Origin: Gemmatimonadota bacterium
GTDB lineage: Bacteria; Gemmatimonadota; Gemmatimonadetes; Longimicrobiales; Gaopeijiaceae
Reading direction: 5' to 3'
Length of the DNA stretch: 64,000 nt
Assembly: GCA_034521595.1 (NCBI GenBank)
Contig: JAXHMG010000003.1
Coordinates: 1,280,001 to 1,344,000 of the forward strand
Under the pieces are notes generated by a model, which had not been told where the DNA came from, did not search any database, and saw only the letters and a program-made list of their open reading frames with translations. Positions 1 to 64,000 of the stretch are shown here, piece after piece. The position numbers and the translations under genes were made by a program. Within the stretch, counting starts at the first letter, position 1, and each line of letters opens with the position of its first letter.

Positions 1-443
1 TCGTCGGCGAACCAACGGCTCCGCGACAGGGGGAGGTAGAGTGCGGCGTTCCCGCTCTCGCAGTCGGCGCCGGCGTACGACCCGGAGCCGTACCCACCGG
101 TCGTCCATGTGCGACCGTCATAGAACACCTGGGTGCCTCCATTCTGCACCGACCGGAGCTCCCATCCCACGAGGCCACTGACGTTCACGTAATGCGTGAA
201 CGCACAGCGAAACTCGTTGCCCACGCTCTCCACGAGGAGTTGTGCGGCGGCCGGGTCCTCCATGTCACGAGCGATCACCCGCGAGGGTGCCTCTACCTCC
301 AGGAGTTGATCCAGGGCGTCGCAACCGGCCAGCGCCCCGAGGCTCAGGAGTGCCACTCCCACCGCCAACGGCGAGCGGGAGAATCCGCGGGGCCGCGCGT
401 TCTTCGATCGGCGCTTCAGGTCGTCGATACGGTTCTGATCCAT
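1..443 (-). CDS. RagB/SusD-family outer-membrane lipoprotein, N-terminal part (runs off the window start)
   Basis: Not in the ORF track. Manual translation from ATG at 443: MDQNRIDDLKRRSKN...VGVALLSLGALAG-CDALDQLLEVEAPSRV (lipobox LAGC). Lies directly downstream of the SusC-like gene on the same strand. Confidence 0.8.
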   Translation of the reverse strand, partial: MDQNRIDDLKRRSKNARPRGFSRSPLAVGVALLSLGALAGCDALDQLLEVEAPSRVIARDMEDPAAAQLLVESVGNEFRCAFTHYVNVSGLVGWELRSVQNGGTQVFYDGRTWTTGGYGSGSYAGADCESGNAALYLPLSRSRWFAD

Positions 444-457
444 GACTCGTGGCCCCC

Positions 458-3439
458 TCAGAATGTGATGCGGAACGTGAGCGCGAGCGATGTCAGTGGC
501 GGCGTCGCGTCGGTATCTTCCGGCTCCCGGTTCCCTCCGAGCTGATTCGCCGGCGCCCGCGACTCCGGATCCTGGGCCGGATAAGGGAAATACTCCGTCC
601 AGATCATGCCGAGGTTCCGAGCGGCAAGACTCACTCGAGCCGCCCGCGCGCCGATGCGCTCGGCCCAATTCGTCGGAAGGGGAGCGCTCAACGAGACTTC
701 CCGGAAGCGCATGTAGCCCGACGCCGGAGTCCAGAGCTGGAACTCGCCGGATCGACCCAGCTCCGCCGCGCCGAGGATACGGGGGTCGGCGGTCTCGGGA
801 TGCCACAGCTCTTCGGCGATCCCGAGAGCGGCGTAGCGCCACCACATCTGTGTCGAATAGTTCGTCTGACCGAGCTTGAAGTCAGCGAGCATACCGAGCT
901 GGATGCGGTCGCCGAAGGTGAACGTCGACGACACGGATCCTTCCACGCTCGGGTCGGGATGACCCGCGTACAGCCAGGGCGCGTCGCCACAGTCCATGCT
1001 CCCGCCTTGCCCGTCATCGCACAGGATGTTCACCGGGTCCCCGGCGGGGGTGACCTCGGCGGACACCACCCTCGGCGCAAAGAGCGAAGCTGCCGGATAG
1101 CCCTCCTGGTGACGTGTCGTCCAGCCGAGCTCGAGGAAGCTCTCGAGTCCGAGATCTTCGATCCGGTTACGGTTGGTGCCGACGTTGACACCGAGGTCCC
1201 AATCGAACGTAGGGAGATCGAGCGTGCGTGCGTCCAACGACACCTCCACGCCCCGATTCGACAGCCGACCGATGTTCACGAACTGGTCTTCGAAGAATCC
1301 GTCCGACGGTGCGACGTTGCGGGACACGATGGCGTCACGGGTTACCTGATCGTAGAACGTCAGATCGAGCGAGACACGGTCTCCGAACATCGTCGCGTCG
1401 AATCCGGCCTCGATCTCCCGACTCTGCTCCGGCCCCAGATCAGGGTTTCCTGGAGCGTCCGGAAATACCGCGGGTGAGCCGTCAGGCTGAGCGCGCGGGC
1501 TGAAGCTACGGATGGCGTCGAACACGTCCGGCTGCTGGCCGGATTCTCCATACGCCGCACGGAGCCGGAGCGAGCTTACGAAATCGAGCCCCCAGAAGTC
1601 TTCCTCGCTGATGACCCAGGAACCGCTCACCTTGGGATAGTAGACCAGCGAAAACTCCTCTCCGAACGCGCTGTTGTCGTCGGCCCGCACCGCCGCCGTC
1701 AGGAAGATGCGGTTCTCCCAACCCAGCTGCTCCTGGACATAGAGTCCGACCGTGTTGTTTTCGACCACGTCGTCCGATCCGAAGGTGGTCGCCGCGCCTC
1801 CCACGGACTCCACTCCCGGCGCGGGGAACCCTTCACCGATCGCCTGAGTGAGCTCCACGCGCTTCGTGTTCACCTGTAGCCCCGCGGACGTCGTCGAGGA
1901 CACCCGCTCCGAAAGGTCGCGGCTCACGCTCGCCGCATAGTCGAACGAGCTCTGTTGCACGGACTCCTGCCGCACATTCCTCGATCCGCGCGCCACCTGC
2001 TCCGACCAGAACTGCGCCGCGGACGGGCTCAGGTGCGGCGTAAAGGCCGTGTTCTTCTGGTCGGTAAGGTCCAAGCCGAACGTGAGCCGATGATTGAACC
2101 AATCGGTGGGGTCGTACCGGAAAGTCAGGCTCGTCGTCATGCGCGTCGCGTCCTGAACGAACTGCGAACGCTCGTAGAAAGCCTCGGGGGGCGCGATCCA
2201 GAACCCGCGGCGCGGTGTGTCGAGGTGCTCCGGAGAGCCCAGGAACAGAGAGCGGAGCGCGCTCTGACCAGCCCCGCGACCCGGCACCCGGACCTCGTTC
2301 AGCGAGAAGCCCGTGCTGGCTTCGATCGAAATCACCTCAGCGGGCTGTGCGCTCACATTGGCCCTGGCATTGTACCGCTTCTGCCAGCTGTCCGGAGTGG
2401 CTCCATCCTCGCTCTGGCCGGAGCCGGACACGAAATACCGCATGGTCTCCGAGCCACCGCTCACGCTGAGCGAGTAGTCTTGGATCCGACCATAGCTGAA
2501 GATGTCGTTGCCCCGCTCTTTCTCGCGCTCCACGAGGTTCAGGCCTTCGGGCTCTCCGGTGCTGGGGTTGATCCCCCAGTTGATCGGGACCTTACCCGCC
2601 GGATCGTGGAGCCAGTTCGCACCCTGGCGCGTGGAGAGCGTCCACTCGGCCGGTTGATCGAAGGAGCCTCGCTTGGTGATGATGTGAATGACGCCGTTGG
2701 AGGCTTCCGTCCCGTACAACGTCGCCGCCGCCGGCCCTTTGATCACCTCCACGCTCTCGATCTCGTCGGGGCTGAAGTCGTCGATGCGGGATACCGCACC
2801 GGCGGACGATCCGCCCTGAGGCGTGGACATGCGGTTATTCACCCGCACGCCGTCGACGTACAGCAGAGGCTGGTTGTCCCCGGACATGCTCGACTGGCCC
2901 CGGATCCGCACCACGGACGCCGTGCCGGGCGAGCCGTTCCCCTGGTTCACGACCACGCCCGACTCGCGACCTCGCAGCAGATTGGAGATGTTGTCGATCG
3001 GTGCGACCTCGGCTACGGAGCCGTCGATGTTTCCGACTACGTTGCCGATGGCACGGCGCTGCTGGCCGCCTGCGGTCCCCGTGACGACCAGCTCGTCGAG
3101 TCCGAGCGCCTCCGTACGGAGCTGGAAGTTCACCTCCGCCGTCTCGTCGGCAGCCACGGTGAGGACGCGCTCCTGCGAGCTGTACCCGATGCTCTGCACC
3201 TGGACGGTCACCTCACCCGGAGCGACTCCGGTCAGCAGGTACCGTCCGGAATTGTTGGTGAGCCCACCTATACCCGTGCCCACGACGGACACCTGTGCAC
3301 CGGCGATGGGGGTCCGCGTGCCGCTCTCGACGACCTCACCCGTGATCGTGGCCTGCTGGGCGGAGAGAGCGGGCGGAAGAAAGACGAGGGATCCGAGGGC
3401 GACGAGCAGCCCGGTCCCGGCGAACCTGCGAGCATCCAT
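458..3439 (-). CDS. SusC/RagA-family TonB-dependent outer-membrane transporter
   Basis: Start at MDARRFAG (GGAGG upstream). Signal peptide, N-terminal carboxypeptidase-regulatory-like domain, plug motifs PLLYVDGV and IESVEVIKGPAAATLYGTEASNGVI, C-terminal F. Confidence 0.93.
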   Translation of the reverse strand: MDARRFAGTGLLVALGSLVFLPPALSAQQATITGEVVESGTRTPIAGAQVSVVGTGIGGLTNNSGRYLLTGVAPGEVTVQVQSIGYSSQERVLTVAADETAEVNFQLRTEALGLDELVVTGTAGGQQRRAIGNVVGNIDGSVAEVAPIDNISNLLRGRESGVVVNQGNGSPGTASVVRIRGQSSMSGDNQPLLYVDGVRVNNRMSTPQGGSSAGAVSRIDDFSPDEIESVEVIKGPAAATLYGTEASNGVIHIITKRGSFDQPAEWTLSTRQGANWLHDPAGKVPINWGINPSTGEPEGLNLVEREKERGNDIFSYGRIQDYSLSVSGGSETMRYFVSGSGQSEDGATPDSWQKRYNARANVSAQPAEVISIEASTGFSLNEVRVPGRGAGQSALRSLFLGSPEHLDTPRRGFWIAPPEAFYERSQFVQDATRMTTSLTFRYDPTDWFNHRLTFGLDLTDQKNTAFTPHLSPSAAQFWSEQVARGSRNVRQESVQQSSFDYAASVSRDLSERVSSTTSAGLQVNTKRVELTQAIGEGFPAPGVESVGGAATTFGSDDVVENNTVGLYVQEQLGWENRIFLTAAVRADDNSAFGEEFSLVYYPKVSGSWVISEEDFWGLDFVSSLRLRAAYGESGQQPDVFDAIRSFSPRAQPDGSPAVFPDAPGNPDLGPEQSREIEAGFDATMFGDRVSLDLTFYDQVTRDAIVSRNVAPSDGFFEDQFVNIGRLSNRGVEVSLDARTLDLPTFDWDLGVNVGTNRNRIEDLGLESFLELGWTTRHQEGYPAASLFAPRVVSAEVTPAGDPVNILCDDGQGGSMDCGDAPWLYAGHPDPSVEGSVSSTFTFGDRIQLGMLADFKLGQTNYSTQMWWRYAALGIAEELWHPETADPRILGAAELGRSGEFQLWTPASGYMRFREVSLSAPLPTNWAERIGARAARVSLAARNLGMIWTEYFPYPAQDPESRAPANQLGGNREPEDTDATPPLTSLALTFRITF

Positions 3440-3772
3440 GGGGAGCCTCCGCGAAACGGTCCGTGTTGTACCGGCCGCGCCGATGAGCGGCCCTCGACCG
3501 GCTCGGCATCGGTAACACCCGAAGGTGCCCGCCGCAAGACTGCGCAAAACGAGGCTCAGCCTGCTGGCGGTCACGGGTGCTTCTCGACTCCGCCTGGATT
3601 GCGAGGGATAGCCGAACGTGCGTCCTCTCGGGTTACGAGGGGACATCCGCTGTCCCTCCTCCCTACCGGATCTCTCTTTCGCGCCCTAGAATGCCCGCCC
3701 GGCCGACGGACGAGCCAGCGCAGCCAACCGTCCCGCGCCCTCCATGACCCACCCAAACACACGAGCCCCGTC

Positions 3773-4252
3773 ATGACCCGACTTCTCCGCCCCACCGTTT
3801 TCGCCGCCGCGATGCTGTTACTGACCGCGCCAGGAGCTGACGGTCAGCTTCTCGACAAGCAGGTGGTGAGCCTCGACGCGGCCCGCACCATGATGGCCGC
3901 GGCGGAAGCGGAGGCGAACCGGAACGACTGGCCCGTGGCGATCGCCATCGTGGACGCGGCCGGCGAGTTGATCCTTTTTCAAAAGCTCGACGGCACCCAG
4001 GCGGCGAGCATCGACATCGCCATCGACAAGGCCCGGACCGCGGCCCGCCTGAAGCGGCCGACCAAGGCGCTCGAAGACGCGATCTCTTCCGGACGGACCG
4101 CGCTGGCGGCGGTCGACGGCATTCTTCCGCTCCAGGGCGGCGTGCCGATCACGGTCGGCGGCGAGGTGATCGGCGCGGTGGGCGTGAGCGGGGTCACGTC
4201 TCAGCAGGACGAGCAGGTCGCGGAAGCGGGCGTGGAGGCGCTGGGCGGGTAG
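3773..4252 (+). CDS. GlcG/HbpS-family heme-binding protein with signal peptide
   Basis: C-terminal part of ORF 1955..4252 from MTRLLRPT. Motifs VAIAIVDAAG, AIDKARTA, GGVPI..GEVIGAVGVSG..SQQDEQVA. Confidence 0.88.
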   Translation: MTRLLRPTVFAAAMLLLTAPGADGQLLDKQVVSLDAARTMMAAAEAEANRNDWPVAIAIVDAAGELILFQKLDGTQAASIDIAIDKARTAARLKRPTKALEDAISSGRTALAAVDGILPLQGGVPITVGGEVIGAVGVSGVTSQQDEQVAEAGVEALGG

Positions 4253-4416
4253 AGGCCGACGACCACGGCGCCGATCCGCCCGTGCACGGCTCCAACGCTC
4301 ACCTCCCCGCCGACACATTTGGCAGCGCGCGCACGTATTAGCGGTCCACAGCGTGACGACGATGGGCCAGACCCGACGCCTCCTCACCGGCCGCCGCCCA
4401 ACAAAAAGACGAAGCC

Positions 4417-4746
4417 GTGCGAGGATACGTCGGCGGTGAAATCCTCATCGCCACGCCGGTCGGAGAGTTCGCGGAGAACGTGGGCACCGGATTCGGGGTC
4501 GGCCTGTTCGGCCGCTACACGCTCGACGATCGGCAGATCGTGAGTCTCCGCGCCGACGTAGGCTTCCTCAATATTACGGGCGCGAGACGATCCGGTGAAG
4601 CGGAGTACCTGCGGAAGGGCGATATCGAGGACCTGCCCGACGGGTCGGTGGTCCTCAACCCGCGCCGGAGCGAGACGAATTTCTGGACCTTCCGGGTCGG
4701 GGTATCGGTCGGGCTGCCACGAGGACGAGATCGGCGGAGGCGGTAG
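4417..4746 (+). pseudogene. Outer-membrane beta-barrel-like gene remnant, probably internally deleted
   Basis: Amphipathic strands (GTGFGVGLFGRYTL, SLRADVGFL, FWTFRVGVSVG) but only 109 aa and no signal peptide. Confidence 0.45.
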
Positions 4747-4762
4747 AGCCCGGGCACGACGC

Positions 4763-5785
4763 TCACCCCGCATTCGCCCGTGGGGGCAGCCGGAGGACGT
4801 CACTCCCCGTCGTCGCCACGACCGCTCCCAACATGCCCGCGTCGTCTCTCGTGATCACCTTCACGGGCACGCGCCGGAGCCACTCCGCCATCCGTCCCTT
4901 GCCGAGAAACGCGTCGAGGAAGGCCCCCTCCTTCAGCTTTTCGCGGATCCGAAAGGTGACGCCTCCCGCGAGGTATACACCGGCCGTCGCGCCCACCGAA
5001 AGCGCCACGTCTCCCGCCCGGGCGCCGAAGAGAGCCGCGAAGCTGTCCAATGCCCATACGCATGCGGGATCCGCATCCGCGAGCGCCCGCTCCACGATCA
5101 CGGCCGCCGGATCCGAGTTCCTCATCGCCGCACGGGTCGTCGGATCCTCCGTGAGATTCCCCGGCCCGATCACATAGTCGTACGCCGCCCGAAGCCCGGC
5201 CCCAGAGAGGACCCGCTCCCAGGACACGTGACTACCATGGCGCTCGGCCAGGAAACTCCGTAGCGCCCACTCTCCCTCGGTCCGCGGGGCGAAGCCGGCA
5301 TGTCCCCCTTCGGTCGGGTGTACCGTCACTCCGGACCCCGAAGCGCGCGGAAAGACCAAAGCCTGGCCGAGGCCCGTGCCGGCTCCCAACACCGCGGCCA
5401 CACCCGAAGCGTGGTTCGCTCCCGCTTGGACGACGGTCACGTCGTCGCCGCCCAGAAACGGAACCACGTGGGCGAGCGCGGCGAAATCGTTCATCACCCG
5501 CACGTCGTCCGTTCCGACCCACTCCGCCAGGTCGCTCTCACACACCCGCCATCCGAGATTGGTGAGCCGCCCCGCCCCGTCGAACACCGGTCCCGCCACG
5601 GCGAGCGCGGCCCGGTCGATGCCCTCGTCGATCACACCGAGGAATCGTCCCAGGGCTTCCTCGACCGATGCCATCTCGCCGCTCGCATAGGTCCTCTGCG
5701 TCTTCGAGCGCAACTCGTGGTCGCGGAGCTCGAAGCACGCGAACCGAGCGTTGGTTCCCCCGATGTCGGCCGCGAGGATGTTCAT
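4763..5785 (-). CDS. glk: Glucokinase
   Basis: Start MNILAADIGGTNARFA. Motifs MNDFAA, GAGTGLG, EGGH, ERVLSGAGL, GVYLAGG. Confidence 0.93.
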   Translation of the reverse strand: MNILAADIGGTNARFACFELRDHELRSKTQRTYASGEMASVEEALGRFLGVIDEGIDRAALAVAGPVFDGAGRLTNLGWRVCESDLAEWVGTDDVRVMNDFAALAHVVPFLGGDDVTVVQAGANHASGVAAVLGAGTGLGQALVFPRASGSGVTVHPTEGGHAGFAPRTEGEWALRSFLAERHGSHVSWERVLSGAGLRAAYDYVIGPGNLTEDPTTRAAMRNSDPAAVIVERALADADPACVWALDSFAALFGARAGDVALSVGATAGVYLAGGVTFRIREKLKEGAFLDAFLGKGRMAEWLRRVPVKVITRDDAGMLGAVVATTGSDVLRLPPRANAG

Positions 5786-5958
5786 GGCGTCTCCCTGTCT
5801 CCAAACGGGCACACGAGCACCTCGACCGGGCTCGCCGCCGGGTGCCATATGGGCACGTTCCCATTATGCCTTACCTTGATCTTAACTCCGTGCCGGGTCG
5901 ACGTCTCGCGTCGACCGGATGCGGCAAGCGTCAATCCTCCTGGAGGGAGCCCAACACG

Positions 5959-7761
5959 GTGTCCGGTCTCGAACTCGGTCTCATCGGAAACGGAACGGTC
6001 ACCGGCCTGCTGAACGCGCAAGGCGCGCTCGTGTGGTTCTGCAATCCCAGGTTCGACGGCGACCCCGTGTTCTGCAGCCTGCTCCGAGGTGACCCCGACC
6101 ACCCCGAGCCTGACGGCACCTTCGGCATCGAGCTCGACGATCTCGAGGCGAGCGAGCAGAGCTACCTTCCGAACACGGCGATTCTCCGCACGGTGCAGCG
6201 GAGCCGCAGTGGGGCCGAGCTGGAGATTCTCGACTTTTGCCCGCGGTTCAAGCACTACCGGCGGACCTTTCGCCCCAACACGGTCGTGCGCTTGGTACGG
6301 CCGCTCGCGGGCGATCCCCGCGTCCGCATCCGAACGCGCCCCATGAGCAACTACGGCGCCGACCGCTGCGAGACGACGCACGGATCCAACCACATCCGGT
6401 TTCTCGGATCGCCCGGCGGCATCCTACGCATGACGACGAACGCGCCGATCACGGCGCTGATCGAGGAGCGTCCCTTCGTCCTGACCCACGAGGTCGCGAT
6501 GGTGCTCGGCGAGGACCGTCCTCTCCCGGACGCTCCCCTGGAAGTCGCGCAGAGATACCTGCACGAGACCACGGACCACTGGCACGCGAGCGTGCGTACG
6601 TTGTCCATTCCGTTCGAATGGCAAGACGCCGTCATTCGGGCGGCGATCACCCTGAAGCTTTCGGTCTTCGAGGACACCGGCGCCATCATCGCGGCGCCGA
6701 CCACGTCCATTCCGGAGGCCGCCGGGACCAGCCGGAACTGGGACTACCGTTACTGTTGGCTGCGCGACGGCTACTTCGTCGTCCGAGCGCTCAACCGCCT
6801 GAGCGCCACGGCGGCCATGGAGGAGCTCCTCGGGTTCATCACGAACGTGCTCGCGGGGATCCGCAACGGAGCGGACCGGGGATTGCAGCCCGTTTACGGG
6901 ATCAACTGGGAAGCCAACCTGGACGAGCGCGACGTCTCGACCCTTCCGGGCTTCCGTGGCATGGGGCCCGTTCGGGTCGGAAACGCCGCCTACCGACAGG
7001 TCCAGCACGACATCTACGGGGGCGTGGTCCTGGCCCTCTCGCAGCTCGTGTTCGACACCCGGATCCTGAGCACGCACACCGACGCGCTGCTTCCGCGGCT
7101 CGAGCACGCAGGGCGCCTCGCGGTGGAAACGTTCGGTCAACCGGACGCCGGAATCTGGGAGCTGAGGGGAAGTGCCCGCGTGCACACCTCCTCCAGCCTG
7201 ATGTGCTGGGCCGCCTGCGACCGGCTGGCGCGGATCGCGCACCACATCGGCGATGCGGAACGCGCCCGGCACTGGCGCGCCGAGGCCGACCGGATGCACG
7301 AGACCCTGGCCCGGGAAGCGTGGTCCGAAGAGAAGCAAAGCTTCACCGCCACGTTCAACGGGGAGACGCTCGACGCGAGCCTCTTGCTCATGTTCGAGCT
7401 GGGGTTTCTGCCGCCCGAGCATCCCAAGATGCTCGGAACGCTGGCCGCCGTCGAACGGGAGCTGGTCAAGGACGGATTCGTGTATCGCTACACGGAGGCG
7501 GACGATTTCGGGGAGCCGGAGAACGCGTTCCTGTTGTGCGCGTTCTGGCTGGTCGACGCCCTCGCCGCGGTCGGGCGCGAAGACGAAGCGAGGGAGATGT
7601 TCGAAGGCTTGCTGGAACGGCGGAACAGCCTCGGGCTCATGGCCGAGCACATCGATCCGCGCACCGGAGAGCTGTGGGGCAACTTCCCCCAGACCTATTC
7701 GATGGCGGGGATCATCAACTGCGCCCAGCGGCTCTCGAAGCGGTGGGAAGACGCCTTCTGA
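5959..7761 (+). CDS. Glycoside hydrolase family 15 (trehalase/glucoamylase-like)
   Basis: GTG start after GGAGG. Motifs IIAAPTTSIPE..RNWDYRYCWLRD, QHDIYG, AGIWELRG, GNFPQTYS. Confidence 0.92.
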   Translation: MSGLELGLIGNGTVTGLLNAQGALVWFCNPRFDGDPVFCSLLRGDPDHPEPDGTFGIELDDLEASEQSYLPNTAILRTVQRSRSGAELEILDFCPRFKHYRRTFRPNTVVRLVRPLAGDPRVRIRTRPMSNYGADRCETTHGSNHIRFLGSPGGILRMTTNAPITALIEERPFVLTHEVAMVLGEDRPLPDAPLEVAQRYLHETTDHWHASVRTLSIPFEWQDAVIRAAITLKLSVFEDTGAIIAAPTTSIPEAAGTSRNWDYRYCWLRDGYFVVRALNRLSATAAMEELLGFITNVLAGIRNGADRGLQPVYGINWEANLDERDVSTLPGFRGMGPVRVGNAAYRQVQHDIYGGVVLALSQLVFDTRILSTHTDALLPRLEHAGRLAVETFGQPDAGIWELRGSARVHTSSSLMCWAACDRLARIAHHIGDAERARHWRAEADRMHETLAREAWSEEKQSFTATFNGETLDASLLLMFELGFLPPEHPKMLGTLAAVERELVKDGFVYRYTEADDFGEPENAFLLCAFWLVDALAAVGREDEAREMFEGLLERRNSLGLMAEHIDPRTGELWGNFPQTYSMAGIINCAQRLSKRWEDAF

Positions 7762-7782
7762 GCCCGACCGCCAGCAGCTCCG

Positions 7783-10182
7783 TCAGAGGTCGAATTCCAA
7801 AGTGGCTCCCGGCCCGAGAACGCCCCGCTGATCCCCGCAAGCCACCTCGACACTCCCGTCATGACCGGGGAGGCCGGTGACGGTGAGCCGCTCGCGGGTC
7901 ACGTCGATCTTCATCCAGACGTTCCGGTACTCCAGCTTGAGCGCCACGCACGTCAGCTCCGCCGGGAGGCTAGGGTTCACGTGGAGCACATCCCCGCGAA
8001 GCTCCAGCCCCGCGTAGCCACGCTGCAACAAATCCACGGTGCCGGCCATCGCTCCCAGGTGGATCCCTTCCGGCGTCGTTCCCCCCTGGACGTCATGCAC
8101 GTCGCTCTCCACCGCCCGATGGAAGAACCGCCACGAGCCCTCCCGGTCCCTGCGCGCCAGAACCCAGGAGTGCACCACGGCGCTGAGGGTGGAGCCGTGT
8201 GAGGTCCGGTGGAGGTAGTGCTCCACCATCTTCGGAATCACCTCGGGGTCCCACGCGTAACCGAGCCGGTCGAAAAGGGCCACCAGCTCCCCGGCCGAGA
8301 GCAGAAAGAGGAGCATGAGCGCGTCGGCCTGCTTGCAGGCCTTGTAGCGGTTCGGAGTGTCGCCTTCCGCCTTCAGGATCCGATCGAGGCGATGGATGTC
8401 CCCGTACTCCTTCCGATAATGCGCCCAGTCGAGCTCTTCGAGCTCTTCCCACCCCTCGAACTGGCTGATGATGCCGTCGTCGTGAAAAGGGACGAACATC
8501 CTCTTGCTGATCTCCGCCCACCGGTCGAGCTCCGCGCGATCGAGGGACATCTCCTCCTGGAGCTCGTGGCGGCGCTGTTCCGGAAGAGCTTCGAGCGCAT
8601 CCAGCCCCCGACAAAGCGTCCACACCGCCATGACGTTCGTGTAGGCATTGTTGCTCAGTCCGGGCTCGTCGGCGTCCGGGTATCCGTCGTGAAACTCGTC
8701 CGGGCCCAGGACGCCGTGGATCCCGTACCGGTCCCGGGTCGCGTCGTACTCGGCGATGCTCGCCCAGAACCGCGCCGTCTCGAGGATGAGCTCCGCCCCG
8801 TACGTGTCGAAGAACTCCCGGTCACCGGTCGCCTGATGGTACAGCCAAACGTTGTACGGAATCGCCGCGTTGACGTGGCGCTGCCGGCGGCTGTTGTCCG
8901 GGTGCCATCGCCCCGAGCTCGGGTTGAGGTGCAAGCGCTGCGTCTCTTCCTCTCCGTTGCTCCCGCTCTGCCACGGAAACATAGCCCCCCGGTATCCAGC
9001 TTCCCGGGCGGCCCGGCGGGCCTCGGGGAGACGCCTGTGACGGTACATCAGCAGGGCCCGGGTCGCTTCCGGGAACCGGAAGACGAGGGTCGGGAAGATG
9101 AAGAGCTCGTCCCAGAACACGTGCCCCCGGTACGCCTCGCCGGTCCACCCCCGCGCCGGCACGCCCACGTCCATCTCCGTGGTATGCGTCGACACCGTCT
9201 GCAGAAGGTGGAACGTGTAGAGACGCACCACCCGGGTGGTGCCTTCACGACCCTCCACCTCGATCTCGCACCGCTCCCAGACGTGCTTCCACGCCAGCAC
9301 GTGGGCGGCGAGGATCTCTTCGAAGCCTCCGACTCCCACCAGGAAGCGGGGGGCCTCGTATGCGCTCTCGGAGATCGCGCGGTCCTGCGAGGTGAAGAGG
9401 CTCGCGACCTTCTCCACCCTGTAGGCGACGCCCTCCCGTACGTCGACGACCGCTCGCTCGGCGATCCGGTCGTCTTCCTGCTCGAGCGAACGCTCCCCGT
9501 CGAGTCGGCGCTCGCCCTCGAAGCACTGCGTGCGCGCCGCTTCGGCGATGGAGATTCGAGACTGGATGGTGCGGGCCACGAGCATGACGGTCTCGGGGTC
9601 CACCTGCTCCGTGAGCACCGGCTCCAGATGCCGGGATTCGAGGTCGCGGTAGCGCGCGACCAAGCTGTTCTCGACACGCCCGTCGAGCCCCGAGCGGATC
9701 TCGAGCTCTCCCGACCAGTTGACCGGCGTGACGGTCAGCTCGAGCGCAGCCAGATGCGGGGAGGCCATGCTCACGAGCCGCCTTTCCGTGAGCCGGCTCT
9801 CCCGGCCCTCGCCGTCACGGAGGAGCATGTTCCGCGTCAGGATCCCTTGTCGCAGATCCAACGTCTGGGTGTACTCCAGCACCGCCATCGACCGCGGATC
9901 GAGCGCGTCGCCGTCCTCGATCCCGAGCGTCAGCCACAGCCAGTTCGGCAAGTTGACGAGGCTCTCGTTCTCCACCGCGGTCCCTTCGATCGTCGTCGTC
10001 TGCCGGTCGTAGAGCCCGGCCCGGTACGTGCCCGGGTAGTGGACCTCGTCGGCATGGGCGCCCGGAAGCGCTCCCCGGGTCGAGAAGTACCCGTTGCCCA
10101 ACGTGCACAGCGCTTCACGGTGCTTTTCGTCCTCCGGCTCGAACCCCTCGTAGACGAACGTCCAATTACGCGCTGTGCTCAT
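7783..10182 (-). CDS. Glycoside hydrolase family 65 (trehalose/maltose phosphorylase-like)
   Basis: Motifs EALCTLGNGYFSTRG, GEAYRGHVFWDE, GPDEFH, KQAD, HGSTLS. Confidence 0.93.
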   Translation of the reverse strand: MSTARNWTFVYEGFEPEDEKHREALCTLGNGYFSTRGALPGAHADEVHYPGTYRAGLYDRQTTTIEGTAVENESLVNLPNWLWLTLGIEDGDALDPRSMAVLEYTQTLDLRQGILTRNMLLRDGEGRESRLTERRLVSMASPHLAALELTVTPVNWSGELEIRSGLDGRVENSLVARYRDLESRHLEPVLTEQVDPETVMLVARTIQSRISIAEAARTQCFEGERRLDGERSLEQEDDRIAERAVVDVREGVAYRVEKVASLFTSQDRAISESAYEAPRFLVGVGGFEEILAAHVLAWKHVWERCEIEVEGREGTTRVVRLYTFHLLQTVSTHTTEMDVGVPARGWTGEAYRGHVFWDELFIFPTLVFRFPEATRALLMYRHRRLPEARRAAREAGYRGAMFPWQSGSNGEEETQRLHLNPSSGRWHPDNSRRQRHVNAAIPYNVWLYHQATGDREFFDTYGAELILETARFWASIAEYDATRDRYGIHGVLGPDEFHDGYPDADEPGLSNNAYTNVMAVWTLCRGLDALEALPEQRRHELQEEMSLDRAELDRWAEISKRMFVPFHDDGIISQFEGWEELEELDWAHYRKEYGDIHRLDRILKAEGDTPNRYKACKQADALMLLFLLSAGELVALFDRLGYAWDPEVIPKMVEHYLHRTSHGSTLSAVVHSWVLARRDREGSWRFFHRAVESDVHDVQGGTTPEGIHLGAMAGTVDLLQRGYAGLELRGDVLHVNPSLPAELTCVALKLEYRNVWMKIDVTRERLTVTGLPGHDGSVEVACGDQRGVLGPGATLEFDL

Positions 10183-10964
10183 GCATCCTCCAAGCTCTCG
10201 CGGTCGAAGGTGACTTCATCGAGGCGGTGGACGACGATGTCGGCCCCGGCATCTTCGAGATCTTCGCCACCGTCGGGGTCCCGCGCTACACCGACGACGT
10301 AACGGAACCCGCCCCGACGACCCGCCTCCACGCCCGAGCGCGCATCCTCGAAGACCGCGGCGCGGTCGGGCTCCACGTCCAACCGACGGGCGGTCTCCAG
10401 AAAGAGATCGGGCGCCGGCTTGCCTTCGAGCGGCACCGTCTGGAGGGCACGACCATCGACGGAGGTGTCGAAGAACGGAGCGAGTCCCGCGGCGTCGAGC
10501 ACGTCCGTCGCGTTCCGGCTGGATGACACCATGCCGATGCGGAGCCCGACCGCGCTCGCCCGGCGCAGCAGAGCCTCGGCATCCGGGAAGGGGGCCACGC
10601 CCTCGGTGTCGAGAAGCGCGTGGTAGTACCGATCCTTCAGCTTTCCGAGGCCCCACGACGTATCCGATCCGGCCGTGTCGTCCTCGCTTCCCCTGGGACG
10701 TGCGACGCCCCGGGATCCGAGGAAGCTCTCCAGCCCGTCCAAACGCGACTTTCCGTCCACGTATCGCCGGTAGTGCTCCTCGGTGAACGGCTCACCGAGG
10801 TCGTCCTCGAACAGGCGCTTCCACGCCCGAAAGTGGAGCCCCGCCGTTTCCGTCAGCACCCCGTCGAGGTCGAAGATCAGCGCGTCGATCCCGTCCAGTC
10901 GGACGGTCATGACGCGCGAGGCCGCAGCGTCATTGCTACCTTGATCGGAAGAAGCACCAGACAT
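10179..10964 (-). CDS. HAD hydrolase, beta-phosphoglucomutase family
   Basis: Motifs FDLDGVLT, SSSRNA, GKPAPDLF, VFEDARSGVEAG. 4-bp overlap with the GH65 start. An alternative start (MTVRL) lies about 54 nt downstream. Confidence 0.88.
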   Translation of the reverse strand: MSGASSDQGSNDAAASRVMTVRLDGIDALIFDLDGVLTETAGLHFRAWKRLFEDDLGEPFTEEHYRRYVDGKSRLDGLESFLGSRGVARPRGSEDDTAGSDTSWGLGKLKDRYYHALLDTEGVAPFPDAEALLRRASAVGLRIGMVSSSRNATDVLDAAGLAPFFDTSVDGRALQTVPLEGKPAPDLFLETARRLDVEPDRAAVFEDARSGVEAGRRGGFRYVVGVARDPDGGEDLEDAGADIVVHRLDEVTFDRESLEDA

Positions 10965-10994
10965 CTCGCCTCCGGATGGAAAAGATACCGCGAC

Positions 10995-11822
10995 ATGAGC
11001 CCCTCCTCTTCAATTCGAAGTCTCCCGTCCGCGCTCGCGCGTCAGGACGAGATCGCCGAGCGGATGGCCGGGAGGACGCCGGTGGTCTTCCTCGACTACG
11101 ACGGCACGCTCACACCGATCGTGGACGATCCCGCGAAAGCGACCCTGCCACCCGGGACCCGCGACGCCATCGATCATCTGAAGACGCGTTGCTCCGTAGC
11201 GATCATCAGCGGCCGAACCCTCGACGAGGTACGCGAGATGGTCGGGGTCGAGCGTATCCACTACGTCGGCAGTCACGGATTCGAGATCCGCGACCCGGAC
11301 GGTACCCTGCACCACAAGGGCGAAGAGTACCTGCCGGCTCTGGCACGGAGCGCCGAGCGGTTGGAGCGCCGATTGGAGGATATCCGGGGCACATGGGTCG
11401 AGCGCAAGGGCTTCGCGGTCGCCGTCCACTATCGAAGGCTCGAAGACCCGGAACAGGAACCGCTGGTGGCGGCGGCGGTGGACCGCACCGCCCGGGAGGA
11501 GCCGAGCCTGCGCAAGACCTCCGGAAAGAAGGTCCACGAGTTGCGGCCGGGCATGGAGTGGGACAAGGGCAAGGCGCTCCTGTGGGTGCTCGACGTGCTC
11601 GGAGCCGACGCTGACGGGCATATCCCCCTGTACATCGGCGACGACCTCACGGACGAGGACGCGTTTCGTGCTCTCGCGGACCGCGGCATCGGAATCGTCG
11701 TGGAGGGGGAAGACGACCGGGACACCGTCGCCGACTACTCCTTGTCGGATCCGGACGCGGTGCGTCGGTTCCTCGAGGCGTTGGCCGCGCTCCGGGACGA
11801 CGCCTCGTCGGACCGGCCGTGA
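10995..11822 (+). CDS. otsB: Trehalose-6-phosphate phosphatase
   Basis: Motifs FLDYDGTLTPIV, ISGR, GSHG, WDKGKAL, YIGDDLTDEDAF. Confidence 0.92.
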   Translation: MSPSSSIRSLPSALARQDEIAERMAGRTPVVFLDYDGTLTPIVDDPAKATLPPGTRDAIDHLKTRCSVAIISGRTLDEVREMVGVERIHYVGSHGFEIRDPDGTLHHKGEEYLPALARSAERLERRLEDIRGTWVERKGFAVAVHYRRLEDPEQEPLVAAAVDRTAREEPSLRKTSGKKVHELRPGMEWDKGKALLWVLDVLGADADGHIPLYIGDDLTDEDAFRALADRGIGIVVEGEDDRDTVADYSLSDPDAVRRFLEALAALRDDASSDRP

Positions 11823-14482
11823 AGGAGCGCGACCGGAAAGCGTGAGAGCGCGCGAGCGAGCGGGAGATGGCCCTCGGATTCCGGCATCGCCACCGCGCGA
11901 CCCGTGATCGCGTCTCGCCAAGCCCGAGGCGCGTCCTCCGGAAGCTCGAGCGTCGTGTCCCGCCAGATCTCCTCGCCCAAAGGGAAGCGCCCGGGCGCGG
12001 TCAGGCCGGCCGGAAGCCGAGGAGCCACCGCCAACACCCACGCTCCACCGAGGTGCCGGAGGAACGCGATCACATGGTCGGCGGCGTGGCCCGAAACGTT
12101 CACGGGTCGGTAGCCCCCGTCACGGAAGAGGGTATCGTGCAGGCCCCGGAAGCGGAGCCCCCGCCATGTCAGCAGGAGCTTGACCCGTCCGTCGGTCCAA
12201 CCGTCGAGCATCTCGCGAAGGTGTTCGTCCGCGACGCGGTCCGGCTCCCCGCTCCCGCTCGTGCGAGAGCGGAGCTCCTCGAGGAGCGCGCGGCGACGCT
12301 CCCAGTCGACCGGCCCGCGGTTGTCCGGATCGACCATGCGGAGACGCCAGAGCTCTTCTCCCTGGAAGAAGTCCGGGACCCCCGGTGCGGCGAGCTTGAC
12401 GAGCAGCCGGCTCAGCGAGTTCAACGCGCCGTGGAACGCGGTCCTGGTCTGGAACTCCACGAAGTCGTCCAGGAACGGATGGTCGCGGCCGGGATCCAAG
12501 ATCCGGCGCATGAAGCCGATGAGCGCCTCTTCGTGGCGGGGACGCGGATCGTACCAGTCGGTGTGAACCTTGGCTTCCCGCGCGGCCTTCCGGAGGAAGG
12601 TCGCGAGCCGCTCCTCGAGTTCGGGCGTCACGCCCCCTTCGAACGGCCACACCCCGATGAGCGTCTGGTAGAGAAACCACTCTTCGTTCGGTGTGGGCAC
12701 GAGCCTGCGACCCACTCGCTCACGAAGGTCGTCGTTCCACGCATGCCACTGCTCCACCCGCTCACCCCATTCGTCCGCCAGCTCCGCGAGGACATGGATG
12801 CGCGCACGCATGTCCTCGCTCCTCTTCGTGTCATGGGTCGACGTGGTGTTGAGGGTCCGGGGCCACCGGCCGCCACGGAACGCGAGGACGTCGTGGAACG
12901 CGGACACGCCTCTCGCCGGCACGCCGGGGTCGGCCCCTACCTCGTTCGACGACGTGAGGACGTTGTACGTGTAGAAGGTGGTGTCCTCGAGACCTTTCGC
13001 CATCACGGCGCTCGTGAGCTGCTGCCAACGCTCCACGAGCTCGACGTTCGCGCTTCCCCCCGCCTCGAGTGCGAACAGGCTCCTGAGGACGGCGAACGCC
13101 CCCGCCGGCAGGTCTCTCCGACGTCTCCGCGCTCGATCGACGGCCTCGCGCATCGGGGCCACCTCCCGCGCCGTCGCGGGTGGTCCATTCACGTAGGTGC
13201 GGTAGCCCCGAAGCTGTACCGTGACCTCGGTGAGCGCAGCCTCGACTTCCGACCGCGCCAGGTCGCGGCCCCATACGTGCCCATGCACCAGCGGAAGCGC
13301 GAGGTCCACGAGCCGTTCGAGGTCCCGGCGGAAATGCATCCGGATGGCCTTACGCTTGTTCCTTCGGGCCTCTTCGTGGAATTCGGCGGCGGACCCGGTG
13401 AACGAGCGATAGCGCTCTCGGAGCCGCGCCGCCCCATCCGCACCGACCAGGACACCGTCCGCGGCTGCGATGAAGTCGTAGCCCGTGGTCCCGTCAGCCT
13501 CCCACGACTCGGGAAGGCTCTCTTCCGGAGCCAGGATCTTCTCGACCAGGAGCGCGACCTCCCCCTCTCCACGACCGGCACGCTCCACGAGCTCGCGCAA
13601 GCGTGCCAGGTATCCCTCGGGATCGGCCAGGCCGTCGACGTGGTCCACGCGCAGCCCGCCGATGGGAAGGCGTTCCAGCAATTCGGCCAGGAAGGCGTGC
13701 CAGTCCCGGAAGACCTCGCTCCGCTCCATCCGCAGGGCGACGAGGTGGGCGATGTCGAAGAAGCGCCGGTAGTTCACCTCCTCCGGAGCGGTCCGCCAAT
13801 GGACGAGCCAGTAGGGTTGGGCGACGAGCATGCGGTCGAGCGCAGCACGGCCCTCCGGGTCGGTTCCGGCCCGGTTCAGCGACGCGACGGCCGCCTCCGC
13901 CTCCTCGTCACTCGTGCCGCCGGGACGCGACAGCACGGGATGGGCCGACACGTCGAGCGGCAACACGTGGTCATAGTACCGCAGCAGGTATCCGCTCGGG
14001 CCCCGGACCACCTCGAGCTCTCCCGCTTCCAGGACCCGGTGGTAGCGCCGTCCGAGGATCGGCAGGATGACCTTCCCGCGCGTCGGCGGCTCGTGTTGAT
14101 CCCAATCCACGTCGAAGAAGGCGCCGTAGCCGGAAGCAGGCCCGTCTTCCAACACGCTCCACCAGCGTCCGTTCTCGTGGCTGAGCGCCATGTGGTTCGG
14201 CACGATATCCAGAATCAAGGACATCCGCGACGCGCGGCACGCGGAGCCGAGCCGCTCCAGGCCTTCCAAGCCTCCGAGCCCGGCATCGATGCGTCCCGGA
14301 TCCACCACGTCGTACCCGTGCCCGCTCCCGCTCCTCGACTGGAAGACGGGAGACAGATACAGCGTGGACACGCCCAGGTCCCGAAGGTACGTCGTCAGGG
14401 CTTGAACGCCCGCGAACCCGCCCGTCGCGGCCACCTGAATCCGGTAGCTCCCGGCAGCGGAGGACGGAGCGCTTCGGCTCAC
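11735..14482 (-). CDS. treY: Malto-oligosyltrehalose synthase (GH13)
   Basis: GTG start overlaps the upstream stop (GTGA). Motifs SYRIQ, HGYDVVD, DIVPNHM, NYRRFFDI, GLRVDHVDGL, STHDTKRSED, VDPDNR. Confidence 0.93.
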   Translation of the reverse strand: MSRSAPSSAAGSYRIQVAATGGFAGVQALTTYLRDLGVSTLYLSPVFQSRSGSGHGYDVVDPGRIDAGLGGLEGLERLGSACRASRMSLILDIVPNHMALSHENGRWWSVLEDGPASGYGAFFDVDWDQHEPPTRGKVILPILGRRYHRVLEAGELEVVRGPSGYLLRYYDHVLPLDVSAHPVLSRPGGTSDEEAEAAVASLNRAGTDPEGRAALDRMLVAQPYWLVHWRTAPEEVNYRRFFDIAHLVALRMERSEVFRDWHAFLAELLERLPIGGLRVDHVDGLADPEGYLARLRELVERAGRGEGEVALLVEKILAPEESLPESWEADGTTGYDFIAAADGVLVGADGAARLRERYRSFTGSAAEFHEEARRNKRKAIRMHFRRDLERLVDLALPLVHGHVWGRDLARSEVEAALTEVTVQLRGYRTYVNGPPATAREVAPMREAVDRARRRRRDLPAGAFAVLRSLFALEAGGSANVELVERWQQLTSAVMAKGLEDTTFYTYNVLTSSNEVGADPGVPARGVSAFHDVLAFRGGRWPRTLNTTSTHDTKRSEDMRARIHVLAELADEWGERVEQWHAWNDDLRERVGRRLVPTPNEEWFLYQTLIGVWPFEGGVTPELEERLATFLRKAAREAKVHTDWYDPRPRHEEALIGFMRRILDPGRDHPFLDDFVEFQTRTAFHGALNSLSRLLVKLAAPGVPDFFQGEELWRLRMVDPDNRGPVDWERRRALLEELRSRTSGSGEPDRVADEHLREMLDGWTDGRVKLLLTWRGLRFRGLHDTLFRDGGYRPVNVSGHAADHVIAFLRHLGGAWVLAVAPRLPAGLTAPGRFPLGEEIWRDTTLELPEDAPRAWRDAITGRAVAMPESEGHLPLARALSRFPVALLHGRSDEASSRSAANASRNRRTASGSDKE

Positions 14483-16956
14483 GTCACGGCCACCGACAGC
14501 ATCTCGCCGGTCTGCCGGAACAGATCGATCCATCGTCGCGCCTGGGCATCACCCTCCTCGGCCGCGGCGACGCGCGCGCCATAGCCGTTCCGGAGCACCC
14601 GGAAGAAGGTGTTCTGAGCTCCCCAGAGATCGGCTTTGAAGTCCAGGCTTCCCATCAACTCGACACCCCGCTTGAGGTTCTCGAGCCTCTCGAGCTGATC
14701 GGGTTCCTCGGCCATGTGATCCGCCAATCTCGCCAGAGCCTTGCCGACCGCGTGGTGGAGCTCGTCGTGCTCGAGGTGCACGCCGCGCTCCTCGACCTCG
14801 GCGCACAAGGCCGCCATGTGGTCGAGGTCGGGCGGATCGCGCCTGAGGGTCGCATCCATACGTCTGTTGAGCACGGACCGCGCCGCGGTCTGAAAGACAC
14901 CGGGCGGCGGCACGCCCAGCTCCGCCGCGAAGCGCATGAGCGAGGCGGACTTTTCGTACAGGTCCTCGAGCACGACCTCCGCCTCTCGCACCGAGGACTC
15001 CATGATCTGCTCGAGCACCTCTTCTTGCTCGTCCGGGAAGAGGGCCCGGAGCGAATCGATCGATACATGATACTCCTGGTCCAGCACCCGGACCATCTTC
15101 GCGAGCTCACCCCGCTCGAAGGCCTCCTCGAGCTGCTGCCGCGCGGCCCGGGCGCTCCGGGTGCCCTGGAAGCCACGAACACCCCCGATCACGTGGTGAT
15201 CACCCGTATACACGGCTGCATACGAGAGGTGGGCCGACTCGTGCGTCACCACCGACCGGAAGTGCGCCCAACCCGCCAGCACGCGAGACCGGTCGGCTTC
15301 CGCGGTGCTCTCGTCTCGGTCGCTCACCCGGTAACAATGGACCTCGGCCTCGTCTCCTTCGTAGCTCTTGAAGAGCGAGCGAAGCACGTAGTGGGCCGCC
15401 ACCTCGGGAAGGTCGACCCGTTCCGGTCGAACCTCCTTCTCGTACAGGACCCGCCCGTTCTGTTTCGCCTGAATGTTGCTGCGCGCGTGCTCCAGCTCCG
15501 AGAGGAAGCCGCTTTCCACGGACTCTCCGAACAGATCTTCGGCGAGTTGGATCACCCTCCCCGCGTAGCGCAGGACCTGCACGGTCTCGATGCCGGAGAT
15601 ATCGGCGAAGAACCAGCCACAGCTCGTGTACATGAGCATGGCGTGTCGCTGAAGCTCGAGAAGCTTGAGCGCCCGGACCTTCTCGGCATCGCCGAGCTCG
15701 CCCGCCGCATGCTCGGACAGGAACGACTCCACATTCCCCGGGCTGCGGTCCAGAACCACCCGGATATACTGGTCCCGGGCATCCCACGGATCCGCGAGAA
15801 GCTCCCCCGCGGCTTCCTCGAAGCGTGGGTCGAGCTCTTCACGCAGCCCGTCCAACGCCTTCCGGAGAGGCGCCCTCCAAGCCTGGTTCCAGCTCGCCGG
15901 TGCGCCCGTGCTGCACCCGCAATCGCTACGCCAACGCTCGACCCCGTGCACACAGCTCCACGAGGAGCCCTCGATGATCTTCGCCTCCCATCGCGGGGCA
16001 TGGCGCTCGAGGAAATGGGCATAGTTGGTGACTTCGACCCCTTCCTCTTCCTCCAGCTTCGCGAGCGCGTAGGACAGCGCCAGCTCTCCGTAGACATGGT
16101 GATGGCCGAACGTCTCCCCGTCCGTCGCGATGTGTACCAGGCGCGGCTCGTCCGCGTCCTCGCCGTGGATCCCCAGGAGACGCTCCGCCAGCCGCTCACC
16201 GTTTCTCGCCAGCTCCTCGAAGGCCACGGCGCGGGAGATGGGCCCGTCGTAGAAGAACACCGCGATCGTGCGTCCGGACGGGAGGTTCACCAGGTACGGA
16301 CGCGACGGATCCACGTGGCCTCCGGACACGTCTTGCCAGGAGGCGTCCCCCGCGCCCTCGGCGTCCTCGCCCTCGTGCGCGGTCGCGTCGTCGCCGTTCA
16401 ACGGACGGACAGCCGCCGCCTGTCGAGGGGCGAGCACGGTGAACGCGATCCCGTGCTCCGCCAGTGCTTCCAACGTGTCCAGATCCACGGCGGTCTCGGG
16501 AAGCCACATGCCCTCCGGATCCCGCTCGAACCGCTTCTGGAAGTCCTTGATCCCCCAACGGACCTGCGTGCGTTTGTCCCGGGGGCTGGCCAGAGGCATG
16601 ATCATGTGCCCGTACGCCTGCGCCATGGCGGATCCGTGCCCGTCGAACCGCTCCCGGCTCGCCCGGTCGGCCTCCAGGATCGCCCCGTAGGTGAATCGCG
16701 TGTTTTCCTCCATCCACGACAGCAACGTAGGGCCGAAATTGAACGACATCCGGCTGTAGTTGCTCACGATGTCGGTGATCCTCGAGTCCTCGTCGAAGAG
16801 CCGAGACGCAGCGTTCGGCGCATAACACTCGGCCGTGACCCGCTGGTTCCAGTCGTGGTGGGGATGCGCCGAATCCTGCCGCTCCACGGTCTCGAGCCAC
16901 GGGTTCTCCCGTGGCGGTTGGTAGAAGTGACCGTGAATGCAGATATGGCGGGTCAT
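14479..16956 (-). CDS. GH57-family protein with DUF3536 domain
   Basis: Motifs IHGHFYQPPRENPW, GMWLPETAVD, ATDGETFGHH, WSCVHGVERW, MYTSCGWFF. Confidence 0.9.
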   Translation of the reverse strand: MTRHICIHGHFYQPPRENPWLETVERQDSAHPHHDWNQRVTAECYAPNAASRLFDEDSRITDIVSNYSRMSFNFGPTLLSWMEENTRFTYGAILEADRASRERFDGHGSAMAQAYGHMIMPLASPRDKRTQVRWGIKDFQKRFERDPEGMWLPETAVDLDTLEALAEHGIAFTVLAPRQAAAVRPLNGDDATAHEGEDAEGAGDASWQDVSGGHVDPSRPYLVNLPSGRTIAVFFYDGPISRAVAFEELARNGERLAERLLGIHGEDADEPRLVHIATDGETFGHHHVYGELALSYALAKLEEEEGVEVTNYAHFLERHAPRWEAKIIEGSSWSCVHGVERWRSDCGCSTGAPASWNQAWRAPLRKALDGLREELDPRFEEAAGELLADPWDARDQYIRVVLDRSPGNVESFLSEHAAGELGDAEKVRALKLLELQRHAMLMYTSCGWFFADISGIETVQVLRYAGRVIQLAEDLFGESVESGFLSELEHARSNIQAKQNGRVLYEKEVRPERVDLPEVAAHYVLRSLFKSYEGDEAEVHCYRVSDRDESTAEADRSRVLAGWAHFRSVVTHESAHLSYAAVYTGDHHVIGGVRGFQGTRSARAARQQLEEAFERGELAKMVRVLDQEYHVSIDSLRALFPDEQEEVLEQIMESSVREAEVVLEDLYEKSASLMRFAAELGVPPPGVFQTAARSVLNRRMDATLRRDPPDLDHMAALCAEVEERGVHLEHDELHHAVGKALARLADHMAEEPDQLERLENLKRGVELMGSLDFKADLWGAQNTFFRVLRNGYGARVAAAEEGDAQARRWIDLFRQTGEMLSVAVT

Positions 16957-17040
16957 GCGGACGCTCCCGTCGATGTGGGTCCGAGCTACTCGAGTGGGAA
17001 CCGTCCCGGAGGGATTATGGGGTCCGGGTCCCGGCCGTCT

Positions 17041-17556
17041 TCAGGCGCCCGAAGTCGGTTCCATGAGCGCGACGAGCCGCCGCCCCTCGATCGCTTTCGA
17101 ACGCTGCTCGATGCGCCCCACGTCCGACAGGCTCTCGAGCATGCGGTCGAGGGTCTCCACACCGACATCGGCCTGACGGAGCTCGCGGCCCCGGAAGCGG
17201 AGCACGACGCGCACGGCGTTTCCTTCTTCGAGAAAGCGGCGCGCCCGCTTGCTCTTCACCTCGAAGTCGTGGTCGTCCGTCCGCGGGCGGAGCTGGATCT
17301 CCTTGAGCTCGACGGTGTGTTGCTTCTTCCGAGCTTCCCGCTGCTTCTTCTGTCGCTCGTAGCGCTCCTTCCCCCAATCCATCAGCCGGACCACGGGAGG
17401 CCTCGCGTTCGCCGCGACTTCGACCAGGTCGAGCTCTTCCTCCGCGGCCCGCTCCTTCGCGGCGTCCAGCGACACGACGCCGACCTGTTCCCCGTCCTTG
17501 CCGACCAGGCGCACGGGGCTGATTCGGATGTTCTCGTTCACTCTCGGGTTGTCGAT
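17041..17556 (-). CDS. infC: Translation initiation factor IF-3 (orphan copy; probable ATC start)
   Basis: Motifs RVNENIR..VRLV, LDLVEVA...PPVV, LKEIQLRP..DDHDF, RFRGRE. AGGAG lies 7 nt upstream of an in-frame ATC at 17556. Confidence 0.92.
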   Translation of the reverse strand: MDNPRVNENIRISPVRLVGKDGEQVGVVSLDAAKERAAEEELDLVEVAANARPPVVRLMDWGKERYERQKKQREARKKQHTVELKEIQLRPRTDDHDFEVKSKRARRFLEEGNAVRVVLRFRGRELRQADVGVETLDRMLESLSDVGRIEQRSKAIEGRRLVALMEPTSGA

Positions 17557-17683
17557 ACGGCTTCTCCTGATTGGAGGATCGAAGGGATGACGAGCGCGGG
17601 GACGACACGGCCGCCACGGCCGTTAATATCGCATTCGAGGCCGAAAGGTCCCAGCGCAGCTCACGGATGCGGCCGCCCCAAGC

Positions 17684-18310
17684 CTATCGGAGCTGGATCT
17701 TCCGCACCAGGAGGCCCGTGGTCGAGACGCGAACTTCGAAGCGCGCGGGACTCGCGACATCGATATACGTGGCGGAGCCGTATTCGGCATCGAGCAGAAA
17801 GCGCAGCCAGGTGTGGCGTCGGGCCAAATCGAACAGGTCGACCGGCTTTTCCGTCTTCAATGAGTGCACGGTTCTCGGCATCGCACGCTCGTCCTCGACG
17901 TCCACGTACCGCCCCGTCAGCCGGTCGAGCTCGTACTGGGTGTGATGCCCCAGCACGTTGCCCAGGTAGTGCCATTTCAGGATATGCGCATCGACCAACA
18001 CCTGGTCGCCCCGGACGTGAAGCGTCGTGTCACGGCCGTCCGGAAACTCCAGGAACGCTTGGAACTCGCGGGGTCCCGTGGGCACGGTGGTGACCGTGAC
18101 GGCCAGTTCCTCCTGCGTGAGGCCCCGGTACCCCTGCGTGGCCACTCCCAACGTGGCCGCGAGGGCGCCCAGCGCCAGGAACAGCACGCCTCCGCCCGAC
18201 TGTGCCAAGCTCCCCATCCACCGGCGCCTCCGGACCGCTCGGGCGCCGAGCACCAGAAAGACGAGGCCCACGCCGGCGAACCCGAGCGCGATACCTGCCA
18301 GAATCTCCAT
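17684..18310 (-). CDS. Hypothetical membrane protein (two N-terminal transmembrane helices plus a soluble domain)
   Basis: Start MEILAGIAL with GAGG upstream, two hydrophobic segments, coding-like codon pattern. Confidence 0.7.
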   Translation of the reverse strand: MEILAGIALGFAGVGLVFLVLGARAVRRRRWMGSLAQSGGGVLFLALGALAATLGVATQGYRGLTQEELAVTVTTVPTGPREFQAFLEFPDGRDTTLHVRGDQVLVDAHILKWHYLGNVLGHHTQYELDRLTGRYVDVEDERAMPRTVHSLKTEKPVDLFDLARRHTWLRFLLDAEYGSATYIDVASPARFEVRVSTTGLLVRKIQLR

Positions 18311-18528
18311 GGATGACACCTCATCTTGGGGCTCGTCGAGCCGGACGCGACCGGGAAAGGGGTGGGCCGATCGCCGCGCGGACCACGCGGACAACGTGGC
18401 GGCTCCCCGCCCCGCGGGCCAGCGGCCCCCGGGGCCGGACTGTGCAGGCGTGAGCCACCCGGACGTCTCAGGGGTATCGGGGTTCGGACCCGACCGGCTT
18501 CATTGGCCCACCACAGCACGGAGCACAC

Positions 18529-20367
18529 ATGCGACCACCCCACCGCCTCCGGACGCTCCAGGCCATCTTCGGTGGGCCGCTGCTGGCGCTGCTCCTGCTT
18601 CCCGCCGCCGGCGCGGCGCAGACGAGCCCCGCCGACTCCGCGGAGATCGTGGACGAGATGCGCGAGATGCAGGAGGACTTCGAGCGCTTCCGCGAGAGCC
18701 GGATCCCCGTGGAGGTCGATCGCACCGCGGCCAGTTGCGACGAGCGCATCGGTCGCATCTGCATCTGGTTCGGCGGGGACGACGAGGCGGACATCCCCGG
18801 TGAGCTCCGGGAGGTCCGGCAGGCACGGGTGGAGCTCATCCGTGCGCTCGCGGACGCTTCCGACCGCGTCGCCGACCCGTGGGTGCTCGGCCAACGCGTG
18901 CACTACCTGGTGGAAAACCGCGACATGGGCGAAGCCGAGCGCGTGGCGATCGAGTGCGGGATCGCGGAGACGTGGTGGTGCTCCGCCCTGCTCGGCTACG
19001 TCTACCACGTCTGGACCCGCTACATCGAGTCGGAGCGGGCATTCCGGGAGGCGCTCGCCGCCATGCCGGGGCCGGTCCGCGAGGAGTGGACGACCCCCCG
19101 TTACGTCTTCACCTCCGACGGCGTGGAGGCCTTCCGCGACGCTCCGCTCGCGGAGCGCGAGCGGCAGTGGGAGCTCCTCTGGCGTCTCTCCGACCCGCTC
19201 TTCCTGTTCGAGGGCAACGACCGACTCACCGACCACTACGCGCGCCTCGTGGTGGCCGAGAACCGAAGGGACGCCGCGCACCCCCAGGACCTCGAGTGGG
19301 ACGACGACCTCGAGGAGTCGCTGGTCCGGTACGGGCGGAACACCGGATACAGCCGGACGCACGATCCCGCGCGCGCGTCCAGCCCAGTCCAGGACACGCG
19401 GCGGGTGGTCGGACACCACCACCCCATGAGCCGCGGGTACCTTTTTCCCGAGACGTTTCTGGCCTCGCCGTCGGACATTCCGCCCGAGAGCTGGATCACC
19501 GCGCCCCGGGAGGCCCGCACCTGGTACGCTCCACCCTACGCCCCCGACATCCGGGGGCTCGAGACCCAGGTCGGGCGCTTCCGGCGGGGCGACGAGATGC
19601 TCGTGGTCGGCGCCTACCGGCCGACCGTCGAGGGCCCGTCCGGACGCGCCGTTCCCGCGTGGGAGGCGGCCGGCGCCGCCGAGGAGCCCGCGGGAGCCGC
19701 GCTCTTCCTGGTGCCGGAGGACGGAGGGGAGATGGTGTACGTCCAGGGCGACGACCCCGAGGGCGTCCTGGCCATGCAGGCCGAGCCCGGCCGGTACGTG
19801 AGCAGCCTCGAGGTGGTGAACCCCGAGCGACGTCGGGCTTGGCGAGCGCGTCAGGGCGTGGCCCAACAGCCGCTCGCGCCGGGGCTGGTCGGCGTGTCCG
19901 ACCTGATGCTCCTCCGCGAGGACGCGCCCCTGCCCGAGTCGCTCGCCGAAGCGATCCCGAACGTGCGGCCCGGCATCCGCGTGCGCGCCGGGGAGCGGTT
20001 CCCCGTGATCTGGGAGGTCTACGGGCTCGCCGTGCGCGAGCCCGTACGGGTCACGATCGGGTTCAGTGGCGGGCGCCCGGGTTTTCTGGAGCGCGTGGGG
20101 GCGTTCCTCGGCGTGATCGAGCCGGAGCGCAACATCGACATCACCTTCGACGAGACCGGTCCCGAGGACCGGGTCCAATCGGTCTTCCGGTCCATCGAGC
20201 TCGAGCTGCCCGAGCTGGAGCCGGGGGAGTACACCCTGCACCTACGTCTCGAGCTGTCGGGACGCGACCCCGTCGTGACGAGCCGGCCGATCGTGGTCGT
20301 GGCCGCGCTGCCGGGCCTCGAGGGCGTGGCGGACCGGTCTCTTGCAGGGGGGCGAGCCGCCGGCTAG
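18529..20367 (+). CDS. Secreted hypothetical protein, loosely GWxTD-domain-like
   Basis: Signal peptide (LLALLLLPAAGAAQ). Helical N-terminal half with LWRLSDP...HYAR...SLVRYG and a beta-rich C-terminal half. Confidence 0.7.
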   Translation: MRPPHRLRTLQAIFGGPLLALLLLPAAGAAQTSPADSAEIVDEMREMQEDFERFRESRIPVEVDRTAASCDERIGRICIWFGGDDEADIPGELREVRQARVELIRALADASDRVADPWVLGQRVHYLVENRDMGEAERVAIECGIAETWWCSALLGYVYHVWTRYIESERAFREALAAMPGPVREEWTTPRYVFTSDGVEAFRDAPLAERERQWELLWRLSDPLFLFEGNDRLTDHYARLVVAENRRDAAHPQDLEWDDDLEESLVRYGRNTGYSRTHDPARASSPVQDTRRVVGHHHPMSRGYLFPETFLASPSDIPPESWITAPREARTWYAPPYAPDIRGLETQVGRFRRGDEMLVVGAYRPTVEGPSGRAVPAWEAAGAAEEPAGAALFLVPEDGGEMVYVQGDDPEGVLAMQAEPGRYVSSLEVVNPERRRAWRARQGVAQQPLAPGLVGVSDLMLLREDAPLPESLAEAIPNVRPGIRVRAGERFPVIWEVYGLAVREPVRVTIGFSGGRPGFLERVGAFLGVIEPERNIDITFDETGPEDRVQSVFRSIELELPELEPGEYTLHLRLELSGRDPVVTSRPIVVVAALPGLEGVADRSLAGGRAAG

Positions 20368-20497
20368 GATGACTTGAAGGCTGAGGCCGCCGTGGCGGCG
20401 CTCGACATTGGGGAGGTCGACCCCTCCCGCGCTCGACACGGGCCTCCGAGTCCGGTATCTGGTCAGGTGCCGGCCGCACTCGTGCAGGGAGGTGCAC

Positions 20498-21445
20498 GTG
20501 TCGAACCAGGCGCGGTTGTCCGTCGTCGTTTTCCTCGCCCTCCTTCCGTTCGTCGGGCTCTATTGGTACGCGGAGCACTCGCTGCGAGCCGTCCACCGGG
20601 CGCACCAGGAAGCCGAGCTCCTGCATCAGGTCGGCCGCATCGGTCTCATGTACAACCGCACGCTCGCCCAGAGCGAGATGCTCCTCGGCGCGCTGAGCGA
20701 GATGTCCGAGTTCGAGAGCCCCCGCCAGCCCCGATGCGACCAGGTGCTTTCGTCCGTGATGGGGCACCTCACCTACTACACCGGCATCCAGTTCATCGAC
20801 GTGGACGGATTCGTATCGTGCGGATCCCTGGCCGGGTACGGGGACCTCTTCGTGAACGACCGCTACTACCATCGAGGCGCCCTGGCCAACCGTCAGTTCA
20901 CGATCGGGAACTTCGTGATGGGCCGGATCACGGGTAAGCCGGTCGTCGGCTTGGCGTATCCCATCGAGGCCGCCGGCTCGTCGGAAGCGACGGGGGTGCT
21001 CGCCCTCTACTTCGATCTGGACGAGTTGGCGAACCGCGCCTACGAGTTGGGGATGCCGCAGGCCGCCACGTTCACGGTGGTCGATCGCTCCGGCACCGTG
21101 ATGGTGAGGGTCCCGGCCCGTCAGGTCGGCCCGGACACCGTCGGAGCGACCGTGCCGGCGTCGTTCCCCGTGCCGACCAGTGCATCGGGCGATCCCTATC
21201 TGGCGCGTGGCGTCGACCTGGACGGCGTCGAGCGCCACTTCGCCGTGCAGCCCCTGCAGGCGGGAACATCCCGCTCGTACGGCCACGTCTACTTCGGCGT
21301 CGAGGACGACGTGGTGTTCGAGGGAGGGACCCTCGAGCCCATCGGCCGCCTTCGGATGCTCGCGCTCGCCGGCCTCCTGGTGATCGGTGGGGCCTGGCTG
21401 TTCGGCGTCAAGACGATCGCCGAGCGAGAATCGGCCGCGACGTGA
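20498..21445 (+). CDS. Stand-alone Cache (dCache-like) sensor protein with two transmembrane helices
   Basis: GTG after GGGAGGT. TM1, PDC motifs (VNDRYYHRGAL, GRITGKPVVGLAYP, VVDRSGTVM), TM2, then a tail of about 11 aa. Confidence 0.75.
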   Translation: MSNQARLSVVVFLALLPFVGLYWYAEHSLRAVHRAHQEAELLHQVGRIGLMYNRTLAQSEMLLGALSEMSEFESPRQPRCDQVLSSVMGHLTYYTGIQFIDVDGFVSCGSLAGYGDLFVNDRYYHRGALANRQFTIGNFVMGRITGKPVVGLAYPIEAAGSSEATGVLALYFDLDELANRAYELGMPQAATFTVVDRSGTVMVRVPARQVGPDTVGATVPASFPVPTSASGDPYLARGVDLDGVERHFAVQPLQAGTSRSYGHVYFGVEDDVVFEGGTLEPIGRLRMLALAGLLVIGGAWLFGVKTIAERESAAT

Positions 21446-21484
21446 CACCCGTGCGCCCGGCGCGTGACGAGCGCCCGGTGACGC

Positions 21485-22681
21485 TCACCCTCCGGGCCGG
21501 GGCCAGACCACGCCCTGGTCCTCGGGCGCCTCCCCGTAGCCACGGAACACGAACTTCTGCAGACGCTTCCCCTCCCAGGTTTCCGTCGTGTAGATGTTGC
21601 CCCGGGAGTCGGTGGCGATGCTGTGCACGCCGTAGAATTGCCCCGGCTGGCGCCCACCGTCTCCGAACTTCGTCAGCACGGTCATGGTTTCGCGCTCGAT
21701 GACGTGGATCTTCCGGTTGAGTCCGTCGGCCAAGTACAGGAAGCGCTGCTCGGGATCCGGAGAGAAGGCGATGTCCCAGACCGAGCCGGACCCGAGCGTC
21801 TGCGGCTCGATGAAGACTTCACGCACGAAGGTCCCGTCCGTGCGGAAGACCTGGATGCGGTCGCTCGCGCGGTCGCACGCGTAGACGAGCCCGTCTCGGG
21901 ACAGCTCCGCACAGTGAAGGGGGCTCCGGAACTGCTCGGCCGGAGGGTCCGAGGGGTCGTAGGGCGGGAGCGGCGCGTCGTCGGGCGGGTTGCCGTAGGC
22001 GCCCCAGTACCGGAGCATCTCCCCGGTGTCCCCGTCGAGCACCGCCACGCGCTTGTTGCCGTAGCCGTCCGCGACGTACACCTCGTTGGTCCGGGGATCG
22101 ATCGAGAGCTTCGCGACACGCCAGAAATTCTCGGGATCGTGGCTTCCCGTGCGCATGTGCGGCTCCCCGATCTGCATGAGGAAGGTGCCGTCCCGAGCGA
22201 ACTTCAGGATGTGGGAGTCCTCGACGCCGTTTCCGCCGATCCAGACGTTGTCCATGTGGTCGACGGTGATCCCGTGGTTGGACTGGGGCCAATCGTAGGC
22301 CTCGTCCGGACCGCCCCACCATCCCACCAGGGTCCCGTCGGGAGCGAACTCGAGGATGGGAGGGGCCGCCGTGCAGCAGGACGCCACGGGCGGATCGCCC
22401 AGGCCCGTGGTCTCCGTCCGTGGGTCGAAGGTGTCGGTCCGGTGGACGATCCACACGTGGTCTCGCGCATCGACCGAGACCCCGACCGCCGAACCCAGGA
22501 TCCAGCCGTTGGGGAGTGGCTTGGGCCAGAGCGGATCCACCTCGAACAACGGGACCTCGCCGGCGGAGGCGTCGGCTCGCACCGCATCCTCCGCGTCCTC
22601 CAGGGAGCACGAAGCGAGACCCGCCAGCCCGGCGAGCACGAAGAGCGACGCAACCACGAGCACGTCTCGACCGCCGAGCAT
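21485..22681 (-). CDS. NHL-repeat beta-propeller lipoprotein
   Basis: Lipobox LASC. NHL blades HGITVD, VYVADGYGNKRV, VYACDRASDRIQVF, GQFYGVHSIATDSRGNIY. Confidence 0.85.
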   Translation of the reverse strand: MLGGRDVLVVASLFVLAGLAGLASCSLEDAEDAVRADASAGEVPLFEVDPLWPKPLPNGWILGSAVGVSVDARDHVWIVHRTDTFDPRTETTGLGDPPVASCCTAAPPILEFAPDGTLVGWWGGPDEAYDWPQSNHGITVDHMDNVWIGGNGVEDSHILKFARDGTFLMQIGEPHMRTGSHDPENFWRVAKLSIDPRTNEVYVADGYGNKRVAVLDGDTGEMLRYWGAYGNPPDDAPLPPYDPSDPPAEQFRSPLHCAELSRDGLVYACDRASDRIQVFRTDGTFVREVFIEPQTLGSGSVWDIAFSPDPEQRFLYLADGLNRKIHVIERETMTVLTKFGDGGRQPGQFYGVHSIATDSRGNIYTTETWEGKRLQKFVFRGYGEAPEDQGVVWPRPGG

Positions 22682-22810
22682 GGCATGCCTCCGGATCCGG
22701 GGGACGTCACGGCGAGCGAAGTGCCGCGACGGGTGCAGACTCCGGCGCGGGGGGCGGACGCGCAAGGCGGCGTGACCAGCGCGCGTTAGACGCGGACCTT
22801 GAAGCCCGTC

Positions 22811-23416
22811 CTACGGCATCGAGCTTCCGTCCTCCGGCACGTCGTAGAGCTCACGCATCTCCTCGTAGGACAGATCGGCGTGGACGGCGCCCGCCGCCTC
22901 CCCGGCCACCGTAGCGCCGCCCGGGACGATCACATAGCGGAACTCGTGCTGCAGGTTGACGCTCCCGTAGTCGTCCGTGTTGTTCGTGAGGGTGATCTCC
23001 AGGGTTTCGGGACGCAGGTTCGCGCTCCACACGTCGATCTGTGGCCCAGCCTGCTCATACTGGACCGTGATGGGAAGCTGGGACACCTGATCGGTCGGCC
23101 AGATCGAGGTGGTGTAGCCGTTGAGCTTGCCATAGACCAGGACGACACCGGTGTCCAGAATGTCCTGGGTGATCTCGGGTACGGGCTCCTCGTGGCTGAA
23201 CACCGTTCTTCCGAACTCCTCGGAACTCTCCCAGGACTCGGGTTGGAACCAGTCCGAGTACATGACGTTCGCGGTTCCCGGAGGTCCCTGCGGTCCTTCC
23301 GGACCCTCGGGTCCCCGAGGTCCTTCGGGCCCCTGGGGCCCGGTCGGACCGGTTTCTCCGCTACAAGCGGACACTGCGAGCATCGCGAGGAGGAGCGCGG
23401 GGAGCGAGCGAAGCAT
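22811..23416 (-). CDS. Collagen-like lipoprotein
   Basis: Lipobox VSAC followed by nine G-X-Y triplets and a globular C-terminal domain. Confidence 0.82.
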   Translation of the reverse strand: MLRSLPALLLAMLAVSACSGETGPTGPQGPEGPRGPEGPEGPQGPPGTANVMYSDWFQPESWESSEEFGRTVFSHEEPVPEITQDILDTGVVLVYGKLNGYTTSIWPTDQVSQLPITVQYEQAGPQIDVWSANLRPETLEITLTNNTDDYGSVNLQHEFRYVIVPGGATVAGEAAGAVHADLSYEEMRELYDVPEDGSSMP

Positions 23417-23603
23417 AGTGTCTCCTTCGGACCGGTTTCGACGTGGCATAGTCGCGTGCAAATCGACACACCGGTGTGCGGGAACGCAACCCCGATCCGC
23501 CGCGCCGTCCTCAACCGACCGCACGGGCCCTGGTGTCACACCTCAGGACCGTCCATCTTCACGGCCGTCTGGCTCAGAACACCCCTAGCACTGGAGATGT
23601 TTT

Positions 23604-24476
23604 ATGGTCCGCAGAGCCGTACGGTTCATGGCTCTCGCACCCGCGCTCGCTGCCCTCTTCCTGGTCCAAGCCTGTGGCGCCGACGATTCCGACCCGACCG
23701 GGCCGGACCCCGATCCGGACCCCGATCCGGCGACCGACGTGACGGTCGAAGGCATGGTCACGGAGCGCGGTACCGATGAAGGAGTGAATGACGCCACGGT
23801 CTCCGGCGTCCGACTGGACACGGACGAGCAACTCTTCGAGGTCGCCACCGACGCGAGTGGAGCGTACGAAGCGACCTTCGAAATCACCGACGAGCCCGAC
23901 GAGGTTCGAGTGGAAGTCGTAAAGGAGAAGCTCGGAACGGGGCTCGACTCCCTGGCGTTCTCCGAGACCATCACGGCCGACTTCGAGCTGGCGTGGGGCT
24001 CACCGTTCAGCGACCCGCTCGACGAAGACTGCCTCGACCTCGACCCCGAGAACGTCGAGATCGAGGAGTTCGGTGAACGGTGGCGGATCGTCGACGGCGA
24101 CAGCGCCCTGCTCCTCTTCGACGAGTTCGAGGCCGCCCAGGACGGGCGTGACATCATCCAGTCCTATGGCTTCACGGAACATTGCTTCGTCAATCGTCCC
24201 GACGCCCCCATGAAGTACTGGCTCATCGATGGGACACCGCCGACGGCCAGTGACGACGCCTCGCTCGACAAGGACTGCCTCGACCGCGACCCGGAGAACG
24301 TCGAAATCGAGGAGTTCGGGGAACAGTGGCGGCTCGTCGACGGCGAAAGCGCCCTGCTCGTCTTCGACGAGTTAGAGGCCGCCCAGGCAGGCCGTGACAT
24401 CATCCAGTTCTACGGCTTTACCCGGCAGTGCTTCGTCGATCGGCCCGATCCGCCCATGGAGTACTGGACTCGGTGA
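23604..24476 (+). CDS. Acidic lipoprotein with an Ig/carboxypeptidase-regulatory-like domain and two tandem Cys-containing repeats
   Basis: GGAG RBS, lipobox VQAC, PD linker and a duplicated domain. Confidence 0.8.
   Translation: MVRRAVRFMALAPALAALFLVQACGADDSDPTGPDPDPDPDPATDVTVEGMVTERGTDEGVNDATVSGVRLDTDEQLFEVATDASGAYEATFEITDEPDEVRVEVVKEKLGTGLDSLAFSETITADFELAWGSPFSDPLDEDCLDLDPENVEIEEFGERWRIVDGDSALLLFDEFEAAQDGRDIIQSYGFTEHCFVNRPDAPMKYWLIDGTPPTASDDASLDKDCLDRDPENVEIEEFGEQWRLVDGESALLVFDELEAAQAGRDIIQFYGFTRQCFVDRPDPPMEYWTR
24018..24467 (+). repeat. Intragenic tandem domain duplication (units about 204 bp, period 246 bp)
   Basis: LDEDCLDLDPENVEIEEFGERWRIVDG...HCFVNRPDAPMKYW versus LDKDCLDRDPENVEIEEFGEQWRLVDG...QCFVDRPDPPMEYW. 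Confidence 0.9.
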
Positions 24477-24607
24477 GGTAGACGGCGATTCCCTGATGCC
24501 CTCCTCGATGCCACGCGTGGCCAACATGCGCCGGGTGTCGGGGAGGGCCGCCGTGGCTCGCCTGACCGCACGGGGACCCCCCACCCACGCGCGGAGTATG
24601 CCCGCCC

Positions 24608-25582
24608 ATGAACCTCTCCGTGCTCGATGTCCTTCCCGTCTCGTCCGGCTCCCGGGCGGCCGACACGCTCACCGGCGCGGGCGCGCTCGCCCAGCTCGCG
24701 GACCGGCTGGGATACACCCGTATCTGGTACGCCGAGCATCACGGGATGGGCGGGATCGCCGCGACCTCCCCCGAGCTCCTGATCGCGCACATCGCTCCGA
24801 GGACGGAGCGGATCCGGGTCGGCGCGGGCGGTGTGATGCTCCCGAACCACGTGCCGCTCCAGGTCGTGGAGCGCTACCGCACGCTGGAGGCCCTTCATCC
24901 GGGCCGGATCGACCTCGGCATCGGGCGCGCGCCGGGCACGGACCCGCTCACGGCCCGGGCGCTCCGGTCCGTCCCCGGCCAGCAGGTGGGCGAACTCATG
25001 GCGGAGCTCCTGGCCTTCGCCCACGGGGACTTCCCGGACGATCACCCCTTCGGCCGGATCGCGGTCGCGCCCGGCGGCATCGAGCTGCCTCCCCTCTGGA
25101 TGCTCGGATCGAGCGGCGGCAGCGCCCGCATGGCGGGACAGATCGGGGCCGGCTACGCGTTCGCGGCGCACTTCAGCGCGACCCCGCCCGCCCCGGCCAT
25201 CGACGTCTACCGTGAAGCGTTCGTGCCCTCGCCGGCGTTTCCGGAGCCGAAGGTGATCCTGGCCCTCTCGGTCGTATGCGCCGAGACCGACGAGGAAGCG
25301 CGTGAGCTGGCCTCGTCCATCGAGGTCCACTTCGAGCGGATCGGGAGAGGCGAGACCGGGCCCATTCCGAGCCCCGCGGAGGCCCGGGCCGCCGGCTGGA
25401 CGCCGGACGCCCGGATGGGCGGTCCCATGGCTGGGCTGCTCATCCGCGGCACGCCCGACCGGGTCCGCGAAGAGATCGAGCAGCGCGCCCGCGCGGTCGA
25501 TGCGGACGAGGTCATGGTCATGACCATCGTGCACGACCCGGCGGCGCGGTTGCGGTCGTATGAGCTGGTGGCGGGGGGTTAG
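24608..25582 (+). CDS. LLM-class (luciferase-like) flavin-dependent oxidoreductase
   Basis: Motifs LSVLD, WYAEHH, IRVGAGGVMLPNH, GRIDLGIGRAPG, LGSS. Confidence 0.92.
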   Translation: MNLSVLDVLPVSSGSRAADTLTGAGALAQLADRLGYTRIWYAEHHGMGGIAATSPELLIAHIAPRTERIRVGAGGVMLPNHVPLQVVERYRTLEALHPGRIDLGIGRAPGTDPLTARALRSVPGQQVGELMAELLAFAHGDFPDDHPFGRIAVAPGGIELPPLWMLGSSGGSARMAGQIGAGYAFAAHFSATPPAPAIDVYREAFVPSPAFPEPKVILALSVVCAETDEEARELASSIEVHFERIGRGETGPIPSPAEARAAGWTPDARMGGPMAGLLIRGTPDRVREEIEQRARAVDADEVMVMTIVHDPAARLRSYELVAGG

Positions 25583-25590
25583 GGTCGTCG

Positions 25591-25746
25591 TCACGGGCTC
25601 AGCTCGGTCCCCTGACGCAGGTGTGCGAGATAGTCCTCGAACACCACGGGCCGGTTCTTCTTCCGCTCATCGAGCGGCCGCACGATGCCCACCGCCTCGA
25701 GGACGCGCACGGCCTTCCCGGCCGCAGGCCTCGAGCAATCGAGGAG
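25591..25746 (-). pseudogene. C-terminal fragment of a Fic-family protein
   Basis: Manual translation LLDCSRPAAGKAVRVLEAVGIVRPLDERKKNRPVVFEDYLAHLRQGTELSP*, resembling the winged-helix tail of long Fic proteins. No start codon. Confidence 0.55.
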
Positions 25747-25934
25747 ACACCCGATGCCGACTATCGCTTCCGGGTGGCCATCCCTCGGGCTGAAGTGGCC
25801 GAAGCGGTAGCGGACCGCACTCGCGAGCTCGAGTCTTCGACTTCGACAACGCGGTCCCGCAAGAGGATCACGTCAGGCAGAAGACCTATACCAGAGTCTG
25901 GGAGACGATGGGCGACGCTCAGCGGAGCGGTTAA
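25738..25934 (+). pseudogene. 3' fragment of a hypothetical gene with a frameshift
   Basis: IEETPDADYRFRVAIPRAEVAEAVA...ELE / DFDNAVPQEDHVRQKTYTRVWETM...*, with a 1-bp shift near 25833. Confidence 0.5.
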
Positions 25935-25953
25935 CGCTGCCCGGTACCCGAGC

Positions 25954-26553
25954 TCACATCCACCAGATGGCGATCCCTCCCCGGTACTCGTCGGACTCCA
26001 GCGTTCCGTTGCCGTCGATGTCCCACAAGCGGAAGAGCACCTCTGCGAGCTGCTCGCGGGTGGTGATGGAGCCCGTTTCCATGGGCTCGTTTTCGCCCCG
26101 GACGTCGAGACCCGCCAGGGCCTCCAGGGGATCGAGCCGGAGGTCGCCATCCGTGTCCCATTCTGCGAAGAGGCCGGGCTCGGCGGCTCTCGTGTAGAGG
26201 TAGCGCCCGCCGTTCAGCCACTCGGTCTCGCTCAGGGTCAGATCCAGATCTTCCCTCCAGACCGTCTGCGGTGACGGCCCGGCGGTGTCCAGGGCCGCCG
26301 CCAGATCGGTCTCAGGCGCATCGGGCGCGAAGGCGGATCGGTCCTCCATCCACACCCGGAGCTCCACCTGACCGATGACGCCGTCCCCGTTCCGATCCGC
26401 CGTGGTGAAGGAGAGGGAATCCGGGAGCTCCACCACGTGACCGTCCCGCAGCTCGACGCCGGCATCGCGGGAATCGGTCTCGTCTCCGGGGCCGCATGCT
26501 GACATGAGCGCCAGCGATCCGGTCATCACCAGCAACGGAATACGGGTCCTCAT
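25954..26553 (-). CDS. EF-hand-containing lipoprotein
   Basis: Lipobox MSAC. Loops DRNGDGVIGQVE, DTDGDLRLDPLE, DIDGNGTLESDE. Confidence 0.8.
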   Translation of the reverse strand: MRTRIPLLVMTGSLALMSACGPGDETDSRDAGVELRDGHVVELPDSLSFTTADRNGDGVIGQVELRVWMEDRSAFAPDAPETDLAAALDTAGPSPQTVWREDLDLTLSETEWLNGGRYLYTRAAEPGLFAEWDTDGDLRLDPLEALAGLDVRGENEPMETGSITTREQLAEVLFRLWDIDGNGTLESDEYRGGIAIWWM

Positions 26554-26872
26554 GGACCTTCCTCGCTTTTTCTGATTCTCTGAGTTCTTCATGGCGACGG
26601 ATCAGCGGCCCACCCCACTTCTTCAACACCCTTCAGCTCTCGCGGCTCCTCCGCCGCCCTCCCTCGTCACCCCCTGCCCCGTCTTAACTCGCCTCCCGCC
26701 GCGAAAGGCCCTTTGAACTTCCTATCCGTCCCCGAATCAAGAGCCGCATATGAGCGCGCAGTCGTATCCCGATGGAAAATCGAAGTCTTGCAAAACGGGA
26801 GGGGTCCATATAAGCGGTCTCCAGGCCACGACCGGTATAGGCACCAGCCGTGATCACCTCCCGAGACGCTCA

Positions 26873-27196
26873 CTACTTGAAGTGCGACCGGAAATAGTTG
26901 AAGGAATGGCTCAGCGCTTCCCAGGCGTGCTCGGCCTCGTCCTTGAACCGCTGCCACTTCCCTTCGCCGGCGGCCTGGACTTCGTCCATCTTGCGCTTGG
27001 CCTCACGCCGCTTTTCGCGAAGATCATTCAGCCGATTCTCGTATTCCTTCTTGGCCTCACCTTCGAGCTTGTCGCCTTCTTTCTTCAGATCCTCGATCTT
27101 GCGGTCGAGATCGTCGAGACCTTTTTTCATTCCTTCGATGAATTCGTTGCGCGATTCGCTGGCTTCTGGCTGGTTGTTTGACTGGTCGTTTGTCAT
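26873..27196 (-). CDS. Small coiled-coil hypothetical protein (possible stress-response type)
   Basis: E/K-rich helix LDDLDRKIEDLK...W..FK...E.AW. GAGGAG RBS. Lower GC than the flanks. Confidence 0.75.
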   Translation of the reverse strand: MTNDQSNNQPEASESRNEFIEGMKKGLDDLDRKIEDLKKEGDKLEGEAKKEYENRLNDLREKRREAKRKMDEVQAAGEGKWQRFKDEAEHAWEALSHSFNYFRSHFK

Positions 27197-27284
27197 GGGC
27201 TGCTCCTCTGAAATAAATGTGGATTGCGGCACAATCGTCGGTGCTGACTACGACCCCCGTCTACCTCGACTCCGAAGGGACTGC

Positions 27285-27456
27285 TCACCCTACCCGCACC
27301 TCGTGGCCCTCCAACCACTCCTTTCGCCCCTCGTAATCCGGCATCACCCGCCTGACCAGCTCCCAGAACTTCGGCGAGTGATCCCGAACCTGCAGGTGGC
27401 AGAGCTCGTGCACCACGACGCACTCTAACACCGGCCGGGGCACGCGGGCTAGCAGG
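27285..27456 (-). pseudogene. C-terminal fragment of a YgjP-like (DUF45/M48-type) metallopeptidase
   Basis: Manual translation LLARVPRPVLECVVVHELCHLQVRDHSPKFWELVRRVMPDYEGRKEWL. Confidence 0.7.
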
Positions 27457-27514
27457 CTCCCCACGGGCCTGTCCGTATGTCTCGCACCCGCCTACGACCG
27501 GAGCGGGCGCCTCG

Positions 27515-27590
27515 CCTGCCATGGTCCCGGCCCCACCGGTGGATCGCATTCGCCACCGACCGCGCCGGCACGCCCGGGATCGACATGCCC
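27515..27590 (+). pseudogene. PD40/TolB-like repeat remnant
   Basis: PWSRPHRWIAFATDRAGTPGI resembles a single PD40 blade. Confidence 0.3.
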
Positions 27591-27689
27591 CCGCTTGCAC
27601 GAGCCCCGTCACGCCCGGAAGTTCGGAAACTCCAGGAACGTCATGCGCTACATGCCCCCCCGGTCGGGGTGAAGCAGGAGGTGTCGAAA

Positions 27690-28595
27690 CGGACGCTGGT
27701 TTGACGGCGTCGAATTCGTCGAGCGGACGTTCTTCAGTCAATATGGGACCCTCACGACGACTCGCCCCGCTCGAGTGGATTCCGTGATCGATCTCGCTGG
27801 GCGGTGGGTCGTCCCTCCCTACGGGGAAGCTCACAACCACAACGTCGAGAGCTCCGATCGCTTGGCGGACCTGATCCAACGCTACCTGGCGAGCGGCATC
27901 TACTACGTGAAGAACCCGAACGTGCTGCCGAGGAGCGTGCTCGAGATCCGGGAAGCGGTGAACCGACCAACGAGTATCGACGCGTCGTTCGCTCTGGGAG
28001 GCTTCACCGGTCCCGGGGGCACCCGAGCCTCGTGTACCGGCGTAACGTCGACCGCGGCATCTGGTCGGAAGCCGACGGCGAAGGGGCCTTGCGTGCTCAC
28101 GCGGCCGGGCTGCGGGTATCCACGCACGTGGAGACGGCTCAGGATTTTCGGCATGCGTTGGACGCCGCGGTAGACGAAATCAATCACCTACCCGGCTTCC
28201 GGGGCGATGAAGAGAACCGGTTCCCAAGCGCGGAGCTCTTTCGGTTGACCGAGGAGGATGCGGAGAGAGCCGCCGAAAGCGGAGTCGTAGTGGTCACGAC
28301 GTTGGGAAGCCTCGATGAATTCGGCGACGCGGAGACGGTCGAGCGCGCGCGGGAGACCTTTCGATGGAACTTGAGTCTCCTGAACGACCGAGGGGTGAGG
28401 TTGGCGCTGGGAAGTGATGCCTACGGCTCGGTAGGCGTAGACCAGGCCATGCAGGTGTTGGAGCTGGGCGTCTTCAGCAATCTCGAGCTCCTGAAGCTGT
28501 GGGTGGAGGAGACGCCACGAGCGATTTTTCCGCATCGCAAGCTCGGCCGAGATATCCTCGAAAGTCGTGGATCGGCCCCTGATGGATGGCGCTGA
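27690..28595 (+). pseudogene. Amidohydrolase pseudogene (frameshift and deletions)
   Basis: VIDLAGRWVVPPYGEAHNH in one frame, and STHVETAQD, INHLPG, ALGSD in another. Both ends truncated. Confidence 0.75.
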
Positions 28596-28686
28596 TTGGC
28601 AGGCGTGAAAAAGGCGGCGCACCCTTCCGTGTGACAGTCGTGCCAAGGAACAACCCGCGGATCAATGATCAAGGAGTAGAGGGAAC

Positions 28687-28911
28687 ATGAGCAAAGCGAA
28701 CAACCACGATGAACGAATTCGCAAGATGACGTTCGCTTCGGTGTATCCTCACTATCTCACCAAGGTCGAGAAGAAGGGCCGAACCAAGGACGAATTACAT
28801 CAGGTGATCTCCTGGCTGACGGGTTACAGCGAACAGGCACTTCTGAAACAGATCGAAGAGAAGGCGACCTTTGAGGAATTTTTTCAGCAAGCGAGCCTGA
28901 CCCCGAATTGA
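28687..28911 (+). pseudogene. DUF2200-family gene truncated by an IS end
   Basis: [31 protein letters not shown]. The stop codon is supplied by the IS terminal TGA. Confidence 0.75.
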
Positions 28912-28936
28912 ACCGCCCCGGCTTCACCGGAGACTG
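28909..28936. mobile_element. Solo IS3-family (IS51/IS6110-like) terminal inverted repeat
   Basis: TGAACCGCCCCGGCTTCACCGGAGACT closely resembles IS6110/IS629-type ends. No transposase follows. Confidence 0.75.
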
Positions 28937-28973
28937 TTCGCGTTGAGTGACCCCAGCGTCGCTGGAGTGAACG

Positions 28974-29381
28974 CTACAGGTCCAGCGTGACGAGAACAGA
29001 TCGGATCCAGGTCGCGAATTCGCTCTCGCTGAGTGACCCATCAGCTACTCGTAGAACGATGTCGACAACTTGGGGTTCAGGGGCTTCGATCTGATGCCCG
29101 TTGAGGATCAGGAACATGTTCGCGGTGAGGAATCCGATCCGCTTGTTCCCGTCCACGAACGGATGATTCTTGATGAGTCCGAACCCGTAGGAGGCCGCGA
29201 ATACAGCGAAGTCGGAATCGGATTCGTACCGCCATCGATGTTGGGGGCGAGCGAGTGCAGAGTCCAACAGGCCTTCATCTCTAAGCCCGAGTTGACCGCC
29301 GTGGGTCCGAATCTGGTCGGCGTGCGCTGCCTCGACCGCGGCACGCGGGACCCAGATTGGTTCCTCGGCGGATGATGTCAC
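28974..29381 (-). CDS. doc: Type II TA toxin, death-on-curing (Fic/Doc) family
   Basis: HPFVDGNKR and GLRDEGLLDSALARP. GTGA overlap with the antitoxin. Confidence 0.9.
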   Translation of the reverse strand: MTSSAEEPIWVPRAAVEAAHADQIRTHGGQLGLRDEGLLDSALARPQHRWRYESDSDFAVFAASYGFGLIKNHPFVDGNKRIGFLTANMFLILNGHQIEAPEPQVVDIVLRVADGSLSESEFATWIRSVLVTLDL

Positions 29382-29605
29382 TTGGCGAGTTCGCGCAAGG
29401 CATTGCGGTATTTGTTGGCCGTACGCTCGTAGGCGGCCATAGCCTCCTGGAATTCCGGATCGTAGGGTGTGAGGAGGACACCTTGGTCCGTTTCGATGAC
29501 GAAGAGCTCGTCGCCTTCCTGGACATGTAGGGACTCAGCGATGTCTTTCGGTAGTGTGGCGCCCACCGAGCCGCCCATTTTCCGCAGGGTGACTTTTCTC
29601 TGCAT
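29378..29605 (-). CDS. AbrB/MazE-type antitoxin
   Basis: LRKMGGSVGATLPKD...LLTPYDPEF...YRNALRELAK, immediately upstream of doc. Confidence 0.88.
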   Translation of the reverse strand: MQRKVTLRKMGGSVGATLPKDIAESLHVQEGDELFVIETDQGVLLTPYDPEFQEAMAAYERTANKYRNALRELAK

Positions 29606-29870
29606 GGCTCCGAGTCCTTGAAGACGGCGGTGAAGATTCGGTAGGAATATAGCACGTGAGTGCTACGGCCACCAACACTCGTAGCTGCACCTTCGTGGGC
29701 CACTCGTCGAGCAGCGCCACGAGGGCTCGGAGACCCAATCATGGGGAGGGCTTCCGGCTCCGGTGCGGTCGGCGCCGCTGAACCGCTCCAGGCTCACCCA
29801 AGGCAGCGGGAGTTGCGTGAGCTCGCGTTCTGGGGATGTCGCCGATGGGGCCGCATTCGCGGCACTTCAA

Positions 29871-30117
29871 TCGGGGCGCCCGGATGGAGCTCCGGTCGCC
29901 TCCCGGCGATCCTCGCTCGTCTCGGCGAATACCGACTGGCCCGCTGCCGCGGGGCTACCCGCTCGGCGCCTCGGCTCGAACCTCCGGTTCTCATCCGGTC
30001 CGCAACATCATTCTGGCCGCATTCGCGGCTTGCCTAGTCGGGGCGCCCGGATGAGAGATCCGGTCGCAACACCGTAACTGGCCGCATGCGCGGCTTACCT
30101 AGTCGGGGCGCCCGGAT
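29871..30117. repeat. Three direct copies of the tRNA-Pro 3' end (TCGGGGCGCCCGGAT), att-like
   Basis: Copies at 29871-29885, 30038-30052 and 30103-30117 (the tRNA itself), each preceded on the + strand by GGCCGCA..CGCGGC. Confidence 0.85.
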
Positions 30118-30177
30118 TCGAACCGGGGACCCCCTGCTCCCAAAGCAGGTGCGCTACCGGACTGCGCCACGCCCCCG
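30103..30177 (-). tRNA. tRNA-Pro(TGG); CCA not encoded; one extra G in the 5' acceptor strand
   Basis: CGGGGGCGTGGCGCAGTCCGGTAGCGCA-CCTGC-TTTGGGA-GCAGG-GGGTC-CCCGGTTCGAATCCGGG-CGCCCCGA. Confidence 0.9.
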
Positions 30178-30507
30178 AAACCCCCCTGTGACAACCACTT
30201 AGCATTTTCGCTATATGAGGTGATTTTGCAAACTGTGTCAAAAACTGTTGCAAACCTCATTCGCCGGTCACCGTACCGACCGACGAGGACAGGGCTCTTC
30301 GGGACCCGCTGAGCACGGATCCGAAGGCGCCCTGCACCGCCCAGCCTGCAGGCTGACCGACGCGAGCAACATTCGTCTCTCGGAGCCTTCGGGTCAACTC
30401 GATCGGGAGGCGCAGGCAAGGCCGGTGGGGGTAGCTCTGCGGCCATGCCGGCCGAAGAGAGGGCCGACGTCCGTAGCGGGAATAACGGTGCATGAACCGG
30501 TCTGGAC

Positions 30508-30538
30508 AAAAAAATCCCCCGGGTCGCAACCCGAGGGA
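30508..30538 (-). terminator. Rho-independent terminator-like hairpin
   Basis: Minus strand TCCCTCGGGT-TGCG-ACCCGGGGGA followed by seven T. Confidence 0.6.
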
Positions 30539-31142
30539 GGCCAGGGAGCCCGCGGACCCCACTGGGGATGATCACAACCAAGTTGTTGAATTCAGGCCCA
30601 GGATGCCAATCTCCACAACGAGTCGGGGGTTCACGATACGTCTACCGGTCCTCGGGCGTCCATGCCATTTCCGGTCAGCATCCCGAGACAGTTCTCGGCA
30701 CAGTTCCTCGCCCTCTTCGATGTTGGATGGGCAGCCCGCCCTGTTGTCGATCACCGGCGCCGGGATAGAGGCCGACCCTGGCCTGGACCTGCCCGCGGAC
30801 CATCTCGAATCGAACCCGAGCACTCTGACCTTCCCGGAAACCGAGTCCATCGTAGCCAACGATGTTCGTCGGTGCGGTCCGGCCGCGGATACTCCTTCAT
30901 CCATCACGGCGACCGGTCCGCACCACGGACAGACCCACGTCGAGTTGGGTCCGCCATCGATCTGTCCCCACCGACCGTACGGATACGTCTGCAACGTTTC
31001 GAGCAGCGCTCCGTCAGCTGTGTATCACCGCGCACCCGCCACGAGTAGAAGGCGTTGGAGAACTTACCCGGACCGTCGCCGCGAACACCCGACGGAGTTG
31101 GTACGGCGCGGCCCCGATCTTGTTTCCTGTTCACACGAGTAG

Positions 31143-31352
31143 CTAGGAGGCTCGCTTCCCTTCCCGGACGGAATCGGCCAGGAGCCGCAACGCTTCATTA
31201 ACAGCATCGCCGTCCTTGAATACTTCGGCTACATCGGGCGCGAGTACGATGACATTGCTTCCTTGGGCAAACCGCTCCGCATACTTGCCACGGACCGCAT
31301 CTGTGAAATCATACTCTTCGCGCATCTCGTCCGGGCCTTCACTCTTGCTCAT
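31143..31352 (-). CDS. BrnA-like antitoxin
   Basis: MREEYDF..AVRGKY....VIVLAPDVAEVF.....VNEALR, overlapping the 3' end of brnT. Confidence 0.8.
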   Translation of the reverse strand: MSKSEGPDEMREEYDFTDAVRGKYAERFAQGSNVIVLAPDVAEVFKDGDAVNEALRLLADSVREGKRAS

Positions 31353-31614
31353 AGGCATTGCGCTCGGCGGCTGTGGCCGAGCGGGCGCTGATGATTCGAA
31401 TCGTCTCACCGTCCTCGGAGTGCGCCACGACAACGAGTCGGTTCCGGTACGATACACCGACGAGGATGAATCGCTCTTCTCTCACAGAATGCTCTGGATC
31501 GGGGATCGTCAAGGAGAGCGGATCGCCGAACGCCGTCGCCGCCTCCTCGAAGTCGATGCCATGCTTCCTCCGGTTCGACTCGGCTTTGGCCGGGTCCCAC
31601 TCGAATTGGAGCAT
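31339..31614 (-). CDS. brnT: BrnT-family RNase toxin
   Basis: FEWDPAKAESNRRKHGIDFEEA...EER...IRIISARSAT..ER..Y. Confidence 0.9.
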   Translation of the reverse strand: MLQFEWDPAKAESNRRKHGIDFEEAATAFGDPLSLTIPDPEHSVREERFILVGVSYRNRLVVVAHSEDGETIRIISARSATAAERNAYEQE

Positions 31615-31857
31615 CAGACTCCTGGTCGAAACGGACGAGGGTAGCTGCGCTCCCTAACTCTGATTCGACCGACCCGCGTAAAGCTATCGGACGGCCGCTC
31701 ATGCCTGAATATCGGCCCCTCGCATCCTCCGTACGGAAATCGAGTGATCTCAAGTCCACCGTCGCCACTAGGTCGACCTTGCAGCCCCCCACAACCGCTC
31801 CACGGCGAGGCACCTGCGCCTGAGAGCCGGGCGGCTACGAGCACGCCTGCCCTCCGG

Positions 31858-32371
31858 TCAGTCGGGCGAAAGGGTGTAGGTGCCCTGGAAGTCCAAGTAG
31901 AAGCCCACTCCAGAGGCCATGTGGTTCCGGCCCGTGTGCGTGCCCTCTCCATCGATCCCCTCGAAACGCCCTGACCCGTCAATGTACTCGAATTCTCCCT
32001 CGAAGACGGCAAGCCTACCGTCTTCGCTGAGCGTATCCTCGCCCTCGAAACGACTCACGATGGTCGAGCCGTCTTCGAACGTCAGAATCTCGTAGCCGCG
32101 ATAGGTTCCCTCACCATTTACGTGGTCCAGCGTCTCGCTCGCGGAAAGCTCGGCAACCTGCCCGTCGTCCAGGAACGCGAGCCCCCTCACCTGCACCATG
32201 GTGACCGTGTGGCCCGGAACGTCGCCGACCTCGACGACCGTGACGTCCTCCGGGAGGACATGCCCGACGATGCGTCCCTCGATCGACTGCTGGGCGGCGA
32301 GTCGGGACGAGTAGCACGACCGTGAGGAGGACGAGAACTGCCCGCCAGCCGATCGATTGCGATCCGTACAT
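31858..32371 (-). pseudogene. Secreted beta-barrel (dirigent/allene-oxide-cyclase-like) protein gene with a frameshift after the signal peptide
   Basis: MYGSQSIGWRAVLVLLTVVLLVP in one frame, and LAAQQSIEG...FEGEFEYIDGSGRFEGIDGEG in another. Confidence 0.55.
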
Positions 32372-32884
32372 CAGAGCCTCCAGGAACTGGCCGGCAAGGT
32401 CCACTTGCTGCCCGCGCCGAGCGGGTTCAAGCGACGGAGCCATGGACTTCGGTGTTGGAGTCCGAGACCCGGTAGGGCAACGTCGCTCCGGCCCTATCTG
32501 GGGCCGCCTTCTCCGACATTGACGTTACGTCGCTCGGTCCTTCCGCGCCACAGGGAGCAGGAGGACGGTGGGAAAGCAGGCGAGAATGAGCATGGTCCGC
32601 TCTTCACGCGGCTTCCACACCAATCCCATTCGATCAGCGGCAAACCGCGTTGGGGTTGACACAGTGAGCCACTGACCGATAGCTGTGCAACGCCAGCCGC
32701 GCGACGGCGATCGGCCCTGCGAGGCCCGTTTGACAACGACTCACGGAACCGGCACTGTGGCTTTGGGAAGCTCTTCGAGCCACGCCTGGCAAGACCCTAC
32801 GCACGGGGCGAGTCGCCGTCCTTCGGTACGGCGTCACCATAGATACGGAGACGGTTTTCTGCCGCCCTTGCCAGGGGTCTATCC

Positions 32885-34330
32885 ATGTCGGATCTGACGC
32901 GTAGGAAGTTCGTTCGCGGGGCCGGTGCTGGCGCCGCCCTTCTGGGATCTCTCCCGTCCTCGAAAGCTGTGCGCCCGCGGATTCGGGCGGCGTGGACATG
33001 GGCGAGGGGTTCACACCGCCCACCGCGGCAGAACTCGAGCAGATCGTGGCTCATATGGGCTTCCAGATGAGCGCCCAGGAGGTGGAGTCCTACCAATTCG
33101 TCCTGACCAGCTTTCTACAGGGCGCCGAGGCCCTGGATGCCGAGGCGGTCCTCCCCGGGCTGAGATATCCCGAGCGGTCGAGCTCATCCCCACCGATGAA
33201 GAGAACCCGCTGGGTGCCTGGTACGTGCGGACCGAGATCGAGGGAGCGTCCGAAGGCCCCCTGGCGAGCCGGACGGTGGCGATCAAGGACAACGTCATGA
33301 TCGCGGACGTTCCGATGATGAACGGCACGTCGATCCTGGAGGGATACGTGCCGGACGTGGATGCGACCATCGTCGAGCGCATCCTGGACGCCGGCGGGCG
33401 CATCACGGGCAAGTCGGTATGCGAAGCGTACTGTCTGTCCGGCGGCAGCCACACGAGCGATCCCGGGCCGGTCCACAATCCTCACCGGCGCGGGTATTCG
33501 GCGGGAGGTTCGTCGTCCGGGAGCGCCGCACTCGTCGCCTCGGGAGCCGTCGACATGGCCATCGGATGCGACCAAGGCGGCTCCATCCGGCATGCCGTCC
33601 GCCGCCTGCGGCGTGTACGGGATGAAGCCGACCCACGGCTTGGTCCCGGACACCGGAATCCTCAGCTTTTATCCCGCTATCGACCACACCGGCCCCATGA
33701 CGGCCTCGGTCGGGGACAATGCCTTGTTCCTCGAAGTGCTCGCCGGGCCCGACGGAATCGATCCACGCCAGGGAGGCGCCAGCGTCCAGCCGTACCGGGA
33801 GGCACTGGGCCGGGGCGTCTCCGGGCTGCGGATCGGCGTGCTCGAAGAAGGGTTCGGCCACACGGGCCTTTCGGAGCCCGAGGTGGATGAGCGTGTGATG
33901 GCAGCGTGTGATCGCTTCCGTGCCCTCGGCGCCAACGTCGAGGAGGTTCTGGTCCCGCTGCACCGACCCCGGCTCCATACGCTGGGGCGCCTTTCCGCGG
34001 TCGCCGAAAACGTGTTCACCATGGACGGCCATGGGGTGGGTGCCAACGGGCTGCACGTGCCCGGGTTCCTGGAGGCCCAAGCCCACTGGCGAGACCGGAG
34101 GGACGACCTACCCCCAACGGTCAAGCTCTTGCTGATCTACCACGAGGTCCTTCGATCTCGGCATGGCTACCGGATGTACGCGCTGGGGGCGAATCGGGTC
34201 AGCAGGCTACGGGCCGCGTACGACCGCGCCCTGGAGTCGGTGGACCTGCTCCTCCTGCCCACGGTTCCGTTCAAGCCGCGCCCCCTGCCCGGGGAGGACG
34301 CCCCACCGGCGGAGCCAGGGCGGACGCCCC
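32885..34330 (+). pseudogene. Tat-exported amidase-signature enzyme, multiply frameshifted and 3'-truncated
   Basis: LTRRKFV Tat signal. Motifs VAIKDN, GGSSSGS, DQGGSIR and [10 protein letters not shown] are spread over several frames. Confidence 0.85.
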
Positions 34331-34469
34331 GGCATTGTCGGAGACTCCACTGGGGTGCGCTCTTCTCCGTCTGGACCGAGGTAGACTTAACGGCCTCGCC
34401 GGCTTGATACCGGCCGCGGAGCCCTGCCCCGGAGTCTTTTCGGTGATAGACAACCGTAGTCCAGCCAGT

Positions 34470-35040
34470 TCAAACATGATCGAACCAACCTTCGTCGATT
34501 TCGACGTCCTCCACGGTTCGGGTCTGAACCTGCACGCCGAGACCCAAGTCCTTGAGCTTATGAACGAGGAGCTCGCCGTCGATCAAGTCGATGGGTGGGG
34601 CACCATCCCTCGTGGCTTCTCTGCGAGCCTCCCGCGTGAACGCGCTGGTGGCGATGATCAGACCCTTATCTGCCCTTCCCATCATGGCCCCTCGGAAGTC
34701 CCGAACGACATCGGGCCCGATGGTTCCGGCGTACCGCTTGCTCTGGAACAGGACGGGAAAACTGATGAGGCCACCGATCCGGATGAGGCCGTGTCCATCG
34801 ATACCACCGTCTCCTGACCGCTTGGTCACTTCGACCTCGATGAATCCCGACTCGCGAAGGACCCGCTGGCAGAGTCGTTCGAAGGCAGTCGGATCCATGG
34901 CCCGAACAATCTCGAGGAGACGCGTCTCCCAGGCGTCGTCTGGCGCATCCGTGTCCTCCTCGACGCCCTCGCGCTCATCGGACGCAGGAGCCGTAAGCTG
35001 TTCAGACCGCACAACGCGGACGATCTCGGGCAGGCCAGCC
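34470..35040 (-). pseudogene. mrr: Mrr-family (type IV) restriction endonuclease, catalytic domain only
   Basis: FERLCQRVLRESGF, GDGGIDG, FQSKRY, IDLIDG. The N-terminal domain is missing. Confidence 0.75.
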
Positions 35041-35290
35041 GGACCCCGCATCGGCGAACAAGTCTTGGAAGTAGACTTGGCCTTCGGGATACATGGACTC
35101 TTCTATCGCGCGGCGCACTCGTTCCCGCAGGTCGGGGTCTTGCCCGAGAGCCACCGCAAAGGCCTGTGCAAGCCGCGGCAGTCGGGCACTCATCTCTTCA
35201 ACGCCGCCGACGGTTTCGAACAGGCGAGGCGGTTCAAAGACGGGGGCCGGGCCAGACACGTCGTCGGAACACGCGCCGAGCACCAAGAGC
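35041..35290 (-). pseudogene. Lipoprotein gene fragment
   Basis: VLGAC-SDDVSGP lipobox without an intact signal peptide. Abuts the mrr fragment. Confidence 0.4.
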
Positions 35291-35361
35291 GTGGAGACTG
35301 CCAGGCGTCGACGGGTTACTCTTGACCTGCGCCCACCACCCCCGACGGCGGTGGTGCAGCC

Positions 35362-38300
35362 CTACGTCACCTTCTCGATCCGCACCCGGGTGTCCAGGAA
35401 GACCGTCGCCCCTCCGGCGGGATCGACGAGGGGCATGCCCGCGAGCTCTTCGTCGTTTCGGCGCATGGCGTCGTTCACGCTGAACCCCCGGCTGAAGCGA
35501 CGCGGATCGGGGCGCACGGTGTCGCCCTCCGCCACGGGGCTGCTCATGCCGTGGAGGATGGGACTCACGAAGGAGCCGCCGGTCATGACCGATGCCGCGT
35601 CCTGGATCTGGAGGCGGCTGTTGCCCTGTTGCGTGTGCTTGAAGTGATGGGTGCCCGCAATGACCCCCCTGCGGCAACGCGGAGTTCGACGGGCGAATCC
35701 CTCGGAGGAGCCGCTGGGTGAGGAGATGCGCACCCGGTCTCCATCCTCGATGCCCAGCTCGGCCGCGTCGAGGGGGTTCACTTCGATGAAGTTCAGCGGG
35801 TGGATCTCTCCGGCCCAATAGTCGTAGGCGGTGCGCGCCTTGGTGCGCGTGGCCAACCGGAAGGTGACGATCCGGAAGGGATAGTCGGCATCCTCGTCTT
35901 CGATGCGTCGGCCGCGACCGTCCACCGCCGGAAGGTAGGTGGCACCTCCATGGTTCATCCGGCCCGTACCGGGCTGGCGGGTCGTGGCCAGAACCTCGTG
36001 CCAGATCTGGATGCCCACCGTGTCCGTCATACCCATCCCGGCTTTGAAGCGCCCCTGTTCGTCCCAAGCGTTCTCGGGAGGCTCGAAGTATCCACCCCTC
36101 GCCAGGAGGGTGCACACCTGGCGCCATAGGCCGGGTGTCAGCAGGTCCCGGTGCGCGGCCACGGGATAACTCCGTTCGACGTAGGCCACCTCTTCCGGCG
36201 ACGCTTCCGCAACGTTCGTATTCACCGCCAGATTCGCCAGAGCCCGCACGTAGTAGTCCTCCACCTTCTGCAGCGGAACCCGCTGCCCGTCCGGTCCGGG
36301 AATGGCTTCGGGGCCGTACCCCGGCATGTCCAGGCGCTCGGCCACATCGATGAGGAAGGTCTCGAGCAGCATGGGGCGTCCGTCTGGTGTCCGGTCCGTC
36401 AGGGGCTCCACCGCGGGTGTCCGTATCCCGATATGAGGCGCGGGACAGGCGCCCACCATCTGCTGCATGAACCCGTACTGACCGTCCAGGTACATCGCGT
36501 CGGGCACGATGTAGTCCGAGTAGATGCTGGTCTCGCTCACGGTGGTGTCGATGGAGATGAAGAGCGGAACCTTCTCCGGGTCCGTCAGGGTCTCGATGTA
36601 CCGGTTGCCTCCCGGAATGCTCTTGATGGAGTTGATGTAGTAGTTGATGAGAACCTTCGGACGGTACGGGTACCCTGTGGAGAAGGCCGCCGCCGCCTCG
36701 GTGGTGATCCCGGCATGGGTGAGGGGGTACCAGGGCCGCTGGGCGGGATAGGGGTCTTCACCCGCTTCGGCCTTCCTCCGGTACTCCGTGCTGTCCTCAT
36801 ACCGAACCGTGCTTCGGGCTCCGATGCGCGAGACGTGGACGCCCTCCGTGGTGGGCGCTTCCGCCACCTGGCTCAGGTTGAACAGGCCACTCTGCCAGGC
36901 GGGGGCGCTGGCCCTGGTGATGACGCCCCCCTTCCACCCGTAATTTCCGATGAGCGCGTTCAACATCTGGATGGCCAGGCCGCTGTAGACGCCATTGCTG
37001 TGCATGGTGGCGCCCCGGTAGCACGAGGCGGTGGCCGTGCGCCCGTGGCTCGTGAACTCCCTGGCCAGCCGCGCGATGGTGCCGGAGGGGATGCCGCAGA
37101 CCTCGGCCCAGCCCTCGAGAGAGCGCGAGAACGCGTCGTCGCGGAGGATCTGCCAGGCGCTCTTCACCCGCACCCCGTCCACCGTGGTGTCCACGAAGAG
37201 CTCGGCGGCCTGGGTGCTGTTGAACGGGACGGCGCCGGCAGACGTCATCACCATGGGCTCTCCCTCGCGCCGAAGCATCCGGTGGAAGTCGGGATGGCCC
37301 TCCTCGACGACCACCAGGTGGGTGCCGTTCGTCCAGGTGGGGTGTCCGGCGGCGTCGGCGGCCGCACGGCCGGGCCGGCTGATGTAGTCCCGGTCGAACC
37401 GATCGTTCTCCAGAATCCAACGGATCATCCCGAGCGCCAGGGCGGCGTCCGCGCCCGGCTGGATGGGCACCCACTCGTGCGCGTAGTGCCGCCCGTGGGG
37501 CACGTAGGGGTCGATGAGGACGAGCTTGCACTCCTTGTTCGCGTGCCGGTTCGCGAGGATGGGCGCCGACGTGTTCACTCCCGGCTTCCATCCGCCCCCC
37601 AGGTTCACCCCGAAGAACAGCATGTAGCTACTGTGGTTGATGTCTCCAAAGAGTTGGCTCGACGGGCGCGTCTCGCCTTCCCGGTATCGCCCTGTGAGGA
37701 GGTAGTTCGCGACGTACCAGTTCATCTGGCAGAGGTCGGTATGGCTCACGTAGTTGGCGGAGCCGAACGCCCCCATGAAGCGCTCGATGAAGTTCTGTCG
37801 CCCCGGCTGTCCGCGTCCCGTGTTCCAGACGAGGCCATAGGCTTGCGGCCCGAGCTCGGGTTGGGTGGGATCGATGGGATCGAAGTTGCGGACGGCGCGC
37901 AGCCCTTCCACCTCCCTGTCCTCTCCGGCCTCCTCGAACAGGCGCCCGCCCTCCACCACCTCGTCCAACAGCTGACTCCATGAAATGGGCTTGAATTGCC
38001 CGGAGCCCCGGGGTCCGGTGCGCTTGAGCGGGCGACGAATGCGGTACGGATCGTAGAGGTACTGAAGTCCGGAAACCCCTTTCAGGCATAGACTTCCGCT
38101 GGTGCGCAGCGACGCGTCCATCGGTGTCTCGTAGGCAATGGGGTTGTTCATCGTGGAGGCAGGGTGGTACGGGTTTCCGAAAAGGTTCCGGATCCGCCCG
38201 TCCCGGATCACCGCCCGGTTTCCGCATCGAGCGTCACACGACAGACAGATGCTGTGCACCACCGCGTCGGCCTGAGGTGGTGTGGGGCCGGGTACCCGTT

Positions 38301-39582
38301 TCCGGTAGAAGGGGCGAAGAACGGCCCCCAGGGTCGCGTATCCGGACACGGCGGCCAGTCCGGCTCCGGCGGCGAGTCCCACCACACGGCGGCGGTCGAA
38401 GCCCGCGTCGGCCGCTTCCTCGGGGGTGTCCGGTTTCTGGGTGCCCGTTCCGCGTCGCGGCCAGGGAAGGGCGTACCAGAGGAGAAATCCCACCACAAAA
38501 GCCCAGAGGACGAGGCCGGTGGCGGCGAACACGCCTTCGCGGCCCAGCCAATGGAGCGGCTCGAAAATGAATCCCTCACCCGTGCGAGAGATGCTCTGCC
38601 CGCCGATGATGAGGTTCCATCGGCTCATGAACAGCCCGAACAGAGCCAGAAGGCCGCCGGCCGCCCCGAGCGCCCCACTTCCCCTTACGGCGGCCGCACC
38701 CAGCAGGGCCAGGGCCACTGCCCCTCCCACCAGGAGCTCCCCACCCACATACGTGCCCGCGAAGAGGTCGAAGTGGAGCGTGCGCACCGCGGGCCAGATG
38801 AAGTTCTCCACGTAAGCCGCGTGGGCGAGGTCCCAGAGCCGGAGTGAGAGGTGCACGGCCAAAAACGCCGCTCCGCTTCCCGCCAGCAGCCGGGTCAGAT
38901 CCCGCTCCTCTCGCAGGACGGCCGAGAGGCCGGTCAAGACCGACATCCATGCGAAGCCCGACGCCAGGGCTGCAACCCCGAAGAAGACCCCGAGCAGGGG
39001 TGTGTACCAGAGGCCGAAGGAGCGCATGGTGCTGAGGAGGAAGCCCGTGTAGAACACGAAGAGCACGGCCGCGGCCACCGCGGCCAACGCCACCCAGAAC
39101 CGCACTTCGCGCCGGTCCAGCCAGAACGAGCGCTCGGGCGTGTAGCCCCTTGCGGCCAGCCCGTAGAGGCGCCCCAGCCAGTCCTCCCGATGTCCCGCGG
39201 CTTCAGCCAGATACGGGCGGTGGACCAGCCACAGGACCCCGAAGACGAGGGCCGTGAGCACGATGAGGGTCACGCTTCCATACGGCATGGCTGACGGGAG
39301 ATGCGGGGCGAAGAGCACCCGCCACATCCTCAGTGGCTGACCCAGGTCCGCGATGACGGCCAGGGGGATCACCGTGAAGCATGCGGCTGCCGAGACGACC
39401 GCCAGGCGGCGCACCTCCCGAAGGGCTGGACGGTCGAACACCCCGCGCAGCCAGGGCAGAACGCCGATGATGAGGCTTCCGGCGCCCACACCGGAGAGGA
39501 ACATGTACGTGACCACGATGAGCCCCCACCGGACGTGCTCGTTGGGGAGTACGTAGTTCGGATCGAAGACGAGGTAGTCCAT
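35362..39582 (-). CDS. Fusion of an NrfD/PsrC/TtrC-type membrane anchor with a tetrathionate-reductase-like molybdopterin catalytic subunit
   Basis: About nine TM helices with ADLGQP..W and YTGFLL. Then FDRRRVVG, CLSCDARC...GNPYHP...LCLKG, SHTDLC, and a C-terminal molydopterin-binding domain. Confidence 0.88.
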   Translation of the reverse strand: MDYLVFDPNYVLPNEHVRWGLIVVTYMFLSGVGAGSLIIGVLPWLRGVFDRPALREVRRLAVVSAAACFTVIPLAVIADLGQPLRMWRVLFAPHLPSAMPYGSVTLIVLTALVFGVLWLVHRPYLAEAAGHREDWLGRLYGLAARGYTPERSFWLDRREVRFWVALAAVAAAVLFVFYTGFLLSTMRSFGLWYTPLLGVFFGVAALASGFAWMSVLTGLSAVLREERDLTRLLAGSGAAFLAVHLSLRLWDLAHAAYVENFIWPAVRTLHFDLFAGTYVGGELLVGGAVALALLGAAAVRGSGALGAAGGLLALFGLFMSRWNLIIGGQSISRTGEGFIFEPLHWLGREGVFAATGLVLWAFVVGFLLWYALPWPRRGTGTQKPDTPEEAADAGFDRRRVVGLAAGAGLAAVSGYATLGAVLRPFYRKRVPGPTPPQADAVVHSICLSCDARCGNRAVIRDGRIRNLFGNPYHPASTMNNPIAYETPMDASLRTSGSLCLKGVSGLQYLYDPYRIRRPLKRTGPRGSGQFKPISWSQLLDEVVEGGRLFEEAGEDREVEGLRAVRNFDPIDPTQPELGPQAYGLVWNTGRGQPGRQNFIERFMGAFGSANYVSHTDLCQMNWYVANYLLTGRYREGETRPSSQLFGDINHSSYMLFFGVNLGGGWKPGVNTSAPILANRHANKECKLVLIDPYVPHGRHYAHEWVPIQPGADAALALGMIRWILENDRFDRDYISRPGRAAADAAGHPTWTNGTHLVVVEEGHPDFHRMLRREGEPMVMTSAGAVPFNSTQAAELFVDTTVDGVRVKSAWQILRDDAFSRSLEGWAEVCGIPSGTIARLAREFTSHGRTATASCYRGATMHSNGVYSGLAIQMLNALIGNYGWKGGVITRASAPAWQSGLFNLSQVAEAPTTEGVHVSRIGARSTVRYEDSTEYRRKAEAGEDPYPAQRPWYPLTHAGITTEAAAAFSTGYPYRPKVLINYYINSIKSIPGGNRYIETLTDPEKVPLFISIDTTVSETSIYSDYIVPDAMYLDGQYGFMQQMVGACPAPHIGIRTPAVEPLTDRTPDGRPMLLETFLIDVAERLDMPGYGPEAIPGPDGQRVPLQKVEDYYVRALANLAVNTNVAEASPEEVAYVERSYPVAAHRDLLTPGLWRQVCTLLARGGYFEPPENAWDEQGRFKAGMGMTDTVGIQIWHEVLATTRQPGTGRMNHGGATYLPAVDGRGRRIEDEDADYPFRIVTFRLATRTKARTAYDYWAGEIHPLNFIEVNPLDAAELGIEDGDRVRISSPSGSSEGFARRTPRCRRGVIAGTHHFKHTQQGNSRLQIQDAASVMTGGSFVSPILHGMSSPVAEGDTVRPDPRRFSRGFSVNDAMRRNDEELAGMPLVDPAGGATVFLDTRVRIEKVT

Positions 39583-39587
39583 GGTGA

Positions 39588-41498
39588 TCAGCGGTTGAGC
39601 TCGGCGGGCAGGCCGACGTAGTGAACGTTCGGGCCGAGTCCCAGATCGCGCCGCAGCACCTGCGTCGAGCGGTCGCGGAGGTACTGCGATACGGGGCTCT
39701 CGTCATCGTTCAGGTCCCCGAAGATGCGGCACTGCGAGGGGCAGACGTCCACGCAGGCGGGATTCAACCCCTCGTCGATCCGGTGGGCGCAGAAGTTGCA
39801 CTTGTCCGCTGTTCCCCGGGCCGGATTCATGAAGGTGATGCCGTACGGGCAAGCCTGATTGCAGGCCCGGCATCCGATGCAGATATCCGGTTCCAGATCG
39901 ATGATTCCGTCGCCCCGGCGGAAGATGGCTCCGGTGGGGCATGCTCGCAGGCACCCGGGATCGTCACACTGATTGCACAGCTTTGGAAGGAAGTAGGGAC
40001 GTGCATCGGGAAACTCTCCCAGGAGATGCTCCTCGACCCAGTCACGGAACACGCCGAGCGGTACGTCGTTCTCGGCCTTGCAGGCCACGGTGCAGGCATG
40101 GCATCCGATGCATTTCTCGAGATCGATGACCATGCCCAGGCGTCTGGCCTTTGGAGCCGCCGCCGGGCCCCCGGGAGTCTGCGCCGGGGCTCCACCCGCG
40201 GCCAGGGTAGCGAGGGCACTCAGCGCGGTGCCGATGCCCTGCAAAAACGAACGCCGGCCTACGCCGGGCTCGGCGGGGGTGGTTTGTGCGGGTTGCGAGG
40301 AACAGCATGTCTCCGAGGAACAGCCGCACCCTGATTCCGCGGGCCTCGCCACCTGTGGAGCGCTCACGGGCTCGGGCTCTACCACGCCGATGGTACGGCA
40401 GGCCGGGCAACGGTCGATCTGTGCGACTTCGGCCGGGAGATCGCTACGTCCGTCGAGGAGGTTGCGCACCGACCGCAGAAGCCGTTCGGGAAGGTGTGGC
40501 GCCCCGCAGCTCACGCACGCTGCCACCGTGTCTTCCACCAGCGTCTGCGGGGCCAGGAGATCGACGCCGACCGGGAGGCCCGGGGTCAGGGTCAGGACCT
40601 GCTCCGGGCATGCCGCCTCGCATAACCCGCACCCCACGCAAGCGATGGGCTCGAAGGTGAGGCTTCCCTGAGCGGGGTGGAAGGACAGGGCATCGGTCGG
40701 GCAACTCCGGGAGCACGCACCACAGAGGGTGCACCCGTCGGCCTGGATGCTTACCCGCCCGAACGCGGCCTCGGGCACAGGAGCTGAAGGGACAGTCGAT
40801 CCCTGGACGAGCGCCGCGAGCTGCTCCCTTCGCCGGCCTCGGGGAGCGAGGGCTGGCTCGGGTGGAGGGTTCCGTATGGGCAGGGAGTCGGCGAACGCCG
40901 TAAGCTCTATCGCGATCTGCGCGGCGGCCCGGGCCTCCACATAACGGGTGGGCGGTCCTCCGAGGGCCTCGGAGAGGCCGAGGGCATCCTCGATCAGAGC
41001 GGGGGATCCGTGGTGACTGAGGGGCCCACCCACCACGGCGATGCCTGCCACACCCAGGCGCGCCGCATGGAGAAAATGGTTCTCGTTCAGGATGAGGAGG
41101 CTGGGGATGGTCACCCGTGCCACGGGCCCGGACGGCGGGACAAAAGCGCCCAGGGCGGCATCGTGCTCTGTCCCCGCCAGGACCAACAGCGGAGCCGTCG
41201 GGGCCTCGGTGACAGCCTCTTCGAGGAGGCCTATGAGCTCGTCGTCGGGGAGGAAAGCTCGTTCCAGGGCACCGGTGGGGCAGACCCCCGTGCAGGCGCC
41301 GCACCTCTGGCAGAGTCCGCCATCGATGTGGATCACCGTGCCTTCCGGGGTCGCCAACGGCCGCATGGCGAGGTAGGGACAGCTCTCCACGCAGCGGCGG
41401 CATCCGGTCTCCCCATCCTCGCCCGCGGCACAGATGGAGGCGTGGTACTGTGGCGGCGGGAGCGTGAGGAGGGAGCCGGAAAAAGAAGCGGTCGACAT
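39588..41498 (-). CDS. Polyferredoxin fused to a TtrB/NrfC/DmsB-type 4x[4Fe-4S] subunit
   Basis: Four N-terminal CxxCxxxCP-type motifs, an internal GRRSFL, then CIGCHACTVAC, CNQC..PGC..ACP, CIGCRACNQACP, KCNFC...PACVDVCP. Confidence 0.87.
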   Translation of the reverse strand: MSTASFSGSLLTLPPPQYHASICAAGEDGETGCRRCVESCPYLAMRPLATPEGTVIHIDGGLCQRCGACTGVCPTGALERAFLPDDELIGLLEEAVTEAPTAPLLVLAGTEHDAALGAFVPPSGPVARVTIPSLLILNENHFLHAARLGVAGIAVVGGPLSHHGSPALIEDALGLSEALGGPPTRYVEARAAAQIAIELTAFADSLPIRNPPPEPALAPRGRRREQLAALVQGSTVPSAPVPEAAFGRVSIQADGCTLCGACSRSCPTDALSFHPAQGSLTFEPIACVGCGLCEAACPEQVLTLTPGLPVGVDLLAPQTLVEDTVAACVSCGAPHLPERLLRSVRNLLDGRSDLPAEVAQIDRCPACRTIGVVEPEPVSAPQVARPAESGCGCSSETCCSSQPAQTTPAEPGVGRRSFLQGIGTALSALATLAAGGAPAQTPGGPAAAPKARRLGMVIDLEKCIGCHACTVACKAENDVPLGVFRDWVEEHLLGEFPDARPYFLPKLCNQCDDPGCLRACPTGAIFRRGDGIIDLEPDICIGCRACNQACPYGITFMNPARGTADKCNFCAHRIDEGLNPACVDVCPSQCRIFGDLNDDESPVSQYLRDRSTQVLRRDLGLGPNVHYVGLPAELNR

Positions 41499-42109
41499 AA
41501 TGACCTATAAGGGTGTTGAAGAAGTGGGGCGGGCCGGCCCCGTGCTGCGCACGGGTGCCCCGGGAGCGCCACAGCCCCAGATGCTAGGCGGCACGACGAA
41601 GGCATAGCCATGAGCTACGTCTAGGAGTGCCAACGACGGGGGGCACCCGCGCCGTAAGGCGTGGGTCGGGCTGGGCCCCGGGACCGCCGCCGGGCGCGGC
41701 AGCGGCAGCGTCATAGCTCCTCCCCGATATTACAACATCGCATTCGTCACTCTTCCTCGTGCGATATTCGCAAGACCCTCGTTCGAGCCCCACCCCACTT
41801 CTTGAACACCCTTCTGATAGAGGCAGGAACGATGCGAGCGTGGACCGGGCGCGAAGAAGTTCCACTGCCTCAGCTTGACATGGATCTTCGCGTTTGCCAA
41901 CACCGAGCCGCCTTGCCGTCCGAGGCCGGGGCCGGGGCCGGGGGTCTGGGTGAACGTCCTGGCCGCGTCCCGTGTTGACAATCTCGCGGCTACACTATAT
42001 CGCCATTCGCCGATGAGCGAAATCAATCTCGATACCTGCTGCGGAACGCCCGACTCTGACGTCGAACTCGAACGGATAGAAAGTTCAGGTTCCTCGGATG
42101 TTTGCGTCC

Positions 42110-42725
42110 CTGAGCCTCATCCGACGAGTTCGAGGCGAGTTTGGTTGAGAGCATAGCTGCGGAGCTTGAAGAAGACCTGGTCTCGGTAGCCGTAGGACCG
42201 GCGTTTGAGGAGCTGGATCTTGGTGTTGATGCCTTCGAGCTCGCTCGATCCAGCCTATGAGGAACCGCCGGGCCGTGTCCTTGTTCGGCTACGTCCAGAG
42301 CTCACGGAGTTCTTCCTCGAGGTAGTAGGCGGCAGCGAGCGGGGCATTGAGCGCCAGAGCCGCCTGGAGTCGGTCGCCCTTCGTCGCGGTCCTCATCCAA
42401 CCGCTCGGGGTTCTTGAGCATCAGCCACCGGGTGCCTTTGAGGACCGCTTGGGCCTCGGCTTCGGCTTAACGCTGCAGTGCCCTACGCAGATCAGAGAAC
42501 TTGTCGTTCATGAGCTTGACGAGGTGGAAGCGGTCGAAGACCACGGCGCCGCACTCGAGGTCGAGCACGATCGTCAGATCGCGGTGGCCTCCCTCGATAC
42601 TGATCTCATCGATGGCGATCCGCTTCAGGTCCCGGAGCCGGGGTCGACCGAAGCGTCGCTGCAGTGCGGTCTTCACGATCTCCTTGACCAACCCCCAGCT
42701 CACGCCCAGATGCCGCGCTCTACGA
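42110..42725 (-). mobile_element. ISL3-family transposase remnant
   Basis: IAIDEISI, VVFDRFHLVKL, KGTRWL.LKN, EGINTKIQLLKRRSYGYRD..FFKL, with an internal stop and deletions. Confidence 0.85.
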
Positions 42726-43478
42726 GAGTGTCCAATTCTCAACCGTTGCTTTTGTCCAAGATCAAACCGGTGGTGACAAAGGATATGGGGTGTGGCAGTA
42801 AACGCTCGATGTAAGCGTCCGGGATGCTATCGTTCATTACGCGTGTTTTGCCGTCGCATCAGCGATGCTGTCAGGATCAGCCACAGGCCCTTCGACGTAC
42901 CGGCGTAAAGCGGGCCAAAGCACCTGACGCAGCAACTCAGTCGTGCCCCTCCCCCCGCCCGAACCTCCCCGACGACCAGGCCGATGGGCTAGCCCGCAGC
43001 CACCGGGCGTTCCTACCTCTCCCGCGCCCTGCGCAACTCCTCCGCGAGTCGGATGAGATCGGTCGCGCGCTTCTGCGTCAGCTTGGCGAGCGCCTTCTCC
43101 CAACCCTCCGGCGGTGCGCGATAGGACGCGGACTCAGGGTCCAGGCGGGCGCGCCGGAGGGACTGGCTGCGGAACCCCCGCCGCCTTCGCAATGTCGGCG
43201 AGCGCGACGCGGGCGCCGGTCGCCCGGTCGGTGGCCTTCTTGAAATCCAAAGACTACGCTCCTGGTGCCTGAAGTGCGGATGGCCACGACAGTGTAGCCA
43301 ATGAGGGCCACGATGGCGAGGATACGGGTGGCGCATCCAGGGCCTCTCCTCCGGGTTGCGCTCCGGAGCATGAAGCTTCACGGGTGCCCATGTTGGAGCG
43401 TCCGATCCGGGCGCGGGACAACGCGGCCCGGCGGCGTGGCATGCTTCTCGATCCGCGAAGCCCCATGACTTCCTTCCC

Positions 43479-44135
43479 TCACCTCGGCTCGATGAGACCC
43501 GCATCGTCGTCGTCCGGGCGGTTCACCCGCGGGCTCACCTCACGCACCTCGAACGAGCCGTCCGCGGCGGGGACGAGGAGGTCGCCAAGTCGGCCGGTCG
43601 GGGTCGACCGGTCGAGCCACCGGTCGCGGTCCCCGGGCGCCACCACCACGGGCATGCGATCGTGGATCGGGGCCACCTCGGCGTTGGCGTCGGTGGTCAG
43701 GATGGCGAAGGTGTGCCGGGGCTCGGCTCCGGGCCTCTGCCATGACTCCCAGATGCCCGCGAACGAGACGAGCCCTCCCGCAGCCGGGTGGATCCAGTGC
43801 GGAATCTTCCTCCCGTCCCGTGCCTTCCACTCGTAGAAGCCGTTGGCCGGAACGAGGCATCGACGGCGGGCGAACGCCTCGCGGAACGAGCGCTTCCGGG
43901 CGACGGACTCGGCGCGCGCGTTGATGAAGGCCCCGGTCGGCTCGTCCTTCCAAGCGGGCAGGAACCCCCACTCGAGCAGCCCCATCCGGCGGCCCCGGTC
44001 GTCTTCGGCGACCACGGGCGCGAGCTGGCCGGGGGCGATGTTGTAGCGAGGGTGGTGCTCGAAGGTGAGACCCGGGAGGTCGAACACCTCGACGAGGTCT
44101 TCCTCCGACACCGCTAGCGCGTACCGGCCGCACAT
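43479..44135 (-). CDS. SOS response-associated peptidase (SRAP/HMCES/YedK family)
   Basis: MCGRY, RYNIAP, NARAE, RCLVPANGFYEW, IHDRMPV. Confidence 0.93.
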   Translation of the reverse strand: MCGRYALAVSEEDLVEVFDLPGLTFEHHPRYNIAPGQLAPVVAEDDRGRRMGLLEWGFLPAWKDEPTGAFINARAESVARKRSFREAFARRRCLVPANGFYEWKARDGRKIPHWIHPAAGGLVSFAGIWESWQRPGAEPRHTFAILTTDANAEVAPIHDRMPVVVAPGDRDRWLDRSTPTGRLGDLLVPAADGSFEVREVSPRVNRPDDDDAGLIEPR

Positions 44136-44152
44136 CGGCGATCAGCTCCCGG

Positions 44153-45562
44153 TCAGTGGCCCGCCCCGTCCGTGGCCTGCTCCCCCACCTGCAGGGCGAT
44201 GTAGGAGAAGTTGAAGCACATCTCGTCGTACGATCCGTAGCCACCGTAGACGACCTCGTCGGTGGGGTTCTCATAGGTGCACCGGACCCGGAGCTCGGCG
44301 CCGTCCATCTTCTCCCGGGAGAAGACCTTGGGCTCGACGAAGGTGAAGTCGCGCTGCCAGTGCAGGTCCCACTCGGGCACGGACAGAAGGGTCTGGTAGC
44401 GCCCGTCGGCGTCGGTGAGGCTGATGACGCCCGAGTGACCGAAGGCGTGCATGTGCAAGTTGGCGGAGTGGATCTCGAAGCCCTCGATCCGGGCCTCATC
44501 CACGTCGGTGATGCGCGACGCGTAGCCGACGAGGGAGGACAGCTCGTCGCTGACCTCGTATGTGGCCTGCTCCTCCGGCGGAATCACCATCGTCCCGTTG
44601 CGCCCGCTGTTCAACCACGGCCCGTGTGTCTGGGGAAGGTGGAAAGCGGGCTTCTCCACCTCGGCCTCGAACTGGAAGTCGAGGCGGGTGTCGCGGTCCG
44701 CCTCGCCGGGCGCTTCGACGCTGTAGTAGTGCATCTGCACGACCAGGGCCGCGCCGGGCTCCATCCTGATCCCCGTGCCCTCGGGGAAGGTGTGGCCGTC
44801 CATGCCCGGCGCCCAGTGAGCGAGCCACCAGGACGCCCGGCTCAGCTCACGGACCCCGTCGGGATACCGGGCCTCGTACGCCTCCCGTTCGGCCCGTTCA
44901 CTCAGCCGGTCGGGGAGAGCGCCGCCGAAGCACTGATAGCCTTGGCCCTCCTCCTCGTCCTCGAGCTCCCGGAAGCGCTCGACCATCTCGGGGTCCACCG
45001 CGTACACCACCGTGTGATGGGCCACGTTCTCGTTGCCGGGCACGGTTCGGAATCCCGTCACGTATCCCCGATCCTCGGCGGTCCACTCGGTGACGAAGCA
45101 GCGGTAGTCGTCGTCCATCGACTGATCGGGCAGGTACGGCGTGTCGCCGAGCACGTCCGTCGACAGGTCCGCGCGGAACGTCGGCGGAGCGTTGGCGGGC
45201 TCGACCTCCGGATCCGGCCGCGGCTCGCCCTTCGGATATCCGGCGTCGCGCCACGCCGCAACCATGCCGACGACCTCTTCGTCCAGCGACATGTCGCCGA
45301 CGTACTCCTGATGGCCCGGCTCCGCGAGCCATGGGGGCATCTGCCGGACGGTCACCGCCCCGGCGATGCGGCGCCGCTCCTCGAAGGTCTCCTCGGGATC
45401 CTCCATCGACCAGGCGATACCGTCCTCGGAATGGCATCCCATGCACTCCTTCGCCAGAACGGGACGGACGTCGGCGTAGTACTCCTGAGCCTCGACCGCT
45501 GCGGGAGCCAGGAGGACGGCGGCGAGGAGGGCGGCGACCGGTGGGGCGGGCGGATAACGCAT
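44153..45562 (-). CDS. Secreted copper type II monooxygenase-like (PHM/DBH-like) protein with an N-terminal c-type heme motif
   Basis: Signal peptide, CMGCH, and Cu-ligand motifs AHHT, MHY, HMH and DEMC. Confidence 0.82.
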   Translation of the reverse strand: MRYPPAPPVAALLAAVLLAPAAVEAQEYYADVRPVLAKECMGCHSEDGIAWSMEDPEETFEERRRIAGAVTVRQMPPWLAEPGHQEYVGDMSLDEEVVGMVAAWRDAGYPKGEPRPDPEVEPANAPPTFRADLSTDVLGDTPYLPDQSMDDDYRCFVTEWTAEDRGYVTGFRTVPGNENVAHHTVVYAVDPEMVERFRELEDEEEGQGYQCFGGALPDRLSERAEREAYEARYPDGVRELSRASWWLAHWAPGMDGHTFPEGTGIRMEPGAALVVQMHYYSVEAPGEADRDTRLDFQFEAEVEKPAFHLPQTHGPWLNSGRNGTMVIPPEEQATYEVSDELSSLVGYASRITDVDEARIEGFEIHSANLHMHAFGHSGVISLTDADGRYQTLLSVPEWDLHWQRDFTFVEPKVFSREKMDGAELRVRCTYENPTDEVVYGGYGSYDEMCFNFSYIALQVGEQATDGAGH

Positions 45563-45665
45563 CTCGGTACTCCCTTCGGCGTGGCACAGCCGGGTCCGCA
45601 CGCAAACCCGGACCTGCAAACTACGGTCCGCGAGCGATGTCGGCACGCATGGCGTGTCACCGCCG

Positions 45666-46706
45666 TCACCGGCCCCTCGAATCCCCCACCGCCCGGAAGT
45701 AACCCCGGAGATTGGACGGCCGATACGACGGATCCTCGTCCCACCGTCGTATGGCCGAAGGATGCAGCGTCTGCGATCGGTCGGGGCGAATGGGACGCTC
45801 GTGGCGGGGCGCCAGCCGGTACCACCCTACCCTGGAATTGTGGGCCTGCGCTGTCGGCTCTCCCTCCAACGGCCGCGCCGCGACGACGTCCGAGTCGAAG
45901 TGGAGACCCGCCAGCTCCGCGTTGTCCATCATCCACTGGAGCGTGATGTCCGACAAGCCGTCGTCCAGGTATCCGCCCCCGACGTCGCTGTGCACGCCGG
46001 GGAACCAGGTCTGGGACACGAGCTGGCCGGGCTTCGGCTTCTCGATCCAGAGCGTCGGCTCGAACGGGCCACGGCGCTCGTCGATGGCGAGTGCGTGGAA
46101 GGCGTACTCCACGGTGCCACTGAGCTCGCAATCGTGGAAATCCCGATTCCTCCGCGTGAGCGCGCGGAGACCGGTGAGGGGGATGCCCAGCGCCCCCACG
46201 GTGTCCCAGACGCCGATGCAGCGGATCGGGATCGACTCGGAGCCGCAGCACGAGTAGCTCGCACGGAAGCTGGTGGGCTGGTCGTCGTCCGGGTGGGTGC
46301 CGGAATCCTGGTACAGCTCGAGGGCGTCGACGTACATGCCGACGTGCTTGCGGTCGAGAATCCCGCACTTCCGGATCATTCCGCCCAAGCTCCGAGCGGT
46401 GTAGGCCCCCCTGCTGAACCCGAAGAGGTAGATCTCGTCGCCCGGCTCGTAGTTCGCGAGGAGGAAGCGATAGGCGTCGAAGATGTTGTCGCTCAGCCCC
46501 CCACCGAACGCCCCGCCGGTGAAGCGATCCAGCACGTTACCGGTGCCGACGCCCTGATCGTAGAAGACGATCTGCGCCACTCCGTCCGGGTCACGCTTGG
46601 CGACGCGGTACGCCAGCTTGACCACGTTCGTCGGGCAGAGTGTTCCGTCCTTCTGCTGGTCCGCCCGGTTCCAGGTCCCGTCGCAGCAGATGACGAGGCG
46701 TTTCAT
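45666..46706 (-). CDS. DUF2235 alpha/beta-hydrolase (Tle1-like phospholipase fold)
   Basis: CCDGTWN, GVGT, FGFSRGAYTAR, GVWDTV, HALAIDERR, WFPGVHSDVGGG. Confidence 0.9.
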   Translation of the reverse strand: MKRLVICCDGTWNRADQQKDGTLCPTNVVKLAYRVAKRDPDGVAQIVFYDQGVGTGNVLDRFTGGAFGGGLSDNIFDAYRFLLANYEPGDEIYLFGFSRGAYTARSLGGMIRKCGILDRKHVGMYVDALELYQDSGTHPDDDQPTSFRASYSCCGSESIPIRCIGVWDTVGALGIPLTGLRALTRRNRDFHDCELSGTVEYAFHALAIDERRGPFEPTLWIEKPKPGQLVSQTWFPGVHSDVGGGYLDDGLSDITLQWMMDNAELAGLHFDSDVVAARPLEGEPTAQAHNSRVGWYRLAPRHERPIRPDRSQTLHPSAIRRWDEDPSYRPSNLRGYFRAVGDSRGR

Positions 46707-47049
46707 GTCACGATCAGAATATCTTCATCCATGCCTCCACTATATCCGGATTACGATTGGTTGGACACGAGGTGGTGGACTGGTCCCGGGTACAGGCCGG
46801 GTACAGCGCCATCGGCGTAGTTTCGATGGCCGAGGCGCACCTTGCCCGCGCGTTCACCGCTGGGCATGTTCACGGGAACACCGGCTCGCCCTCCTTCGTC
46901 TCCGAAGCAGGTGGCCGCGTAGGAGAGAGCCCTCTCCAGCCGGTGCGCACTTCAGCTTGATTCTGCATGAGCGCCCCCTTCTCGATCCACCTCGTCGGGT
47001 CTGTGTCGGTGCGGCTTCCGCCCTGCTATCTCGTGAACAGGAGGCTCCT

Positions 47050-49278
47050 GTGCGTGTGACCGTCCGTATCGACGACGTCGTCGGCCGAAGCTCCTCGCGG
47101 GACGGCAGACCCTGGCTCTGGCCCGTCTTCTTCGCCGTGGACGACACCGCGTTGGCCGGCCTCCTGTCGGGGCGTCCCGAGGAAGAGGGCGTGCTGCATG
47201 CCCATCCCCCGGTCACGGTCGCGGCACGGTCGCCGAATCGGGGCGCTCGGCGTTCGACCCCGCCTCTGGCCCTCTGGTCGTTCGACCTCCGGACCGAAGT
47301 CCTGCGAAGCGAGACCGCCCTCGTGGGCGTGGCCGCGGTCCTGGAGCGAGGAGATCGGCCGTCCGAGGAGGCTCGCGACGCCGTGGACGAGCTGGTCGCG
47401 GGCCTCCGCCTGACCCTCGCCCGACACCTCGGCGGATCGCTGGGGCTGGGGAGCCTGCTGTCCGCGTTCGCGGGCGGTGGGATGGGAATGGACCCGTCGG
47501 CCGGGCTCGATCCGCCGGAAGGTGCCCTCTCCCTGGAAGATCTGGAACGGGGATCCGTCCCGACCCCCGAGTCCGGCCCCCTCGACCGGTTGGCTCAGGG
47601 GCCGGTGCTCGCGACCCTCCGCGGGCAGACCGCGGACATGGACCGCGAGCGCGCGCTGGGATTCTCGATCCTGTCGGGGCTGGTCGCCGATCCGGACTAC
47701 GAGGCCGAAAGGGCCTACGTCCGCCCGCCCCTGGTCTCCGGCTACCGACCGAACGAGCTCGGAGCGATCCCCGAGGACGGCGGCGGCGCACCACCGGACG
47801 ATCCGGGGTTCGGACGCGGGCCGCGTACGGGCGACCGCCCCGGAAGAACCCGCGGGGGACGCGGGACCCCGATCCGGCCCGACCTCGGACGCATCGTCGG
47901 CCGAATGCCTCCGGGGCTCCGGCGGAACGAGCGGCTCGGAATACGCGTTCCGCCCCGCATCGGCCGGCCGGTGCCTCTCCCGGACCCTTCGCCCACACCC
48001 GACCTGCCGCGACGCTTTCACGGCCTCCGGCTCGACCAGCCCGTGACCCTGCCCGAGCTGACCCGGGAAGGCGGCGCGGTCATCGGCTCCGGGTTCGCGT
48101 TCTGGACCCCAGCGGAGCTCGCCGAACCGGAGGCTCGAGGGTTCCGCACGCGCCTCCACGGCGAACGTGGCGCTCGGGTGTCGTTCGTCATGCGGGGAAC
48201 GGTGAGGGTCACCCCACGAGCGGAGGGCCGACCGACGGGTTGGAGCCGGGGGCGGCGGGGTGGCTCCCATCTGGTCGTCCCTTCGGAGGACGGCTCGATC
48301 TCGGTGTACCTGCGCGGGGCGGGCGCGGCCGAGCACGAAACCCTCTCCCTCGAGCCGGATGCGTTCCCGGTCGGTCGCATCTCGGGGGGCGCCCTCGGAA
48401 AACAGCACCTCATCGCTTGGCGCGACGCGGCGGGACGCATTCGGTCCGCCGAGCGGACCGGGGGTGGGTCCTGGGTACCGGCGACGGTCGTGGATCAGGA
48501 CGGCGCGGTCGGAGCGCCGACCCTCCTGGCCGACGCGGCCCGGAAGCGGTGGGCCTTGGCCTACGGCGCCGAAGGCGGGGGCGTCCACGTCGCGGTCTCC
48601 AGGGGACGACGGTGGAAGCGGATGGAGGTCGGCGAAGCGGGCCGCGAAGTCGAGCAGGTCGCCCTGGCAGCTCTTCCCGCGGGCGAGCGCGACAACGAGG
48701 GGCTGTTGTGGGCCGCCTGGGCCGGCGCGGACGGCACGCCCATGATGGCCAGCGAAACCCGTTCCGGGTCCTGGAAGGTGTCCGGGATCCGCGCGGCGGG
48801 AAGCTTGCCGCCGGTCGCCGGCGGGCCCCTCGCGCTCGCCGACCCCACCGGTCGCCTGCCGGCTCTGGCCTACCGGGCCCCCGACGGTCTGGTGCTCCTC
48901 CTTCCGTCCCGCGGACGATGGCGGGTGGAGCGCCCGAAGCTGCCGACGCTGCCTCGACCGGTCGGCGACATCGACGGCGTGACGATACCCGCCTGGAAGT
49001 CCGTCGCCCTGGGGTTCCGATCGGCGGACGGTGGCATTCACCTCGTCCTCCGGGACGGCGACGGCACCTGGCGACATGAGCCCCTCCGCAAGATTCCCGC
49101 CACGCCCGGAGGCGGCTCCGATCCCTGCCTCTGGGTAGCCGGGCGGAACCTCCATGTGGGCTGGCTCGACGAGCGCGGCCACGTATGGGAGGCGAGCCGC
49201 GCAGAAGACGGGACCTGGCGCTCGGCCGACATCGACGCGCTGTCGGACGCCTCCGAATCCGCCCGGGGCCGGTCATGA
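47050..49278 (+). CDS. Hypothetical protein (742 aa) with a C-terminal lectin-like beta-propeller; operon gene 1
   Basis: GTG after CAGGAGG. About six Trp-ended blade repeats. ATGA overlap with the next gene. Confidence 0.72.
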   Translation: MRVTVRIDDVVGRSSSRDGRPWLWPVFFAVDDTALAGLLSGRPEEEGVLHAHPPVTVAARSPNRGARRSTPPLALWSFDLRTEVLRSETALVGVAAVLERGDRPSEEARDAVDELVAGLRLTLARHLGGSLGLGSLLSAFAGGGMGMDPSAGLDPPEGALSLEDLERGSVPTPESGPLDRLAQGPVLATLRGQTADMDRERALGFSILSGLVADPDYEAERAYVRPPLVSGYRPNELGAIPEDGGGAPPDDPGFGRGPRTGDRPGRTRGGRGTPIRPDLGRIVGRMPPGLRRNERLGIRVPPRIGRPVPLPDPSPTPDLPRRFHGLRLDQPVTLPELTREGGAVIGSGFAFWTPAELAEPEARGFRTRLHGERGARVSFVMRGTVRVTPRAEGRPTGWSRGRRGGSHLVVPSEDGSISVYLRGAGAAEHETLSLEPDAFPVGRISGGALGKQHLIAWRDAAGRIRSAERTGGGSWVPATVVDQDGAVGAPTLLADAARKRWALAYGAEGGGVHVAVSRGRRWKRMEVGEAGREVEQVALAALPAGERDNEGLLWAAWAGADGTPMMASETRSGSWKVSGIRAAGSLPPVAGGPLALADPTGRLPALAYRAPDGLVLLLPSRGRWRVERPKLPTLPRPVGDIDGVTIPAWKSVALGFRSADGGIHLVLRDGDGTWRHEPLRKIPATPGGGSDPCLWVAGRNLHVGWLDERGHVWEASRAEDGTWRSADIDALSDASESARGRS

Positions 49279-52200
49279 CGGTGCTACGCGGCATCACGCT
49301 CCTCGACCTGATCCCCGAGCTCCCGGCGGGCGCTCAGGGCATCATCCCCGGCGACATTGGGCGCTTCCTCGAGCTGCTGAGCGTCGTGGAGCACGCCCCG
49401 CTCGCCAACGAGGGTTGGTTCACCCATGGTGGCGTGCTCCAGGGCGCCACCGATGCGGGACTCGAGCTGCCCGCCAACCTCCCGCTCCGGCTTCCGGGCC
49501 TCAACGCCGGCGTTCGCTTCCAGCTCTCGTGGCCCCGCGTGGAGCCCGTGGGCACGGATCCCGGGGACATGGAGGGGGCCCCCGACCGCTGGATCCTGGA
49601 CGTCTACGTGGGACGCATCGTCGTTCCCGTCCCCGGTCCGACGCCGGCGACACGGGTCCCGAGCGCCCCTGCTCAACCCCAGCATCTCGTCGCCGACCGG
49701 TCCCGCGACTGGGTGCAGATCACGGGAAGCGGCGTTCTCCGCATCACGCACGACGACAGCGGAACCGCGCTGGACCTCATCGCCCCGGCCGACCCCCTCG
49801 ATCCCGAGGAGCCCATCGGAGCGGTGCTGGAGCTGGGGCTGAACCCGCCCCACATGCTGTTCCACGAGAGCGGCTTCGGCATGAGCATCGGTCGGGTCGT
49901 CTGGGACGCGACCGGCAGCTACACGCCGCCCGAGATCGAGGCCCGGGGCCACGACGCCGCCTGGAAGGGCGTGTCGCTGGCCGAAGCGTCTCTGTACCTG
50001 CCGCATAACCTGCCGCTGTTCGGGGACGTCTCGTTCGGGGTCAAGGACGTGCTGTACGGACTCACCGACCCGGGCGGCGTGCAATTCGATGCCTACCTGG
50101 AGCTGGGCAATCCGCTCTCGTCGGGCGAGACCATCCAGTTCTTCCAGGAGCTCGAAGACGGAACCATCCATCATCCCTCCGACCCCGGGGCCGGCCTGAC
50201 CCGGACGGTCGTGCTCCACTCCTCGACGGAGGAGCGCGCACGGGTACGGGCCGTCCTCGATTCGGGGGCGGACGCGGTCTGGTCCTATCCGGGCGCGCGC
50301 AACGTCACCGCGCAGGGCACCGACTGGTTCACGGTGACGCCGGGCAACGAGCGGAGCTCGCTCACATTCCGCCGAGTCGCCACGAACGAGGCCGGGGAGA
50401 CGGTGTTCGGCCCGCAGATCACGTTCGTCTTCCGGAAGGAGGTCCCGGAACCGCAGCACGCGCCCAGGATCCAGGTCACGCAGGACGGGAACACGTGGGA
50501 CAACGTGGTCCACCTCTCGGGATCCACGGAAGCGTTGGCGGGCCTGGAGTTCACCGTCGTCTCGGACCCGAGCCTCACACCGGAGCGAAGGGAGCAGCTG
50601 CGATGGGACCTGGAGCACGACGGCGTCTCGCTGTCGGTGACCGGGGACTCGTTCACGCCGGCCACCTCGTTCCGCCCGGGCCTGCACGTGCTGGTGCTGC
50701 ACGACGAGGAGGACCGCACGCGGCGGCTCGAGATCGAGGGGATCGAGGAAGGGCGGCTGATCGTGGGCTCCGAGGGGGGACCGCGTGAGGTCGACGGAGG
50801 CACCGAAGGCGCCGTCGGGGTCACCGGCGTCGAAGCGTCGCACCATCTGGCGACCTACCACGAGTCGGGCGAGCGGACGGCTGCAAGCGGGGATCAGGCG
50901 TCCGTGAGCGGAGGGACGCTCACCGTCCCGGAGGGCGTCCTCGCCGAGGCCGCCCTCGACATCGGCAGCGGCGACGACCCGGACGCGGCGAACCCGGCGG
51001 AGGAGGAACCTCCCGTCCAGGCCGTCCGGATCTTCATGGTCTTCGAGGTGGATCAGTTCGCCGGCGAGTGGCGCCGGATCTCACCGGTACGGACGGACCC
51101 GGGCTGGGACCCGTTCGGGCCCCTGGAGCCCTACCCCGACCACGGCCCGACCGGCACGGGTCCCCGGGACCCGGTGGGCATCGCGTCCGGCGACGCCGTC
51201 TCCCCCTTCGTCCCCTCCGACCTTCTCCGGTGGGCGGAGAGCTTCCCGTCCGACACGGATTTCGTGGTCATCGGCCGCTGCGACGACCTCGGGCCGCAGC
51301 AGCTCAACGTGGACCTCGGTGCCGACCGGGCGCAGGCCGTGTTCGACCTGCTCACGTCGCCGTCCTCCGGATCGGAGCTCACGGCCATCGATCCCTCGCG
51401 GATCTACCACCGCGGGGAGCAGGAGAGCGCGTCCCTCCCCTCCGGCACCCCGGACATCCCGGCGGGCCGGCCCGGGCTGAGCGACCGTGCGGCCATCGAA
51501 TGGCGGATCCACGACGACTATCCGGACTCCGACACGAGCACCGGCTCGGGCTGGGGTCCGACCCGGGACGACCGCTCGGCCCGGCTGGAAGCGAGGTGCG
51601 TGGACGTCTACGCCATCCGGCCCGCCACGGACACCACCGTCGTTCCGCCGTCCGACGACGAATCCCGGGATCCCGCCCGCCGCCGCGCGCTGGTTCCGGG
51701 ACCGGACCGCACGACGTCCGAGGAGCCCGCCCCGCGCGACGTGGACCTGGGCTACCGGCTGCAGCTCCGCGCCAAGTGGGACAGCCCCACCATCGTCGAC
51801 AAGCGCGACTGGATCCCCGTGCTCGTGGAGATGACGCTCGACTGGCAGCGGGAGTCCCGCGCGCTCCCCGACGGCATGGGCGACGTGCAGCCGCAACCGG
51901 TCAGCGACGACGCCAACGCCGAGATCTGGCGGTTCCTCGGTCGCTTCGCCTACGACCCGCGGAGCGGGCAGACGGAGTTCACCGCGGCGCTGGACACGCC
52001 GGGCGACGAGAAGGGGATCTTCCACATCGTCTCTCCGGACGCCGACTCGGACGCCGACGAGGTCGTGGCGCTGGCGCTCGGACTCGGGCCAGCGCTCCTG
52101 GCGGGCGTGGACGCGGCGGAGCCCGGGAGCTCGGCCGTCCGCATCGGCGCGCTGTTGGCGGCCGTGGCCGGGGTGCTCGCCACCGACATCGTCAAGGACG

Positions 52201-55200
52201 GCAAGGCGACCGTCCAGAAGCTCGAGATCAAGCACCGCCAGCGGGACATCGACGACGCCGAAGGAAGCGTGAGCCGCGTGGTCATCGACTACACGGTCGA
52301 GCTGAACGTCGAGACCGACGCGCTCGGCGTCACGACGCGCAAGCCGGCGAAGTTCAGCTACAAGGGCGTCGGAATCGAGTACACGAACGACCCCGAGAAG
52401 GAGTGGTACGAGAACCTCGACATCGTCTACGAGGACGCGTCGTTCGAGATCGTCGACCCCGGCACCTGGGAGATCGACGGTCCCTTGGGCGAGCTTCTCG
52501 GCGTCAGCGCCGTACGGCTGGGCTCCGGCTCGGTCTGGGTCGAGACGGACCTGGACTTCGCGCTGGACCTGGGCGTCGTGGAGATCAGCTCCGCGACCGT
52601 GCGCATCACGGTCGAGCCCTCGGACGGGGTGACCGTGGACCTGCGAGGCCTGGCGGCCAAGGTCGACGTGCCGGGCGCCATCAAGGGCGGCGGCCAGCTC
52701 CAGATCGGGGACGGCGGCGACCTCGCGGCCATGATCGACCTCACGATCATCCCCGCCGAGATCCAGGCCGTGGCGGCGCTCAAGCTCGAGGGGCCCATGA
52801 CCCAGCTCGAGGCCGGCGTCCGCTTCGCCACGGCTCTCCCGCTCGCCGGCACGGGCTTCGGACTCTACGGGTTCAAGGGGCGGTTCGTATCCAACGGCAC
52901 CCGAGACCTCACCGGGCTCGCCGAGGACCCGGTGGAGCGCGAGCTCGGATGGTTCGCCAAGCCGGTCCTCGAGAAGTACGAGCCCAGCGTCGGCCAGTAC
53001 GCCATCGGGCTCGGCGCGATCGTCGGCACCATGCCGGACACGGGGTTCACGTTCAACGCGACCGGCATGGTCACGGTCGAATTCCCGGACGTCTCGGTGG
53101 TCTTCTCCATCGAGGCGAAGTTCCTGAACAAGCCGAGCCTCACCCCCAAGGAGGACAACGACGCCTCCGGCGGATCGGAGGTCAGCTTCGAGCTGATCGG
53201 GATCGTGGCGTTCGACTCGGCCGGCTTGGCGATCGCCGTGACCGGCGAGCTCGAGATCGAGAAGGTGCTGAGGGTCACGATCCCCATCGGGGCCTACTTC
53301 CCCTTCCAGTCGACCGGGGACGCGGCCTACCTCCGCATCGGCTCCGACGGGGCGGGCGGGCGCGCCGGCAGTCCGGTCACCATGACCGTGCTGCCGGACA
53401 TCCTCGATCTGAAGACCTGGTCGTTCTTCATGGTCGAGGAGAAGCAGCTCCTGGATCTGGGCGGCCGCGACGACCTGGACTTCCACGGGTTCTCCATCGG
53501 GTTCGGCGCAGGGTGGGAGTTCAAGTGGGGCGGCGGACCGATCTACCTGACGGTCTCGGCCGGCGTCCTGGTCGGCATGGGCACGCGCCCCATGACGGTG
53601 GTGGGCTCCATCTTCGTGTCGGGCGAGCTCTGGCTCGTGGTCGTGGGCCTCTCCATCAGCGGAGAGATCACGCTCCGGATCGTGCATCAGAACGGCGACA
53701 CGGACTGGTCGCTGACCGGGGAGTTCTGCGGCAAAGTCTCGTTCTTCTTTTTCTCCATCAAAGGCTGCGTCGAGTTCAAGCTGCCCGGGGACACCGCCGG
53801 AGACGCGCCTCCGCCCGATCCCGATCCGCTGGTGACCGGAGTCACCCTCACCGACAAGTTCGTCCGCGTCATCGCCCAGGCGAGCGATGTCACGGCGGGT
53901 GACGCCGTCCTACCGGAGTCTCTGGCGTGGCCCGACGTCGCGCCCACGATCCACTTCTCCCACCGGGTGATGCCGAACCTGCCTCCGGGCGGCTTCGAGC
54001 CCGCGCCCTCGGGCGGGTTCCCGGGGGAGGACTGGTCCGGCACGTCCAAGCTGAAGTTCCGGTTCCGCCTGGACGCGGTGGTCCTGGAGCTGGCCGACGG
54101 GACGGCCGTCGACGTCTCGGGCTGGCCGTCCGTGTGGTGGCAGCCGGCGTTCCGGGCGAGCGTGCCCGAGTCAGGCGACACGCCGTCCTCCGACCACGAG
54201 GGCTGGGACCTGGCCCTGCTCCACTGGGACCCGAGCCCCTGGCGCCGTCCGCTCACGAACGGCGGTGAGGGAATCGAGGCGGATCCCGCCGACGCGGTCC
54301 GCAACCTCTGCGAGCCCGCGCCGGAGCCCTCGCGCCACTGCACGCTCGGCCAGGACGGTGTGCGCCAGGACGTGGACCGGGTCGAGTTCGCGAGCGCGGC
54401 CGGCGGGACGCTTCCGTATCCGTCCTACTTCTTCGTGGATGGCCGGGAGGGATTCGGCGGCCTCGACCTCGAGGCGGTCGTCGCCCTGGCGGACGTGGTC
54501 GGAATGGGATTCGTCCCCGGCTCGCTCCAACCGCTTCCGGGGTCGCTGTCGCTTCCAGGTGTCCCGCCCGCGCTGACGGAAGCCTTCCGCTTCCCGTACC
54601 TGACCCGGGGCGGCGCCATCGCCGGCTCCCTGGGAATGACCGGGACCTTCCGGCCCTCGGTGGTCGATCCGGACCTCGTGCTGGCCATGTGCATCGATGT
54701 TCCGGAGCTCGAGCGCACCGTCGAGCGGTGCGTCGACTTCGACCGGCTCCAGCCGCACCGGAGCCTCGGACCCTCCATCACCCACGAGGACGTGGTCTTC
54801 ACCGACCGCGGCGGGCACCTGCGGACGACCGACTCCCTTCCGGCGGGAGCGCCGGACGGCCGGAGCGAGCTCCGCTTCACCTCGAAGGGGCTCGACGTCG
54901 CCCTCCCCGAGGTCTGTGACCGTGTGAGCCTGACCGTGGCCTATCAGGAACACGGTCCCATCCACGCGATCGCGTTCGACGCGGACGGCCAGCGCCTGGA
55001 CCAGGTCACGGGCCCGACGACCCCCAATGCGGCGACCACGATCTCCGTCGAGTCCCCGGGAATCACCCGGGTGGTCGTCACGGGCGGTTTCGGCACGGGC
55101 ATGCTCCAGGAGGTCTGCTACCGCTTCCGACAGGTCGCCGATCGGAAGGCCATCGCCGAGCGGATCGTGGCACACCTGACGGAGCCGGCGACCTATGCAC

Positions 55201-56783
55201 GTCGGGTCACGCGTCCCCTGCTGCCGCGGGTCTTCGGCGACCGCAACGACGACCCCGAGGATCCGACCCGCGACGAATGGGAGGCGGACGTCCTCGACGT
55301 GGCGGTGGGCGACGCGCGCGCCTGTGTCTATATGCGTTATACGGCCCCGGATCCGGAGCACCGCTATCGAAGCTTCACCGTGCTCCCCTTCCCTTCGCTG
55401 GAGCTCTCCCTGGTCAGCGTGTGCGGCATCAGCGCCGACGCCCAGGACGCCCACGACGCGGACGAGGACGCGCGCGAGGACGGGCAGGACGCCTGGAACG
55501 ACGCGGCCGAGGGCGACGAGGAGGACCGCGTCGCGCTCCTCGACGCCGACACGGAATACGCCGTCCGGATCGACTACTCGTACGCCATCTGGCAAGGGGA
55601 GGAAGGACGCGACCTGCCGCCCGAGATCGATGCCGCGGACTTCGACGCCGCGGAAGCCGACTGGCCCGACGGCGTCACCTTCGGCTCGACGAGCCAGCGC
55701 TTCGGCTTCCGGACAGCGCCCGAGGCGCCGATTCCCGAAGCGGACCTGATGACCTTCGACGCGCAGGACACGTTCGAGCCCCGGGGGCTCGTGCGGTATC
55801 TGCGCGGATTCGACCCCGTGTCGGATCGGTTCACGCACTTCCTGGACGATCTCCTCCTGGTCCACTTCGACGTGGAATGGGTGCGGACGCTCCTCGAGCG
55901 GTACGGCTACGAGATGCGCCTGACCGTGAAGCGGACCGATCCGAAGCCGCCGGACCCGGGCACCGGACCCCTCACCGACCTGTCGGTCCCCTCCGCGTGG
56001 ACCTGGGAGCCGCTACCGGTCTGGATGCGGAACGAGGGCGACATCCGGGTCGCGGTCGCGGCCGACGAGTCCGAGTGCGTCGAGCCGCCCGTTTCGGGCG
56101 GGACGGCAGCCGTATCGGCGGAGCTGGACCCACGGGCCGAGTACGACCTCGAGCTCACCGCGGTTCCGCTCGGCGCGGGCGACGACGAGCCGGGAGTCCA
56201 CATCTCGCGCACCCACTTCCGGACGTCCCGGTACGGGGCCGCCCCCGAGCTCGTCGAGGCGCTCGGCCTGAGCGATCCGGGGGCTCCGTACGCGCCGCCG
56301 CCGACCGAAGCATTGGTCACGGGACGGGCCACGCCCGGCACCGGGGAGCCCGACGATGTGGCGCTGGACGAATGCCTGGCCGCGATGGGCCTCGACCCGT
56401 TCCCGCTTCCGGACACGCCCCGGACGGTGCTGCTGTGGATCGACGACGGGGGCTGGCGGCTCGCCGGCATTCTCCTGGACGCGGACGAATCGCTCTTCCG
56501 TGCCCCACGCCTCGAGGAGGTCGTCTCCACCGCAGACACGGGCTCGGAGCCGGACCCACGCCTCGAGGTGGTCGAAGCCCAAGTCGGTGGGACCACATTC
56601 GAGGTCCGGCACCGCAACGAGGCCGGCACCCGCGTGCTCCTCGCGCCGACGTCGCCGGCGGCCCTCAGCCACCCGGACGGGACGCTGCCCCTCGTCGTCC
56701 GGTTCAGGGATCGCGGCGCGGTGCTGGAAGGCGCGCGCACGCTGACGACGCTTCCCTACATCGTGATCAAGGAGTCGGTATGA
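49275..56783 (+). CDS. Giant beta-rich protein (2502 aa) with an OmpA_C-like domain and a DUF6603-like region; operon gene 2
   Basis: ATG at 49275 coupled to the upstream stop, strong GC3 bias. IGRCDDLG...N..L...RA motif. GLYGF.G.F..N...YAIGLGAIVGT..D.GF segment. Family assignment is from recollection. Confidence 0.8.
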   Translation: MTVLRGITLLDLIPELPAGAQGIIPGDIGRFLELLSVVEHAPLANEGWFTHGGVLQGATDAGLELPANLPLRLPGLNAGVRFQLSWPRVEPVGTDPGDMEGAPDRWILDVYVGRIVVPVPGPTPATRVPSAPAQPQHLVADRSRDWVQITGSGVLRITHDDSGTALDLIAPADPLDPEEPIGAVLELGLNPPHMLFHESGFGMSIGRVVWDATGSYTPPEIEARGHDAAWKGVSLAEASLYLPHNLPLFGDVSFGVKDVLYGLTDPGGVQFDAYLELGNPLSSGETIQFFQELEDGTIHHPSDPGAGLTRTVVLHSSTEERARVRAVLDSGADAVWSYPGARNVTAQGTDWFTVTPGNERSSLTFRRVATNEAGETVFGPQITFVFRKEVPEPQHAPRIQVTQDGNTWDNVVHLSGSTEALAGLEFTVVSDPSLTPERREQLRWDLEHDGVSLSVTGDSFTPATSFRPGLHVLVLHDEEDRTRRLEIEGIEEGRLIVGSEGGPREVDGGTEGAVGVTGVEASHHLATYHESGERTAASGDQASVSGGTLTVPEGVLAEAALDIGSGDDPDAANPAEEEPPVQAVRIFMVFEVDQFAGEWRRISPVRTDPGWDPFGPLEPYPDHGPTGTGPRDPVGIASGDAVSPFVPSDLLRWAESFPSDTDFVVIGRCDDLGPQQLNVDLGADRAQAVFDLLTSPSSGSELTAIDPSRIYHRGEQESASLPSGTPDIPAGRPGLSDRAAIEWRIHDDYPDSDTSTGSGWGPTRDDRSARLEARCVDVYAIRPATDTTVVPPSDDESRDPARRRALVPGPDRTTSEEPAPRDVDLGYRLQLRAKWDSPTIVDKRDWIPVLVEMTLDWQRESRALPDGMGDVQPQPVSDDANAEIWRFLGRFAYDPRSGQTEFTAALDTPGDEKGIFHIVSPDADSDADEVVALALGLGPALLAGVDAAEPGSSAVRIGALLAAVAGVLATDIVKDGKATVQKLEIKHRQRDIDDAEGSVSRVVIDYTVELNVETDALGVTTRKPAKFSYKGVGIEYTNDPEKEWYENLDIVYEDASFEIVDPGTWEIDGPLGELLGVSAVRLGSGSVWVETDLDFALDLGVVEISSATVRITVEPSDGVTVDLRGLAAKVDVPGAIKGGGQLQIGDGGDLAAMIDLTIIPAEIQAVAALKLEGPMTQLEAGVRFATALPLAGTGFGLYGFKGRFVSNGTRDLTGLAEDPVERELGWFAKPVLEKYEPSVGQYAIGLGAIVGTMPDTGFTFNATGMVTVEFPDVSVVFSIEAKFLNKPSLTPKEDNDASGGSEVSFELIGIVAFDSAGLAIAVTGELEIEKVLRVTIPIGAYFPFQSTGDAAYLRIGSDGAGGRAGSPVTMTVLPDILDLKTWSFFMVEEKQLLDLGGRDDLDFHGFSIGFGAGWEFKWGGGPIYLTVSAGVLVGMGTRPMTVVGSIFVSGELWLVVVGLSISGEITLRIVHQNGDTDWSLTGEFCGKVSFFFFSIKGCVEFKLPGDTAGDAPPPDPDPLVTGVTLTDKFVRVIAQASDVTAGDAVLPESLAWPDVAPTIHFSHRVMPNLPPGGFEPAPSGGFPGEDWSGTSKLKFRFRLDAVVLELADGTAVDVSGWPSVWWQPAFRASVPESGDTPSSDHEGWDLALLHWDPSPWRRPLTNGGEGIEADPADAVRNLCEPAPEPSRHCTLGQDGVRQDVDRVEFASAAGGTLPYPSYFFVDGREGFGGLDLEAVVALADVVGMGFVPGSLQPLPGSLSLPGVPPALTEAFRFPYLTRGGAIAGSLGMTGTFRPSVVDPDLVLAMCIDVPELERTVERCVDFDRLQPHRSLGPSITHEDVVFTDRGGHLRTTDSLPAGAPDGRSELRFTSKGLDVALPEVCDRVSLTVAYQEHGPIHAIAFDADGQRLDQVTGPTTPNAATTISVESPGITRVVVTGGFGTGMLQEVCYRFRQVADRKAIAERIVAHLTEPATYARRVTRPLLPRVFGDRNDDPEDPTRDEWEADVLDVAVGDARACVYMRYTAPDPEHRYRSFTVLPFPSLELSLVSVCGISADAQDAHDADEDAREDGQDAWNDAAEGDEEDRVALLDADTEYAVRIDYSYAIWQGEEGRDLPPEIDAADFDAAEADWPDGVTFGSTSQRFGFRTAPEAPIPEADLMTFDAQDTFEPRGLVRYLRGFDPVSDRFTHFLDDLLLVHFDVEWVRTLLERYGYEMRLTVKRTDPKPPDPGTGPLTDLSVPSAWTWEPLPVWMRNEGDIRVAVAADESECVEPPVSGGTAAVSAELDPRAEYDLELTAVPLGAGDDEPGVHISRTHFRTSRYGAAPELVEALGLSDPGAPYAPPPTEALVTGRATPGTGEPDDVALDECLAAMGLDPFPLPDTPRTVLLWIDDGGWRLAGILLDADESLFRAPRLEEVVSTADTGSEPDPRLEVVEAQVGGTTFEVRHRNEAGTRVLLAPTSPAALSHPDGTLPLVVRFRDRGAVLEGARTLTTLPYIVIKESV

Positions 56784-59700
56784 AGCCGCTGCCGCCCAGC
56801 TGGGCCATGGGCGCACACGCCCTGGACGGCGCCGGAGATCCTCACCTCCAACCGGGGGCCCACTTCCGCCTGGCCACCGCGCCCGTGCTGGGGCTTCCGC
56901 TCCGTCCACTGCTCGTCTACAAGCACCGCCTCCATCCCGGCGAGGCGAACGAGGCCATGCAGACGGAGATCCGGTGGACGGACAGTGCCGGACGCACGCT
57001 CACGCCCCCCTTCGACGTGACGCCCGACAACCCGGTAACCGGGCACCTGCCCGTGAGCCAGACGCGCCGCTGCATCTGGATCGAAGTCGCGGCCGAATCC
57101 CCGTCCGACCGGGCGAGAAATCCCGGGGGGCTTACCCGGAATCTCGACGCCGACATCCGCCGCACCATCGACCGGGTCGACCTCGACGCCGTGTCGGGCC
57201 CGATCCGGCTCCGGAGAGACATCCTCGACCTCGTACGCCGCCTCCCCGACTTCGTCTTCCGTCCCGGGCTCAAGGTCGACGCGTTCCTGGAATCGATTCA
57301 GGGCATGTCGTTCCTCGGCTCGCGGACCGAGGCGCCCTACGTGCTGAGCGCGTCGTCGCTCTCGGGCGTGGTGGTGAGCGGCACCGGACGGGTCCAAGGG
57401 GCGCGTTGGCTGGAGTGGGGACGGACCCGGACCAAGCGAGCCCTCTGGCGGGTGCTGCCGATGCCGGTCTCCTCGGGGCCTCGGCACCTCGCTCCGTCCG
57501 ACGCCCGCGACCAGGCGCTGGAGCGGGTGCGGCGAGGCGCGCCGCGGCGATACGGGCTCCACGACCGGCCGGAGACGGCCAACGCCGCGAGCGCTCCGGC
57601 CGCCACCGTCGGCGCGGAGGAACGGCGGGTGACCCGGCTCAGCGAGGATCTCGAGCCCAGCCTCGAAGCGCTGGTGAACGACACCTCGGCAGCTCCTCTG
57701 GAGCTCGGGATCGATCAGGAGCTGGACCAGAGCGAGTCGGACCAGGTCGCCGCCGCCCGTTATCCCGCGTTGGGGACGGTGCTCCTGTCCGCGCTCGATC
57801 CCGGAGTGGCCCGCTGGCTCGGCTTCATGGACCGGGACGAGGACGACACGGCGCCGGTGGGGAGCATCGTGATCTACACCATCCGGGGGTTCTGGTCCGT
57901 CGACTGGAACGCCCTGTCGCTATGGCGGAAGCTCGCCTTCTTTCCGGCCGCTTCGGCGGGAATCGTGTCGTCCTCCCAGCCGCCCGACGGCTCGGTGCCC
58001 TTCGACATCCCCCGCAGATCTCCGGACGGCACCCCCGTATTCGACCTGGAGGTGCCCGCGGTCGCGACGATCGGCGTGCCACCGGACGCGCCGACCGCCC
58101 CGGTTCTCGAGCCTCCGGTAGCGCCCGAGGGTGCGCCGGACGCGGATCCCATGGGCGTCTGGATGCCGGGCACGCCGGGAAGCTACCGCCGTCACGTCCA
58201 GATGCCCGTTCGCGACCTCGTGCCCGGCGCCTGTCTCGCCGTGGCGCGGGAGCACGACGGGACCCGGGAGCGGCTGAACCGCACCGTCCTGGTCGATCCC
58301 GGCACCGGCGAGGAGCGCGCCATGAGCCTCCACGCCGCGCTCCCCGGCAGCGCGGATTCCGCCGATCAGGGCTCGATCAGCGACCGGGAAGCCCACCCGG
58401 ACGCCACGGAGTACCACGCGGCTCAGGCCGACTGGTTCGGTCGTTGGAGCGCCTGGCGTGCGCGGACCATCGGCCCCAAGGAGCCGCCCGCGCCCCCCAT
58501 CCCGGTGATCCAGCCTCGATACGAGATGGCCGAGACGCCGGACCCGATGCACGACGACCCGCTCTGGGGGCGCCTGAGCGTCCGTGTGCCCGTACCTCCG
58601 GCGACGGACCTCGCGCCCGGCTCGCACCCCCTGGACCGGATCCGCATCGAAGGCACCGTGGCCGGTGCCACGACGGAGTCGTTCGCGGTCGAAGAGCCCG
58701 TTCCCTCGGCGCCCGGGCCCCATCTCGAAGTGGAGATTCCGGTCCCGACGGGCTCCGGCGGAACGGCGGCGTTCCTGGCCCGGACGGAGATCGCGACGGC
58801 CACCATGACCGCCCGGTGGATCGACGCCGATGGCGGCCTCTCCGAGCCGACGGAGCCTCGAGAGCTCGACCTGGTCGATCCGCGCCCTCCGGAGCCCGTG
58901 ACCATCGACCCGACGCTCACGTACACCGCCCGGCCCGACGCGACCGGGCGCGCGCTCGCGCGCATCGGTTGGACGGCCTCGTCCACGCAGCACGGCTTCC
59001 GCGTCTACTTCAGCGACGAAACGCGGCTGGTCGAGCGGATGGAGTCGGTCGCGGCGGGTTCCGGCTCCGACGCGTCCACGGCCCAAGCGTTCCTCGACGA
59101 TCTGGCGGCGGCCGGGGGACCGGCCGAGCGCGCCGCGGCCTTCACCGCGCCGGGGCGCCCGGAGCAGTTCCGGCGGGACTGGTTCGAGAACCTCACGGGC
59201 GACCTGCTCGTGGGCTCGGGAGACATGCGCTTCCAGCACGACCTCTCCGCGTCGCTCCGCTCACTGGCGTTCTATCGCGTGGTGGCCGTCAGCGAGACGA
59301 ACGTGGAGTCGGAGTTCGCCGGCTCCCCGCTCGTCCCGCGGGCCGTCCCCAACAGCGGGCCGCCGCCCCGGCCGATGATCGAGGTCGTCCCGCGCGACCG
59401 CATCCCCGACGACGTGACCGTGGGAGAGCAGGAAGTCCTCCTTCGCGTCCGGGTGGTCCGCGGCGCGCAGCCCGTCTCGCGGGTCCGGCTCCGCCGGAGC
59501 TCTCGTGGGGGCGGAGACGCGCTGCGGATGCCCGTGGCGCTCGAGACGGACGTGACCCCCTCCGAGCCGGGGCCTGACGGAATCGTGACCGTGGACCTGG
59601 TCGACACCGGAGCGTACAACCACGAGCCCGGCCGGATTCTGCGTCCCTTCAGCAACTACTTCTGGCGGGTCGAGGTCCAGGCGCCGAACGAGCCCGGCAG

Positions 59701-60100
59701 CTCCCTCCCGGGCGAATGGAGCCCGCCCAGCGACGCGACCTCGACCCTTCTCGTCGGGCCACGACCCGGCCCCGTGACGGGGCTCGCTGCCGCCGCCAGC
59801 CCTCCACCCGACCCCGTGGTCACCCTTACCTGGGAGCACCCGGAGCCGCTCCTGCCCGGCGGGATCGGCGGCTTCCGCTTCGAGATCCTGCGGCGGCAGG
59901 ACGGTCGCGAAAAGGTCGTGGGCCAGCTGGCCGCGGACGCGGACCCCGCCGCGGGTGGCCGAAGCGGACCCGGGGACTCGTTCACCTGGACGGAGACGCT
60001 CGAAGGCGCCGACCCCGCGGAGGACCTCGAGTACAGGGTGGTGACCCTGGACCCACTCGGCCGCCGTGGGCCGGTCTCGTCCCCCGTCAGCCTTCCCTGA
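56780..60100 (+). CDS. Hypothetical protein (1106 aa) with FN3/Ig-like repeats; operon gene 3
   Basis: ATG at 56780 after AAGGAG, ATGA overlap. FN3-like ends YHAAQADWFGRWSAW, FYRVVAVSETNVES, YFWRVEVQ, YRVVTLDPLGRRGP. Confidence 0.78.
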   Translation: MKPLPPSWAMGAHALDGAGDPHLQPGAHFRLATAPVLGLPLRPLLVYKHRLHPGEANEAMQTEIRWTDSAGRTLTPPFDVTPDNPVTGHLPVSQTRRCIWIEVAAESPSDRARNPGGLTRNLDADIRRTIDRVDLDAVSGPIRLRRDILDLVRRLPDFVFRPGLKVDAFLESIQGMSFLGSRTEAPYVLSASSLSGVVVSGTGRVQGARWLEWGRTRTKRALWRVLPMPVSSGPRHLAPSDARDQALERVRRGAPRRYGLHDRPETANAASAPAATVGAEERRVTRLSEDLEPSLEALVNDTSAAPLELGIDQELDQSESDQVAAARYPALGTVLLSALDPGVARWLGFMDRDEDDTAPVGSIVIYTIRGFWSVDWNALSLWRKLAFFPAASAGIVSSSQPPDGSVPFDIPRRSPDGTPVFDLEVPAVATIGVPPDAPTAPVLEPPVAPEGAPDADPMGVWMPGTPGSYRRHVQMPVRDLVPGACLAVAREHDGTRERLNRTVLVDPGTGEERAMSLHAALPGSADSADQGSISDREAHPDATEYHAAQADWFGRWSAWRARTIGPKEPPAPPIPVIQPRYEMAETPDPMHDDPLWGRLSVRVPVPPATDLAPGSHPLDRIRIEGTVAGATTESFAVEEPVPSAPGPHLEVEIPVPTGSGGTAAFLARTEIATATMTARWIDADGGLSEPTEPRELDLVDPRPPEPVTIDPTLTYTARPDATGRALARIGWTASSTQHGFRVYFSDETRLVERMESVAAGSGSDASTAQAFLDDLAAAGGPAERAAAFTAPGRPEQFRRDWFENLTGDLLVGSGDMRFQHDLSASLRSLAFYRVVAVSETNVESEFAGSPLVPRAVPNSGPPPRPMIEVVPRDRIPDDVTVGEQEVLLRVRVVRGAQPVSRVRLRRSSRGGGDALRMPVALETDVTPSEPGPDGIVTVDLVDTGAYNHEPGRILRPFSNYFWRVEVQAPNEPGSSLPGEWSPPSDATSTLLVGPRPGPVTGLAAAASPPPDPVVTLTWEHPEPLLPGGIGGFRFEILRRQDGREKVVGQLAADADPAAGGRSGPGDSFTWTETLEGADPAEDLEYRVVTLDPLGRRGPVSSPVSLP

Positions 60101-60109
60101 GGAACCCCG

Positions 60110-63100
60110 ATGCACACGCTGACCCCCGATCCATCCACCCTCGGGATCCAGACGCCGCAGATCGGGCCCTGGTTCTCCTCCGACACCGTCGAGTTGCCGG
60201 TCGCCGACGACCGCCTCGCCGTGCCGCTCACGCTCGACGGCGGTGTGGCCTGGCTCCCTCCGGCGGGCGGGCTGCTCTCCTTCCGCATCGCGACGCCCGA
60301 CCGACCTCGGCGCTTGGCGGGCTTGCGCGACGGCGCGGGCGAGCCGGCCTTCGACGACGGTCACCTGGTCGCCGAGTTCCGCTTGCTCCCCGAGGTGGAG
60401 GCGCGCATCGATCGGCTGATGCGTGTGCTTCCGACCCTCGCCGGCGACGACGCCGCGGGCGAAGGCCGCACGCGACCCCGCGTTCGCACGTTCGCCCTGG
60501 AGATCATGACGGCGTCCCCGTCGTGGACGATGCTCGAGTCGCTCCTGCCGGCGACCTTCGGCCTCCCGGGTAGCTCGACCGCGGAGAACGTGGCGCACGT
60601 CGGGCTGACGGGGACGGCGCCGCTCGGCAACGGCCCCAAGCCCATGGGGGACCTGAAGCGAACCGGGAAGCTCATCGGCGCCTTCGAGCAGCTGCTCCAC
60701 TTCCCGACCAGCACGGACGTGAAGCTCTGGGCATTCGACCACCGCGGCCGGGCCCTGGACCCCGGAGCGGTGGCCTGCTGGTGGCTCTTCCTGGCCACAC
60801 ACGCCGACAACGGCTTCGACGGCCTCTGGGCGGAAGGGCTGGAAACGGGAGACCAGCGGACGGCCCCGATCGCCACGGATGCGGACGAGCTCGTCCTGCA
60901 CCTCGTGGATCCCCAGGGCGGCGCTCCGCTGGAGCCGACTCTGGCCCGCATCGACGGCGCCAACCTCGACGGAACCGGCACCGTCCGTCGCCGGGGAGCC
61001 GAGGACGAGGCGGCGACGCTGTCCTTTACCGACCCACCCACCGATGACCCCGACGATCTACCGGTGCCGCGCATGGCGCTCCTGCCCGACGGCGTGTTCG
61101 GGGAGACGGTCTCCGTATGGCCCACGGGCACGGTGGACCCGATCCTCCGTCGCGACTTCGCGAGGGTCGCCGCCCTCTCCGTAGAGCTCGCCCTGACCGG
61201 CCAGCGCCGTACGCCCGCGCCGGGCTCCACCCCCACGGCCGCGGACGAGCGGCGCGCCGAGGATCAGGCCAGGACGTCCACGCGTGTATCCGTCGCACGG
61301 GCCGAGCGGACGGACGCCCTACTCGACACGCACGAGGAGGTCATCGCGGGGTTTCGGGAGGTCTTCGAGGGGCCGGAAGCGACGGACCTGGCCACCGGCG
61401 TGCTCGAGGCCGGATGGGGCCCGATCACGCCCGCGCTTCCGGACGAGGATCCTCCGACGGCCGCCCCCGACTTCACCGTAGAGCCGCTGCAGGGCGGAGG
61501 CGTGGACGACGGTGGGACGGTCGTCGATCAGAAGGCGCTGGTTACCTCGACGCTCGACGCATCTCTGGAAGGCGCCTGGGTGAGGGTCTGGACGCAGGGC
61601 TTCGACCGGGAGCGGGCGGAGCACTTCAAGATGGACGGGGGCGCCGGCCGCGTCGCCGACGACGGGACGGTGCGCCTGGTCACGCGACTGCCCGACGGAG
61701 CCGTGGATCCGTCCACGCCCATGGGCATGGACGTCATGGTGGTCACCGACCGGGGCGCACGGCACTTCGCCGACGTGCGCTTCGACCGGCCGGCCCCCGT
61801 CGGAGGTGACCCCGCGGCGCTCACCGAGTCGGACGGCACGCCCCGATCCGGCACGACCAGCGGGCTCGACCTCGGCTCGGCGGTCGTCGTGTGTGAGACG
61901 GGCGTCTCCCACGCGAGCCTTCCGCTCCCCGACGACTCCGTGCCCTCCGGATCGTCCCTCGTCGCCCTGACATCGCCGCCGACATTGGTGGATGCCTCGA
62001 CGCTGCCCACGGCGGCCCGCGTAGCCGCGCTCGGGGGCGTGCTCGAACCCGAAGACCGCGTGCGCCTCGTCGAGCCGGCCTTCCAGTCGAGTCCCAGGGG
62101 CGACGCCGCCGAGGACCTCGCCCCCGCCACCGTCCATGCGACGGATCGGAGGGACAGCTCGGCGTGGGAGTCCGGCTTCCCCCTGCCCTCCATGGAGCGT
62201 CTCGAGTCCGTGGCGTCCAATGTGGGCGATGCCGAGGGCCGGGGGGCCGTCGGCGCCGTGCCCGCTCTTTCGCGCTACCATGACTTCCTGCATCACCGCC
62301 ACGGCAATCCGAATGCTCCCGCCGCGCCGGACACGCACGGGACCGGGGTGAGGGTGCGCGGGCCGGCAGCCCGCCTGCTCGCCGAGTACGCCCGGGATCG
62401 CACGAGCGAGAGCACGTTGGACCTCGTCGCCCGAGCGGCCACGCCCGTGCCGGAACCGTCCGACGTGGACGGCGACGCCCTCTGGATCGCCGGCCTCCGA
62501 ACGGTGGCCGCGGGGGTGGAGGGCGAGGTCGGGCTCGGCGTGCTGGCGGACGCGAGCATCGCCGGCTTCGACCCCTACCCGCTGGGAGACGCGTGGACGA
62601 GCGTCCAGGCCTGGATCGAGGACAAGATCGGCACGCTCCCCTCGGAGCTGGACGACACCACCGCAGCGGTGGACAGCATCGTGCGCGCGCTCGACCGTCG
62701 CTTCCTGGCCGCGACGCGGGGAGCGCGCGAGGGCGCCACGTCCCTCCAGGCCGCCCTCGGCAGGGCCCAGGACATCGTCTACATCGAGACTCCCGCCTTC
62801 GACGCCCGCGCGTTCGACGACGGCGACGACAGGCTCGACCTCTGGTCCACACTGGTCCAGCGGATGAAGGACAATCGAGCGCTCCACCTCGTGATCTGTG
62901 CGCCCGTATGGTTGCTCGACGGTGCTCCGGCACCGCTTCAGAGGGTACGGGACGCCATCATGAACGAGGCTCTGTCAGCACTTCAGGAAGGCTCCACCGG
63001 AACGGCCGTCCCGACGCTGGAGGAACGCGTGGCCACCTTCTCTCCGGCGGCGGGCCCCGGACGCTCCCTGCGCATCGCATCCACCTCCGTCGTGGTCGAC

Positions 63101-63523
63101 GACGCCTACGCCTTCACCGGCTCGACCCACCTATGGCGGAGGGGCCTGAGCTTCGACTCGTCGTACGCGGTCGCCGCATTCGACGAGCGCGTCCGGGACG
63201 GCCGGCCCGCGGCCGTGACCAGCTTCCGGAGGCGGTTGCTGGCCGGACGCCTCGGGGTCGAGCTCGGGGGCGTCCCCGACGACCCCGTGCAGATCGTGCG
63301 GGCGGTCCGGGACCTCTCTTCCCGGGGCGGCTTCGGCCGGCTCGCCGCCGAGCGGATCCGGGCACCCGACCCCACGCTCACCACCTCCACGGATCCGTCG
63401 ACGATCAGCGACGTCGATCTCTGGGATCCCGACGGGAGCCCGCCGGCGAGCTTCAACCCCGTGGAGTGGATCGCCGGCATGCTGACCACCGTGCAGACCG
63501 AGGAGCTCACACCGGCGCCGTAG
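60110..63523 (+). CDS. Hypothetical protein (1137 aa) with a C-terminal degenerate phospholipase D-like fold; operon gene 4
   Basis: GAGGA RBS, 9 nt after the gene 3 stop. H.TGVRVRGPAA, AQDIVYIETP.F, RIASTSVVVDD....GSTH...R....DS. Confidence 0.78.
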   Translation: MHTLTPDPSTLGIQTPQIGPWFSSDTVELPVADDRLAVPLTLDGGVAWLPPAGGLLSFRIATPDRPRRLAGLRDGAGEPAFDDGHLVAEFRLLPEVEARIDRLMRVLPTLAGDDAAGEGRTRPRVRTFALEIMTASPSWTMLESLLPATFGLPGSSTAENVAHVGLTGTAPLGNGPKPMGDLKRTGKLIGAFEQLLHFPTSTDVKLWAFDHRGRALDPGAVACWWLFLATHADNGFDGLWAEGLETGDQRTAPIATDADELVLHLVDPQGGAPLEPTLARIDGANLDGTGTVRRRGAEDEAATLSFTDPPTDDPDDLPVPRMALLPDGVFGETVSVWPTGTVDPILRRDFARVAALSVELALTGQRRTPAPGSTPTAADERRAEDQARTSTRVSVARAERTDALLDTHEEVIAGFREVFEGPEATDLATGVLEAGWGPITPALPDEDPPTAAPDFTVEPLQGGGVDDGGTVVDQKALVTSTLDASLEGAWVRVWTQGFDRERAEHFKMDGGAGRVADDGTVRLVTRLPDGAVDPSTPMGMDVMVVTDRGARHFADVRFDRPAPVGGDPAALTESDGTPRSGTTSGLDLGSAVVVCETGVSHASLPLPDDSVPSGSSLVALTSPPTLVDASTLPTAARVAALGGVLEPEDRVRLVEPAFQSSPRGDAAEDLAPATVHATDRRDSSAWESGFPLPSMERLESVASNVGDAEGRGAVGAVPALSRYHDFLHHRHGNPNAPAAPDTHGTGVRVRGPAARLLAEYARDRTSESTLDLVARAATPVPEPSDVDGDALWIAGLRTVAAGVEGEVGLGVLADASIAGFDPYPLGDAWTSVQAWIEDKIGTLPSELDDTTAAVDSIVRALDRRFLAATRGAREGATSLQAALGRAQDIVYIETPAFDARAFDDGDDRLDLWSTLVQRMKDNRALHLVICAPVWLLDGAPAPLQRVRDAIMNEALSALQEGSTGTAVPTLEERVATFSPAAGPGRSLRIASTSVVVDDAYAFTGSTHLWRRGLSFDSSYAVAAFDERVRDGRPAAVTSFRRRLLAGRLGVELGGVPDDPVQIVRAVRDLSSRGGFGRLAAERIRAPDPTLTTSTDPSTISDVDLWDPDGSPPASFNPVEWIAGMLTTVQTEELTPAP

Positions 63524-63632
63524 CGTTCTGGATCCCCACGGAGCGCCTTGGCGGCGACGCCTTGCGGGACCGGCCCGGGCGTGAATAGTTACTAGCCGTC
63601 ACGGCTCCTGCCCCACCCCGGCCCCCACCTCG

Positions 63633-64000
63633 ATGCTCAACTACATCTGGTCCGGGCTGATCATCGCCAGCGTCGTCTTCGCCCTGTGGTTCGACGTGGG
63701 CGACCTCACCCGCGACACGTACCGGAACGGCCAGGCCCTCCCGGTCGAGCTCCTCCTTCCCGAAGACTACGACCCGGCGGCGCGGACCGTCCCGGTGGAG
63801 ATCCGCGTCGAGCCGGACGAGTACAGGGACTTCTACGGCACCGACGGCGCTCCGGCGGATGCCTATCGCGGCCAGCTCCTCCAAACCCGCGAGGGGAGGC
63901 AGCTCCGCTTCGAGGCCGAGGCCGAGCTCCCCGAGCCGCTGGCCACCATCCGGGAGGTGTCGAGCTCACAGGAAGGCGAGCTCCAGGGCACCCTGACCGA
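63633..64000 (+). CDS. SpmA-like / nucleoside-recognition (Gate) membrane protein, N-terminal part (runs off the window end)
   Basis: Manual translation MLNYIWSGLIIASVVFALWFDVGDL..., open to the window end. Confidence 0.6.
   Translation, partial: MLNYIWSGLIIASVVFALWFDVGDLTRDTYRNGQALPVELLLPEDYDPAARTVPVEIRVEPDEYRDFYGTDGAPADAYRGQLLQTREGRQLRFEAEAELPEPLATIREVSSSQEGELQGTLT

Follow-up and report, generated by a model that had tools for sequence, protein, structure and literature searches.

Three adjoining genes, g2, g3 and g4, constitute a conserved unit that is often translationally coupled and that moves horizontally between bacterial phyla; their products probably build a complex acting on the cell envelope, although the joint complex of the three proteins is putative. 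The unit lies within the window, the whole stretch of 64,000 nucleotides of Gemmatimonadota DNA analysed here, where it is preceded by a further gene, g1. An earlier note on this DNA had proposed a four-gene operon of giant signal-less proteins as a candidate undescribed macromolecular system. The operon, most of its domain modules, the synteny of g2-g3-g4 and the lack of a named counterpart all held up, but the four-gene make-up did not.

Organisation of the gene block

The block at 47050-63523 contains four intact, co-directional genes encoding proteins of 742, 2502, 1106 and 1137 amino acids.

46707..47049, no strand: intergenic region between a divergent Tle1-like lipase gene and g1; presumed promoter region and left edge of the acquired block
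47050..49278, + strand: g1, 742 aa, lineage-specific, fast-evolving accessory gene
49275..56783, + strand: g2, 2502 aa, net charge -202, first gene of the conserved triplet
56780..60100, + strand: g3, 1106 aa, second gene of the triplet, with a conserved N-terminus
60110..63523, + strand: g4, 1137 aa, third gene of the triplet

All four reading frames are open, and the junctions are as originally described: ATGA overlaps join g1 to g2 (49275-49278) and g2 to g3 (56780-56783), and a 9-nt gap (60101-60109) separates g3 from g4. The start codon of g1 is GTG, with AGGAGG 6 nt 5′ of it; a longer g1 frame from 46597 showed no coding GC3 signal over its first 450 nt. GC3 was 0.84-0.91 in the + strand genes, compared with 0.78 in a 718-aa antisense ORF over g1. 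No sigma-70 consensus site was found in the intergenic region upstream of g1, and no internal promoter-like site was found within the block, which contains one terminator-like site compared with 3.3 expected by chance. An N-terminal hydrophobic signal-like segment is absent from all four proteins, in agreement with the claim that none carries an obvious export signal. The description of these sequences as real, operon-like genes with envelope-type modules and no export signals is therefore sustained.

A conserved three-gene unit

Around g3 relatives, g2 was located upstream of g3 at all 66 testable loci, g4 was located downstream at 50 of 62, and the complete triplet was present at 44 of 56. 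Overlaps of 4 nt were found in 37 of 58 g2/g3 pairs and in 19 of 47 g3/g4 pairs. Judged from record titles, loci with g2-g3-g4 occur in at least seven phyla, and the adjacency of g2 and g3 persists across phyla at 30-45% identity. The synteny elsewhere that the earlier note had made its test was thus found for g2-g3-g4. A g1 match was present at only one of 79 loci (a Nannocystaceae locus), plus four near relatives, and g1 is for this reason regarded as a lineage-specific, fast-evolving add-on rather than a fourth component.

These data also bear on whether there is a system at all. Big adjoining genes might co-occur by accident, or be moved as selfish cargo, with no joint function, and it is consistent with this that g1 and g4 can be absent and that the complex is putative. 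The invariable pairing of g2 with g3 at such low identity, with frequent 4-nt overlaps, is however far above chance, and the frames have stayed intact over 16.5 kb; we find this explanation hardly credible.

Within the phylum, full-length g3 was found in two of 401 genomes, and full-length g2 and g4 were found in none of the five congeneric genomes searched for both. In this genome g1-g4 arrived together, in a single block that lies between 46.77 and 63.56 kb. On its borders the sequence is common to congeners: similarity to one congener (G003) stops at 46769, a related contig (run X4) diverges left of ~46830, and independent contigs bridge both block junctions. The block has no flanking direct or inverted repeats in excess of chance. 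A 73-nt g4 tail present in two congeners (G002 and G004) was considered as a repeat and rejected, as it is single-copy in this genome.

The giant scaffold protein g2

The product of g2 is a giant acidic scaffold, with the following features. Its structure was modelled for aa 761-1960 only.

51204..51374, + strand: core of an OmpA-like (peptidoglycan-binding type) domain, aa ~644-700, by profile match
52050..52181, + strand: predicted helical hairpin, aa 926-969, the two most hydrophobic helix-type segments in g2 (Kyte-Doolittle 1.9)
52191..53789, + strand: amphipathic up-and-down beta-meander of ~30 long strands, aa 973-1505, from the structure model
54711..55133, + strand: CBM-like beta jelly roll, aa 1813-1953, matching 8x8h_A (Z 12.7, rmsd 3.2, 134 aligned)

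An OmpA_C-like domain had been suggested in the operon, and a profile of 25 g2 homologues recovered it in g2, matching 38 solved chains with a best E value of 1.1e-6. Residues D671, N678 and R685 are invariant in the 25 homologues. The single g2 sequence scored 15.8 bits (E 0.019) against PF00691, below the cut-off of 27.2 bits, and the NCBIfam Pal, YiaD and OmpA models were far under their cut-offs on g2. Like OmpA, Pal, MotB, YiaD and YfiB, g2 keeps the signature G-x-x-D ... N-x-x-L-x-x-x-R-A. Unlike in OmpA-like proteins, the domain is embedded in a 2502-aa protein without signal peptide or lipobox, and in most g2 homologues the conserved Asp is shifted one position later than in OmpA. By sequence the domain is of the wall-binding type, and its binding to the wall is putative.

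The long amphipathic run of beta-strands first noticed in the sequence is present in the model, where the hydrophobic face of the meander has 12 charged residues among 178 and the polar face 51 among 172. Porin-like matches of the meander reached Z 11-14 but with rmsd of 9-13 Å; we read them as an up-and-down topology in common and rejected them as a sign of a closed outer-membrane barrel. The BFVD matches of the g2 core, to assorted tail proteins with high rmsd and TM ≤0.16, were likewise rejected as a sign of a relation to phage tails.

To place the meander, an alignment of 45 g2 cores was compared by hhalign with an alignment of 10 canonical domains of Pfam DUF6603 (PF20248). The two matched over g2 aa ~1087-1527 (probability 96.9%, E 1.8e-10, 379 columns), which makes the meander a remote homologue of DUF6603, a catalogued domain of large bacterial proteins with no assigned function. 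The PF20248 HMM (cut-off 27 bits) gave no match in g2 or in the g2 core at E up to 10, and a genome-wide search with it gave nothing at g2. A distant g2 homologue (L080) passes the cut-off with 37.1 bits, two of 27 short-form g2 relatives match at E ≤ 0.001, and DUF6603 occurs in 12-17% of members of the named Atlas clusters nearest to the g2 core. Searched at E ≤ 0.001 against a library of representatives clustered at 50% identity, the g2 core profile itself matched 1809 protein clusters. Canonical DUF6603 proteins surveyed in the same phylum have open frames of 990-3579 aa, and six such loci contained no g2, g3 or g4 relative when searched with the family HMMs. The literature search found no paper naming DUF6603 or describing a g2-g3-g4 system. 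The proposal of an undescribed system is thus correct in that no named system fits, but the g2 core does have a catalogued remote relative.

g3 and the accessory protein g1

One motif of g3 is invariant.

58430-58456, + strand: DWFGRWSxW, g3 aa 551-559

FN3-like repeats were among the modules first listed for the operon. Searched against PDB sequences, the g3 profile gave weak matches only, the best (E 0.021) to an FN3 receptor domain, and fn3 occurs in 13-26% of members of Atlas clusters related to g3 (scores 0.90-0.91); these matches weakly suggest FN3-like parts in the C-terminal half. A g4-docking region on g3 was rejected, as no region-specific loss of conservation was seen between 46 loci with g4 and 10 loci without it. 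Complex prediction for the sole pair, g2 aa 1960-2502 with g3 aa 1-450, gave a score of 0.00 and a mark of 0.32, and is uninformative either way.

In the g1 protein an N-domain (aa 1-135) is followed by a linker rich in Gly, Pro and Arg (aa 136-330) and by a C-terminal region of repeats (aa ~400-742) that contains six (G/R)xW motifs at a spacing of 47-53 aa. Designed propellers were weak matches of g1 and, together with the spaced motifs, they support reading this region as a putative beta-propeller. Identity to the near relatives is 61% for g1, compared with 82-84% for g3 and g4.

g4 has a degenerate phospholipase D fold

The structure model of g4 is compact and confident (pLDDT 85.6, pTM 0.89), and most of it is a phospholipase D (PLD) fold.

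61169..63433, + strand: two-lobed phospholipase D fold, aa 354-1108, matching 6ohm_A (Z 22.1, rmsd 3.5, 421 aligned)
62336-62344, + strand: N-lobe HKD remnant H743-G-T, in which 20 of 25 homologues keep the His and the Lys is absent
63071..63163, + strand: degenerate C-lobe HKD motif, aa 988-1018, with A990 at the His position, T992 at the Lys position and D997 kept

Foldseek also detected the fold (E 2.2e-10), and further structural matches were 6kz8_A (Z 21.0), 9fhk_B (F13; Z 19.2), 7v53_A, the full-length Pseudomonas aeruginosa phospholipase D (Z 18.9, rmsd 3.7, 447 aligned), and 5lzk_A (FAM83B; Z 9.3). g4 shares its bilobed fold with human PLD1/2, plant PLD alpha and the Pseudomonas enzyme, and is also like the PLD-fold proteins vaccinia F13 and FAM83 DUF1669; judged from the model, it most resembles the lipid-acting PLDs. 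Unlike in HKD phospholipase D enzymes, both HxKx4D motifs are degenerate in g4 and in 25 homologues. The C-lobe Lys position is T in all 25, the N-lobe Lys position is T, A, P or V, and the counterpart of GSxN is G-S-T-H1007. Loss of HKD is common to the distant homologues L080 and L082. The confident fold and degenerate motifs agree with the dead PLD fold read from the sequence. F13 and FAM83 are not known to use classical PLD catalysis.

Sequence searches did not detect this relationship: no PLDc-type Pfam family matched g4 or the 25 scanned homologues, and the g4 profile had no matches among PDB sequences. A plasmid search gave a single weak match, to the PLD lobe. Two further parts set g4 apart from the HKD enzymes: a domain at the N-terminus (aa 8-350) and, within the PLD fold, an Ig-like insert (aa 445-565). 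A LytM/M23-type fold for the N-terminal domain was rejected, as Z values of 6.7-7.1 were too low and the aligned His is unconserved.

Comparison with known systems

When the four proteins were scanned against Pfam (E ≤ 0.1), the sub-threshold OmpA match was the only one. PADLOC-DB 2.0 (E ≤ 0.1) and PHROGs gave no families, no NCBIfam model fits g1-g4, and no match was found in 50,697 phage records or in IMG/VR. No phage tail or contractile injection homologues were found in g1-g4 or in adjoining genes. These searches and the literature bear out the statement that no named system has this architecture.

A parallel in layout is with Tc (ABC) toxin complexes, in which three co-transcribed signal-less proteins, TcA, TcB and TcC, provide a helical channel and an RHS cocoon. 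The g2-g3-g4 unit likewise encodes three large signal-less proteins in a row, in an order and with sizes like those of TcA, TcB and TcC; the first has ~2500 aa and receptor-binding-type domains, and no secretion system lies near. It could be that g2, g3 and g4 are the A, B and C components of a very divergent Tc complex, drifted past sequence recognition. However, with OmpA as the only Pfam match, Tc and RHS families are unmatched; the g2 core, all-beta and resembling DUF6603, is not a helical channel; g4 has a PLD fold, not an RHS cocoon; and no Tc entries are among the structural matches listed for g2 aa 761-1960 and g4. We regard descent from a Tc complex as highly improbable.

Genomic neighbourhood and spread

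No secretion, phage-tail or ATPase gene was found among 10 called genes on the upstream side (at 23.6-46.7 kb, with one at 63.6 kb in addition) or among the 10 genes scanned in the 15 kb downstream of the block, as had been stated for its surroundings. At 26-35 kb the GC content is lower and ORFs are sparse, and the upstream region also contains a truncated amidase. Among 353 flanking proteins from module loci no family kept to one position; the members of the largest cluster, 10 in number, differed in both position and strand, and most flanking genes are ordinary housekeeping genes. Individual loci contain an M23 peptidase with PG_binding_1 upstream of g2 (L079), a beta-lactamase-fold protein upstream (L074), or an HExxH protein where g4 would be (L029 and L067). 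It is possible that variable slots hold envelope-degrading enzymes in some lineages.

Some features of the setting would suit anti-phage genes. The block lies 17 kb from a tRNA-Pro, in a variable region that also contains decayed genes and a multi-copy repeat, its distribution is sporadic and horizontally acquired, and at one locus (L060) the module is directly followed by a gene for a 2134-aa UvrA/ABC/STAND-like ATPase. In an anti-phage or abortive-infection module, a cytoplasmic complex would sense infection and kill or permeabilise its own cell, the g2 hairpin and meander being driven into the inner membrane and the pseudo-PLD binding membrane lipid; the membrane-type features and the lack of signal peptides, which fits a cytoplasmic resting state, agree with this. 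Nevertheless, PADLOC models match none of the four proteins, neither Pfam nor NCBIfam revealed a nuclease, NTPase or other sensor domain, known defence genes are not recurrent neighbours of the module at 79 loci, and CBM-like, FN3/Ig and OmpA-like modules are unusual for cytoplasmic defence proteins. We consider a defence role unlikely.

The same distribution weighs on a physiological role in the host envelope, as a wall-anchored lipid-transfer bridge or surface structure in which the amphipathic sheet would be a lipid groove and the pseudo-PLD a lipid-binding end. An OmpA-like wall anchor, a one-sided hydrophobic beta-sheet and a PLD fold without catalysis would suit such a machine, as would the diderm host, which has four Omp85 matches above the family cut-off. 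A housekeeping gene is expected to be inherited vertically, and absence of the module from the five congeners (g2 and g4 search) and from 399 of 401 phylum genomes therefore argues against this role. Moreover, loci occur in Actinomycetota (by record titles), which are monoderm, and in diderms alike; export signals are absent, and lipid-transport structures are absent among the structural matches listed. We consider this role quite unlikely.

Proposed function

An envelope-directed complex could be a toxin-complex-like weapon, a particle that attacks other cells; this is the reading that we favour, although we consider it less likely than not. As signal peptides are lacking while the domains are of extracytoplasmic type, g2, g3 and g4 would assemble in the cytoplasm into one large particle, which would get to an envelope with no secretion system dedicated to it, cell lysis being one such way. 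Docking would be via the wall- and glycan-binding modules (OmpA-like, CBM-like, FN3/Ig parts and the g1 propeller), with g1 as a fast-evolving targeting adaptor; the g2 hairpin and amphipathic sheet would engage the membrane, and g4 would be a non-catalytic phospholipid- or phosphate-binding subunit.

The weapon reading draws on the set of OmpA-like, CBM-like, Ig-like, FN3 and propeller modules, which is typical of extracytoplasmic binding, on the membrane-type hairpin and one-sided hydrophobic meander of g2, on the likeness of g4 to lipid-acting PLDs, and on the lower identity of g1. It also draws on the synteny of the triplet, on its sporadic, mobile distribution and on the possible envelope-degrading enzymes in the variable slots. 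Against it, the surroundings of the module, where housekeeping genes predominate, show no conserved export signal, secretion system, lysis cassette or immunity gene; g4 is without catalytic residues and so no toxic activity is identified; and Tc, pore-forming or tail proteins are not prominent among the structural matches. The internal hairpin of g2, if inserted from inside, would keep both flanks cytoplasmic, which also counts against a weapon.

More generally, we tentatively propose, at somewhat under an even chance, that g2-g3-g4 represents a new class: a self-contained giant three-protein machine that breaches or bridges envelopes without a known secretion system. It would combine a DUF6603-type sheet scaffold, a pseudo-phospholipase D and an FN3 arm, be unrelated to Tc complexes, contractile injection systems and T6SS, spread horizontally through at least seven phyla, and take on neighbouring adaptor or enzyme genes that differ between lineages, g1 being an example. 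If true, it would clearly exemplify the recruitment of a phospholipase D fold to a non-catalytic role, and an envelope-acting particle would give bacteria a new route to the attack, defence or remodelling of envelopes that needs no dedicated secretion apparatus. Whatever its role, ~14 kb of tightly linked coding sequence stays intact across these phyla. Cultured and harmless carriers, by record title, include Planotetraspora, Sphingobium lactosutens, Derxia gummosa, Nannocystis and Pseudoduganella, and the question is therefore directly testable.

Gene block and coding signal

The block contains four long genes on the same strand, each translated without stops, in a window of ~70% G+C:

47050-49278, + strand: g1, 742 aa
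49275-56783, + strand: g2, 2502 aa
56780-60100, + strand: g3, 1106 aa
60110-63523, + strand: g4, 1137 aa

An ATGA overlap was present at both the g1/g2 and g2/g3 junctions, and g3 and g4 were separated by a 9 nt gap. These coordinates and translations agree with the earlier note, which had described four intact co-directional genes joined in this way. GC3 of the four frames was 0.84-0.91. The GTG start of g1 has AGGAGG ahead of it, and GC3 in the preceding stretch (46597-47049) was 0.61. A 718-aa antisense ORF over g1 (47026-49182, - strand) was rejected as a high-GC artefact, because its GC3 (0.78) is below the 0.84 of the + frame, for which homologues exist. No promoter-like sites were found inside the block, and a single terminator-like site was found where 3.3 were expected by chance.

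A hydrophobic N-terminus is absent from all four proteins, and the only two strongly hydrophobic helix-type segments both lie in g2 (aa 930-973). Searches against Pfam, NCBIfam, PADLOC and PHROGs yielded nothing except an OmpA match in g2 that stays under the Pfam cut-off (15.8 bits, cut-off 27.2). The module had no match in 50,697 phage records and none in IMG/VR, and a plasmid search showed it only as one weak lobe match. An abortive-infection defence module is a conceivable, though not the favoured, reading of these genes.

Distribution and synteny of g2, g3 and g4

Together, g2, g3 and g4 constitute a conserved module of three genes that is mobile and has a defined domain anatomy. An alignment of g3 (A1) was used to obtain 79 loci from species-representative genomes, which were searched by tblastn with the four proteins. 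g3 was found in 77 of them, the other two (L080 and L082) being more distant. Synteny of the g2-g4 homologues, whose neighbourhoods the earlier note had proposed to survey, was kept across the loci: g2 was located directly upstream of g3 in all 66 loci whose sequence reached far enough on that side, g4 was located downstream in 50 of the 62 whose downstream sequence sufficed, and 44 of the 56 loci testable on both sides had the full triplet. Four-nucleotide overlaps occurred in 37/58 g2/g3 pairs and 19/47 g3/g4 pairs, with starts picked heuristically. We take the organisms, from their names, to belong to the Myxococcota, Gemmatimonadota, Chloroflexota, Bacteroidota, Acidobacteriota, Actinomycetota and Pseudomonadota. 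A g1 match was obtained in only one of the 79 loci, L004 (Nannocystaceae), where the N-domain is 30% identical and the repeat region 26%. The synteny of g2-g3-g4, together with this single g1 match, therefore indicates that the core consists of three genes, not the four of the system originally proposed. Among 353 flanking proteins no family recurred at a fixed position, and the scanned flanks were mostly housekeeping genes. Linkage of the three genes by mere chance is unlikely.

In a collection of 5.8 billion clusters, g4 had 82 relatives and g3 had 24 (query counted), named only 'hypothetical' or 'PLD-like' and coming from Actinomycetota, Pseudomonadota, Planctomycetota and others. Among 1.84 billion representatives, a profile of the g2 core (A4) matched 1809 clusters at E ≤ 0.001, a number that fell to 1190 at a threshold of 1e-10 and to 552 at 1e-30; the matched clusters comprise long forms (~2400-2900 aa) and short forms (~1700 aa).

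Accessory genes beside the module were found in few cases, and most flanks were unrelated. At locus L079 an M23 peptidase with PG_binding_1 lies immediately upstream of a short-form g2. The same position is occupied by a beta-lactamase-fold protein in Mycolicibacterium peregrinum loci and by a conserved 321-334-aa protein, with a weak Nal1_C match below cut-off, in two Solirubrobacterales loci. In two near-identical Actinomycetes loci, L029 (13187-15331) and L067 (13188-15347), a 715-719-aa protein follows g3 in place of g4; it has HExxH at residue 304 and an M66 match (E 4.6e-4) below cut-off.

In two Ornithinimicrobium species the module is flanked by giant RHS-repeat/PKD proteins (L032 16666-23199 and 3-2615; L058 1-2640), and one of them, of 2178 aa, is directly downstream of g4 in L032. 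In Derxia gummosa (L060 16740-23141) the gene after g4, in the same orientation, encodes a protein of 2134 aa that has UvrA-like, ABC and STAND-type NTPase matches.

g1 had only four other relatives in the large cluster collection, with 88% and 61-63% identity. Relatives were on contigs of 57,964 and 23,908 nt, the same sizes as contigs of the closest g3/g4 relatives, and on one of 4,344 nt, equal in size to a contig from sequencing run X4. Where g3 and g4 are 82-84% identical g1 is 61% identical, so g1 evolves about twice as fast. Its sequence contains a Gly/Pro/Arg-rich linker and, at aa 473-721, six (G/R)xW motifs at intervals of 47-53 aa, and gave weak matches to designed beta-propellers (E 4e-5).

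g2 and its relationship to DUF6603

Conservation of g2 is highest at aa 800-1700 in an alignment of 25 full-length homologues (A3). The A3 profile matched 38 solved OmpA-like domains (best E 1.1e-6), which bears out the OmpA_C-like domain previously noticed. D671, N678 and R685 are invariant in A3 and, by residue alignment to OmpA C-domains, fall in the G-x-T-D ... N-x-x-L-S-x-x-R-A signature.

The region aa 761-1960 was modelled with 45 sequences (A4), giving pLDDT 76.7 and a pTM of 0.45 that leaves domain placement uncertain; pLDDT was 85-95 over aa ~1140-1500. The predicted elements are:

aa 926-969: helical hairpin
aa 973-1505: up-and-down meander of ~30 long strands, then further beta domains
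aa 1813-1953: jelly roll

The jelly roll resembles carbohydrate-binding modules (8x8h_A, Z 12.7, rmsd 3.2, 134 aligned). The meander has only a topological likeness to porins (Z 11-14 at rmsd 9-13 Å). Its strands are amphipathic, with charged residues at 12/178 positions on the hydrophobic face versus 51/172 on the other, so that both the model and the charge counts uphold the long amphipathic beta-strand run reported before. The host is diderm; its genome has four Omp85 matches above the family cut-off. A host envelope or lipid-bridge machine is a conceivable but less favoured identity for the module.

In the Atlas, g2 aa 900-1720 adjoins clusters with DUF6603 (PF20248, a domain without assigned function) in 12-17% of members (scores 0.95-0.96). 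The Pfam DUF6603 model did not match g2 itself, and matched 2 of 27 short-form relatives. The distant g2 homologue at L080 (Saprospiraceae) scored 37.1 bits with this model, above the cut-off. L080 retains the triplet: its second gene (1467 aa) matches the g3 profile (hhalign 97.1%, E 7e-11, DWFGRWS motif included) and its third the g4 profile (99.7%, E 7.6e-27). When A4 was compared, profile to profile, with an alignment of ten canonical DUF6603 domains of the same phylum (A6), the probability was 96.9% with E 1.8e-10, and the 379 aligned columns cover g2 aa ~1087-1527. The g2 meander is thus remotely related to the DUF6603 domain, but six canonical DUF6603 loci had no match to the g2, g3 or g4 HMMs at E ≤ 1e-3, while the control, L080, was matched by all of them. 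This makes the triplet a distinct branch and not just 'the' DUF6603 cassette. No paper naming the domain or describing the system was found in the main texts of the full-text library searched.

g4 has a phospholipase D fold without catalytic motifs

The AlphaFold2 model of g4, from a 25-sequence alignment (A2), is compact (pLDDT 85.6, pTM 0.89). In the model, aa 354-1108 adopt a bilobed phospholipase D (PLD) fold, which Foldseek matched to plant PLD alpha (E 2.2e-10) and human PLD2 (E 3e-10). VIA comparisons gave Z 22.1 for 6ohm_A (rmsd 3.5, 421 aligned), 21.0 for 6kz8_A, 19.2 for vaccinia F13 and 18.9 for P. aeruginosa PLD. Residues 445-565 form an inserted Ig-like domain (Z ~7), and the N-domain (aa 8-250) has weak LytM-like matches only (Z ~7).

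Among the 25 homologues, the C-lobe HKD motif carries A, S, T, G, D or N in place of His and always Thr in place of Lys; the N-lobe motif retains its His in 20/25, but its Lys is replaced by T, A, P or V. The distant homologues at L080 and L082 have likewise lost the catalytic motifs. In place of HKD there is a conserved T-x-V-x-x-D-D ... G-x-x-H-L-W-R-R-G-L-x-F-D motif. g4 thus shares the bilobed fold of PLD enzymes but differs from them in the loss of catalytic motifs, and the earlier description of a 'dead PLD' holds as far as sequence tells.

The N-termini of g3 (aa 1-45, 56780-56914) and g4 (aa 1-25, 60110-60184) are among the best-conserved parts of each protein. Invariant residues are M1, W8, D20, G26, H28 and R30 in g3 and P6, L11, G12, G19, P20 and W21 in g4, whose aa 1-13 are disordered in the model. 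These segments may be docking peptides.

For the triplet, taken together with g1, we tentatively favour an envelope-acting, toxin-complex-like particle over the other readings. What suggests it are the binding-type domains, the hydrophobic hairpin and one-sided sheet of g2, the lipid-enzyme fold without catalysis in g4, the patchy occurrence of the module, the rapid evolution of g1 and, in a few loci, neighbours of wall-degrading type. A divergent Tc toxin is unlikely.

Acquisition of the block

Full-length g4 was absent among 40 relatives searched and full-length g2 from five congeners searched, where a single 17-bit g2 match was rejected as not a homologue. Full-length g3 was present in 2 of 401 genomes of the phylum, own genome counted, with three more matches that were partial or marginal. 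In two congeners a 24-aa C-terminal g4 match was found at a contig end: the last 73 nt of g4 (63447-63519), single-copy in its own genome, match L002 (G004:C161) and L003 (G002:C28) with 82% nucleotide and 79% amino-acid identity. No other module part was found in these two assemblies, and the remainder of both contigs is unlike the window region. The matches may represent unassembled or unbinned module copies in another context.

At the right edge, similarity to congeners G005 and G001 resumes at ~63560-63607, at least 37 nt past the g4 stop. At the left edge, nucleotide similarity to congener G003 stops at 46769, past a Tle1-like gene. Genes at those congener sites map to other places in the window's genome. 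Both junctions were bridged by independent short-read contigs (46233-48273 and 62948-64000) of run X1, which is probably from the same sample as the window. An X4 contig of ~92% identity, which stems from a different study, spans g1 as well as the g1/g2 junction and departs from the window left of ~46830. No repeats above chance level flank the block.

The Tle1-like (DUF2235) gene is of the phospholipase-effector type and divergent from g1:

45666-46706, - strand: Tle1-like gene, Pfam E 1.3e-88

Its product is 93% identical in G003, a genome without the module, and the gene therefore lies outside the acquired block.

Surroundings of the block

Ten called genes upstream (23.6-46.7 kb) and one at 63.6 kb were scanned. 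Upstream products include a luciferase-like monooxygenase, an EF-hand protein, a truncated amidase, an NrfD-molybdopterin oxidoreductase, a ferredoxin, SRAP, a copper monooxygenase and the divergent Tle1-like lipase; within 15 kb on the downstream side there are genes for Gate-domain proteins, a Mur ligase, gamma-glutamyltranspeptidase, LD-carboxypeptidase and redox enzymes. In agreement with the initial reading, neither the scanned upstream genes nor these downstream ones included any secretion, tail or ATPase gene.

Three further features were observed upstream:

30102-30176, - strand: tRNA-Pro(TGG)
35362-39582, - strand: 1406-aa frame
41502-41818: repeated stretch of ~300 bp

The repeated stretch recurs many times in congeners G002 and G003 (74-95% identity), frequently where a contig ends, and is probably a MITE or IS remnant marking the region as variable. 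The tRNA gene adjoins a lower-G+C stretch (0.61-0.63; 26000-32000) with few convincing ORFs, and its distance to the Tle1-like gene is 15.5 kb in the window versus 4.4 kb in G003; this region looks like an integration hot spot. The 1406-aa frame is an unusual fusion in which aa 15-330, a membrane domain of NrfD type, are joined to the catalytic subunit of a molybdopterin oxidoreductase, and is adjoined by a 636-aa poly-ferredoxin.
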